Of a DNA stretch of 45,427 nt, positions 1 through 45,427 are shown one piece after another. The stretch covers positions 1 to 45,427 of the forward strand of contig CAYQYW010000007.1 in NCBI GenBank assembly GCA_964421995.1, given 5' to 3'. The notes below the pieces were generated by a model. It did no database searches and was not told where the DNA came from. It was given only the letters and a program-made list of their open reading frames with translations. Position 1 is the first letter of the stretch, and the number at the start of each line of letters is the position of its first letter. The DNA is from an uncultured Candidatus Saccharibacteria bacterium (lineage in GTDB: Bacteria; Patescibacteriota; Minisyncoccia; Phycocordibacterales; CAYQYW01). Made by a program: the position numbers and the translations under genes.

Positions 1-156
1 GTAATATCCTTGGCCGTAGTAATATCCTTGTCCGTAGTAGTAGCCTTGCGTGTAGTAATATCCTTGGTAATATCCTTGGCCGTAGTAATATCCTTGGCCG
101 TAGTAGTAACCTTGCGTGTAGTAATATCCTTCTGAATAGTACGTACCTTGAGCGTA
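1..156 (-). repeat. 18-bp coding tandem repeat (GYYYGQ-type units), paralog B
   Basis: Units such as gtaatatccttggccgta at 1-18, 67-84 and 85-102. Variant units at 19-54 and 103-156, plus one 12-bp unit at 55-66. Confidence 0.95.
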
Positions 157-2553
157 GGTACCCACATCCACATGTCCTGTTTTTGTTGATTCAGTACCAA
201 ACACCCGAGTCAACGTGTCAGCTTCATCATCAGTTTCCCCAGAGTAAAAGAGGTATCCTTTCTTCAAGGTAGCGCCTGCTCCAGTCTTGGAAATTGCAAT
301 CGTTCCATTAATTGTAATAGAAGTGCCAGGGTTAAATGCCCATGTTGCACCCTCGTTTAACGTCAACGTTATTCCTGAAGAAATCGTAAGATTTCCCTGA
401 TCCAACCCATCAACCACCGACACCGCACAGTCAGCAGAGAGTGTAGAGTCAGAACCGTCGGTCAGACCACTACAGGGGTCTGACCAAGCCATGGTGATAT
501 CATTGGTTGCACCTACTGCATTCGTTGCGATGAATTTTGTTCGGTAGACTTGTGTATGGGTGTCATGAACTACCCATGAGACGGAGAACGTGGTACCCGT
601 ACTGTCTGACGCAGTCTCTACAAGATCAAGGGTGAGCGTGATGGTATCAAGGTCGGTGATTGCCTGTACAGAAGTAATGGTTTCTGCAGACGTTACCTTT
701 ACTACCATAATCTGAGTATCTCCGACATATACGTGGAGGGGTTGTATATCAACGGTAATGAAATCAGGGTCTGCTCCTTTTCCTGATGATACTCGGTAGG
801 TAACGTCTTCACCTGCTGCTGCTCCGAGTGTGTAGTGTAGTGGCTGCTGATTTGCCTCTGCAATTTGTGGTGCAGTAACGGTGATAATACGAGCTACTTC
901 CTTTGCAGCATTACCATCACTGTCCGTAACGTTGTAGAGGATGAGGTAGTCTCCTGAAGTATTGTAGTCTACGGTATCTCCACTCAAGACTACCTCTTTA
1001 CTGAGGTTACCGTCTTCTGCGTCACGTGCTTCTACTCCTGGATCAGTGTAGATACCTCCTGGTTCTATCTCTACTACTTGGCTACCGATGAGGGTTAGAA
1101 CAGGTGTTGCGTCCTCTGGAGTAAGTGGTACTCCTACTCTACTCTCTACTATGGTGATGATTCGTACTATTTGTTCTGCTTTATTACCGTGACTATCAAT
1201 AACATCGTAGAGAATGAGGTAGTCTCCTGCTTTGTTGTAGTTGATGAAGTCACTGTTAATGATAACGTCAGCACTAATGTTTCCATCTTCTATGTCGAGT
1301 GCATCTACTCCGAGCTCTTCATACTTTCCTCCAGGCTGAAGGATAATCTTTTCTTTCCCTATCAAGACAAGTAGTGGTACGTTGTCTGTCTTTTCTTTCT
1401 TTAGTTCCTTGGTGGCGTCTTTACCACTGTATGCTCCTTGTGCGTAGATTGATTTCTCCTTGGTAGTGGTTGTTTGTGTAGCGATGGTGGTGGTGCTAAT
1501 GGTAAGATCTCCTTTAATTTTTTCAATGAGGTCTTCGATGAGCGGTGGTGTTTCTGTTGCTAATTTCTGAACTACTTCTTCTTGTGTTGGTTGATCTTCA
1601 ACGACAACAGGTGTGGGTGGTGTTTCAACAGCAACTTTTACTTCTTCTTGCACCGGTTCTTCTGGAATTACTTCAACAGGAATAACTTTTTCTTGCACCA
1701 CCACCTTTTCTCTTTCAGGAATAAACTGAGTGACGAACTGAACTACTTTCTTGCTCTGTACTTGAAGTTCTTTGAGTGGTACTTGGACTATGGTAACGAT
1801 AGGTTCAAGGATTGGTTTTAATGGTTGGTATAGTCGATCAAAGAGTGAGGGACCTTTTGGTGGCGTGATGGTACCAAGCTCTACTGGTCTGTTGTTGTAG
1901 AGAAAGATAACATTAGTGTCAGTGAAGAGTACTGATACGTGTTGCCACTCTCCTTTCTTGAGATAGGTTCCTGCAGTAACAATATGGTCTTCTGGTGTAA
2001 TGGCATAGATCTTTCCGTTCTCTTTAATACCAATACCATATCCGTTGGGTAGACCGTAGATGAAGATCTCTTGATCGACTACCACTTGTGGGTTAATCCA
2101 TATAGTAAATGCTTCTACGGTTCTGTCTTGTAGAGACCTAAGTGGTTCATCAATTTCTACAAAGACTCCGTCTTGTAGGATGGCAACGTTCTCATAGTTT
2201 CCTTCTACCCATGCAACTCCTCCTTTTTGATTTGAGAATTCTGCGTTCAGGCTTGCTCTTGTTAAGGGGCCAACGTATCCATATCCTCCTCCCTGGAGTG
2301 AGATGGCTCCGGTACGCTGTTGGTATCGTTGTACTGCTTTTCTTGTAGAGACACCGTACACTCCGGTGATTCTCCCTTCTGGATAGAGTGAGAGATCAGA
2401 TGCTAACCATTCTTGCAAGAGAATGACTTCGTCATTCTCTGATGCGAAGGAGAGGTTTTGGGTGAGAATAGATGAAGCAAATACATGAGACGGTAATAAC
2501 AGAAATCCAAACAAGAAGATAAATACATGTATTTTTGTAAATTGATGTATCAT
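1..2553 (-). CDS. Secreted PG-binding/LamG/Ig-like (DUF5011-type) surface protein with Tyr-rich GYYYGQ tail, paralog B; 3' end runs off the window
   Basis: Absent from the ORF track because there is no stop in the window. ATG at 2553 gives MIHQFTKIHVFIFLFGFLLLPSHVFA-SSILTQNLSF (signal peptide), in frame with the 2406-bp block shared with 4821..7424. The frame is open to base 1, ending ...QGYYYGQGYY. Confidence 0.88.
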   Translation of the reverse strand, partial: MIHQFTKIHVFIFLFGFLLLPSHVFASSILTQNLSFASENDEVILLQEWLASDLSLYPEGRITGVYGVSTRKAVQRYQQRTGAISLQGGGYGYVGPLTRASLNAEFSNQKGGVAWVEGNYENVAILQDGVFVEIDEPLRSLQDRTVEAFTIWINPQVVVDQEIFIYGLPNGYGIGIKENGKIYAITPEDHIVTAGTYLKKGEWQHVSVLFTDTNVIFLYNNRPVELGTITPPKGPSLFDRLYQPLKPILEPIVTIVQVPLKELQVQSKKVVQFVTQFIPEREKVVVQEKVIPVEVIPEEPVQEEVKVAVETPPTPVVVEDQPTQEEVVQKLATETPPLIEDLIEKIKGDLTISTTTIATQTTTTKEKSIYAQGAYSGKDATKELKKEKTDNVPLLVLIGKEKIILQPGGKYEELGVDALDIEDGNISADVIINSDFINYNKAGDYLILYDVIDSHGNKAEQIVRIITIVESRVGVPLTPEDATPVLTLIGSQVVEIEPGGIYTDPGVEARDAEDGNLSKEVVLSGDTVDYNTSGDYLILYNVTDSDGNAAKEVARIITVTAPQIAEANQQPLHYTLGAAAGEDVTYRVSSGKGADPDFITVDIQPLHVYVGDTQIMVVKVTSAETITSVQAITDLDTITLTLDLVETASDSTGTTFSVSWVVHDTHTQVYRTKFIATNAVGATNDITMAWSDPCSGLTDGSDSTLSADCAVSVVDGLDQGNLTISSGITLTLNEGATWAFNPGTSITINGTIAISKTGAGATLKKGYLFYSGETDDEADTLTRVFGTESTKTGHVDVGTYAQGTYYSEGYYYTQGYYYGQGYYYGQGYYQGYYYTQGYYYGQGYYYGQGYY
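67..2472. repeat. 2406-bp direct repeat, copy 1 (copy 2 at 4911..7316, offset 4844)
   Basis: Identical wherever I compared. Three shadow ORFs in the track recur with identical translation at +4844. Boundaries read directly: mismatch at 66/4910 and at 2473/7317. Confidence 0.95.
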
Positions 2554-2587
2554 AATACCTTTACATAATACTAACACATGTGTGTAT

Positions 2588-3553
2588 CTACCAATCACTA
2601 CTTTTCGCACAGTGTTGTACATACTCTTCCTTCATACCACGACATACAAGAGGGGCCTTGCGTGCATGATTTTCTTTAGTTTGAAAAGCCCACGATGCGG
2701 CATATTTACAATATAATATTCCTTTCTTTGTAGACATCTTCTCACACCGACTAATTGTTAAAGCAACATCGTACTCGCTAGAGTTAGGGGTGAATTTACC
2801 TATACCCTTAAAACATAATTCTCTAAATACAGTATCCTCAACATCACCGCAAAGCTTTCCCATATATACATAGTCTCCGTTATATACCTGGTTCCACCAC
2901 TGTCCTAGCTCATAATAGCAAGAAGTACGAAATTTATTTGGAACAGTAGTACATGGCTCATATGGATTATCCTCATCAAGAATACGAGCCTCAGTGCTAA
3001 TATTCGTTCCCGTAACAACTAGTGGCACATTATACTCCATAAACACGCCTGAGGTACATCCCGCAAGAGGATCTGGTTGATTGGTTAATTCACACGCGCT
3101 AAGTGCACCAAGCAGATCGGGACGCATATATTCTGCTATACCATGTCCAATTCCATGCTGACACGCAGAATCACCATTACATGTCTCATCAAGAGAAGCT
3201 AGTAACAGAAGACCAACATCAGCTATACCTGCTGTGAAAAATCCATGAAAACAACCAAAAGAAAATGTTCCGTCACATACCGCAACACCCTGAACTCCTC
3301 CTTTTGCATATAGTAGTTCACCAAAAATATGTGACGCGGTATGCTGTGTTCCCGGACGATTGTAGTAAAAATCTTTGAAAAGCGAATATGCGTTTTCTAA
3401 TCCTTTTGTGTCCAAAATACCATTCCATTTTTTGTATTCTCCTGGCACATCAATCACCGCTACTAAAGAATCAGATTCTGTAGAAGTATCTATGTAGATA
3501 AAGAAAGAGACAATGGCAATAAGAAAAACCCCTAAAAATACTCTAGCGTACAT
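2588..3553 (-). CDS. Membrane-anchored Cys/His-rich putative metalloprotein (five-His family), paralog 1
   Basis: N-terminal TM segment; motifs QHTASHIFG, GCFHG, CQHGIGHG, CTSGVFME, then repeated Cys pairs. Function unassigned. Confidence 0.85.
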   Translation of the reverse strand: MYARVFLGVFLIAIVSFFIYIDTSTESDSLVAVIDVPGEYKKWNGILDTKGLENAYSLFKDFYYNRPGTQHTASHIFGELLYAKGGVQGVAVCDGTFSFGCFHGFFTAGIADVGLLLLASLDETCNGDSACQHGIGHGIAEYMRPDLLGALSACELTNQPDPLAGCTSGVFMEYNVPLVVTGTNISTEARILDEDNPYEPCTTVPNKFRTSCYYELGQWWNQVYNGDYVYMGKLCGDVEDTVFRELCFKGIGKFTPNSSEYDVALTISRCEKMSTKKGILYCKYAASWAFQTKENHARKAPLVCRGMKEEYVQHCAKSSDW

Positions 3554-4793
3554 TTGGTGCTCTGCTTAAACAAGATTGCTGGTGCTGACTCGGAATCTTA
3601 CTACAAAGAGACTTGTGTAATTTCTCATTATAAATATAGAATCCAATATTCCATGAAAGCTGTTCGTAACAAAGATCAGACAGTTCCTCCTCTGCAATTT
3701 CACAAAAAGAAAAAGAAGGTGAAGGATCATTTTCACCACCCCAAAACAATGATGAAAGAGCTCCAAACGTACAGTATACCTTTCCATCCTTGTCACCAGA
3801 AAGAGAACACCACTCGTGTATCTTTGAAAGTTCTTCTTTATTTAAATTATTGATTTGGCGTATGTCTCTGTCCCTAGCAAGCGCAACAAATTCTTTACCA
3901 AACCCGCTATAGCATGCAGAACGATTTCTTTCTTCGGTTATTGGTATTTGATTACAAATTTTAAATGCTTTCTCGTAGTATGGAGGAAGTGGCTTACCTA
4001 AACTCATGCCCACATATTTAAAAAGGTGTGGTGTAAGGTAGGTGTAGCAAATCTGTTGTACTTTTGTATCCATATATGGTGCGTTACATGGAGAAAGAGG
4101 ATCTCCTTCTATAAAATAATTAGAAACTTGCTTCTCCCACTGAACACGATCGTGTACCCCTGCAATTAGTTCCATGACACCACCACCAACACACTCTGCA
4201 TATTCTCTATTGTTATATTCTTCCGTTGCCATTTTTTTACACATACCAACTGTTTTTTCAAAGTTATAGTTATTGTATGCAAGAACACCATGTCCTAACC
4301 CATGGAAACACATTGTGTACGCACCGGTGCCACCTGGTGCGTTTCTACACACTTCGGAAATTTCATCAAGCGCTTCTTCGCCTTGTTCATTAAAAAGACC
4401 GATGACAATTGAATGTGCACAAGCATTACGAAACTCTGGCGTACACGTGTGCACTGCATCAATTCCCTTCTGTATATAAAGCGTATCTCCAATAGTGTGT
4501 GCGAGAAGATGAAGGTCTAGTCCTTCACGAAGTTCCGCATGTCTCAAAAGTCTAAACGCATATTCACCTCCTTTTTTTTCTGCAATACTTTCAAAATAAT
4601 TTGCATATTCTTTTCCTCTCCACTCTCCTATTTTTTTAACTTCACTAAGTTCTCCAAGTTCTTCGTATCGTGTAAGATCAATCTCTTTACTTTCTCCTGT
4701 ATTGTTTACAAAAAAAATAAGAGACAAAGCAGTAATACCAACCAAAAAAAGTATAGTACGCTTACTAGTAAGTTTTGTGGAAAATATATTCAT
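3543..4793 (-). CDS. Membrane-anchored Cys/His-rich putative metalloprotein (five-His family), paralog 2
   Basis: N-terminal TM segment; motifs LHLLAHTIG, ACAHS, CFHGLGHG, CVGGGVME. The stop overlaps the next gene by 11 nt. Confidence 0.85.
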   Translation of the reverse strand: MNIFSTKLTSKRTILFLVGITALSLIFFVNNTGESKEIDLTRYEELGELSEVKKIGEWRGKEYANYFESIAEKKGGEYAFRLLRHAELREGLDLHLLAHTIGDTLYIQKGIDAVHTCTPEFRNACAHSIVIGLFNEQGEEALDEISEVCRNAPGGTGAYTMCFHGLGHGVLAYNNYNFEKTVGMCKKMATEEYNNREYAECVGGGVMELIAGVHDRVQWEKQVSNYFIEGDPLSPCNAPYMDTKVQQICYTYLTPHLFKYVGMSLGKPLPPYYEKAFKICNQIPITEERNRSACYSGFGKEFVALARDRDIRQINNLNKEELSKIHEWCSLSGDKDGKVYCTFGALSSLFWGGENDPSPSFSFCEIAEEELSDLCYEQLSWNIGFYIYNEKLHKSLCSKIPSQHQQSCLSRAPNVR

Positions 4794-4820
4794 AGTGCTA
4801 ATTTTACACTATTTTATACT

Positions 4821-7424
4821 TTAATCACAAATTGGATCACAAGTCTCTTGGTACAGCCCTTCATAGTAGCCTTCGTAATATCCTTGGCCGTAGTAGTAGC
4901 CTTGTCCGTAGTAATATCCTTGGCCGTAGTAATATCCTTGGCCGTAGTAGTAACCTTGCGTGTAGTAATATCCTTCTGAATAGTACGTACCTTGAGCGTA
5001 GGTACCCACATCCACATGTCCTGTTTTTGTTGATTCAGTACCAAACACCCGAGTCAACGTGTCAGCTTCATCATCAGTTTCCCCAGAGTAAAAGAGGTAT
5101 CCTTTCTTCAAGGTAGCGCCTGCTCCAGTCTTGGAAATTGCAATCGTTCCATTAATTGTAATAGAAGTGCCAGGGTTAAATGCCCATGTTGCACCCTCGT
5201 TTAACGTCAACGTTATTCCTGAAGAAATCGTAAGATTTCCCTGATCCAACCCATCAACCACCGACACCGCACAGTCAGCAGAGAGTGTAGAGTCAGAACC
5301 GTCGGTCAGACCACTACAGGGGTCTGACCAAGCCATGGTGATATCATTGGTTGCACCTACTGCATTCGTTGCGATGAATTTTGTTCGGTAGACTTGTGTA
5401 TGGGTGTCATGAACTACCCATGAGACGGAGAACGTGGTACCCGTACTGTCTGACGCAGTCTCTACAAGATCAAGGGTGAGCGTGATGGTATCAAGGTCGG
5501 TGATTGCCTGTACAGAAGTAATGGTTTCTGCAGACGTTACCTTTACTACCATAATCTGAGTATCTCCGACATATACGTGGAGGGGTTGTATATCAACGGT
5601 AATGAAATCAGGGTCTGCTCCTTTTCCTGATGATACTCGGTAGGTAACGTCTTCACCTGCTGCTGCTCCGAGTGTGTAGTGTAGTGGCTGCTGATTTGCC
5701 TCTGCAATTTGTGGTGCAGTAACGGTGATAATACGAGCTACTTCCTTTGCAGCATTACCATCACTGTCCGTAACGTTGTAGAGGATGAGGTAGTCTCCTG
5801 AAGTATTGTAGTCTACGGTATCTCCACTCAAGACTACCTCTTTACTGAGGTTACCGTCTTCTGCGTCACGTGCTTCTACTCCTGGATCAGTGTAGATACC
5901 TCCTGGTTCTATCTCTACTACTTGGCTACCGATGAGGGTTAGAACAGGTGTTGCGTCCTCTGGAGTAAGTGGTACTCCTACTCTACTCTCTACTATGGTG
6001 ATGATTCGTACTATTTGTTCTGCTTTATTACCGTGACTATCAATAACATCGTAGAGAATGAGGTAGTCTCCTGCTTTGTTGTAGTTGATGAAGTCACTGT
6101 TAATGATAACGTCAGCACTAATGTTTCCATCTTCTATGTCGAGTGCATCTACTCCGAGCTCTTCATACTTTCCTCCAGGCTGAAGGATAATCTTTTCTTT
6201 CCCTATCAAGACAAGTAGTGGTACGTTGTCTGTCTTTTCTTTCTTTAGTTCCTTGGTGGCGTCTTTACCACTGTATGCTCCTTGTGCGTAGATTGATTTC
6301 TCCTTGGTAGTGGTTGTTTGTGTAGCGATGGTGGTGGTGCTAATGGTAAGATCTCCTTTAATTTTTTCAATGAGGTCTTCGATGAGCGGTGGTGTTTCTG
6401 TTGCTAATTTCTGAACTACTTCTTCTTGTGTTGGTTGATCTTCAACGACAACAGGTGTGGGTGGTGTTTCAACAGCAACTTTTACTTCTTCTTGCACCGG
6501 TTCTTCTGGAATTACTTCAACAGGAATAACTTTTTCTTGCACCACCACCTTTTCTCTTTCAGGAATAAACTGAGTGACGAACTGAACTACTTTCTTGCTC
6601 TGTACTTGAAGTTCTTTGAGTGGTACTTGGACTATGGTAACGATAGGTTCAAGGATTGGTTTTAATGGTTGGTATAGTCGATCAAAGAGTGAGGGACCTT
6701 TTGGTGGCGTGATGGTACCAAGCTCTACTGGTCTGTTGTTGTAGAGAAAGATAACATTAGTGTCAGTGAAGAGTACTGATACGTGTTGCCACTCTCCTTT
6801 CTTGAGATAGGTTCCTGCAGTAACAATATGGTCTTCTGGTGTAATGGCATAGATCTTTCCGTTCTCTTTAATACCAATACCATATCCGTTGGGTAGACCG
6901 TAGATGAAGATCTCTTGATCGACTACCACTTGTGGGTTAATCCATATAGTAAATGCTTCTACGGTTCTGTCTTGTAGAGACCTAAGTGGTTCATCAATTT
7001 CTACAAAGACTCCGTCTTGTAGGATGGCAACGTTCTCATAGTTTCCTTCTACCCATGCAACTCCTCCTTTTTGATTTGAGAATTCTGCGTTCAGGCTTGC
7101 TCTTGTTAAGGGGCCAACGTATCCATATCCTCCTCCCTGGAGTGAGATGGCTCCGGTACGCTGTTGGTATCGTTGTACTGCTTTTCTTGTAGAGACACCG
7201 TACACTCCGGTGATTCTCCCTTCTGGATAGAGTGAGAGATCAGATGCTAACCATTCTTGCAAGAGAATGACTTCGTCATTCTCTGATGCGAAGGAGAGGT
7301 TTTGGGTGAGAATAGAGTACGTATAGGGAATACGTTCTGCAAAAACGTCTGGAATTAGAACTGAGAAAATAAGAAGTAGTGAAAAAAGAAAAAAAGTAAT
7401 TTTTTGTTGTATTCTTTTATACAT
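4821..7424 (-). CDS. Secreted PG-binding/LamG/Ig-like (DUF5011-type) surface protein with Tyr-rich GYYYGQ tail, paralog A
   Basis: Signal peptide MYKRIQQKITFFLFSLLLIFSVLIPDVFA (ORF extends to ATG 7451). PG-binding-like segment EVILLQEWL..YPEGRITGVYGVSTRKAVQRYQ..GYVGPLTRASLN. LamG-like segment FTIWINP..GEWQHVSV. P/E/V-rich linker. Two DUF5011-like repeats (PxLxLIG...DxEDGN...GDYLILYxVxDSxGN). Tail GYYYGQ repeats, then ETCDPICD. Confidence 0.88.
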   Translation of the reverse strand: MYKRIQQKITFFLFSLLLIFSVLIPDVFAERIPYTYSILTQNLSFASENDEVILLQEWLASDLSLYPEGRITGVYGVSTRKAVQRYQQRTGAISLQGGGYGYVGPLTRASLNAEFSNQKGGVAWVEGNYENVAILQDGVFVEIDEPLRSLQDRTVEAFTIWINPQVVVDQEIFIYGLPNGYGIGIKENGKIYAITPEDHIVTAGTYLKKGEWQHVSVLFTDTNVIFLYNNRPVELGTITPPKGPSLFDRLYQPLKPILEPIVTIVQVPLKELQVQSKKVVQFVTQFIPEREKVVVQEKVIPVEVIPEEPVQEEVKVAVETPPTPVVVEDQPTQEEVVQKLATETPPLIEDLIEKIKGDLTISTTTIATQTTTTKEKSIYAQGAYSGKDATKELKKEKTDNVPLLVLIGKEKIILQPGGKYEELGVDALDIEDGNISADVIINSDFINYNKAGDYLILYDVIDSHGNKAEQIVRIITIVESRVGVPLTPEDATPVLTLIGSQVVEIEPGGIYTDPGVEARDAEDGNLSKEVVLSGDTVDYNTSGDYLILYNVTDSDGNAAKEVARIITVTAPQIAEANQQPLHYTLGAAAGEDVTYRVSSGKGADPDFITVDIQPLHVYVGDTQIMVVKVTSAETITSVQAITDLDTITLTLDLVETASDSTGTTFSVSWVVHDTHTQVYRTKFIATNAVGATNDITMAWSDPCSGLTDGSDSTLSADCAVSVVDGLDQGNLTISSGITLTLNEGATWAFNPGTSITINGTIAISKTGAGATLKKGYLFYSGETDDEADTLTRVFGTESTKTGHVDVGTYAQGTYYSEGYYYTQGYYYGQGYYYGQGYYYGQGYYYGQGYYEGYYEGLYQETCDPICD
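4851..5000 (-). repeat. 18-bp coding tandem repeat (GYYYGQ-type units), paralog A
   Basis: Seven 18-bp units at 4875-5000 plus two 12-bp units (EGYY, EGLY) at 4851-4874. Confidence 0.95.
4911..7316. repeat. 2406-bp direct repeat, copy 2
   Basis: Matches 67..2472. Confidence 0.95.
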
Positions 7425-7496
7425 GAAAATTATATTAAAACTATACGCCATCTATACATAGGTGCAAGTAATTCCTGTGGTTAATTTCTTTTATAG

Positions 7497-10400
7497 TTAC
7501 ATATTTTCTGGTGTACTTGTTGCATTATTTGCTTGTTCTATAACCGATACGGTTCGGATTACTTCAATCGCCTGATTTTCTGAAGCGTCAGCCACGTTAT
7601 AACGGACTGTGTACTCACCAGTTGTTGTTGTGTCAATAGTTCCTGTTATAACTATCTGGTTAGATAAATCTCCATCAATTTCATCAACTGCAGTTGCACC
7701 TTCCTCTATATAATCAGCCTCTTGTTCAAGAGATATATTACTCTCACCAAGAAGTGTAATGACTGGAGCTAGTGTATCCGGTGTATCTAATGTATCTGGT
7801 GTACTTGGTGTACTTGGTGTACTTGGTGTACTTGTTGACACCTCTTCTCCAACAATCACCGTTCTTGTTGTTGATCCCTCATTCCCTGCTTCGTCTATTG
7901 CTGAATAGACAATAGTGTAAATGGTGCTTGTGCCAGTATCAAGAACTACTTCAACCACATCAACTCCATCTACTTGAATCGTGTGTCCTAAGTTTTCATT
8001 AACATTGTCAGTAACCGTAACTCCTAGATCACTATACTCAGCACCGAGCGAAACTTCAGCTGGATTATTTCCAATCACGGTAAGCACGGGTGGAATTGTA
8101 TCAGTAGTTTGTTGTACAGTTTGTGTGCCACACGCTCCTGGTATTGGAATCAACTCTCCATTCACCAATTCAATACACATTGGATCCCGCGTTACTTTGT
8201 CATAGATAGTAAATCCAGTTGGTTTTTCAATGTCTCCAATAGTAAGATCATCCGTTTGAATCACCAAAGCGACAATGCTATTAACCTGCAATACATCAAG
8301 CACCAATTCACCTAAATGAAGTACATCGTTAATAATTGTCCCTCCAAATGTCGCAAAGAATTCAGCAACGTTTTCTGTTGCACCTTCAAAACTAAAGGTG
8401 ATATCTTCGTTTTCAAAGTATATGGTGTCATCAAACTCTGGTACTACAAATCCTGTTACTCCATCATTGTTAAAGTTTGTCCATGTGTCTGAGTCAAACC
8501 GCGGTGATGTAAATCGGTAGGATACTCGTGTTGGCTTATCAGCAAGAAAAATTACTTTATTTTCAGCTTCATTAATTACATACGACACGTCAGCCCCTCC
8601 TTCTGAAGTTAGGAGAACTACTAACCGATCAATATGCTTTCTAATCGTTGAAGATTTTGCAAAGAGCCATAGGTCACTTCCAACTTCTTGTTCATCAAAA
8701 TTAATTTCATATAGGTATCCAATATTTCCTGCACTATCCGTCACTTGTGTATTAATGGTTACAACTCCTGTTGTTTCTTCTTTCTGTCCAATCATACCTG
8801 CAACATAGGTTGCATACTGCGTACCTCCAATACTATACACCGGGTCAATTGTTCCAGCGGTTAGCTTTCCTAGTCCTCCACCAACAAGAAGTGTATCAAT
8901 TGATGATGTTCCAATCATTGCACTCATTGCACCAGTACCAAGACTTGCAACTGCAAACCTAAATGCTGGTGTACTGGTTCCAATACCGACGTTTCCTGAG
9001 GAATCAATAACAAATCGATCGTTTGTACCAACCGAAGTATTATCTGAAATCCTAAACGTTGTATCGTCTACACCAATCGCAAAGTCATTATTTGACGTAA
9101 AGCGAATTTGAGCATCACCACCCCCCGCATTAATATTAATAGTACCACTTGCTCCAATATCACGTGTAAAGGTTGCAAGAGATGCGCCCGTTCCTCCTCC
9201 CGTAACGGTAAGCGCTACCCCACTTGCAGAATTTTGATCAATGGTAAACTTAGATGATAATACTGTTGTACCAACACCCACATTTCCGCTACTATCTATC
9301 CTCATCATCTCTGTAGCATCAGATCCGCTATCTTTACTTCCAAACGTAAGAGCAAATCGTGTACCAGCGTTTAACGCTTCAGAACGCATAAATCCTGTTA
9401 TATCACTTGGGTCACTTAAGTCATGTGAAAAGAACTCAAGACCTCCAATAACATCACCTGTACCAACGAACTCATCTGTAGTTTCAATTCGCACTATTGC
9501 TTCATCTCCAGGAACTCCATTTCCATTCTTGGAGACTGTCAGAAGTTTTCCTGGCACAGAGGTACCAATCCCCACCCTCCCTGCATCAGGATCAACAACA
9601 AAATCTGAGGTATCGACGGTAAGTCCTCCTGCAAAGGTACTTGTTGCCGTTGCACTACTTGCAACAAAGTTTAGTGCAGTAAGTTGTCCTGTGGTTACAT
9701 CATTTGCGTTGTTTACGAGAAACGCATCGTCTACATTAAGTGTGTCTCCTGAGAGGGTAATATTGGTGCCCCCTACGAGGTTTGTTTCTGCAGAGATATC
9801 GATTGAGGTGCCGAGATCAACAGTAAGTGCATTTCCTGAAACGGTAAGTCCTGTTCCTGCAAATTCATTGATTGAATCACCTCCTACGGTAAGTGTTCCT
9901 CCGAGTGTGAGATTACCTGCAGAGTCAAATGTACTGGTTGCGGTTCCTCCAAAGTATGATGTATCAAATACTGAAAAGAGTGTTGATGATGCATTAGTGA
10001 ATGACTGAAGACCCGTCCAACTGTTTGCATTCGCAAGGTTAAGTCCAACCGTAATTGCTGCTGTCTCACTACCTGATCCTCCGACCGTAATGGTTCCTGC
10101 TCCACTGTCTGCTACAGTTGCTGCGTAATTTCCTGTGGTGTGTGTTCCTAGTGTAATTAAGTCGTTGAGTGTTGAAGCTCCTGTTCCTCCGTTTGTTACT
10201 GAAAGATCAGTTCCAGACCAGTTGGAGTTGTTAATTGATGAAAGCGTAGCGAGTGATCCAAGGCCAAGTGATGTTCGTGCTGTTGCTGTTGATTCATATG
10301 CAAATGCTCCTGCTCCTGTTGCGACAATGAACTCTCCATCAGAAGCTGATGCTCCGAGTGTATTCAAGTCTTCTAGTACTCCTGTTGTTGTGAGTCCTCC

Positions 10401-13400
10401 TGCTGCTTGAGCCAGTCCTCCTGCTGCGGTGACCGTAAGTGTGTCTCCAGTGAGCGTAATACCTGAACCAACCAAAAGGTTTGTTTCTGCAGAGATGTCG
10501 ATTGAGGTGCCGAGTGTGGTAGTAAGGCTTGAGCCTGATAGTGTTAGACCAGTACCAGTGAGATCATTAATATAGTCACTTCCAAGTAGGAGATTCGTTA
10601 TTGAAAGATTTGGGAGCGTTGAGGTGGCGCTGGTTGAACTTGCAACAAAAATATTTCCAAGAACACTCTTGTCAACACGAAGTGTTGAAGAAGCAAAAAT
10701 GTTTGCGCTGAAATATGAAGAACCGGAAACTTGAAGAATTTCATTTTTAGTTGTTGTTGCTGTTGATCCAATAATAACAATATTGGTTGAATCGTCAGGG
10801 TGAAGGGCAAGATCATTTGTTGTGGTTGCCCAAAAACCGCCTCCGCTTCCGCCTCCAGAAGTTAAATCGGTACTCCACGTTGGTACACCGCCTGCAAGTT
10901 TCAAGACCAAACCATTAGATCCTACAGCAAGGCGTGTTAGTGAGTTTGTTGAATCTGCATAGAGAATGTCACCAGTGCTATATGCTGTCGCTCCTGTTCC
11001 TCCAAAGATCTCTGTTATAGCAGAGCCATTCCAAGTACCTGCCACTATTGTACCGAGAGACGATTGTGTTGAGGAAAGCTGTGGGAAGGTGCTCGTTGCC
11101 GTAGTGCTCGTTGCGGTGAAGTATTCTGCTACTGTTTGACCTACTACAGAGAGTTTTGCATATGGTGAGGTTGTTCCGATTCCTACGTTTCCAGTAGAAG
11201 CAATTGTCAGTCTTGTATTAGCATTTGTTCGGAATATCAGTGAACCTCCACCAAATGCCTCGATACCAGCATTGAATCCATCTAGCATACCAAATTCACC
11301 AGTTCTATTCTGCGTACTGTCCGTGATTGTGATTACAGGTGCAGATGTGCTTTGTATAGCCAAAATACTTACTGGACTCGTCGTGCCAATACCCAATCGA
11401 TTGTTTGTATCATTCCAGAAGAGATTACTAGTGTCTTGTTTGTACGTCGTTCCGTCTGAGAAAAAAAGTCCCCCATTTTGTGCAGTGGTGGTGCCCGTAC
11501 CACCACTGGTTAACGCTAATGTTCCCACAGTGTCAGACAATGCTATTCCAAGTGTTGAAGTTGCAACGTAGCTTGGGAGTCCTGTAGAGAGTGATAATTG
11601 TAGTAGTGAGCCTCTTGTTGAGGTTGCAAGTCGTGCTAATGAGTTCGCTGCGTTTGCATAGAGTAGATCTCCAATAACATACGATGTTTGACCGGTGCCT
11701 CCAAAGGTCTCTGCTATGATACTTCCATTCCAGGTACCCGTAGTAACAGTACCAATAGTTGAAAGACTTGGGGTGCTTATCAGTGTTCCAATCGTTGAGG
11801 TTGCGTTAATGCGTGCGTCCGCTCGAGCGTTGGTAAAGTACAGATTAGTACCCCCCTCAGTAAGTTGATCCGTCGTCGTACTAAACCAACTCGACAAGGT
11901 AAGAACGTTATTCGTTCGTGCAAGTGCGTTGTCGATAAAGTTTTGGCTAATGGTAGAAGTTGAGATAAGGTTACCTGCTCCATCTCCAAAGAGAAAGTCA
12001 CTTGGTGTGGTTGATCCTGTTCCTCCTTTGGTTACTCCGAGGGTTCCCCCAATCGTAGTAAGAGTGGTCGTTGCTACCCAGATAGGCACGCCACTCTCTA
12101 GTGCAAGGACCTGACCGTTCACTCCAGCTGTTGTGGTTGCAAGTGCTCCTGTTCCATTACCCAGGAGGATGGTGTTTGCTTGTATAGCTGATTGACCGGT
12201 TCCTCCGTTACTTACTCCAAGAATACCGGTAATGTCAGTTGCAAGGTTCACAAGTGCGGTCGCTACTACTCCTCCTGTTGCTTTGAGAAAGCCGGTGAGG
12301 GTTCCTATGTTAAACCCTCCGGTTACCCGTAGTCCGCTGAGAGTTGAGGTTGCAGTGGTGTTTAATCGTAGTGCACTCAACCCTCCCGAGAAGGTACTGG
12401 TTGCGGTGGTGGTTGCGGTGAAAGAAGGAGCGACAAGTGGATTGTATGTAGTCAATGTTCCTCCAATAAGTGCATTACCAATAACTTCAAAAGAGTTTCC
12501 GGTAGTGGTGGTGGCACTTCCTCCAACGATAACTACACGATTTGCAAGTGGTGAAATAGCAAGTGAATCGGTGGTGGTTGCAAAGAGTCCTTCAGCTCCT
12601 GAAGTGGACCATGAAAGTCCTCCTGATCCGTTCGTAATGAGTACCTGATTTGCAATACCATCAGCAGAAGGATAGAGATATTCAACACCATTGAAGGTAG
12701 TTGATCCTACCACAGTAAGAGATCCATCAATGAATACACTTGATGATGCATAGAGAGTGCTCGGGATATGAATAGCAACGGTGGTTGTTGGTGCAAGGAG
12801 TCCATTGCTGTTGATCTCCCACGATTGACCAAACACAGCACCTCCATCAGTACCACAGACAAGAAAGCCATTACTATCAGTATCAATAGTGTCACAATTA
12901 GTAAGGTCTGAGAGCGCAAGGTTTGTCGCGGAGATACCGGAAGAGAAAGTTGTGGTTGCAATGCTACTAACAGAGAGTTTTGTTAATGACGCACTGGTGT
13001 CCGTGATAACGGAACTAGAGAGAGTAATACCTCCTAGATTATTTATTTGATTCGTCCGTGCAATGGTTGTGTAGTTGTTAATGATTTGTTGCTTGTTTAC
13101 ATTGGTGATTGCTTGTACGTGCTCTAGTGTTTGTTGTGCTTGTTTCTTAAGTGCATCATCAAATTGTTTTTTTGAGATACCGGTGACTACAATGTTGGTG
13201 ATTGGTTTTACCTGAACAATCCTCTCTTCTATTATTGTTTTGACAACCTTTTCAGCTTCAATAAAACCGTCGGGGATCGGTTGTGCTTCAGTTTCAATTC
13301 GTCCACCCGCATCTCGTTTAGGAAATAATGTTGAGAAAAATTTTCTAACAGTACTGATTCCCTTCCCAGTATTTTCTGGAAGATTTCTGATTGCAGAATA

Positions 13401-13832
13401 TACCGACGCAGGAGTCGTAACTTCCTTAATAGAATCTACTGAATCACTAACAACAAAATCATGAGCATCAAGATTAAAAATTCCAAGAACAAATAAAAAT
13501 GCAACCATCACCGCAATAGTACCCTCAAGAAATTCCTTCAAAAAATCATGTTGAAATTTTTTTATTATTTCACTCTTTTCATTTTTGTACTCACGCCTTC
13601 TTTTATCTGAAAGGTTGACTTTTCTCTCTTCTCGTTTTCTTTCTTCTTCCGCAATAAAGCAACCGAGTGACTTTTTATTAAGGTGCCAAACATTTCCAAC
13701 GAGCTTCGCTTTAATTTTTCCAACACGACACAGATAGGCAATGTGACTACGAGTGTACCCCGTCAAAGAAACTGCTTTGGGAGAAGAAATATATCCTCCA
13801 CTATTTTTTATTGAATCATCAAATGTAGGCAT
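7497..13832 (-). CDS. Giant (2111 aa) membrane-anchored surface/fibre protein with N-terminal excisionase/MerR-like HTH, TM helix, Gly/Thr/Ser-rich repeats and C-terminal DUF5011-like Ig domains
   Basis: HTH YISSPKAVSLTGYTRSHIAYLCRVGKIKAKLVGNVWHL; TM IAVMVAFLFVLGIF; repeated GGTG, GNVGIGT and ATST motifs; two C-terminal DTxxPVxTxxG...YxxxGxTxxD domains. Confidence 0.88.
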   Translation of the reverse strand: MPTFDDSIKNSGGYISSPKAVSLTGYTRSHIAYLCRVGKIKAKLVGNVWHLNKKSLGCFIAEEERKREERKVNLSDKRRREYKNEKSEIIKKFQHDFLKEFLEGTIAVMVAFLFVLGIFNLDAHDFVVSDSVDSIKEVTTPASVYSAIRNLPENTGKGISTVRKFFSTLFPKRDAGGRIETEAQPIPDGFIEAEKVVKTIIEERIVQVKPITNIVVTGISKKQFDDALKKQAQQTLEHVQAITNVNKQQIINNYTTIARTNQINNLGGITLSSSVITDTSASLTKLSVSSIATTTFSSGISATNLALSDLTNCDTIDTDSNGFLVCGTDGGAVFGQSWEINSNGLLAPTTTVAIHIPSTLYASSSVFIDGSLTVVGSTTFNGVEYLYPSADGIANQVLITNGSGGLSWSTSGAEGLFATTTDSLAISPLANRVVIVGGSATTTTGNSFEVIGNALIGGTLTTYNPLVAPSFTATTTATSTFSGGLSALRLNTTATSTLSGLRVTGGFNIGTLTGFLKATGGVVATALVNLATDITGILGVSNGGTGQSAIQANTILLGNGTGALATTTAGVNGQVLALESGVPIWVATTTLTTIGGTLGVTKGGTGSTTPSDFLFGDGAGNLISTSTISQNFIDNALARTNNVLTLSSWFSTTTDQLTEGGTNLYFTNARADARINATSTIGTLISTPSLSTIGTVTTGTWNGSIIAETFGGTGQTSYVIGDLLYANAANSLARLATSTRGSLLQLSLSTGLPSYVATSTLGIALSDTVGTLALTSGGTGTTTAQNGGLFFSDGTTYKQDTSNLFWNDTNNRLGIGTTSPVSILAIQSTSAPVITITDSTQNRTGEFGMLDGFNAGIEAFGGGSLIFRTNANTRLTIASTGNVGIGTTSPYAKLSVVGQTVAEYFTATSTTATSTFPQLSSTQSSLGTIVAGTWNGSAITEIFGGTGATAYSTGDILYADSTNSLTRLAVGSNGLVLKLAGGVPTWSTDLTSGGGSGGGFWATTTNDLALHPDDSTNIVIIGSTATTTKNEILQVSGSSYFSANIFASSTLRVDKSVLGNIFVASSTSATSTLPNLSITNLLLGSDYINDLTGTGLTLSGSSLTTTLGTSIDISAETNLLVGSGITLTGDTLTVTAAGGLAQAAGGLTTTGVLEDLNTLGASASDGEFIVATGAGAFAYESTATARTSLGLGSLATLSSINNSNWSGTDLSVTNGGTGASTLNDLITLGTHTTGNYAATVADSGAGTITVGGSGSETAAITVGLNLANANSWTGLQSFTNASSTLFSVFDTSYFGGTATSTFDSAGNLTLGGTLTVGGDSINEFAGTGLTVSGNALTVDLGTSIDISAETNLVGGTNITLSGDTLNVDDAFLVNNANDVTTGQLTALNFVASSATATSTFAGGLTVDTSDFVVDPDAGRVGIGTSVPGKLLTVSKNGNGVPGDEAIVRIETTDEFVGTGDVIGGLEFFSHDLSDPSDITGFMRSEALNAGTRFALTFGSKDSGSDATEMMRIDSSGNVGVGTTVLSSKFTIDQNSASGVALTVTGGGTGASLATFTRDIGASGTININAGGGDAQIRFTSNNDFAIGVDDTTFRISDNTSVGTNDRFVIDSSGNVGIGTSTPAFRFAVASLGTGAMSAMIGTSSIDTLLVGGGLGKLTAGTIDPVYSIGGTQYATYVAGMIGQKEETTGVVTINTQVTDSAGNIGYLYEINFDEQEVGSDLWLFAKSSTIRKHIDRLVVLLTSEGGADVSYVINEAENKVIFLADKPTRVSYRFTSPRFDSDTWTNFNNDGVTGFVVPEFDDTIYFENEDITFSFEGATENVAEFFATFGGTIINDVLHLGELVLDVLQVNSIVALVIQTDDLTIGDIEKPTGFTIYDKVTRDPMCIELVNGELIPIPGACGTQTVQQTTDTIPPVLTVIGNNPAEVSLGAEYSDLGVTVTDNVNENLGHTIQVDGVDVVEVVLDTGTSTIYTIVYSAIDEAGNEGSTTRTVIVGEEVSTSTPSTPSTPSTPDTLDTPDTLAPVITLLGESNISLEQEADYIEEGATAVDEIDGDLSNQIVITGTIDTTTTGEYTVRYNVADASENQAIEVIRTVSVIEQANNATSTPENM
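7797..7832 (-). repeat. 9-bp coding tandem repeat x4 (STP linker)
   Basis: tggtgtact x4, encoding STPSTPSTPSTP between the two C-terminal Ig-like domains. Confidence 0.9.
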
Positions 13833-13839
13833 GTGAAAT

Positions 13840-13862
13840 ATACCTATATAATATCAGGTTAT
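13840..13862 (-). promoter_or_regulatory. Putative promoter/operator, ACCT-N10-AGGT dyad containing TGn-TATTAT
   Basis: atacctatataatatcaggttat, 20/23 identical to 18310..18332, immediately upstream of the giant gene start. Confidence 0.5.
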
Positions 13863-14065
13863 ACTACACGCAACGCATAGTATTTAAAAAATACTGGGGA
13901 TTACCTAACAACACTTTTTTAAAAAAGTATGACAAAAAATAAATTATTTGAAAGAAGTATAAAATAATTTTCTTATTTATTAAGAAATATGCTAGAAAAT
14001 TAAATAGTAGCAACTCTCATGTCAAAATCATCTACTTTATTTTCTAACAAATATTATTTAAATAC

Positions 14066-14097
14066 AAAACACATCTCGTTTAACCGAGATGTGTTTT
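14066..14097. terminator. Rho-independent terminator (bidirectional-type hairpin) after the cupredoxin operon
   Basis: Perfect 13-bp stem aaaacacatctcg / cgagatgtgtttt with a 6-nt loop, 26 bp downstream of the 14124 stop. Confidence 0.85.
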
Positions 14098-14123
14098 AAA
14101 ATATGCTTTAATGACCGAGATAT

Positions 14124-14627
14124 TTATTTCTTCTTAATAAATGATGATATTCCAAATCCGGCAGAAAGTCCTATAATTCCAAATACAATTAATAAAGTAT
14201 TATTGTTTGGCTCTGCCTCATTCTTGTTCACACTAGAAGACACAACCATTAATGGAAATGATGCCGATACAAGTTTCTCAGTGCCGTTCTGGTAGCGAAC
14301 AGAGAGCTCATAGTCACCCACTTCTCCGAATGTATAGGTCATTCGAGCTCCACCAAAGTCAGAGTTGTATACACCACTTGCGTATACTGTCTTTCCTTCT
14401 TTAATTAGTCGAACCCACACATCAGTGTATTCAATTTCATACTGTTTATTGGTTGAAATACCAAAATCAAAAAGTACTGATTTCCCTGTTTGAAATTCTT
14501 CAGTATTGTATCCTATATCAACACGATATCCATCAATATCCGACTCAAATGATAATCCTGTTCCGTGAGCGAGTACTACGGGTGCACTTAGTACTAGCAA
14601 TAGTGCAATAAAACTTCTTGCAAACAT
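14124..14627 (-). CDS. Secreted protein with predicted mature N-terminal His, Ig-like domain and C-terminal TM anchor (CopC/YtkA-like architecture)
   Basis: Signal peptide ends VVLA-HG; beta-rich core (YTFGEVGDYELSVRY); C-terminal hydrophobic helix followed by KKK. Confidence 0.75.
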   Translation of the reverse strand: MFARSFIALLLVLSAPVVLAHGTGLSFESDIDGYRVDIGYNTEEFQTGKSVLFDFGISTNKQYEIEYTDVWVRLIKEGKTVYASGVYNSDFGGARMTYTFGEVGDYELSVRYQNGTEKLVSASFPLMVVSSSVNKNEAEPNNNTLLIVFGIIGLSAGFGISSFIKKK

Positions 14628-14632
14628 ACTTA

Positions 14633-15022
14633 TTATTCAATTACATTAATAATACCATTCCAATATGGAGCAAGATGTCCATGAAATTTCCAACTTCCAA
14701 CCTTATTGAAGGTAAAGCTCCATGTATCACCAGGTTTAATTGGTTTTCGTGGATCAAACTCAGCATACGTACGGTGGGACGGATGAAGGTTTGACGCTGG
14801 CCAAAATGGCTTTCCGTTTGTTGTACTGAAGGTAACGCTATCTCCTTTACGTACTGTAAGTGTATCAGGATGAAAACCATCACTCTCCAACACAACCTGA
14901 TAATTTACTCCCGTACTCAATACAGAACCCTCTATACCCTTTTCTTCTACTACATTACTGTTAAACAACGCGATTCCCGCAAAGGCAATTAAAATTAACC
15001 CTACACTATATTTCTTGTTCAT
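14633..15022 (-). CDS. Stand-alone membrane-anchored cupredoxin-like protein (Cys-less, His-rich)
   Basis: GFHPDTLTVRKGDSVTF...WPASNLHPSH...PGDTWSFTFNKVGSWKFHGHL...GIINV is the cupredoxin strand pattern. Confidence 0.8.
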   Translation of the reverse strand: MNKKYSVGLILIAFAGIALFNSNVVEEKGIEGSVLSTGVNYQVVLESDGFHPDTLTVRKGDSVTFSTTNGKPFWPASNLHPSHRTYAEFDPRKPIKPGDTWSFTFNKVGSWKFHGHLAPYWNGIINVIE

Positions 15023-15043
15023 GAGAAAATTATACCTCGTGTT

Positions 15044-16471
15044 TTAGTATGTACAAAATGTCTGATATTCTTCTAAGACAGAAGAGCAAATCTTCTTACT
15101 CTTCTCAAGTGAGTACCAACCAGGTAGCGTACTTAGTACCATTTTAAAACAAGTGTTCCTTTCAAGAGATGTCATGCTATTTGTCTCGCAAAAAGATAGT
15201 GCGGCCCTATATTCTTCTCCCGGCACACCATGTTCCATAAGACCTTGAGAAAATCCTTCTATACACGTTAGTTGATACTCGTCTGGTATGGTATGACAAT
15301 CACGGACAACACTGGTAAAGTCTGTTGTTTGAAGATGTGTGAGTGCATGTTGACCTCCCAAATATATGAATGCTCTTCTCTTTTGATCTTCATCTGGTAT
15401 GGCAACGATGTACGGAGCTGCTTTTACAAAATCATTGTCATTCATCCACATTAATACCGAATTCATGTTTCCGTAACAAGGTTCTTTGTACACATCAGGC
15501 TGCATCGCACAGATCTCTAATGGGTTTCTTTTCTTAACTGATAGTCCGTATTCTCCGGTGATATAAAAATTAGCAACACCGTTAAAAATTCCTGACGCAC
15601 ATCTATATAATTGTTCATCACTACTTGATACCTCTGCACACACTTTTAATGCTTCTTCAATCATTTCATTTTCACTACTAAACACTCCATGTTCAGCAAC
15701 CACTGTTTCCATAGCACCATGACCAATACCGTGATAGCACTGCAACGCCGCATCAGGTGCTTCAGTAGATAAATACTCTCCTATGTATGCACATACTTCC
15801 TGTGCTTCTTCAAGGTCTCCTGTTGCACCAAGATGTGCTTCCATAAATCCATGAAAGAATCCACTAGCACAGTACGTTGTTTTTTCTGTAAGAATAGATG
15901 TATGATCAAGAACATATGCACCATATCCTGCAAAACCAAGATTGTGTGCAATAAAGTGACACGAATTTGCAAAAAGTGGTTCCTCTCTGTACAGCTGTGC
16001 AAGAACATCAAAAGCGCTGTTTAAACCACTCTTCTCAAGTGAATCAAGGATTTCTTCTTGCCAACATTCTAATCCTTCTACACAAGACGTGACAGCCTCT
16101 CCTTGGTCAACAACATATAGCACACCAGTAAAATATGGAGCCAGATGATCATGGAACTTCCATGATCCAACTTTATCAAAGGTAAAACTCCATGAACTAT
16201 CGGGATTAACAGGCTCCATAGAATCAAATGTAGAGTAAGTTGTATGTGATGGATGGAGATTTGAAGCGGGCCAAAAAAACTTACCACGCTCTGATGTAAA
16301 CGTTACGGTATCTCCCACTGTAATAGTCAATTCCTTTGGAGAAAAACCTTTATCACTTAGGACAATGTTATTGCCCTGCCCTATTTCACTTCCAGCGTTG
16401 TTGTATACAAAAACTGCTATACCAAGAGCAACAATAAGTAACACTACTCTCTTTATTTTCTTATAGTCCAT
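15044..16471 (-). CDS. Cupredoxin-like domain fused to the Cys/His-rich five-His domain, paralog 3
   Basis: Likely start MDYKKIKRVV at 16471 (11-nt overlap with the upstream stop; track ORF starts at 16528). TM segment; WPASNLHPSH..WKFHDHL; CHFIAHNLG, CASGFFHG, CYHGIGHG, CASGIFN. Confidence 0.85.
   Translation of the reverse strand: MDYKKIKRVVLLIVALGIAVFVYNNAGSEIGQGNNIVLSDKGFSPKELTITVGDTVTFTSERGKFFWPASNLHPSHTTYSTFDSMEPVNPDSSWSFTFDKVGSWKFHDHLAPYFTGVLYVVDQGEAVTSCVEGLECWQEEILDSLEKSGLNSAFDVLAQLYREEPLFANSCHFIAHNLGFAGYGAYVLDHTSILTEKTTYCASGFFHGFMEAHLGATGDLEEAQEVCAYIGEYLSTEAPDAALQCYHGIGHGAMETVVAEHGVFSSENEMIEEALKVCAEVSSSDEQLYRCASGIFNGVANFYITGEYGLSVKKRNPLEICAMQPDVYKEPCYGNMNSVLMWMNDNDFVKAAPYIVAIPDEDQKRRAFIYLGGQHALTHLQTTDFTSVVRDCHTIPDEYQLTCIEGFSQGLMEHGVPGEEYRAALSFCETNSMTSLERNTCFKMVLSTLPGWYSLEKSKKICSSVLEEYQTFCTY
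16146..16195. repeat. 50-bp intragenic direct repeat containing a 21-bp palindrome, copy 1
   Basis: 49/50 identical to 17620..17669; GATCATGGAA-C-TTCCATGATC at 16147-16167. Confidence 0.9.
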
Positions 16472-18209
16472 AGTCTTCTTCACAAAGATATTGATATTCA
16501 GACTCAAGCAATGGACAAATTTGTTCAATAACTTTATCCATGTACACTCCTCGGAACGTTCTCATAATGTTCCAGTAACAAATACTTTTTTCGTCCGAAG
16601 TAAGAACTGAAGAGCTACAGAAAGTGATTGCTTTTACATATTCCTTTGTTGGTTCGCCGTGGGCAACAAAACCACCCGTGATTCCTTTTAGACACGCCAC
16701 TTGAACTCTTTCAGGAAGAGAACGACACTCATACAGTAATGGTATATGGTCATCTTCAGAAATTAATTCTTGCATTACTGCAGCAACAAGAGGTCCAATA
16801 ATAACATCTGCTATTTCATCATCTTCAATATCTTTCACATACAAGTTATAGAATTCTAGAAGACCATTTTTGGTGTATATATTTAATTTCATAGAGAGCT
16901 CGTAGTAGCATGCAAGTGTTTCCTCATAATTTGCTTGTGTTCTACATAATTTCATTGGATCATTCGGGTCAGGCTCTAGACCATAATTATCTGTATATAT
17001 CCAATCAGAAATAACATTAAATGCACCTTGTAAACACTCCATTCGTTCATCATCTTTTTCTAATTTTCGACACACATCAATTCCTGTTTGAACAAATGCT
17101 TGTGCATCTCCCCACATACCAGTATCAGATGGCTCTTGAACAAAACCATGGCCAATTGCATGGAAACAATTTAACCGAATGCGTGGAAGATCTTCTGATC
17201 GATTCTTAATTAACTCATTACAAATACCAACTACGTCTTCGAAGTCAGGAGTATCTCTGAGATAATGTTCCAAGAAACCATGATAATAACCGTATCCACA
17301 ATACGATGAGGAATCTGGAAATTGCACCTTACTAAAATCTTTATGAGTTAAATAATCTGCGTACGATGCATCACCTATCTTGTGTGAATACCAATGACAT
17401 CCGTCACTAGCAAACTGCGGATCTGATTCATACAAATGAGTAAAAATTTCAAATGCTTTTGTTACACCACCTTCTTCAACAGCTTGCGACAATGTAAATT
17501 CCCAACACTCTTTTTTATTTACTTCTTCCCCTCGTTTAATTTTTTCTATACAATTCGTACCATCAAAAATCTTACCCTCATCTACCACAATTATTTCTCC
17601 CCGAAGAAATGGTCGTAAGTGATCATGGAACTTCCATGATCCAGCTTTATCAAAGGTAAAACTCCATGAGTTTCCAGGTTCAATTGGTGCACGTGAATCA
17701 AATTCTGGATAGACCTCATGATCGGGATGAACACTTGATGCTGGCCAAAATAATTTATCACTTTTAGTTTTAAACGTAACCGTGTCCTTTGTTTGAATCA
17801 CCAATGTATCTGGTTCATATCTGTCTTCATACATAACAATAGTATTTTCCTCTCCGTTTTTTGTTGGTGTCACCGCAAAAAATATGGAGGTAAATTTTGC
17901 TATTGTAGAGCTATATACTTTGGCTAAATCACCCTTAATATCTTGAAAAATTTCCTTTCTATCATTTTTTTCCAAAACCAAAGCAGAAAGTGAATCTGAT
18001 TTTTGAGTAATAATGCTGATCGTATCAGCAGGATATGAACTACCCATGAAAAAGAACACAGCAAACACAAAGGTTGTAGCTATTAAAAAAGCACCGGCTC
18101 TATTCACAAAGTCTGGACCAGCTGTTAAAAGAAGTCTTGGCTCAAACACTCGTGGAATTCGATACTGTAACGTTTCCTTTTTTGAGGTGTTATCTTTTGT
18201 ATTCTTCAT
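16461..18209 (-). CDS. Cupredoxin-like domain fused to the Cys/His-rich five-His domain, paralog 4
   Basis: TM segment FLIATTFVFAVFFFMG; WPASSVHPDH..WKFHDHL; CHWYSHKIG, CGYGYYHG, CFHAIGHG, CLQGAFN. Confidence 0.85.
   Translation of the reverse strand: MKNTKDNTSKKETLQYRIPRVFEPRLLLTAGPDFVNRAGAFLIATTFVFAVFFFMGSSYPADTISIITQKSDSLSALVLEKNDRKEIFQDIKGDLAKVYSSTIAKFTSIFFAVTPTKNGEENTIVMYEDRYEPDTLVIQTKDTVTFKTKSDKLFWPASSVHPDHEVYPEFDSRAPIEPGNSWSFTFDKAGSWKFHDHLRPFLRGEIIVVDEGKIFDGTNCIEKIKRGEEVNKKECWEFTLSQAVEEGGVTKAFEIFTHLYESDPQFASDGCHWYSHKIGDASYADYLTHKDFSKVQFPDSSSYCGYGYYHGFLEHYLRDTPDFEDVVGICNELIKNRSEDLPRIRLNCFHAIGHGFVQEPSDTGMWGDAQAFVQTGIDVCRKLEKDDERMECLQGAFNVISDWIYTDNYGLEPDPNDPMKLCRTQANYEETLACYYELSMKLNIYTKNGLLEFYNLYVKDIEDDEIADVIIGPLVAAVMQELISEDDHIPLLYECRSLPERVQVACLKGITGGFVAHGEPTKEYVKAITFCSSSVLTSDEKSICYWNIMRTFRGVYMDKVIEQICPLLESEYQYLCEEDYGL
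17620..17669. repeat. 50-bp intragenic direct repeat containing a 21-bp palindrome, copy 2
   Basis: Palindrome at 17621-17641. Confidence 0.9.
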
Positions 18210-18309
18210 ACGATAAAATTATTTACAATTGATCCTATCACCATTATAGTAGAATTAGTAGTATTTCTTAACTTTTTTACCATTACTATTTCTATAAGGT
18301 ATACGTAAG

Positions 18310-18332
18310 ATACCTATATACTAACAGGTAAT
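18310..18332 (-). promoter_or_regulatory. Putative promoter/operator, ACCT-N10-AGGT dyad containing TGn-TAGTAT
   Basis: atacctatatactaacaggtaat, 20/23 identical to 13840..13862, about 100 bp upstream of the first gene of the cupredoxin operon. Confidence 0.5.
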
Positions 18333-18593
18333 CTCAATTAAATTATAATGTAATAAAAGTTAATGTGGAAAAATCAATTCTTTAAAAAAATCTGATTATG
18401 TAAAAACTAAAATTATCCTCTTGTAACCCAAATAGTATATGTACTTCTCTACTTTTTCAAATTCAACATATACAAGTTAGCTATGGCATGTATTTCTAAA
18501 GAACAAACAAGACTATTTATATAATGAAATATACTTTATACTAAATTCAATATTTAGTGTATATTAAATCATTATCTCGCTTAAACGATCTCG

Positions 18594-19172
18594 TTAACGC
18601 GATATAATCTCCGTAATACTATTAAAAAATACCCCTGGTTTGATAAACTCAACCCTAGCAGATAGATTTTTTGAATCAATATGATACACAACTTTCCCTT
18701 CAGCAAGAATTGTGGTCACAGTAGCAACCAGTAACAGTGCAATGACCGTAATTTTGAGTACAGGCAGTTTTCTCCAGGCAACAGAACTCTTTGTGGGGGT
18801 ATTGCTTTGTTTTGTTTTCTCAGCAACCTTGGACTCGGTTTTCTTAATTACTTTTATTAATGTTGCGTTCTTTTTAATTAGTACTGGATTTAGTGGTCTA
18901 TCATCAACCATAACCTTATATGACGGTGCTTCTTTTGTGTAGGATATATTTACTCCACTTAGTACATCTATAGATTTTTTAGAACTTTTTTTATTACCTT
19001 TATGAGATTGGAGTGAACTCTCTAAAATATACCAGTTCCTACCAAGAAGTTTTGCATTGAGCTTCCCTGATCTACACATCTGTCCGATATAATCTTTTGT
19101 GTAGCCACCTAATTGAGCTGCTCGCTTAGACGAGATATATTTCTTTCCATCAAGTATTATGCTATCTTCCAT
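18594..19172 (-). CDS. Small excisionase/MerR-like HTH protein with C-terminal TM helix
   Basis: YISSKRAAQLGGYTKDYIGQMCRSGKLNAKLLGRNWYI, homologous to the giant protein N-terminus; TM ITVIALLLVATVTTILA. Start MEDSII at 19172 is preceded by TATAAT plus 7 nt (track ORF starts at 19196). Confidence 0.82.
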   Translation of the reverse strand: MEDSIILDGKKYISSKRAAQLGGYTKDYIGQMCRSGKLNAKLLGRNWYILESSLQSHKGNKKSSKKSIDVLSGVNISYTKEAPSYKVMVDDRPLNPVLIKKNATLIKVIKKTESKVAEKTKQSNTPTKSSVAWRKLPVLKITVIALLLVATVTTILAEGKVVYHIDSKNLSARVEFIKPGVFFNSITEIISR

Positions 19173-19225
19173 TAAACCTATTATACGAGATTTCAATCAT
19201 ATGAAAAGCTTTTTTGTGGAAAAGC

Positions 19226-20638
19226 TTATTTCAGAAGCTCTTTAAATATGTTTTGTAACATTTGAGGATTGGCAGATCCTTTTGTTTCTTTCATGCCCTG
19301 CCCCACAAGATATTGCAGTGCATTCTCCTTGCCCGCCTTAAACTCCTCAACTGCAGTTACATTATTTTCCAAAATTTTCATTGCTATCTTTTTAATAGCT
19401 CCTTCATCATTCTGTTGAATGAGTCCTTCACTTTCAGCAATCTCCTGTGGTGCCCCTCCCTCCTCCACTAAAATCTTTAGAATATTTTTTGCTCCTCTTG
19501 ATGATATATCTCTTCCATCAATCATTTTCATTAACTCAACAAAATCATTGGCAGTAAAATTTAACGTGTCTGGAGACATTCCAACAAGATCAGAAGAGAT
19601 ATAATTTATTGATAATGTAACTAATGTTTTGCTGTCTTTCACCAACTCCAACACTTCATCCAACAAACCTCTCATCAACCTGTTCGCAAGTAAAGATTCT
19701 ACATCCTGATCTTGAACTCCATACTTACTATATTTATTTCTTTTTTCCCAAGGCAATTCCCTGTTAGGTAAGATGTTTCGAATACTATTTTCTAGAACAT
19801 CTTTTTGAAACTCAGGTATTTCTGAAAGTTTTAGTTTTGGTAAATCGGGATCAGGAAAATATCGATACTCTTCAGACGATTCCTTCAATCGTTGTGAGAA
19901 AGTACTCTGCTTGTTCTCATCCCACCCTCGCGTTTCTTGAGTCACGTTTCCGCCAGACTCAAGTAATTCAATTTGTCTCTTTATTTCAAATTCGATTGCT
20001 TGCTCAACAGAACGAAATGAATTCAAATTCTTTATCTCAACTTTTGTGCCAAAGGTGTCTGTTTTGCTAACTGAGATGTTTGCTTCAACACGCATCTCCC
20101 CTTTCTCCATATTTGCATCTGAAACATTAAGGTATCGAAGAAGCAATCGTAACTCTCTCGCAAATTTTCCCGCTTCTTCAGAACTCTTAATTACTGGCTC
20201 GGTAACCAATTCCATAAGAGGAACTCCTGCTCTATTAAAATCAACTAAACTACTGTCACCTTTATGACTTGATTTTGCAGTGTCTTCTTCAAGATGAATT
20301 CTTGTTACCTCTATTCCAGTGAGTGACCCTCCACTAACCAGAGGATATTTATACTGACTTATTTGATACCCTTTTGGTATATCGGGGTAGAAATAGTTTT
20401 TCCGATCAAATTCAGTAAAATCTGCGAGGTTTGCACCAATAGCTACACCCACTTTCAAGACATGGTTCACCGCTTTTTTATTGATCACAGGAAGCGTTCC
20501 CGGATGAGCCATGCAAATAGGACAGATATTTACATTTGGCCTTGTTTCGTCTGGATCATTTCGAGAAGAACAGAACATTTTAGTGTTCGTCTTCAATTCT
20601 GCATGTATTTCAAGACCTATGGTCGGAGTGTATGACAT
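19226..20638 (-). CDS. gatB: Asp-tRNA(Asn)/Glu-tRNA(Gln) amidotransferase subunit B
   Basis: IGLEIHAEL, FDRKNYFYPD, RIHLEED, DFNRAGVPLMELVTEP, YRYFPDPDL. Confidence 0.98.
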   Translation of the reverse strand: MSYTPTIGLEIHAELKTNTKMFCSSRNDPDETRPNVNICPICMAHPGTLPVINKKAVNHVLKVGVAIGANLADFTEFDRKNYFYPDIPKGYQISQYKYPLVSGGSLTGIEVTRIHLEEDTAKSSHKGDSSLVDFNRAGVPLMELVTEPVIKSSEEAGKFARELRLLLRYLNVSDANMEKGEMRVEANISVSKTDTFGTKVEIKNLNSFRSVEQAIEFEIKRQIELLESGGNVTQETRGWDENKQSTFSQRLKESSEEYRYFPDPDLPKLKLSEIPEFQKDVLENSIRNILPNRELPWEKRNKYSKYGVQDQDVESLLANRLMRGLLDEVLELVKDSKTLVTLSINYISSDLVGMSPDTLNFTANDFVELMKMIDGRDISSRGAKNILKILVEEGGAPQEIAESEGLIQQNDEGAIKKIAMKILENNVTAVEEFKAGKENALQYLVGQGMKETKGSANPQMLQNIFKELLK

Positions 20639-20656
20639 AATAGCAATAATACTAAA

Positions 20657-21622
20657 TTAAGCGGAATCTCTCAAAATTTTAATGAGACTATCATGGAGAC
20701 GTTTAATAGACTCTGGATCTATTATTGATGCACTAAACACCTCTCTCCCTGTCTTCTTCTTCATAATATCAATTTTTTCTTGCAACGCAACCTCTGGAAT
20801 TACATCAGTCTTCGTAAGAATAATTATTTCATCTTTATCCCTAAGAGACTCTAATTCCTTACGAATAGTCATATATGATTCAAATAGATCTTCCCGTTCA
20901 AGTGAAATGCAATGGAGTATAAGCTGGGTTCGTTTAATATGTCTCAAGAACTTATAACCCAATCCCTTCCCGAGAGAGGCTCCTTCTATGAGCCCTGGAA
21001 TGTCTGCAAGAATATAGCCGTGCATGTCTCCTAGATTTGGATCAAGTGTTGTAAACTGGTAACTTCCAATTTTAGCCTCAGCATGTGTAAGTTCATTTAA
21101 TAAGCTAGACTTTCCAGCATTCGGAAATCCAACAAACCCAGCGTCCGCAACTAACTGTAGCTCTAAATAGAACATTCCATCTTCTCCTAATTGCCCAGGA
21201 GTTGATTCTAATGGTGTTCTGTTAGTAGAACTTTTAAAGTGTTCATTGCCATATCCTCCACGCCCCCCTTTTAGAATACGAATTCGTTCTCCTTCTTCTA
21301 AAAGCTGAACACTCTCTCCTGTTTCATTATTCGTAACAATTGAACCAACAGGTAATTTTAAAATATAATCTTCTCCACCTTTGCCATATAGACTGTCTCC
21401 TCCTCCAGCACCTCCATTCTCGGCGATAAACTTCTTCTTATGTCGTAGCTTAGATAAGAGATTAATGTCCCGCACACCCTCAATATAGACGTCTGCGCCG
21501 TTACCGCCATTTCCTCCAGCTGGTCCTCCTTTTGCTTTACTTCTCGTGTTAAGCCAACGCACAACACCGTCTCCCCCCTTACCGGCCCGTATATATACAG
21601 TTAATTCATCAACAAAAGCCAT
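20657..21622 (-). CDS. obgE: GTPase Obg/CgtA
   Basis: FVDE...AGKGGDG Gly-rich Obg fold; GFPNAGKSS; YQFTTLDPNLG; DIPGLIEGAS. Confidence 0.97.
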   Translation of the reverse strand: MAFVDELTVYIRAGKGGDGVVRWLNTRSKAKGGPAGGNGGNGADVYIEGVRDINLLSKLRHKKKFIAENGGAGGGDSLYGKGGEDYILKLPVGSIVTNNETGESVQLLEEGERIRILKGGRGGYGNEHFKSSTNRTPLESTPGQLGEDGMFYLELQLVADAGFVGFPNAGKSSLLNELTHAEAKIGSYQFTTLDPNLGDMHGYILADIPGLIEGASLGKGLGYKFLRHIKRTQLILHCISLEREDLFESYMTIRKELESLRDKDEIIILTKTDVIPEVALQEKIDIMKKKTGREVFSASIIDPESIKRLHDSLIKILRDSA

Positions 21623-21624
21623 AG

Positions 21625-21957
21625 TTAGATAATTTTACTAATTAACCAGGTAAGAATTGAGTATAGTATTGAACCAATAAAGGCTGGTAAAAATCCGGCA
21701 ACTGAAAATCCTTCAATGAACGATGCAGTAAACCAAAATAGAAATCCATTGATTACAAACGCAAACAATCCCAGGGTAATAATATTAATTGGCAGGGTGA
21801 GTAAGAATAAAAAGGGTTTTATCGTTATATTAAGAATAGCAAAAATCACCGCAACAATTGATGCTATGTAGAGACTGTCTAGCTCAATACCAGGAACATA
21901 GTGAGCAATCACTAGTAATCCTAGTATTGATAATATAAATCGTGCGATTAAACTCAT
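21625..21957 (-). CDS. YvlD-like 4-TM membrane protein (phage holin family)
   Basis: LNITIKPFLFLLTLPINIITLGLFAFVING motif. Likely start MSLIARF at 21957 (track ORF starts at 21993, inside secA). Confidence 0.88.
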   Translation of the reverse strand: MSLIARFILSILGLLVIAHYVPGIELDSLYIASIVAVIFAILNITIKPFLFLLTLPINIITLGLFAFVINGFLFWFTASFIEGFSVAGFLPAFIGSILYSILTWLISKII

Positions 21958-21961
21958 AGTA

Positions 21962-24442
21962 TTATGATACCAGTTTCCACTCTCTTCCCTCAAGTAGCAA
22001 TTTCGCTTTTTTGTACTTCATAGATTTTGTCTCCGTGCCATTTGTAATGGTTACAATATCATTTCTTCCTATTTTCTTCGCGGTTCTAATACTACTGATT
22101 ATTTCATTTGTGTACACCGCTTTAGGTTGTTGTTGTGTAAATCCGCCTTTTGTAATATTCGGCAACACCGTAACTATTTGTTCATCAAATGATTGTTCCA
22201 ACTCTCTAAATAATCGTAATCCTTCTTTTTTGTACTCAATTAATGGATCTCGTTGACCATAGGCACGCAGGTTAACGCTCCCTCTCATGTAATCCATTAC
22301 CTCAAGATGCTCTACCCACAACATATCAATTACCTGCATCATCAATCTTCGGACTGAAGCGTAAAACTCTTCCTCACCAATCTCCTCTTTCTTTTTTAGT
22401 AGAATAGCTGCTAATTCATCATCCACAAGATTATCTAGGTACTCTTGTAGCACAGAAGTATGCCCTCTCAGGAAGCTATTTCTTTTCTCATAAATACTCT
22501 GACGATGTTTATTCAACACGTTGTCATACGACAACACATGTTTTCTGGAATCAAAGTTAAATCCTTCTATTTTTTTCTGAGCTGATTCTAACGACTTGGT
22601 GATCATGCCATTTTGAATTGCTTCATCTTCCGGAATATTTAAACGCCCCATCATACTCTTTACTGCACCCGCTGCAAACACTCTCATTAGTGAATCTTCA
22701 AGAGATACAAAAAACTGTGTTTCTCCAGCGTCTCCCTGTCGTCCGGAACGTCCTCGTAACTGATTATCAATTCTACGTGCCTCATGTCGCTCCGTACCAA
22801 GAACAAATAGCCCTCCTATTGCTTTAACATTTTCATACTCCCCCTTGGTAGCAGATGTCCCACCAAGTTTAATATCAACGCCACGTCCAGCCATGTTTGT
22901 TGCAATGGTTACCTTCCCTCGGCCACCAGCAGCAGCAATAATTTCACCCTCTCGCTCGTGGTTTTTTGCGTTCAATAGTTCGTGTTGTATTCCTTCTTTT
23001 TTAAGGAAGGAACTCAATAATTCATTTTTCTCAATAGACACCGTACCAATGAGCACGGGTTGTCCTTTTTCATTTAGCTCTTTTACTTTTTTTGCTACCG
23101 CTTGGAATTTTCCAAGCTCACTCTGGAAGATAAGATCATCCTCATCGATTCGTGCAATTGCACGGTGTGTAGGAACTTCTATCGTGTCTAATCCGTACAC
23201 CGTTCTAAACTCTTCTTCAGATGTAAGTGCAGTACCGGTCATTCCAGACAGTTTTGTGTACATCCTAAAATAATTTTGGAAAGTGATTGACGCAAAAGTC
23301 CTTGATTCCTTCTGAATCAACACACCCTCTTTTGCTTCTATTGCTTGATGAAGTCCCTCAGACCATCTTCGTCCAGGCTGTAGTCGTCCAGTAAATTCGT
23401 CCACAATAATAACTTCATCATCCTTAACCACGTAGCTCTTATTTTTTGTAAATAATGCTTTTGCTCGAACCGCAGTCTCAAGATGGTGTACATACTTAAT
23501 GCCTTTGTCGGTATATATATTATCAACCCCTAATGTTTTCTCTGCCTTTTCAATACCACTGTCAGTAAGTGTAATTGCTTTTGCTTTTTCATCTATCTCA
23601 TAATCTTCTTCCTCTTTAAGAGTAGAAGCTATTTTATTAAATACTTTATACAAATCACCAGATTCTGCAGCGGGTGCTGAAATAATAAGCGGAGTACGAG
23701 CCTCGTCTATTAAAATTGAATCGATCTCATCGATGATTGCATATGCAAACCCTCTTTGTCTCAAGTTTGCTACTTCGTACTCTATGTTATCTCTCAAATA
23801 ATCAAAACCAAATTCATTGTTAGTACCGTACGTAATATCTGCAGCGTACGCTTCTTTCCTGGTACACGGACGCAAAAATTCATACTGCACTTTAAATGAT
23901 CCACTTTCGTCTCTTTCTTGATCTTCTTCACTTCCCTCTAAATGCCCCATATCATATAAGAACGAAGTCTCACTATTAATGACACCGACCGACAATCCTA
24001 AGAAAGAATAAATCTGTCCCATCCATACAGCATCACGCCTGGAAAGATAATCATTCACCGTAACCACATGCACACCTTCTCCCATAAGTGCATTTAAATA
24101 CGCAGGAAGTGTTGCAACAAGTGTTTTACCTTCTCCTGTTCTCATTTCGGTAATATTTCCCTGATGAATTACCATTCCACCCAAAAGTTGTACATCATAG
24201 TGTCGTTGTTCTAGAAGGCGTTTTGAGGTCTCACGAACTGTTGCGAATGCTTCAGGTAAAATATCCTCTAGGGTCAGACCAGAAGAAAGCCTCTCTTTAA
24301 AGAGGTTTGTCTGATCTTTTAAATCCTTGTCTGACAAAGAAGAGATCTTCTCTTCTAAGTCGTTAATTGTAGCTACTGTAGGTTTCAGCTTTTTAATAAA
24401 GCGTTTACTCTCATCCCCAAATAGCTTTGAAATGAAGGGCAT
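21962..24442 (-). CDS. secA: Preprotein translocase ATPase SecA
   Basis: EMRTGEGKT, VHVVTVNDYL, DEIDSILIDEARTPLIIS, ATNMAGRGVDI, RRIDNQLRGRSGRQGD. Confidence 0.99.
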   Translation of the reverse strand: MPFISKLFGDESKRFIKKLKPTVATINDLEEKISSLSDKDLKDQTNLFKERLSSGLTLEDILPEAFATVRETSKRLLEQRHYDVQLLGGMVIHQGNITEMRTGEGKTLVATLPAYLNALMGEGVHVVTVNDYLSRRDAVWMGQIYSFLGLSVGVINSETSFLYDMGHLEGSEEDQERDESGSFKVQYEFLRPCTRKEAYAADITYGTNNEFGFDYLRDNIEYEVANLRQRGFAYAIIDEIDSILIDEARTPLIISAPAAESGDLYKVFNKIASTLKEEEDYEIDEKAKAITLTDSGIEKAEKTLGVDNIYTDKGIKYVHHLETAVRAKALFTKNKSYVVKDDEVIIVDEFTGRLQPGRRWSEGLHQAIEAKEGVLIQKESRTFASITFQNYFRMYTKLSGMTGTALTSEEEFRTVYGLDTIEVPTHRAIARIDEDDLIFQSELGKFQAVAKKVKELNEKGQPVLIGTVSIEKNELLSSFLKKEGIQHELLNAKNHEREGEIIAAAGGRGKVTIATNMAGRGVDIKLGGTSATKGEYENVKAIGGLFVLGTERHEARRIDNQLRGRSGRQGDAGETQFFVSLEDSLMRVFAAGAVKSMMGRLNIPEDEAIQNGMITKSLESAQKKIEGFNFDSRKHVLSYDNVLNKHRQSIYEKRNSFLRGHTSVLQEYLDNLVDDELAAILLKKKEEIGEEEFYASVRRLMMQVIDMLWVEHLEVMDYMRGSVNLRAYGQRDPLIEYKKEGLRLFRELEQSFDEQIVTVLPNITKGGFTQQQPKAVYTNEIISSIRTAKKIGRNDIVTITNGTETKSMKYKKAKLLLEGREWKLVS

Positions 24443-24459
24443 ACGAGTGATTTTAGCAT

Positions 24460-24492
24460 AAAAACAAAATCCTCTCTATAGAGAGAGGATTT
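24460..24492 (-). terminator. Rho-independent terminator after the histone H1-like gene
   Basis: 11-bp stem aaatcctctct / agagaggattt (24467-24492) with a 4-nt loop, followed by a T-rich run on the minus strand. Confidence 0.8.
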
Positions 24493-24514
24493 GTCTTTGT
24501 GAAGCGAAGATAGA

Positions 24515-24748
24515 TTATCTTCGTCTTCGTGCAGCTGGTTTACGACGTGTTGTTGCTCGCTTCTTTGCTGCTGGCCTCTTCTTTGCTACCTTTCGCTTTT
24601 TAGCGGCAGGTCGTTTCTTAGCAGCTGGCTTTCGTCGTACTACCTTTCGCTTTTTAGCGGCAGGTCGTTTCTTAGCAGCTGGCTTTCGTCGTACTACCTT
24701 TCGCTTAGCAGCTGACTTTCGTCGTACTACTCTTTTTCTTGTTGCCAT
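24515..24748 (-). CDS. Histone H1-like basic DNA-binding protein (AlgP/Hc2-like composition)
   Basis: 77 aa, almost only K/R/A/P/V/T, no acidic or aromatic residues; KKRPAAKK repeats; has its own terminator. Confidence 0.8.
   Translation of the reverse strand: MATRKRVVRRKSAAKRKVVRRKPAAKKRPAAKKRKVVRRKPAAKKRPAAKKRKVAKKRPAAKKRATTRRKPAARRRR
24586..24706 (-). repeat. 54-bp perfect coding tandem repeat (about 2.2 copies)
   Basis: 24586-24639 equals 24640-24693; encodes VRRKPAAKKRPAAKKRKV. Confidence 0.92.
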
Positions 24749-24878
24749 AACAATTTAAATTAATATTAAAGCAATGCAACAACACTCGACCAAGAAATAT
24801 GTTATGCATTCTTACTTACATTATCAATCGCAAAAGAATTATGAACAATAGTTTTTTACAAAACATAGTGGATAAGTT

Positions 24879-25877
24879 TTATAAAATAAAAGTTACTTCC
24901 GGAACAATATCGATTCCTGTTTTTGCTTTTACATCACTCATAATTTTTTTTGCAAAACTTTTTATCTCTTCCGCGGTTGCGTTTTTGTTGCATACAAGCA
25001 CAAGTGGTTGTTTATGAAAAACATTCACGTTTTTATCTTTCTTGCTTTTCCATCCAAATGTGTCAAGTAACCATGCAAGAGGGATCTTTACCCCTCCTTC
25101 TGTCGCATGTCCGGGAAGGTCAGAATATATAGTAAGTAAGCGCTTATACTCCTCCTCACTAATTACGGGGTTTTTGAAGAATGACCCAGCAGTACCGAAC
25201 TTATTTAAATTAGGAAACTTATTTCCTCTAATTTCTAATATAATGCAACGCACATCAGCAATACTTGGGTCTGTGAGTTTAGTTTTTTCTAAGTAATTTT
25301 TAATATCCTTATAATGCACTACTAATTCTTTTTCTTTTTTTAATTTGAAACAAATTCGTGTAATAATGTAATTTTTCTTTTTTTTGAAAATACTACTTCT
25401 GTATTCAAAATTACATTCTTTGTTACTTATTTTTTTAATTTTACAATTATTCGTATCAAAAACTTCTACCCAACCAATTACCATGGAAACGTCTACACCG
25501 TAGGCGCCAACATTTTGCACCGGAGTTGCACCAACAGTGCCAGGAATTCCAGAAAGATTTTCAATACCGTATAGTTTTTTTGAAACAACATCTGCCACAA
25601 AAGAATCTAAATTCTCCCCTGCTCCTACGGTGACATACTCATTATCATACTCAATTCCTTTGATTTCAATTTTAATGACCAATCCGTTAAATCCATTATC
25701 GGATATCAAGACATTGGACCCTCCTGCCATTACTAAAATTGGTATGTTTTTTTCTTTACCAAAAACTACTGCAACTTCCAAGTCTTCTACGGAAGCAATA
25801 CGTACAAAATACTCTGCGTAACCACCTACACCAAGCGTTGTATATGTATCTAACTTTATATTCTTTTCTATCGTCAT
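24879..25877 (-). CDS. murB: UDP-N-acetylmuramate dehydrogenase
   Basis: YTTLGVGG, GGSNVLI, ENLSGIPGTVGATPVQNVGAYG, TAGSFFKNP. Likely start MTIEKN at 25877. Confidence 0.96.
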   Translation of the reverse strand: MTIEKNIKLDTYTTLGVGGYAEYFVRIASVEDLEVAVVFGKEKNIPILVMAGGSNVLISDNGFNGLVIKIEIKGIEYDNEYVTVGAGENLDSFVADVVSKKLYGIENLSGIPGTVGATPVQNVGAYGVDVSMVIGWVEVFDTNNCKIKKISNKECNFEYRSSIFKKKKNYIITRICFKLKKEKELVVHYKDIKNYLEKTKLTDPSIADVRCIILEIRGNKFPNLNKFGTAGSFFKNPVISEEEYKRLLTIYSDLPGHATEGGVKIPLAWLLDTFGWKSKKDKNVNVFHKQPLVLVCNKNATAEEIKSFAKKIMSDVKAKTGIDIVPEVTFIL

Positions 25878-25884
25878 GATTACG

Positions 25885-25952
25885 TTGAGGTACGGGGGCG
25901 GATACGAGCTCCAAAAATCTAAAATGTGAGTGCAACCGCCCCCATATCTCAA
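25885..25952 (-). other. GC-rich 68-nt hairpin in the putative murB 5' leader (candidate structured RNA)
   Basis: Arms 25885-25901 and 25936-25952 are 15/17 reverse-complementary. It lies between TATACT (25967-25972, minus strand) and ATG 25877. Confidence 0.55.
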
Positions 25953-25976
25953 AACAACCTGATCAAAGTATATCGC

Positions 25977-26008
25977 AAAAAGTAAAACCCACCAAAGGCG
26001 GGCTTTAC
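25977..26008 (-). terminator. Rho-independent terminator after the O-antigen-ligase-like gene
   Basis: Minus strand gtaaagcccgcc-ttt-ggtgggttttac followed by ttttt; 12-bp stem with two G-U pairs. Confidence 0.75.
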
Positions 26009-26082
26009 GATAGATTTTTGCAAAGAACTCATATATAGAGCACTCACTGGTTAAAATATACCATATTTAGCTAAAATTGCAA

Positions 26083-28236
26083 CTACAATCCCTTTCCTGC
26101 TTGTATATTACTAATATACTTTTCTGCTTCTTCTTTAAGACTTGGGTCAAGTTCAACAACCTTTTGTATTTCCTTTATTGCATTTTGTCGTTGATTTAGT
26201 TGTAAGTATGCGGTAGCCAATGACAGTCTTGTCTGTACATCATTTGGATTTTTTTCTACTCGTATCTTCCATATTTCTAATACTTGATTTACTAACCGAT
26301 TCTCAACATACGCATTAAGTAGACGGTCGTCATCAATTGCAACCGTACCGTAACGTGGAATAAGTATTTCTTCTATCAATGCATATTTTTTTGTATATAC
26401 CGCACCAAGTGCGTAGAGAATCCGTGCATCGTCATATTCTGGCGCTGACTCAAATGCCGTCTTAAATATTTCCAACGCCTTATCGTTCTGCCCTATGTTT
26501 ATATAGTACTCTCCAATGGTAAATAGTATCTGTTGCTTCTTTGGAGAAAGCTCTAGTGCTCTATTTAGATAGGGGAATGCTTCTTCATAGAAACCATGCT
26601 TCATTAATGCCGAACCCATTAATATGTACAATCGTGCATCATTTAAATTTCTTCCAATTTCATCTTGCATTGAATTAGTTGCAAGAGTGAGAAATGCTTG
26701 TTTTGTTTCTATATCTAGCGCAGTTCTGCTAAGCGTCGTTGAAATCTGTAATAACTGTTCTCGTACCTCTTGTCGCCCTGTCACATCGTATGTCAGTGCC
26801 TTATTAAAGTACTCCAAGTTTTTAGTAACTCCCCCTTCTTGCGGAGAAATAGACTTGATTAATGTTCTTGTTGATTCAATTCCTCTAATAGTAAAGAAGT
26901 ACATACTAAATGCAGTTACTATAATTACGATCGGTACCACAATTATCTTTACTGTTTGATCGCTAAATATCTTTCCGGTTTCTTTATTTCCAACACCATG
27001 GAAGTTTACATACGCAAGAATGGTAAAGAAAAGTATGTAGCTTGTTAGATTATCGAATACGAGTAGGTTATGAAAGAAATACCCTGCCAGTAATCCAGTA
27101 ATAATACTTCTCTCAGCAACAGAAAACGCGTCTCTCTTCCGTATCCATAGATAGTAAAGGGTGGTAAAGAAAATGAGGAGGTATGAGAGTAGCCCTAAGA
27201 TTCCTCCAGCAATCAACCAATCGAAGATTATATTGTGCACCCGATCAAACCACTGCTCCTGTGCGTACATTGAAGCATCATAATACTTGTTAAAAACATA
27301 ATTAAAGTTTTCCTGTCCCCATCCAAGCAGTGGCTTTTCTTTAAATCCTTGATATGCCATATTCCATATCTGGAATCGTGCACTTCCCTCCTCAAGAGAA
27401 ATATCAGCAAAGCGTCCAAGGAAATAGTTATCTTGTATAAAATTACTATCTTTTATAGCAATAAATCCTCCAATTAAAATAATGAGCCCTGCAAAGAATC
27501 CAAGCGCCACTTTTTTGAACGTTTTATTCTGTCCGAACAATACAATAAGTGCTGAGGTAACAAATATACCTCCTAAGAATCCAAGAATAGTTCCTCGTGT
27601 TCCAGTAAAGAATAGAATTATCGTCTGTAATAGTATTATTCCAGAATATAGAGGAATGTGCTTCTTCCACTTCACCATAATCAACGCCGTAATAAATACA
27701 TGGAATAACATGTAAACTGCTAAATAGGTAGCATTCCCAAACGTTGCATCTAATCTTGTTCCCCCTTGATTTATAGTCAAAACACCAGCAAGTTGTAATA
27801 TGCCAAACACACTTATCACCACACTTACCCCAACTGAAGTCTGTAGAAACCTTTTCCAAAGATTTTCTGTTCTAATAACTGTTGTAGCAACAACAAAGTA
27901 CATAAGGAGATGAATCAGCGTTAAGAGGCCATCCATACGCTCAAAATTACTCCAGAAGCTCCTAAATGGATTCTCTCCAAATAGATCTGCAACAGCAATT
28001 ATTGAAACAAAAACAACTATTGAGGTAAGCAGTAAAGAGAATTTTGGTCTGTATTTAGCGTCCCAGAAGGCTAAAATAGCCCAAGAAGCAAATAGTAGCT
28101 CTACAATTATTCTAAATGCGAAGTTTTTTCCCGTAATAAATGGAAAAAAGAAGCCTATTGTTACAATAAGTGGGATAAACGGTATTAGAAACACTCCAAA
28201 TTTCACTATTGTTTCTAATATTTTTTTCAAATTCAT
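26083..28236 (-). CDS. O-antigen ligase/oligosaccharyltransferase (Wzy_C) family membrane protein with C-terminal TPRs
   Basis: Multi-TM; RLDATFGNATYLA, TGTRG, RFQIW..EKPLLGWGQENF, FDRVHNIIFDWL; TPR-like helices at the C-terminus. Likely start 28236 (or 28254); the track start 28386 overlaps the divergent flippase. Confidence 0.9.
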   Translation of the reverse strand: MNLKKILETIVKFGVFLIPFIPLIVTIGFFFPFITGKNFAFRIIVELLFASWAILAFWDAKYRPKFSLLLTSIVVFVSIIAVADLFGENPFRSFWSNFERMDGLLTLIHLLMYFVVATTVIRTENLWKRFLQTSVGVSVVISVFGILQLAGVLTINQGGTRLDATFGNATYLAVYMLFHVFITALIMVKWKKHIPLYSGIILLQTIILFFTGTRGTILGFLGGIFVTSALIVLFGQNKTFKKVALGFFAGLIILIGGFIAIKDSNFIQDNYFLGRFADISLEEGSARFQIWNMAYQGFKEKPLLGWGQENFNYVFNKYYDASMYAQEQWFDRVHNIIFDWLIAGGILGLLSYLLIFFTTLYYLWIRKRDAFSVAERSIITGLLAGYFFHNLLVFDNLTSYILFFTILAYVNFHGVGNKETGKIFSDQTVKIIVVPIVIIVTAFSMYFFTIRGIESTRTLIKSISPQEGGVTKNLEYFNKALTYDVTGRQEVREQLLQISTTLSRTALDIETKQAFLTLATNSMQDEIGRNLNDARLYILMGSALMKHGFYEEAFPYLNRALELSPKKQQILFTIGEYYINIGQNDKALEIFKTAFESAPEYDDARILYALGAVYTKKYALIEEILIPRYGTVAIDDDRLLNAYVENRLVNQVLEIWKIRVEKNPNDVQTRLSLATAYLQLNQRQNAIKEIQKVVELDPSLKEEAEKYISNIQAGKGL

Positions 28237-28284
28237 TGTTTTTAACTCTATCATAAATAAAGTAAATTTAGTAATATTCTTTCT

Positions 28285-29532
28285 ATGAAAGCAAAACTGT
28301 ATAAATTCCTTAGATGGAGTGAGAAATATACCAAAACTGATATGATTTATCTTTTTGAGAGTGGTTTTTGGCTTACGTTTGGCCAAATAATAACGATGAT
28401 ATTTGGGCTCGCACTAGCAATTGGTTTTGCAAATCTCGTATCAAAAGAAGTATACGGAAATTACAAATTTATTCTCGCACTAGCTGGTATTTTGAGCATA
28501 TTTACACTCAGCGGTATAGGAACAGCAATAACTCAAGCAGTTGCTCGAGGTTTTGAGGGGACACTCAAAGTAGGTTTTTCATCTTTACTCAAATGGAGTT
28601 TTCTTATAACAACGGTATCGCTAAGTATTTCTTTATATTACTTTATCAATAATAACAACACTCTTGCCCTTTCTCTACTTATCATTGGTATTTTTTCCCC
28701 ACTCTTAAAAAGTACATCCTTGTATGGATCATTTCTAGAAGGTAAAAAAGATTTCAAAACAAATGCTCTTTATGGCGTATTAAGAAATACAATTCCCATT
28801 GTTGCAACATTTATAACCATATTATTTACACAAAATATTGTCATCATAATATTTGTATATTTTTTTTCAAATACTGCTATAAGCAGTATTTTATATATAC
28901 GAACACTTACAAAATATAAACTTACAAAAAAAATTGATTTTAGGTTTCTCTCCTACGGAAAACATTTAAGTTTGATAAATATCATCGCAATAATTGGTTT
29001 TCATATAGACAAAATTTTAATTTTTCATTATCTGGGAGCAATTGAACTTGCTGTTTATGGGTTTGCTCTTTTAATACCGACTCAAATCAATGGATTATTA
29101 AAAAATATTTCTGTATTGGCTCTCCCAAAATTTTCAGAACAACATAAATTTTTATTAAAAAATGCCTTGTTTAATAAAACAGTAAAATTATTTTCTGCAT
29201 CACTCTTTATTACAATAATATACATAATAGCAGCACCAATTATTTTTAAGCTTCTTCTTCCTCAATATCTTGATTCAATTCTTTACTCTCAAATATTTTC
29301 GATAAACATTTTACTCACTGGATCAATCCTTGTTGGTACCACTTTCCTTCGGTCACAAAAATTGGTAAAGGAAAATTATATAACAAGTGTTATTCCTAAT
29401 GTAGTTAGAATCATACTTATGCTTCTTCTTATTTTACCATATGGTATATTTGGTATTATTGCATCAATACTTATTTCTCGACTTATAGCTGTACTGTTAG
29501 CTTTTTTCTTTATACGTAACCATAATTCGTAA
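28285..29532 (+). CDS. Oligosaccharide flippase (Wzx/MOP family)
   Basis: About 12 hydrophobic segments; ANLVSKEVYGNY; IDKILIFHYLGAIELAVYGFA. Confidence 0.88.
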   Translation: MKAKLYKFLRWSEKYTKTDMIYLFESGFWLTFGQIITMIFGLALAIGFANLVSKEVYGNYKFILALAGILSIFTLSGIGTAITQAVARGFEGTLKVGFSSLLKWSFLITTVSLSISLYYFINNNNTLALSLLIIGIFSPLLKSTSLYGSFLEGKKDFKTNALYGVLRNTIPIVATFITILFTQNIVIIIFVYFFSNTAISSILYIRTLTKYKLTKKIDFRFLSYGKHLSLINIIAIIGFHIDKILIFHYLGAIELAVYGFALLIPTQINGLLKNISVLALPKFSEQHKFLLKNALFNKTVKLFSASLFITIIYIIAAPIIFKLLLPQYLDSILYSQIFSINILLTGSILVGTTFLRSQKLVKENYITSVIPNVVRIILMLLLILPYGIFGIIASILISRLIAVLLAFFFIRNHNS

Positions 29533-29564
29533 AACTCACTAATAGCAATTCTCTCAACTAAATA

Positions 29565-30287
29565 TTATTTGATAAGTATAAGTTGACCAGAAGACAACCT
29601 TAATACCTTAGCATTGTTTTTTCTACAAAATTTATCTACTGCTTTTTTTGTACCAGGCCAAGAAATACTTCCATAATCATCACACACTATGACACCCCCA
29701 CTAATTAAGCGTGGATAAAAATACTCAAAAGACGCTATTGTTGGTTCTACTAAATCTACATCAATATGAACAAAACGATACTGTTGATTAGGAAGATCAG
29801 AAAAAACTTTTGGTATCCAACCTTCATGATATGAAATATCAGGAAATTCTTCTAATATGGAAACAACCGATTCTACACTAGAATTAAACATACCCTCGTA
29901 ACTTGCTGGCAAAGCGTCTCTATCACTTGGTGCACTTAATCCCTCAAAAGAATCAATGATATGATAACTTTTTCCTGTAAACGTAGGGTCCATAAATTTA
30001 AGTTTTTTACAAATTAAATATGAAGAGAGCCCCTTCCATATCCCACACTCTGCTACTTCCCCATCAATATCGTGGACAAGATCAAGTGCAGAGAAAAGAT
30101 TAAAAAAACGATCGTTCCTCCAAACACTTCTTTTTGTACCTGTTCTTACTAAACCTTCTTCAAGAAGATCATCAAACCAACCACCTCGATCAACAAGATA
30201 TTCATATGGGTGTCTTGTTCGAAGAAAAGCTGGATCTACCCTCTTCGTATACTAATCTAAAAAAATGGCAAAATTCCTTCTTATCAT
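29565..30287 (-). pseudogene. TylF/MycF/NovP-family O-methyltransferase interrupted by an in-frame TAG at codon 12
   Basis: From ATG 30287: MIRRNFAIFLD*YTKRV...DGEVAECGIWKGLSS...DSFEGL...FVHIDVDL...GGVIVCDDYG. TAG at 30252-30254; the track shows only the last 142 aa. Confidence 0.75.
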
Positions 30288-30393
30288 ATTAACAATATAT
30301 ATTATATCTAGATTCCATCAACTAAAACTCCTAAATTATTAATAACTACATTTATACAATAAGCATTGTATCAAATTTTCTAAAAATATCTCT

Positions 30394-31134
30394 CTAGTTT
30401 TTTTTCAGAAACACAACAAAGGCAGCTGAAAATAAAGATGGTAGGAGTTTATTAAGAATAGGAATACCTTTGTAGTAATGAAGTGTATAATCTGTATAAT
30501 TAAGCGCTTTCAACCACCATTTAAGATCTGCTGCAGTCCAAAACCGTAGATGTTCATTTGGAAACGTCACCCACTGTTTTGGAAACTTACCAAACAAAAG
30601 CCTTAGTCGATAAATAAAAAACCCTGAGTTAGGAAAAGAAAAGAAAACACCTTTTTCTGCTTTTATATATACTGCACTTAAAAGTTTTTCTGACCCTGGA
30701 ATATGTTCCAAAACTTCAAGTATAAGAAAATAATCCGCAGGTTGAATTTTTACTAAATCATTTTCATTGTTTAGATCGATTTCGATACCACGTATTCCAA
30801 TTTTTTCTGCCTTCTTTAAAACAAAATTAGAACTGTCGTAGCCAACCATTTCCTTTATATCTAACTTTTCGTTTAGATAGTTAAGAATTGAACCGTCCCC
30901 GCACCCTATATCACCCATCGAGATCAAGCCACTTTTATTTAATTCCTTCACAATAATATCAGCACGTGTTTTTTGCCAATCCGAAAGAACATTCACGTGG
31001 TCACCACGCTTTCCTTTCCAGTAGATATCATAATTAAGGCTATCATTAATTGAGATAGTATTCTTCGGATATAGAAATATATCTCTATGCCAGATCTTTA
31101 AAAAAAATAATTTACTCTTTATATACTTGAACAT
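30394..31134 (-). CDS. Class I SAM-dependent methyltransferase (MetW-like)
   Basis: DIGCGDG, EVLEHI, SFPN, NEHLRFWT. Confidence 0.88.
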   Translation of the reverse strand: MFKYIKSKLFFLKIWHRDIFLYPKNTISINDSLNYDIYWKGKRGDHVNVLSDWQKTRADIIVKELNKSGLISMGDIGCGDGSILNYLNEKLDIKEMVGYDSSNFVLKKAEKIGIRGIEIDLNNENDLVKIQPADYFLILEVLEHIPGSEKLLSAVYIKAEKGVFFSFPNSGFFIYRLRLLFGKFPKQWVTFPNEHLRFWTAADLKWWLKALNYTDYTLHYYKGIPILNKLLPSLFSAAFVVFLKKN

Positions 31135-31136
31135 AC

Positions 31137-32624
31137 TTACACTATTTTTTCCTTAATTAGGAAACTTTCTAATGTCTCATGAAGATATTTAGATTCTATT
31201 CCATAAAGTCTCTTTTTCCTTTTGTCTATTTCTGCATTTGGTATATCTACTATTTCATCTAACCTCTTACAAATAGCTCCTTTTGAGCTTAATCTATCGG
31301 CTAAACTATTGATAATCATCCCCTCTCCATAATCAGAAGATGTATCTAATATAACAACCCTTTTGTCATAAGCAATCATATCATAAAGAAAAGTTGAATA
31401 TACTCCAGCAACAATGTCCACCTTCTTGATACACTCTTTAATATCTGAAATTACTTCAAACCGCTCATTAAAAGTCTTTTCTAGCTCATACTCTTTAAGT
31501 TGGATTTCTTGAGATATGTCCGGTCTTAGCTTAAAGAATACGTGAACATTTGGGCAATCAAGCAGTTTATTGATATATTCCGCAACCTCACTTTTTGGAC
31601 ACGCAGTTTCATAAGGTATTAAAATGTTTATATTCTTATTTTTTACATTGTCACTTTGTCCTTTGTTTTCAAAATTAATTTTAACTTTCACACCACCTAT
31701 TATAATCTGACCAGGGTCAAATATACCTCCTAATCTTATTAATTCTTTCTTCCAGTAAGAACTCCACACTAAAATAAAATCTGGAGATGAAACATTGCCA
31801 ATAACCACAGAAGAGTCTACAAGCCACCCAACATGGTATTTCGTAAAATGCCCGTGTTGAAGTGCATATGTTGTAATACCACTCAATTTACAAGCAAGAA
31901 TTAGTTCATTGTAAGAACGTGCGTCATCTAGTGCAAATAAAACTTTAATTTTTGTAGATGTAAGAATTTTTGTTAACAGCTTAATAGAAAAAATTGATCT
32001 TTTGATTTTTCTTACATATTTTTCTATAATCAATCTCACAAACTTCTGTTCGTCTGTAGAAAAATCTGACATATCTAAATCATCAATAAATCTAGTATCA
32101 ACTTCTCTTTCTAATCGTAAAAATACAAGAATAGAAAACAGCCAATCAGAAACTTCTAAATAAAAAGATGATCGCCTTCTGTTTAAAAATCTGATTAATG
32201 TATCACGACTTAATATTGTATGAAATATTTCGGTATAATTAACCTTGTTGTTATACAAAACTTTATATAATTCTTCTATGCGAAAATCACTTTTGAAAGA
32301 GGAATTTGTTCTATCAACCGCATACACTAAGACTTCTTTTCTACTTATTACCGTAATTATATATTCTGCTATTGAAATTAAAAAAATTAAACCTCCTACA
32401 ACAATATCTTTTACAACACTAATAAATGATTGTGTTACGGATCGAGTAGTTTTTTGACCTTCATTAAACACCTTTATGTCCTCAAATATGTGCTGCTGGT
32501 ACATTTGCCATATATTGTAACCTTCATAAAAAAATGTGTTCATTAAGAGAATTTCTCCTTTTTTTAATCCATTTATTTTTTTTAATAACTCAAGAGAGTA
32601 TCTGTAATCAATTTCTTTTACCAT
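31137..32624 (-). CDS. Putative surface-carbohydrate transferase (GT-B-like), family uncertain
   Basis: TYALQHG, DFILVWS, FFKLRP and YSTFLYD resemble capsule/nonulosonate-associated transferases; context next to kpsF. Confidence 0.55.
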   Translation of the reverse strand: MVKEIDYRYSLELLKKINGLKKGEILLMNTFFYEGYNIWQMYQQHIFEDIKVFNEGQKTTRSVTQSFISVVKDIVVGGLIFLISIAEYIITVISRKEVLVYAVDRTNSSFKSDFRIEELYKVLYNNKVNYTEIFHTILSRDTLIRFLNRRRSSFYLEVSDWLFSILVFLRLEREVDTRFIDDLDMSDFSTDEQKFVRLIIEKYVRKIKRSIFSIKLLTKILTSTKIKVLFALDDARSYNELILACKLSGITTYALQHGHFTKYHVGWLVDSSVVIGNVSSPDFILVWSSYWKKELIRLGGIFDPGQIIIGGVKVKINFENKGQSDNVKNKNINILIPYETACPKSEVAEYINKLLDCPNVHVFFKLRPDISQEIQLKEYELEKTFNERFEVISDIKECIKKVDIVAGVYSTFLYDMIAYDKRVVILDTSSDYGEGMIINSLADRLSSKGAICKRLDEIVDIPNAEIDKRKKRLYGIESKYLHETLESFLIKEKIV

Positions 32625-32630
32625 ATATTA

Positions 32631-33599
32631 CTATACCGAATCCTCCAAAATATTATGTATATGTACTATTCCAGTAAATTTTTTATTCTCGTTAACAACA
32701 AATAAGTTTGTTATTTTAAAGCGCTCCATGGCAGACAAAGCATCTTTTAACGTATCATTTTCATTTATGTATTTTGGTTTACGAGTCATTATTTTTTTTA
32801 CCGGGAGAGTCTTTGGCGAATCATACTTTACTAAAATCCTTCTAATATCTCCATCAGTAACAACACCTACTAACTCTTTGTTTTTATTTATGACAGCAAC
32901 GATTCCAGAAGCAATTTTCGTTCCTTCATGAAGTACATCCACAAAAAGGTCATTCTCCTTCACACTTGCAATTTCTTTTCTCTTTGACATTACTTCTTTA
33001 ACCTTCTTCAAGGAAAGGCCGAGGCTCCCAGCCGGATGAAATTTCGCAAAATTTTTATCTTTAAATATTTCTGGCGATGTTAATGCTGAAGCAACAAGAT
33101 CCCCAACAACAAGCGAAGCAGTTGTACTTGCCATAGGAGCAAGACCGATAGGACATCCTTCATCATCAACAAACACTTTGATGTGATGATTACTTATTTT
33201 TGCAAGAGTTGATTTTGAATTACCTGTTATGGAAACAACACTTACCTTGAAAGACTTTTTAAGATATTTCACTAGCTTAATAAGCTCTGTGGTTCCTCCA
33301 GAAAAAGAAAGGGCAATTACTATGTCTCCATTTTCAACCATCCCGGAATCACCATGAAGTGCGTCCATAGGATTTAGAAAAAAAGCTCCATGTCCAAGGC
33401 TGGTTAACGTTGCAGCTATTTTCATCCCCACAAAACTAGATTTCCCAACACCGGTAACTATTATTTTCCCTTTTCGGTTTTGTAAGAGATCAATTGCATT
33501 AAAAAATTCTTTATCGAGTGATTTTTTAAGTAACTCAACAGCTTTTTGCTCTGCATGCAATGTGCTTAAAACTCTAGCTTTTATATCTTTTTTATTCAT
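32631..33599 (-). CDS. kpsF: KpsF/GutQ-family arabinose-5-phosphate isomerase (SIS + 2 CBS)
   Basis: VTGVGKS, KIAATLTSLG, DALHGDSG, EGCPIGLAPMAST, FAKFHPAGSLG, TDGDIRR. Confidence 0.92.
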   Translation of the reverse strand: MNKKDIKARVLSTLHAEQKAVELLKKSLDKEFFNAIDLLQNRKGKIIVTGVGKSSFVGMKIAATLTSLGHGAFFLNPMDALHGDSGMVENGDIVIALSFSGGTTELIKLVKYLKKSFKVSVVSITGNSKSTLAKISNHHIKVFVDDEGCPIGLAPMASTTASLVVGDLVASALTSPEIFKDKNFAKFHPAGSLGLSLKKVKEVMSKRKEIASVKENDLFVDVLHEGTKIASGIVAVINKNKELVGVVTDGDIRRILVKYDSPKTLPVKKIMTRKPKYINENDTLKDALSAMERFKITNLFVVNENKKFTGIVHIHNILEDSV

Positions 33600-33662
33600 G
33601 TATCTATGGAATCATGCTAGCACATTGAATCTTGGCAAACAATGAACTATTATTAGATAATT

Positions 33663-35459
33663 ATGTGTGGAATTAACGGTTTTGTGGGAGAAAATAATGA
33701 TCTTTTAAGTAAAATGAACAGAACTACCACGCATCGTGGTCCTGATTATAGTGGAATCTTTACTGACAAAAATATAAGCATCGGACACACACTACTCTCC
33801 ATACGAGATGCAACTGAAAAATCAAAGCAACCATTTACCAAAAAGAGTTCTCCTTGGATACTTGCGTATAATGGACAACTTTACAACACCAAACAATTGA
33901 AAGGCGCTCTTGGACCAAACTACCAAAATGAAGAATTAGACACTTCCCTATTGTTTGGAATGATTGAAAAGTATGGATGGAATTTTATAGAAAAAATACA
34001 CGGTATGTTCTCTATAGCTCTCTACAATAAAACGGAAGGAATAATTCGTTTGTACCGAGATCCTTCAGGTCAAAAACTTTTATATTATTATCTTAGAAAC
34101 GGAAACTTTATTTTTAGTTCAGAAATCAAAGCCATACTATCACATACTAATATAGACAAAGATGTGGATGAGGATGCGGTAATGATTGCTACGAGTCTTG
34201 GATGGATTCCTGGAGATAAAACTCTTTTTAAATACATAAAAAAAATTAACTTATCTCAAATAATTTCTTTTAATACATTAACCAAAGAATTTACTACAGA
34301 CTATTTTAAAAGTAATTCGGAAAACTATTATAAATTCACACAAAATGTGTTTCAAAACTTAGTAGAGGAGCATTTACAAAGTAAACAAAAAGTTGCAATT
34401 AATCTTAGCGGAGGTCTTGATTCATGCCTTCTATTACATGAGATGAAACAGCTCGATAATAATATACATACATATACAAACTATTTTGTCGATACTGATG
34501 AAAAATATAACACTGATGCAATTCTTGCACGCCAACTATCAAAAGATTACAGAACAGAACATAGAGAAATTCCCATAACAAAAGAAATATTTTTCAATAA
34601 TTTCATTGAAAGCTATAGTCTAATAGAAGAACCAAATTATAATATTAGCCTTCCAACATACCTTCATACTGCAAAAATTGAAGGCATAAATGGTGATAAA
34701 AATAGAGTTATATTATCAGGAGATGGTGGAGATGAAGTGTTCGGAGGATATCCATACTATCTTAAAAATAAAAAAATTGATTTATTACAAAACCTGCTGA
34801 CACCTTTTCTCTTTAATTATATTAAAAATAAGCGAAACGGCACAAATCTTTCATTTAATAATCCGTCCGATCGATGGCTCTTCTTTAGATATTTCTATAC
34901 AAAATATCTCCTTATTACAGAAAATGGGTTTCATGTAGATAAATATTTAAACCATGTAGCTAAATCTTTTTTTGATTTATACAAAATTAAAAAAGACTCT
35001 ATTTATGACACAATGTTACTTGATCGAACCATGTGGTTAGGTGGAGAAAATTTTATCAGATCAGATAAACTCTATATGAGTCAGTCATTGGAACTTAGAT
35101 CCCCTCTTTCTTTCCATCCATTTAGACAACACTTTGATAACATCCTATTAAACAAAGAATATATAAGCGAAGAAACAAATAAAATATTTCTACGTGATTA
35201 TTATTATAAAAAACTACCTGACTATATCGTGCAGCGAAAAGACAAAAGTGGATGGCGAGCACCAATTCAAACTTGGTATGACAAAAAATTTAAAAATCTG
35301 TTTTTAGAGATTATTACAGAAATTGAAAACAATAATACTCTAATTGATTGGAAAAATATAAAGAAACAAATAGAACAAACAGACAATTGGCCTGGTAAGT
35401 ATACACACCTCTATTTATCTCTTGCGATACTCTCAAAGCAATATAATTTGGATATTTAG
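33663..35459 (+). CDS. asnB: Asparagine synthase (glutamine-hydrolysing)-like amidotransferase, probably glycan-modifying
   Basis: MCGI N-terminus, HRGPD, LSGGLDS, LSGDGGDEVFGGY. Confidence 0.9.
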   Translation: MCGINGFVGENNDLLSKMNRTTTHRGPDYSGIFTDKNISIGHTLLSIRDATEKSKQPFTKKSSPWILAYNGQLYNTKQLKGALGPNYQNEELDTSLLFGMIEKYGWNFIEKIHGMFSIALYNKTEGIIRLYRDPSGQKLLYYYLRNGNFIFSSEIKAILSHTNIDKDVDEDAVMIATSLGWIPGDKTLFKYIKKINLSQIISFNTLTKEFTTDYFKSNSENYYKFTQNVFQNLVEEHLQSKQKVAINLSGGLDSCLLLHEMKQLDNNIHTYTNYFVDTDEKYNTDAILARQLSKDYRTEHREIPITKEIFFNNFIESYSLIEEPNYNISLPTYLHTAKIEGINGDKNRVILSGDGGDEVFGGYPYYLKNKKIDLLQNLLTPFLFNYIKNKRNGTNLSFNNPSDRWLFFRYFYTKYLLITENGFHVDKYLNHVAKSFFDLYKIKKDSIYDTMLLDRTMWLGGENFIRSDKLYMSQSLELRSPLSFHPFRQHFDNILLNKEYISEETNKIFLRDYYYKKLPDYIVQRKDKSGWRAPIQTWYDKKFKNLFLEIITEIENNNTLIDWKNIKKQIEQTDNWPGKYTHLYLSLAILSKQYNLDI

Positions 35460-35483
35460 CATATAACTAGTACAATATTTCTT

Positions 35484-36755
35484 ATGAAAACATCATCAGA
35501 GGAGCGTAAAACATGCCGAATATCAGGAGAACCATTGGTTAAACTCTTTACACTAGGCGATATTTATATATCAGATTTTATAAAAATGGACGCTGAGCCA
35601 CGACTACAGCAAGTGGAATTGAAAATGATGCTGGCACCAAAGTCAGGTCTTGTACAACTTGCACACACAGCACCATTTGATGAAATGTATGAAGAATACT
35701 GGTACAGGTCTGGGACAAATGCCACTATGACTAACGAGCTACGCGGCATCGCCGAAGACGTACAGAAACTAATAAAACCAAAGACGGGTGACACATGGAT
35801 TGATATAGGCTGTAATGACGGAACACTTCTTAGTTTTATCGATAAAGATTTAATTCGAGTTGGATTTGATCCTTCTAGAAATAGCTATACAGAGGAATCC
35901 GAGAAACATGCTTCCGTAATCATCAATGATTACTTCAATAATGAGGCCTATAAAAAATCAGAATACGGGAACAAGAAAGCAAAAGTAATCACATCTATCG
36001 CTATGTTTTACGACCTCGAAGATCCTCATAGGTTTGTAGATGATGTCTACAATACTTTAGATGATGATGGACTTTGGGTAATCCAAATGAGTTACTTGCC
36101 ACTAATGCTCAATCAGCTTGCATTTGATAATATTTGCCATGAACATCTTGAATATTATAGCCTTACTGCTTTAAAATATTTATTAGATAAACACGACTTC
36201 AAAATTGTTGATTGTAAGTTAAATGACATAAACGGAGGAAGTTTCAGAATCTATATACGAAAAAATGGAGCAAAAACTGAAATGTTTGGTACTGCTCCAT
36301 ATCGTGACGTTGCAGATTTCAGAGTACAATCCATACTTTCACACGAAAAAACATTGAAACTTGATGACCCGCAAACATATTTTGATTTCTATAATAGAGT
36401 ACTTGCCCTAAAAAAAGAAACTATGGAGTTTATAAAAGGCGAAATTAAAAAGGGTAAGAAGATTTGTGGGTACGGTGCTTCCACAAAAGGAAATACACTA
36501 TTACAATGGTTCGGTTTAACTGACAAACATGTACATTCTATTGCCGAACGATCACCAGCCAAGTTTAAACTAAAAACTGCCGGAACAAATATTCCAATTC
36601 TTTCAGAAAAAGATGTCCGAAAGAAGAATCCTGACTATTTCTTGGTGCTACCATGGCACTTTATTAATGAATTTATAGAACGAGAACAAGACTTTTTAGA
36701 GAGAGGTGGAAAATTCATAGTGCCCTGCCCTAAATTCAAAGTAATAGGAAAATAA
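35484..36755 (+). CDS. NDP-hexose C-methyltransferase family protein
   Basis: GLVQL, YWYRSG, DIGCNDG, FDNICHEHLEYYS, YGASTKGNT, PDYFLVLPWHF. Confidence 0.9.
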   Translation: MKTSSEERKTCRISGEPLVKLFTLGDIYISDFIKMDAEPRLQQVELKMMLAPKSGLVQLAHTAPFDEMYEEYWYRSGTNATMTNELRGIAEDVQKLIKPKTGDTWIDIGCNDGTLLSFIDKDLIRVGFDPSRNSYTEESEKHASVIINDYFNNEAYKKSEYGNKKAKVITSIAMFYDLEDPHRFVDDVYNTLDDDGLWVIQMSYLPLMLNQLAFDNICHEHLEYYSLTALKYLLDKHDFKIVDCKLNDINGGSFRIYIRKNGAKTEMFGTAPYRDVADFRVQSILSHEKTLKLDDPQTYFDFYNRVLALKKETMEFIKGEIKKGKKICGYGASTKGNTLLQWFGLTDKHVHSIAERSPAKFKLKTAGTNIPILSEKDVRKKNPDYFLVLPWHFINEFIEREQDFLERGGKFIVPCPKFKVIGK

Positions 36756-36764
36756 TTTTTCCTA

Positions 36765-37157
36765 TTACTTAAGGTTTTTGTAGGATTTTTCCTCAACAAA
36801 AGCAGAGTTGAGGAAAGTATTTATCTTTCTTTTTATTCCAAACCTAATATCGTTATTATTATGACTTTTTAGTGTTTCTTTAAGAAAGACGTCTGTATTG
36901 TCTTTATTTAATCTTAATAAACTTTCAGAATCCCATATCTCCTTGTTAATTTTTTTTAGTTCTTCCACTAATGAATTAAACTCTTGGTTGGCAGAAAAAT
37001 GTTTAGAATAAATACTTCTTAGAACATTTAATTCTTTTTTTACATTTACTAATTTTGTAGGGTCATTTATTTGCTCAGTTTTTATTTCAAGAATTGTAAT
37101 CTTATCAACCAGCTCAGCAGGAGATATATCAACTTTTATTGTGCTTATTCCTTTCAT
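36765..37157 (-). CDS. DUF6165-like helical protein
   Basis: ISPAELVDKITILEIK...LKKINKEIWDSE...NDIRFGIKRKIN...EEKSY. Confidence 0.75.
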   Translation of the reverse strand: MKGISTIKVDISPAELVDKITILEIKTEQINDPTKLVNVKKELNVLRSIYSKHFSANQEFNSLVEELKKINKEIWDSESLLRLNKDNTDVFLKETLKSHNNNDIRFGIKRKINTFLNSAFVEEKSYKNLK

Positions 37158-37209
37158 CTTCCAATGCTTATTTATTACCTAAATTTGCTATAGTATAACA
37201 GATAAGCTA

Positions 37210-38070
37210 ATGAGTAAGAACAATATAAAAAAAGTATTTATACAACTAAACAACAAGCAATTAACAGGTGCTTGTGTAGCAAAATATGCTATAGAAAAAA
37301 ACCTACCTAAAAATACAGAAATTTCTGTTGAAATCTTAAATGTAGACAACTTAGATGTATTTAAGGAGTTTACAAGCACCAGCTACATTTTCTATAAAAA
37401 AGAAGAACGTATTTATACCTTAAATGATCTTCAATCTTTTACGTTGGTAAGATTCATGCCACCCGAACTTATGAGCTATGAGGGCACAGCTATTGTAATT
37501 GACCCTGATGTTTTTTCCTTAGTCGATATTAATGAGCTATTTAATATCGATATGCAAGACAAGGCTATAGCCTGCTGCAAAAAGAAGGACGCTTGGGACT
37601 CTAGTATTATGCTTCTTGATTGTAGTAAATTAAAACATTGGAATATTGAAAATATACTTAATCAGCTTAAAAATAAAAAAATTAAGTATAAAGCTATAAT
37701 GACCCTACAAAATGAGAAATCAATACTTGAGATCCCAAGAATATGGAATAGCTTAGACATACTCAACGAGAAAACAAAGCTTTTACACCTTACGCAACGC
37801 CTTACACAACCATGGAAATCTGGTTTGCAAATAGACTTTACGAGAAATAAAATGCCGAAGTTATTTGGAATAATTCCACGTGAGGTTGTTCACAAAATAT
37901 TAGGAAAATATAACACACACTATTTACCTCACCCCAATAAAGATATAGAAAAATTCTTTTTTTCACTACTAAGAGAAATGCTTCAGAACAAAGTGATAAC
38001 AACTAAATTTCTCCAAGAAGAAATATCAAGAAAACATATACGAAAAGACTCTATAGAACTTATAAGTTAG
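37210..38070 (+). CDS. GT-A glycosyltransferase (GT8-like)
   Basis: QSFTLVRF, DxD motif IDPDVF, SSIMLLDC, WNSLD, LLHLT..TQPW. Confidence 0.7.
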   Translation: MSKNNIKKVFIQLNNKQLTGACVAKYAIEKNLPKNTEISVEILNVDNLDVFKEFTSTSYIFYKKEERIYTLNDLQSFTLVRFMPPELMSYEGTAIVIDPDVFSLVDINELFNIDMQDKAIACCKKKDAWDSSIMLLDCSKLKHWNIENILNQLKNKKIKYKAIMTLQNEKSILEIPRIWNSLDILNEKTKLLHLTQRLTQPWKSGLQIDFTRNKMPKLFGIIPREVVHKILGKYNTHYLPHPNKDIEKFFFSLLREMLQNKVITTKFLQEEISRKHIRKDSIELIS

Positions 38071-38074
38071 CTTT

Positions 38075-39097
38075 CTACTGCAAACGCATTTTTTGTTCTT
38101 TCAAATCAGATTCCACCATTATCTCAATTAGTTCAGAGAAGGTTGTTTTGGGCTCCCACCCAAGCTCCTTCTTTGCTTTTGTATTATCACCGAGCAGGAA
38201 ATCAACTTCATTTGGACGATAAAATTCTTGGTTCACCTTAACAACTACCTTTCCATTCTCGTCTTTTGCAACCTCATTAAGCCCTTCACCTTCCCACATA
38301 ATTTCCATGTCTAGTGCTTTTGCTGTTGCCTCAACGAAATCTCGTACAGAATGACTTTTTTTAGTTGAAATAACATAATCAGCCGGATTATCTCTCTGCA
38401 ACATCATCCACATAGCTTCAACATAATCACCAGCAAAACCCCAATCTCTTTTGGCATTCAAGTTCCCCAACACAACATACTCCTGCAAACCAAGTTTTAC
38501 TTTTACTAATGAGTTTGTGATTTTCTTTGTTACAAAATGTTTACCTCTTTTTGGGGATTCATGATTAAATGAAATACCAGAACATATAAATACACCATCG
38601 CGTTCTCTATAATTTACAACAAAATCATTATGGGCCTTTAATTTTGCCTCTGCATATGGACTAACTGGTTGGAATGGTGAGTTTTCATTTTGAGGAGGGT
38701 TTGTCTTTCCAAACATTTCGCTCGTAGACGCTTGATAAATTCGTACTTTTGGATTTACCCTTAATGCTTCATTTACTATTCTACCAACTCCATAATAATT
38801 AACTTCAAATGTTTCTTCGGGGCACTTAAATGAAATACCAACATCTGACAGTGCAGCGAGATTATATACTTCGTCAGGAACAATTTCTTCCATTACACGT
38901 CTTATACTATTTGTATCCCTTAGATTTCCATATACAATTTTAATTTTACCCTTCGTAACTAAGTCTTGTATACGTTCAAGTGGATCACCACTACTTCTCC
39001 TAAGAAATCCATAAATTTCGTAATCTTTATTCGACAATAATTCTGCGAGATATGACCCATCCTGTCCTGAAATTCCTGTGATTAAAGCTTTTTTCAT
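38075..39097 (-). CDS. gmd: GDP-mannose 4,6-dehydratase
   Basis: ALITGISGQDGSYLAE, YQASTSEMFG, SPYAEAK, FNHESP, RDWGFAGDYV. Start MKKAL at 39097. Confidence 0.97.
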   Translation of the reverse strand: MKKALITGISGQDGSYLAELLSNKDYEIYGFLRRSSGDPLERIQDLVTKGKIKIVYGNLRDTNSIRRVMEEIVPDEVYNLAALSDVGISFKCPEETFEVNYYGVGRIVNEALRVNPKVRIYQASTSEMFGKTNPPQNENSPFQPVSPYAEAKLKAHNDFVVNYRERDGVFICSGISFNHESPKRGKHFVTKKITNSLVKVKLGLQEYVVLGNLNAKRDWGFAGDYVEAMWMMLQRDNPADYVISTKKSHSVRDFVEATAKALDMEIMWEGEGLNEVAKDENGKVVVKVNQEFYRPNEVDFLLGDNTKAKKELGWEPKTTFSELIEIMVESDLKEQKMRLQ

Positions 39098-39132
39098 AAT
39101 TTCGACTATAGCACAAAAAATATACAATTACA

Positions 39133-40281
39133 CTATCCTTTAATCTTTGAAATGAGCTCGTCTATAGCATCTGTAACCTTTTCAACTGATATACTTTCAA
39201 TCTGTTCTCTTGCTTTTTCTTTGCTATATGTGTAGTTCGAAGACCCTGCATACACAAGAACTGCTGTATCACCATTCTGTCTTTTTACTGTATGATGATA
39301 TTCTCCTTTTGGTGGATGTTCATTTTCATCTGTTGGTCCAACAATGGTAATAGTTGCTCGGTTAAAGGCTTCTGCAACATATATAGGAGCGCTATCATTT
39401 GCGATAACAAGATCGGCATTCGATATAAACGCCTTCAATTCATCAATAGTATGATTGAGACAAGAAATAATTCGTGTTCCTTTCTTTAAGTTATTCCCCA
39501 TTTTTTTGAATTCTTCTCTATCACCAGGTCCTCCTAAAATAAAAATTGGAATATTATATTTTTTATAGATATGATCTGCTACCTTTGCAAACCTTTCCGC
39601 AGGCCATTGTTTTATCTTAGTTCCAGCTCCGGGGGCCATTGCAACAATAAAATCTTTACCTGGTTCTATATTCTTCTCTCGAAGAAAATTATCTATGTTT
39701 TTTTCTGCCTCCTTTGAATAAAACAAGTATTTACTACTATTAGTTGAATTAATACCAAGTGGATTAATTAATTTCAAATTTTCATTTGCAAAATTTTGAC
39801 CTGAAACAAAAGGAATCTGTATACATAACTTTTTCAGTAATTTAAATGTTTTAGTTTCAAACTGGGAGTTTTCCGTTGTAAAAACTCCTATTGCGGGAAC
39901 ATTAGATAAATACAATAACGAGAGTTCTAATACTGTTGGTGTAAATAAAAAACCATAGTCAGCATTAATTTCTCTTAAGATTTTCCATAATGAAAAAACT
40001 GAGTTGGGACATTGAATATATTTATCTATATCAGGGTTATACATCAACGTCTCTTCATTTCTTTTACTTCCAATAACAAACATTTTTGTATCAGGCTTTG
40101 CTTCTTTCAAAGCTCGAAAGACCGTAGTTGCAAAAATCATGTCCCCAATATTTTTTGTTAGGTAAATAGCCACGACTCTTTTCAAATTTTCTGGAACTTT
40201 GTTTGCTTTGCCACGCAATGGGCGTATCACTAAAGACAATAAAAAAAGAAATAATATGGTAGTACGTCTGTATTTAATCAT
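39133..40281 (-). CDS. Glycosyltransferase family 9 (heptosyltransferase-like)
   Basis: NIGDMI, PGAGTKIKQWPAERF, IANDSAPIYVAEA, GPT. Confidence 0.88.
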   Translation of the reverse strand: MIKYRRTTILFLFLLSLVIRPLRGKANKVPENLKRVVAIYLTKNIGDMIFATTVFRALKEAKPDTKMFVIGSKRNEETLMYNPDIDKYIQCPNSVFSLWKILREINADYGFLFTPTVLELSLLYLSNVPAIGVFTTENSQFETKTFKLLKKLCIQIPFVSGQNFANENLKLINPLGINSTNSSKYLFYSKEAEKNIDNFLREKNIEPGKDFIVAMAPGAGTKIKQWPAERFAKVADHIYKKYNIPIFILGGPGDREEFKKMGNNLKKGTRIISCLNHTIDELKAFISNADLVIANDSAPIYVAEAFNRATITIVGPTDENEHPPKGEYHHTVKRQNGDTAVLVYAGSSNYTYSKEKAREQIESISVEKVTDAIDELISKIKG

Positions 40282-40316
40282 AATATTTATCCGCTTTAAG
40301 AAAAAATAAACACTTT

Positions 40317-40952
40317 TTATTTTTTCTTAACAACCACATAATACCCACTTGCCATAATCTGTGTTTCTACATTCTCTTTTTTTATATCACCATACTCTTC
40401 CTTAATTAAGAAATTTATATGATTAAAAATATATGCAAGAAAAAACAATTTTAATTTGAGTAGTTTGTTAAATTTTAAATTAGTTTGAAATGCAATTCTT
40501 TGTAATAAAACTCCTATAGTAGAAAAAGTTTCTGTTTCTGGAACAAGTTCAACTACCTCCCAATCTTTAAACAACTCACGTAATCCATATTTTGTGAACC
40601 TCCAATAGTCATTGGGTGCATCATGAACTGGATAGACAAATCTAGTTGTTAAAACCAACATACCTCCTCTATTCAAAACACGATTCATTTCAGAAATAGC
40701 ACGTTTTGGATCTTTTAAATGTTCCAATACCTCTGTACAAAGAACAAATTCAAATTCACCATCCTTAAATGGTAAATTATGTGCATCTGCAACAATATCT
40801 GGCTTACGTAATGGATCAATATCTACAGAAACACGATTTGGAAAATATCTATCATACGAAGAACCACCTGAGCCAATATCTAAGACTCTATCTTTCGTAG
40901 CATATTTTGCTAAAAATAAATTCAATTTTTCTCTTGTTATTTTTCTAAACAT
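40317..40952 (-). CDS. Class I SAM-dependent methyltransferase
   Basis: VLDIGSG, DAHNLPF, EVLEHL, HDAPNDYWRFT. Confidence 0.9.
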   Translation of the reverse strand: MFRKITREKLNLFLAKYATKDRVLDIGSGGSSYDRYFPNRVSVDIDPLRKPDIVADAHNLPFKDGEFEFVLCTEVLEHLKDPKRAISEMNRVLNRGGMLVLTTRFVYPVHDAPNDYWRFTKYGLRELFKDWEVVELVPETETFSTIGVLLQRIAFQTNLKFNKLLKLKLFFLAYIFNHINFLIKEEYGDIKKENVETQIMASGYYVVVKKK

Positions 40953-42028
40953 TTTAATATATTTAGTGCTCTATTCTCCCAAGTATATTGTCTTACATCC
41001 TCCATTGCCTTCTTGCCATCTTTATTTAACGCTTTTTTGATTCCGGTAGCAAGAGCCTTTGGATTATCAGCTTCTACTAAGGTACTATTTACCTCATTTA
41101 ATATCTCTCTAATGCTAGGTAAATCTGATGCAACAATTGCTACCCCACTCGCCATGTATTCAAACAATTTCATGGGTGAAGTGTATAATTTTGAAACATC
41201 CTCTTTAGCAGTATTAGGCAATACCAAAACATCAGCTGTTTTTAGATAATAAGGTATTTCTTTATGAGATTTCCTACCGAGAATTAAAATATTATCCAAA
41301 GTATATTTATTTTTAAATTCATCAATACACTCATCTGTACCTCCAACAAACACGACAAATGTATCTTTACCTAACAGTTCTGCTGATTGTGCTAGGATGC
41401 CAACCCCCTTCCACCCATAAAGATGTCCTGTATACATAACAATTTTCTTATCTTGTGGCAAACCAAGTTTGTCTCTAGACTCCTCCTTACTTAAAGACAC
41501 ATTAAATTCTTTGATATCAACAGCATCAGGAGCTACCAAAATTTTCAAATTATTGATACCTTTACTAAGGTAAAAATTCTTTAGACTTTTTGTTATTACA
41601 ACAACTCTTTTAATTTTTCTTATAAACTTCTTCACAAAAAAATTATAAGTATTTGTATGTGACTCCCAAAATATATTTCTGTGCAAAAAACTTAAAAAAA
41701 TAACCAAGACCTCATCCCGTGAATAAATTATATCTGCTTTGTAAAAAATTGAATAAAGTAGAGCAAATTTCGCAAACGATATGCTTTGAATTAAAAATCC
41801 AATCTTTCCAAAAATAACTAAATCAACACTTGGTAATCTCTTAATTTTAAAATTTTTTGTTACTCCATAATATTCAAATGGATTATCTTTTATATGATTA
41901 AATCTATACGGAACAACAAGTATAACTTCGTGCCCTAAGTCAGCAAAAGCTTCACACATTTTCATTATTTGGATGCCATGTGCTTTTTCAGTAGGCATCC
42001 TTATGTTTGCTATATATAAAATTTTCAT
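40937..42028 (-). CDS. Glycosyltransferase family 4
   Basis: RMPTEKAHG, YTGHL, SPMKLFEYMASG, SDLPSIRE. Confidence 0.92.
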   Translation of the reverse strand: MKILYIANIRMPTEKAHGIQIMKMCEAFADLGHEVILVVPYRFNHIKDNPFEYYGVTKNFKIKRLPSVDLVIFGKIGFLIQSISFAKFALLYSIFYKADIIYSRDEVLVIFLSFLHRNIFWESHTNTYNFFVKKFIRKIKRVVVITKSLKNFYLSKGINNLKILVAPDAVDIKEFNVSLSKEESRDKLGLPQDKKIVMYTGHLYGWKGVGILAQSAELLGKDTFVVFVGGTDECIDEFKNKYTLDNILILGRKSHKEIPYYLKTADVLVLPNTAKEDVSKLYTSPMKLFEYMASGVAIVASDLPSIREILNEVNSTLVEADNPKALATGIKKALNKDGKKAMEDVRQYTWENRALNILKCLEK

Positions 42029-42031
42029 AAC

Positions 42032-42646
42032 TTATTTTTTTCTAAGTATAAAAAAATGATGATATTGATTCTCAAATGGAACAAATTCATTTGTTATAAA
42101 AAAATGTTTTTTTATAACTTTCCTTATTTTATTAGTGGAATATCCTTTTTTCCCAATTTCCCAGTAATGTTCCCCATTAAATACATGTTTTTTATAAAAA
42201 GGTATCTTGAAGGCAAATTTAAATTCTTTTAAAAAAGGTAACTTAAATGCAAGCCTAACTGATGGACCAAAATGTGGCAAACTGATAATAACATCTCTTT
42301 TTGACACTCTGTTGAGTTCAGAAAGGGCTATATCAAATTTATCAAACGGAATATGTTCTAAAATTTCAAAGGCACAAACCAAATCAAACGTATCGTCACC
42401 AAGCGGAATATTCTCAACGTTTCCAACAATATTAGGTTTTAAATCTTCAGCAATATCTAAATTTTTATATTCCATATCTGTATTATTGCAGATATAATTT
42501 TTCAAAACCCCATCACCAACACCAACCTCTAAAAGATTTCTTGGATTTAAATCAATCACCTCTCTTAATTGATAGAAATAACTTGACCATCTGTCGAATC
42601 CACAGTAATTAGTAAACTTATAATGATTCTTATTTACTTGTTTCAT
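42032..42646 (-). CDS. Class I SAM-dependent methyltransferase
   Basis: LEVGVGDG, FDLVCAFEILEHIPF, EHYWEIG. Confidence 0.88.
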   Translation of the reverse strand: MKQVNKNHYKFTNYCGFDRWSSYFYQLREVIDLNPRNLLEVGVGDGVLKNYICNNTDMEYKNLDIAEDLKPNIVGNVENIPLGDDTFDLVCAFEILEHIPFDKFDIALSELNRVSKRDVIISLPHFGPSVRLAFKLPFLKEFKFAFKIPFYKKHVFNGEHYWEIGKKGYSTNKIRKVIKKHFFITNEFVPFENQYHHFFILRKK

Positions 42647-42648
42647 AA

Positions 42649-43689
42649 TTAAAATTCACTAGCTATACGTGCGACAACATTTGCTACACTAAAATTATCA
42701 TCAGTTTGCTGTTTTAAAAATAAACGAATTTTTCCAATATCACCTCGATCATGAATACGTATAAGCTTTTGAGCAAGATCTTTATAATCTTTAAATGTAA
42801 ATATTAAATCATCAGCATACTGAGCAAAATATTCCCTAAACGCCTCATTAGATACAATCGCTGGAGTTTTCGAAGCCATTGACTCAAGAACTGACTTATC
42901 AATACCTCCCGTTGGAGTCATGTTTGTTGAAACAGAAGCATTGCAATAATATGGCAATACTTTATTGTTTGAAACACTCCCAACAAATATGACATTCTTT
43001 TCAAGTTTTAATTCTGCCACCAATTTTTTTAATTCTTTAAAATATTCTTTATCTTCATCTGTAACAGGTGCGCCAACAAAAACTATCTCGACAGGATTAT
43101 CTAATGCATTTTTTACAAGCAAGCCTGCACGAAGCAATGTATCACAATTTTTAATTTTTGTAATTCTTCCAACAGAAACAATCCTAAAAATACTTTTTTG
43201 TTTTTCGTTAGTACAAGTAAATTTATCTAAATCTATACCATGTCCTATTATTTGTAGTTTCTTTGTCTCTAGCCTAAAACTATACTTTGACGCAGAAAAT
43301 ATTACGTATGCAAATTTTTCAGCTATACGAAGTTTCAAATCAACCTGTCTGTGTGTATACCACATCACTATTCGCTTGCCTAAAAGTTTCCATAGCCAAC
43401 CTGCTAATACGACATAGATTGGATTCATATGAACAAATACCGTATTGTATTCTTTTCTTCTACCCCAAACATATGTAAAGAAGTTCCTTATATACCCAAA
43501 CCTTGAAACTCCCTTCTCTTTTCCAAGAGACAACACTTCTATATTGTTTGGTAAATCATACGACCCTTTTTCTAAACAGATAACAATTATATGATCGCAA
43601 TGTTTCGAAAACTCTATAAGCCACCTATGAAAAAAACCTAGTACGACGTCATTGACATCAACTTTCTGTGTAAGTATAAGTACTTTCAT
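42649..43689 (-). CDS. Glycosyltransferase family 4
   Basis: GHGID, VGRITKIK, GGIDKSVLESMAS. Confidence 0.9.
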   Translation of the reverse strand: MKVLILTQKVDVNDVVLGFFHRWLIEFSKHCDHIIVICLEKGSYDLPNNIEVLSLGKEKGVSRFGYIRNFFTYVWGRRKEYNTVFVHMNPIYVVLAGWLWKLLGKRIVMWYTHRQVDLKLRIAEKFAYVIFSASKYSFRLETKKLQIIGHGIDLDKFTCTNEKQKSIFRIVSVGRITKIKNCDTLLRAGLLVKNALDNPVEIVFVGAPVTDEDKEYFKELKKLVAELKLEKNVIFVGSVSNNKVLPYYCNASVSTNMTPTGGIDKSVLESMASKTPAIVSNEAFREYFAQYADDLIFTFKDYKDLAQKLIRIHDRGDIGKIRLFLKQQTDDNFSVANVVARIASEF

Positions 43690-43698
43690 ATAATAAAT

Positions 43699-44193
43699 CT
43701 AATTCCTATCTCCACACACCGTTGCAGGAATATTGTCTTCATGACTGATGACAGATACCTTCTTGCTCTTCAACCTAAAGCTTTCTTTAGATGGTGTATA
43801 TATTTTATGAGCTAGTTTTTCTGCAATACGTAGAATTAAACTTACTTGAGTATGATTATACCAAAGCACGATAGTCTTATTAAATAATCTCCAAAATAAT
43901 CCCGCCATTACGACATACACCGGATTTAAATGCACAAACACAACATCATAATTTTTTCTCTCTTGCCATATATACATATAGAAATTTTTTATGTACATAA
44001 TTTTTGATTGTTGCTTCTCCTTCCCAAGAGACAATACATTTACTTTTCCCTGGAGATTATGAGAAGATTCTTCAAGACAAATCACTGAAACAATTTTGCA
44101 TTCTTTTACAAAATCAAGTATCTGTGCATGAAAAAATCCAAAAATTTCATGATTAGAATCTAATTTTTCAGTTATAATCAGTATATTTTTCAT
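43699..44193 (-). CDS. Stand-alone GT4 N-terminal domain, paralog of the downstream GT4
   Basis: Collinear with the first ~155 aa of 42649..43689 (GFFH, VICLE, VLSLGKEK, VFVHxNP, LRIAEK, SFRL); ends at the interdomain linker. Confidence 0.8.
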   Translation of the reverse strand: MKNILIITEKLDSNHEIFGFFHAQILDFVKECKIVSVICLEESSHNLQGKVNVLSLGKEKQQSKIMYIKNFYMYIWQERKNYDVVFVHLNPVYVVMAGLFWRLFNKTIVLWYNHTQVSLILRIAEKLAHKIYTPSKESFRLKSKKVSVISHEDNIPATVCGDRN

Positions 44194-44194
44194 A

Positions 44195-45037
44195 TTACTT
44201 ATTCTTTAATGCACCATAAACACTTTCTAGTAAGTCCTTGTCTTTATCGCTATCAAGTAATAGTTTAACATTTTTATCACGTAAAGATTTTAAAACCTTT
44301 ATACCTAACTTATCTTCAACACTCTTCTCATAGAGCTGAAGAAAGGCTTCAAAATCTTTAATAAAACAACTGCCACCCGCCCCTCTTCCTTTTTTGTGTA
44401 TAGGATTAAGATATTGACTTGATATCATAGGGTCTGCCTCAAGAGCACCTTGTATAATGTTCCAGTCTAAATCGAGTTTTTTTGCTAAATCATAAAATAA
44501 ATTTGTGTATACAACATTTATAAAACCAAAAGTATTTCTACCATATTTTATCAGTTCAGCTTCCTTCGATGTACAAATAAGATCATAGGGCGCTTTTGGC
44601 AATATTGAAAGTAGCTCTCCTGCTCGTTTTCTATACTCATCCGAATCAATTGGAATACCTATGATATTCCTATCGGGATGAGTTGCATCATATGCAGCAG
44701 TAACTTCACTTAAAAATTCTGGTGAATTTAAAATATAAATGTCAGGGTTGTTTTTTTGTAAAGACTCTGTAGTTCCCGGTAAAATAGTTGATTTTATCAC
44801 AACAGTTGTTCCTGGTATTGGTATTTTCAATACTTCCTGTAATATGCTCGTATCAAATCCATCGGGTGTAGTTGGTGTAGGAACGGCAATAAATACAATA
44901 TTGCACTCACTTAGTTTTTCTTTATTTTCTTTATATGATTCACCTTTTGCAAAACGAACAACATCAAACCCACGCTTTTCAAAATCATCAGCATAATTTT
45001 TTCCAACATATCCCTGACCAATAAAACCAATTTTCAT
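44195..45037 (-). CDS. UDP-glucose/GDP-mannose dehydrogenase family protein (short form)
   Basis: GQGYVG, FIAVPTP, IKST, PEFL, AELIKY, GAGGSCFIKD. Confidence 0.88.
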   Translation of the reverse strand: MKIGFIGQGYVGKNYADDFEKRGFDVVRFAKGESYKENKEKLSECNIVFIAVPTPTTPDGFDTSILQEVLKIPIPGTTVVIKSTILPGTTESLQKNNPDIYILNSPEFLSEVTAAYDATHPDRNIIGIPIDSDEYRKRAGELLSILPKAPYDLICTSKEAELIKYGRNTFGFINVVYTNLFYDLAKKLDLDWNIIQGALEADPMISSQYLNPIHKKGRGAGGSCFIKDFEAFLQLYEKSVEDKLGIKVLKSLRDKNVKLLLDSDKDKDLLESVYGALKNK

Positions 45038-45057
45038 AAAATAAATTGCAATTATTT

Positions 45058-45426
45058 TTAAATATACTTCTCAAACTCCAAAAGACTAGAAACAACTGGA
45101 AAATCCCTATTATTTGCGGTCTTATTTCTATCCATAAGTACAACTGTACTATTTTTACACTTATTTTGCACGTTATATAGATTCTCCGGTAAATCATCAA
45201 GAAACACGATCTTTTCATTATATTTACTTAACACATCTCCTTTTTCATTATTTGTATCAACAAAATATATTTCCTTAAGATAATCCAAAATCCCTGTGTC
45301 TGTAACAACTTTTTTTTGACTACTATATGTAGTTGTTGAAACAAGAATGAGATGTTTATCCTTATATTTTTTAAGAAATGGAATTACATCTGAATACAAA
45401 AATACTGAACCATCATATGGTAAGTC
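45058..45426 (-). CDS. Probable HAD-like hydrolase, 5' end outside the window
   Basis: Frame is open from the window edge (DLPYDGSVFLYSDVIPFL...); LILVS, K and VFLDD resemble HAD motifs II-IV. Confidence 0.6.
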   Translation of the reverse strand, partial: DLPYDGSVFLYSDVIPFLKKYKDKHLILVSTTTYSSQKKVVTDTGILDYLKEIYFVDTNNEKGDVLSKYNEKIVFLDDLPENLYNVQNKCKNSTVVLMDRNKTANNRDFPVVSSLLEFEKYI

Positions 45427-45427
45427 A

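What the first reader, a model, noticed from the sequence alone, without database searches (positions are those of the whole stretch)
1..18209. Candidate undescribed system: surface copper-protein array co-located with Tyr-repeat (GYYYGQ)n cell-wall proteins
Seen: on one strand lie four paralogous membrane-anchored five-His/Cys-rich proteins, three His-rich cupredoxin-like domains, a secreted protein with predicted N-terminal His, and two secreted PG-binding proteins with Tyr-repeat tails. Two of the five-His genes sit directly between the two Tyr-tail genes, with gaps of only 27 and 34 bp. Known: His-ligated copper enzymes oxidise or cross-link Tyr (tyrosinases, fungal DUF3328/UstYa with HxxHC, plant BURP-domain cyclases with CH motifs), often on repeated Tyr-containing substrates. 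Inference: the five-His proteins are extracytoplasmic copper oxidases, loaded or redox-serviced by the cupredoxin/N-His proteins. They would hydroxylate or cross-link the tails into a DOPA/dityrosine adhesive or coat, plausibly for host attachment by a CPR episymbiont. I see no sequence homology to those enzymes; this is analogy plus gene context.
Basis: partly seen in the sequence, partly recalled or inferred. Interest (0 to 1): 0.9.

Follow-up and report, generated by a model that had tools for sequence, protein, structure and literature searches.

The report
Copper-type protein cluster beside tyrosine-repeat surface proteins
A tiny episymbiont-type bacterium carries a gene cluster, repeated in many related uncultured bacteria, that pairs an unknown family of histidine-rich membrane-anchored proteins and copper-type helper proteins with secreted proteins full of tyrosine repeats, possibly a new way to harden or glue a cell surface.

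Summary
All nine genes lie on the minus strand as stated. The cluster continues onto another contig of the same 591-kb genome, giving six "CH" paralogs. Each Tyr-tail gene is followed directly by a pair of CH genes.

The CH domain has no Pfam, NCBIfam or PDB relative. It has 6297 representative clusters and folds confidently as a disulfide-stapled alpha-helical repeat. Five His are kept in 38-39 of 39 proteins across four old subfamilies.

The cupredoxin-like domains are homologous to amicyanin but have no Cys ligand. Four His are 96-98% conserved instead. The N-His protein has YcnI/CopC-like architecture, and its His is kept in 20 of 20 homologs.

Tyr-repeat secreted proteins occur in 24 of 78 loci holding both CH and cupredoxin, 1 of 43 CH-only loci and 0 of 34 cupredoxin-only loci. 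A period-6 Tyr-Tyr DNA pattern occurs in 10 of 80 CH loci and in no true case among 400 sampled genomes of the phylum.

Copper binding and tyrosine oxidation remain inference. Non-catalytic docking of the tails, or a metal-handling role, are live rivals. Three literature searches for a published description found none.

The parts
1..2622 (-). Ytail1. A near-identical second copy of the PG-binding, Ig-like, Tyr-repeat surface protein. Its 3' end runs off the contig inside the Tyr repeat and continues at the end of contig C3.
2588..3553 (-). CH321. An N-terminal membrane anchor followed by a Cys/His-rich alpha-helical repeat domain. Belongs to subfamily I.
   Evidence: (pLDDT 90).
3543..4793 (-). 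CH416. A membrane-anchored CH protein of subfamily II, starting 27 bp after Ytail2.
4821..7451 (-). Ytail2. Signal peptide, PG_binding_1, two Bact_surface_Ig-like domains, a conserved pre-repeat module (about aa 711-820) and a Tyr-repeat tail.
4824..5003 (-). Tyr-repeat tail of Ytail2: (GYYY[GT]Q)n ending in ...YYEGLYQETCDPICD.
7497..13832 (-). A 2111-aa surface protein. It has an N-terminal HTH-like segment, a membrane anchor, long Thr/Gly-rich repeats and two Ig-like domains. Homologs lie beside CH clusters in L087, L130 and L131.
14124..14627 (-). N-His protein. Signal peptide, predicted mature N-terminal His, beta-sandwich and C-terminal membrane anchor.
14633..15022 (-). Stand-alone membrane-anchored cupredoxin-like protein. 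It has no Cys and carries the motif HPxH...HxH.
15044..16528 (-). CH494. Cupredoxin-like domain fused to a CH domain, subfamily IV. The likely ATG start is at 16471.
16461..18209 (-). CH582. Cupredoxin-like domain fused to a CH domain, subfamily IV.

Best explanation
This is a conserved extracytoplasmic gene module found in a subset of Patescibacteria. It has four parts.
1. An array of membrane-anchored CH proteins from four ancient subfamilies. Each is a disulfide-stapled helical-repeat domain with five invariant His.
2. A Cys-less cupredoxin-like domain with a four-His site, fused to CH or encoded beside it.
3. A membrane-tethered beta-sandwich protein whose mature N-terminus is a His, laid out like YcnI and CopC.
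4. One or more secreted proteins carrying tandem Tyr repeats.

Most likely mechanism, all of it inferred:
- The N-His protein and the cupredoxin domain capture copper outside the cell and pass it, or electrons, to the His sites of the CH proteins.
- The CH proteins then act on the Tyr-repeat stretches of the neighbouring surface proteins, by oxidative cross-linking or hydroxylation.
- This fixes those proteins into the envelope or onto a host.

Shown here: the parts, their conservation and their co-location. Inferred: the metal, the chemistry and the substrate relation.
For: Family
- The CH domain has 6297 representative clusters at E<=1e-3.
- No Pfam family matched any of 68 members at E<0.005. 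There was no NCBIfam hit and no PDB sequence hit.
- The AF2 model is confident (pLDDT 90.0, pTM 0.84) and all-alpha.

Functional site
- H71, H75 and H103 are His in 39 of 39 proteins. H133 and H137 are His in 38 of 39. These proteins come from seven loci and four subfamilies, each supported at >=99/98.
- In 68 more diverse members the five His are kept at 97-100%.
- C270 and C282 are lost together in one protein, as expected of a disulfide pair. Two C-terminally truncated proteins lack both C304 and C315.

Link between CH and the cupredoxin
- The two domains are fused in either order, or encoded side by side, in 78 of 155 loci examined.

Cupredoxin domain
- It aligns to amicyanin at E 3.9e-6, with the first His ligand aligned.
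- H80, H83, H114 and H116 are 96-98% conserved in 144 domains. No Cys or Met is conserved.

N-His protein
- The His after the signal-peptide cleavage site is kept in 20 of 20 homologs.
- The layout (signal peptide, beta-sandwich, C-terminal TM helix) matches the YcnI description I read in passages of PMC8424229.
- The best VIA match is H. pylori CrdA, 9ll2_A (Z 11.3, rmsd 2.8, 103 residues aligned). The copper/iron proteins HftA, Tp34 and FtrA-P19 score Z 9.0-9.6. CopC matches at Foldseek E 1.1e-3.
- Homologs lie beside the cupredoxin gene in 16 of 155 loci.

Link to Tyr repeats
- Tyr-rich repeat ORFs (>=9 Tyr in 30 aa) occur in 24 of 78 CH+cupredoxin loci, and in 21 of the 43 that are >=8 kb.
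- They occur in 1 of 43 CH-only loci and 0 of 34 cupredoxin-only loci. Fisher p = 2e-7, but the loci are not independent.
- The 25 positive loci form 16 groups at 60% CH identity and 7 groups at 50%.
- The period-6 Tyr-Tyr x4 DNA pattern is in 10 of 80 metagenome CH loci.
- Among 400 other genomes of the phylum, only two (TAC)n runs and one match containing a stop codon were found.
- In three cluster-bearing genomes with one such site genome-wide, two of the three sites lie at the CH cluster.
- Distances from the Tyr gene to the nearest CH gene run from 14 bp to 4.5 kb. Five are under 150 bp.
Against: - No experiment and no homology ties the CH domain to copper or to any oxidase.
- Only five His are conserved, not the six of a type-3 copper site.
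- Neither fold-search list contains a tyrosinase or hemocyanin. The best matches are generic HEAT/ARM-like repeats: Foldseek best E 0.02 and VIA best Z 6.1.
- From helix polarity in the model, H103 may lie far from the two HxxxH pairs. This is inference from the secondary structure. No coordinates were available.
- Arrays of 2-9 CH genes per locus, and single proteins with up to 7 CH domains, look more like binding or structural modules than like enzymes.
- The own genome has no HMA domain and no heme-copper oxidase, so there is no other sign of copper use.
- 54 of 78 CH+cupredoxin loci show no Tyr-rich ORF, though many of those contigs are short.
- Tyr-repeat genes also occur away from CH genes.
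- The N-His fold match ties with ordinary Ig-like macroglobulin domains at Z 9-11.
Confidence: 0.4

Rival explanations
1. Docking, not chemistry. The CH helical-repeat proteins are membrane-anchored receptors or chaperones. They bind the extended Tyr-repeat stretches non-covalently in a His-lined groove, one protein repeat per peptide repeat. This tethers the surface proteins and pilins to the cell, in the manner of cohesin-dockerin pairs or armadillo-peptide binding. The copper-type proteins are accessory or unrelated.
For: - The fold is an alpha-helical repeat. The top Foldseek rows are designed armadillo proteins bound to repeat peptides, though the matches are weak (E 0.02).
- There are 2-9 CH genes per locus, and some giant proteins carry up to 7 CH domains.
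- Four subfamilies are each retained in most loci. This fits a set of binding modules or a hetero-oligomer.
- Tyr repeats sit beside C-terminal anchors, Hint domains or Cys-rich end domains. That is stalk-like placement.
- The same kind of tail sits on a pilin-like protein, as expected of a portable tag.
Against: - Near-absolute conservation of five His across very long branches is more typical of a metal or catalytic site than of a peptide groove.
- Repeat sequences differ widely between lineages (GYYYGQ, YYSQSS, YYSYGQST, GGYYGQ, YYTP), while the His set never changes.
- The recurrent fusion to a cupredoxin-like domain is left unexplained.
Confidence: 0.25
2. Metal handling. The CH, cupredoxin and N-His proteins form an extracytoplasmic system for acquiring, buffering or storing copper or another metal. 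The system serves a cell that has no cytoplasmic copper machinery. The Tyr-repeat proteins are co-regulated surface proteins, or extra phenolate-type metal binders, and are not substrates.
For: - The N-His protein resembles the copper-trafficking proteins YcnI, CopC and CrdA in layout and fold.
- The cupredoxin site is made of His only.
- The own genome has no HMA domain.
- Many CH loci have no Tyr-rich gene at all: 42 of 43 CH-only loci and 54 of 78 CH+cupredoxin loci.
- MsrA and MsrB lie beside CH genes in 3 of 31 loci. That hints at an oxidative-stress setting.
Against: - It does not explain why Tyr-repeat genes are enriched only where CH and cupredoxin occur together, or why five lie within 150 bp of a CH gene.
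- No known copper user was found in the own genome. Only two families were searched.
- Four conserved CH subfamilies are more than a simple buffer would need.
Confidence: 0.2
3. Neighbourhood without function. Genes for secreted and surface proteins simply tend to cluster in these small genomes. Tyr-rich low-complexity stretches are a lineage habit, so the co-location has no mechanistic meaning.
For: - The cluster also holds an unrelated giant surface protein.
- Tyr-repeat genes occur elsewhere, on the C1 pilin and in G405.
- The positive loci are related to each other. They form 7 groups at 50% CH identity.
- The control sets come from different sources than the metagenome set.
Against: - 0 of 34 cupredoxin-only loci and 1 of 43 CH-only loci are positive, against 24 of 78 CH+cupredoxin loci.
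- The period-6 pattern has no true match in 400 genomes of the phylum.
- In G401 and G403 the only such site in the whole genome lies at the CH cluster.
- Repeat types differ between lineages while the linkage persists.
Confidence: 0.1

Closest known systems
Tyrosinase and other type-3 copper proteins, acting on Tyr-rich structural proteins such as mussel foot proteins (recalled, not from a call)
   Same: His-ligated metal carried on alpha-helices, including HxxxH motifs. The proposed targets are repeated Tyr-rich secreted proteins. Some repeats here (TYPSYPTYP, YYTPS) resemble such substrates.
   Different: There is no sequence or fold relation. Five His are conserved, not six. The fold is a helical-repeat solenoid with disulfide staples, membrane-anchored and present in arrays of paralogs.
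BURP-domain peptide cyclases and fungal DUF3328/UstYa
   Same: Copper-dependent cross-linking of Tyr in repeated core peptides. Cys and His lie side by side in their motifs.
   Different: No Pfam match to either family. Here the substrate would be a separate protein. The Cys appear to be structural pairs.
Amicyanin and plastocyanin (type-1 blue copper cupredoxins)
   Same: Homologous fold. The alignment to amicyanin scores E 3.9e-6 with the first His ligand aligned. Pfam Cupredoxin_1 scores 28.0 bits for CH582.
   Different: The Cys ligand is replaced by Asp or Gly. No Cys or Met is conserved in 144 domains. Four His are conserved instead. The domain is membrane-anchored or fused to a CH domain.
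YcnI (DUF1775) and the CopC/CrdA family of copper-trafficking proteins
   Same: Signal peptide, predicted mature N-terminal His, beta-sandwich and C-terminal membrane helix (YcnI as in passages of PMC8424229). A conserved acidic residue (E28) and a conserved Trp (W71) are present. The best fold match is CrdA.
   Different: No Pfam match to DUF1775 or CopC. There is no second His, since the protein has only one. The fold score ties with generic Ig-like domains. CrdA itself has no His (abstract of PMC9182242).
Armadillo/HEAT repeat peptide binders
   Same: An alpha-helical repeat architecture that could bind an extended repeat peptide.
   Different: The matches are weak (Foldseek E 0.02, VIA Z <=6.1). 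The CH domain is extracytoplasmic, disulfide-stapled, and carries an invariant His set.
Bacillus spore coat: the laccase CotA with Tyr-rich coat proteins and dityrosine; plant extensins with peroxidases (recalled, not from a call)
   Same: A surface layer of Tyr-rich proteins cured by a copper or heme oxidase.
   Different: No multicopper oxidase or peroxidase is present in the cluster. The candidate enzyme family is unrelated and uncharacterised.

Membership tests
Type-3 copper proteins (tyrosinase, hemocyanin) | Sequence match to the family | tested here: not met
   No Pfam family matched the four window CH proteins or any of 68 members at E<0.005.
Type-3 copper proteins (tyrosinase, hemocyanin) | Six conserved His forming two three-His copper sites (definition recalled) | tested here: not met
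   Only five His are conserved: 97-100% in 68 members and 38-39 of 39 proteins.
Type-3 copper proteins (tyrosinase, hemocyanin) | Four-helix-bundle fold similar to solved tyrosinases | tested here: inconclusive
   No tyrosinase or hemocyanin appears in the Foldseek or VIA lists. The best matches are generic helical repeats.
Type-1 blue copper cupredoxins | Cupredoxin fold or sequence homology | tested here: met
   Amicyanin at E 3.9e-6. Cupredoxin_1 at 28.0 bits against a cut-off of 27 for CH582. The other two domains score below the cut-off, at 23.2 and 20.6 bits.
Type-1 blue copper cupredoxins | His-Cys-His-Met ligand set | tested here: not met
   The Cys position holds Asp (85%) or Gly. No Cys or Met is conserved in 144 domains.
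YcnI / DUF1775 | Signal peptide, mature N-terminal His, extracellular beta-sandwich, C-terminal TM helix | tested here: met
   His after an Ala or Thr at the end of the signal sequence in 20 of 20 homologs. The model shows eight strands and a C-terminal helix. The YcnI layout is taken from passages of PMC8424229.
YcnI / DUF1775 | Sequence match to DUF1775 | tested here: not met
   Pfam gave only a weak PKD hit, at 16.9 bits against a cut-off of 23.5.
CopC / CrdA family | Fold similarity to solved members | tested here: inconclusive
   CrdA 9ll2_A is the top VIA match (Z 11.3, rmsd 2.8, 103 residues aligned). CopC 5icu matches at Foldseek E 1.1e-3. Macroglobulin-type Ig domains score Z 9-11 as well.
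CopC / CrdA family | Copper binding | not testable with these tools
   Needs ICP-MS or EPR on protein with its native N-terminus.
BURP domain / DUF3328 (UstYa) | Sequence match to the family | tested here: not met
   No Pfam match.
Armadillo/HEAT repeat proteins | Fold similarity | tested here: inconclusive
   Foldseek best E 0.02 with TM 0.2. VIA best Z 6.1 over 127 residues.
PG_binding_1 cell-wall-binding proteins (the Tyr-tail proteins) | Pfam match above the cut-off | tested here: met
   29.1 bits against a cut-off of 23, at residues 58-100 of Ytail2.
Hint/intein-like autoprocessing domain following the Tyr repeat | Pfam PT-HINT match | tested here: not met
   Absent from the window's Ytail2. 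Present in the relatives L161 (E 9.6e-14) and L081 (E 8.5e-9). Seen by eye in L136 and L197.

The most novel reading that the evidence does not exclude
The CH proteins are a previously unrecognised family of extracytoplasmic histidine-ligated copper enzymes. Four conserved paralog types form a membrane-anchored complex, serviced by a Cys-less cupredoxin and a His-brace-like chaperone. The complex oxidatively cross-links the Tyr-repeat stalks of surface proteins and pilins into a covalently cured coat or host-attachment glue. This would be a bacterial counterpart of extensin, resilin or mussel-glue chemistry, in ultra-small episymbiotic bacteria.
Probability: 0.3. Interest if true: 0.9.

Novelty: categorically new. 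Interest (0 to 1): 0.8.

Why it matters
Patescibacteria make up a large share of bacterial diversity and live attached to other cells. How they build their envelope and hold on to hosts is mostly unknown.

This work links a very large protein family with no annotation (6297 representative clusters) to a concrete and testable partner set: a four-His cupredoxin, an N-terminal-His protein and Tyr-repeat surface proteins.

If the chemistry is oxidative Tyr cross-linking, it would be a new metalloenzyme family and a new way for bacteria to cure a surface layer. If it is docking, it would be a new surface-anchoring code. Either way the system gives defined proteins and peptides to express and assay.

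Tried and rejected
No earlier notes were seen.
- The search for related loci with alignments A4 and A3 failed because no conserved stretch was available. I used the genome search and the narrower alignments A2 and A6 instead.
- Co-folding the CH321 ectodomain with the last 71 residues of Ytail2 gave no verdict (score 0.00 against a mark of 0.32). That is no evidence either way.
- The exact YYYGQGYYY DNA pattern (<=2 mismatches) matched no CH-positive genome in the phylum sample. For a while this made the link look unique to this genome. Broader Tyr-rich criteria and loci of the CH494 subtype reversed that reading.
- L169 passed the Tyr threshold but is not a repeat and looks cytoplasmic. I dropped it before the counts.
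- L156 and L157 are near-identical and were both kept. They count as one group.
- His clustering in three dimensions could not be measured, because model coordinates are not returned (one search shows no model files).
- Neighbour clustering around 31 CH loci found no strongly conserved partner other than the cupredoxin. MsrA and MsrB appear in 3 loci each and a response regulator in 5.
- A heme or zinc role for the His set was considered. No supporting motif (no CxxCH, no HExxH) is visible in the sequences.
- Literature searches for a prior description found none. Patescibacteria + cupredoxin gave 5 papers, 2 of them listed. I read passages of one, and it concerns plastocyanin-type electron carriers. 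Tyrosine-rich + Candidate Phyla Radiation gave 0 papers. Dityrosine + Patescibacteria gave 0. One search required only two of four terms; all ten listed papers lacked "tyrosine-rich", so it says nothing further.

Full report
**What is in the window**

On the minus strand of 1-18209 lie, in transcription order:
- CH582, 16461-18209.
- CH494, 15044-16528.
- A 129-aa cupredoxin-like protein, 14633-15022.
- A 167-aa N-His protein, 14124-14627.
- A 2111-aa surface protein, 7497-13832.
- Ytail2, 4821-7451.
- CH416, 3543-4793.
- CH321, 2588-3553.
- Ytail1, 1-2622, which runs off the end.

The rest of the window holds ordinary chromosomal genes: gatB, obg, secA, murB and polysaccharide genes. No tRNA or Rfam match was found.

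The window is the start of contig C7 of a 591-kb, 10-contig genome that is 98.7% complete.

The two Tyr-tail genes are near-identical except for their N-termini. The assembly breaks inside the repeat. The end of contig C3 encodes ...QGYYYGQGYYEGYYEGLYQETCDPICD, a stop, 6 nt, and then two further CH genes. These are followed by GAPDH, rpiB, rpe and tkt.

The real cluster therefore has six CH paralogs, and each Tyr-tail gene is followed at once by a CH pair. A third Tyr-repeat tail sits on a type IV pilin-like protein on contig C1, with no CH gene nearby.

**The CH family**

- The four window paralogs are 22-25% identical to each other.
- No Pfam or NCBIfam model matches them. None matched any of 68 relatives at E<0.005. 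A profile finds nothing among PDB sequences.
- A profile search of 1.84 billion representatives returns 6297 proteins at E<=1e-3 and 4699 at E<=1e-10. Common forms are about 400 aa (anchor plus CH) and about 500 aa (cupredoxin plus CH). A few giants carry up to 7 CH stretches.
- In an even sample of the phylum, 25 of 400 other genomes have the family at E<=1e-10. None of the listed genomes of the same order or class has it.
- The AF2 model of CH321 is confident (pLDDT 90.0, pTM 0.84) and all-alpha.
- Foldseek finds no PDB match at E<=1e-3. The best rows are designed armadillo proteins at E 0.02.
- A full VIA scan gives at best Z 6.1, to HEAT/ARM-type repeats. This is below the level that means more than a common helical arrangement.
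- Conserved Cys come in pairs 5-11 residues apart: C125/C131, C154/C166, C201/C212, C270/C282 and C304/C315. C270 and C282 are lost together in one protein, as expected of a disulfide pair.
- H71, H75, H103, H133 and H137 are kept at 97-100% in 68 diverse members.
- The same five His are kept in 38-39 of 39 proteins from seven loci.
- A tree of those 39 domains shows four subfamilies, each supported at >=99/98. Each subfamily contains proteins from this genome and from several other loci. The paralogs are therefore old and non-redundant.

**The copper-type partners**

Cupredoxin-like domains:
- The three domains are 46-54% identical to each other.
- They align to amicyanin at E 3.9e-6.
- The first His ligand aligns. 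The Cys ligand position holds Asp or Gly.
- Across 144 domains from all fetched loci, H80, H83, H114 and H116 are 96-98% conserved. No Cys or Met is conserved.

N-His protein:
- It has a single His. That His follows the signal sequence directly and is kept in 20 of 20 homologs, along with E28, D37, D54 and W71.
- Its AF2 model (pLDDT 87.6) is an eight-strand sandwich with a C-terminal membrane helix.
- This matches the layout of B. subtilis YcnI. There the N-terminal His, a Glu and a nearby Trp hold Cu(II) (passages of PMC8424229).
- The top VIA match is the CopC-family protein CrdA (Z 11.3, rmsd 2.8, 103 residues). HftA, Tp34 and FtrA-P19 score Z 9.0-9.6. CopC matches at Foldseek E 1.1e-3.
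- Ordinary macroglobulin-type Ig domains score as high, so the fold alone does not prove the relation.
- CrdA itself lacks His (abstract of PMC9182242).

The own genome has no HMA domain and no heme-copper oxidase.

**Is the link to Tyr repeats real?**

I examined three sets of loci:
1. 31 loci of up to 20 kb around CH genes in the phylum sample.
2. 44 loci around the cupredoxin motif in GTDB species genomes.
3. The 80 best of 189 metagenome loci found with CH494-type motifs.

The Tyr criterion was >=9 Tyr in any 30 aa of an ORF of >=60 aa. I fixed it, before sets 2 and 3 were seen. One hit, L169, was dropped because it is not a repeat.

Results pooled over 155 loci:

| Locus type | Tyr-rich loci | Total loci |
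|---|---|---|
| CH + cupredoxin | 24 | 78 |
| CH + cupredoxin, >=8 kb only | 21 | 43 |
| CH only | 1 | 43 |
| Cupredoxin only | 0 | 34 |

Fisher p = 2e-7, with the caveat that the loci are related to each other.

Further points:
- The 25 positive loci form 24 groups at 90% best CH identity, 16 groups at 60% and 7 groups at 50%.
- Repeat units differ between lineages: GYYY[GA]Q, YYSQS[SA], YYSYGQST, GGYYGQ, GYYPPGYSE, YYTP and TYP/SYP.
- Most of these proteins begin with a signal-like hydrophobic stretch.
- Distances to the nearest CH gene run from 14 bp to 4.5 kb. Five are under 150 bp.
- As a like-for-like control, a period-6 Tyr-Tyr x4 DNA pattern matches 10 of 80 metagenome CH loci.
- Among 400 other genomes of the phylum, that pattern matches only two (TAC)n runs and one site containing a stop codon.
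- I searched five whole genomes that bear the cluster. G401 and G403 each have one period-6 site, and both sites lie at the CH cluster. G405 has one site that is not near any CH gene. G402 and G404 have none.

Results against the link:
- None of the 25 CH-positive genomes in the phylum sample has the GYYYGQ-type pattern.
- Only 2 of the 31 loci in the first set are Tyr-rich, and both also have the cupredoxin.
- 54 of 78 CH+cupredoxin loci show no Tyr-rich ORF.

**Synteny and the Tyr-repeat proteins**

Loci L081, L123 and L136 repeat the layout found here. The order is a Ytail homolog, then a CH array in the same subfamily order, then cupredoxin-CH, then rpiB, rpe and tkt. In L081 and L123 the N-His gene and GAPDH also lie in the run.

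The module just before the tail in Ytail2 (about aa 711-820) recurs as the N-terminal domain of small Tyr-repeat proteins in L131, L137, L151 and L245. Blast clustering groups 17 such proteins from 11 loci.

After the repeats, relatives carry one of three endings:
- A Hint domain. PT-HINT scores E 9.6e-14 in L161 and 8.5e-9 in L081. The domain is seen by eye in L136 and L197.
- A Cys-rich end domain.
- A short amphipathic end.

The repeats are therefore stalk-like segments next to the likely point of attachment.

**Mechanism**

Shown here:
- The parts.
- An invariant five-His set in a new fold family.
- A four-His cupredoxin fused to the CH domain.
- An N-terminal-His protein beside them.
- Non-random linkage to Tyr-repeat secreted proteins.

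Inferred: copper is captured outside the cell and used by the CH proteins to oxidise or cross-link the Tyr stalks. I put this at about 0.4.

The main rival, at about 0.25, is that the helical-repeat CH proteins dock the repeat peptides without chemistry. A metal-handling system with co-regulated surface proteins stands at about 0.2. Mere neighbourhood stands at about 0.1.

Co-folding of CH321 with the tail gave no verdict. His clustering could not be measured, because no coordinates are returned.

**Comparison and novelty**

The cluster works like known pairs of a copper or heme oxidase with Tyr-rich structural proteins. Every membership test for a known enzyme family fails or is inconclusive (see the membership table).

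Three literature searches for a prior description found none; one search was not discriminating. The library does not cover most subscription journals, so a description there cannot be excluded.

I rate the module as categorically new in its composition, and its function as open.

Noticed in passing
G000 contig C1:71615-72298 (+), outside the window: A type IV pilin-like protein (N-terminal GFTLIEML motif) ends in a YYSQGYYYGQGYYYNQGYYYTQGYYYSQGYY tail. The paralog just upstream ends in a vestigial SYYSQGYF. The Tyr tail is therefore a portable module, not confined to the cluster.
   Followed up: partly
L081:2-1405, L136:959-3517, L161:6953-8011, L197:4743-5945: In relatives the Tyr-rich stretch is followed directly by a Hint/intein-like autoprocessing domain (C...HN). 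Cleavage would leave the Tyr stretch as the new C-terminus, perhaps ligated to something. The window's own tails instead end in CDPICD.
   Followed up: partly
L124:192-1166 and 8 other CH loci; protein P0067: A polytopic membrane protein of about 325 aa recurs beside CH genes in 9 of 90 loci. It is fused to a CH domain in P0067. Pfam finds nothing. The Atlas gives only a weak lead to HTTM (vitamin-K-carboxylase-like), carried by 13% of one cluster.
   Followed up: partly
L049, L054, L076: MsrA and MsrB genes lie beside CH genes in 3 of 31 loci from the phylum sample. In L054 they lie with genes that by eye resemble CcdA and a thioredoxin.
   Followed up: no
window 13650-13832 and 18594-19196 (-): The 2111-aa surface protein and a separate 200-aa ORF share an N-terminal segment that resembles HTH_17 (20.6 bits, below the cut-off), followed by a membrane anchor. 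This is an odd pairing for surface proteins.
   Followed up: no
window 1-2622 versus 4821-7451; end of contig C3: The 2.6-kb near-identical Tyr-tail genes break the assembly. C7 base 1 and the end of C3 (86101) both fall inside the Tyr repeat and probably join.
   Followed up: yes
window 21625-21993 (-): A holin-family gene (Phage_holin_4_2, 102.8 bits) sits between obg and secA, with no other phage gene noticed nearby.
   Followed up: no
L054:12234-14654 and L088:7418-9850: Homologous secreted proteins of about 810 aa have Cys-rich N-terminal repeats and several hundred residues of YYTP-type repeats. In both genomes they lie directly between or beside CH genes. They resemble extensin or mussel-glue sequences.
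   Followed up: partly
L246 (G405:C49) 9548-10603: A YYTQGN-repeat protein with a C-terminal membrane anchor lies in a genome that has the CH cluster, but more than 10 kb from any CH gene. It is a counter-example to strict linkage.
   Followed up: yes
protein P0001: A 3580-aa representative protein carries seven CH-domain stretches in one chain.
   Followed up: no
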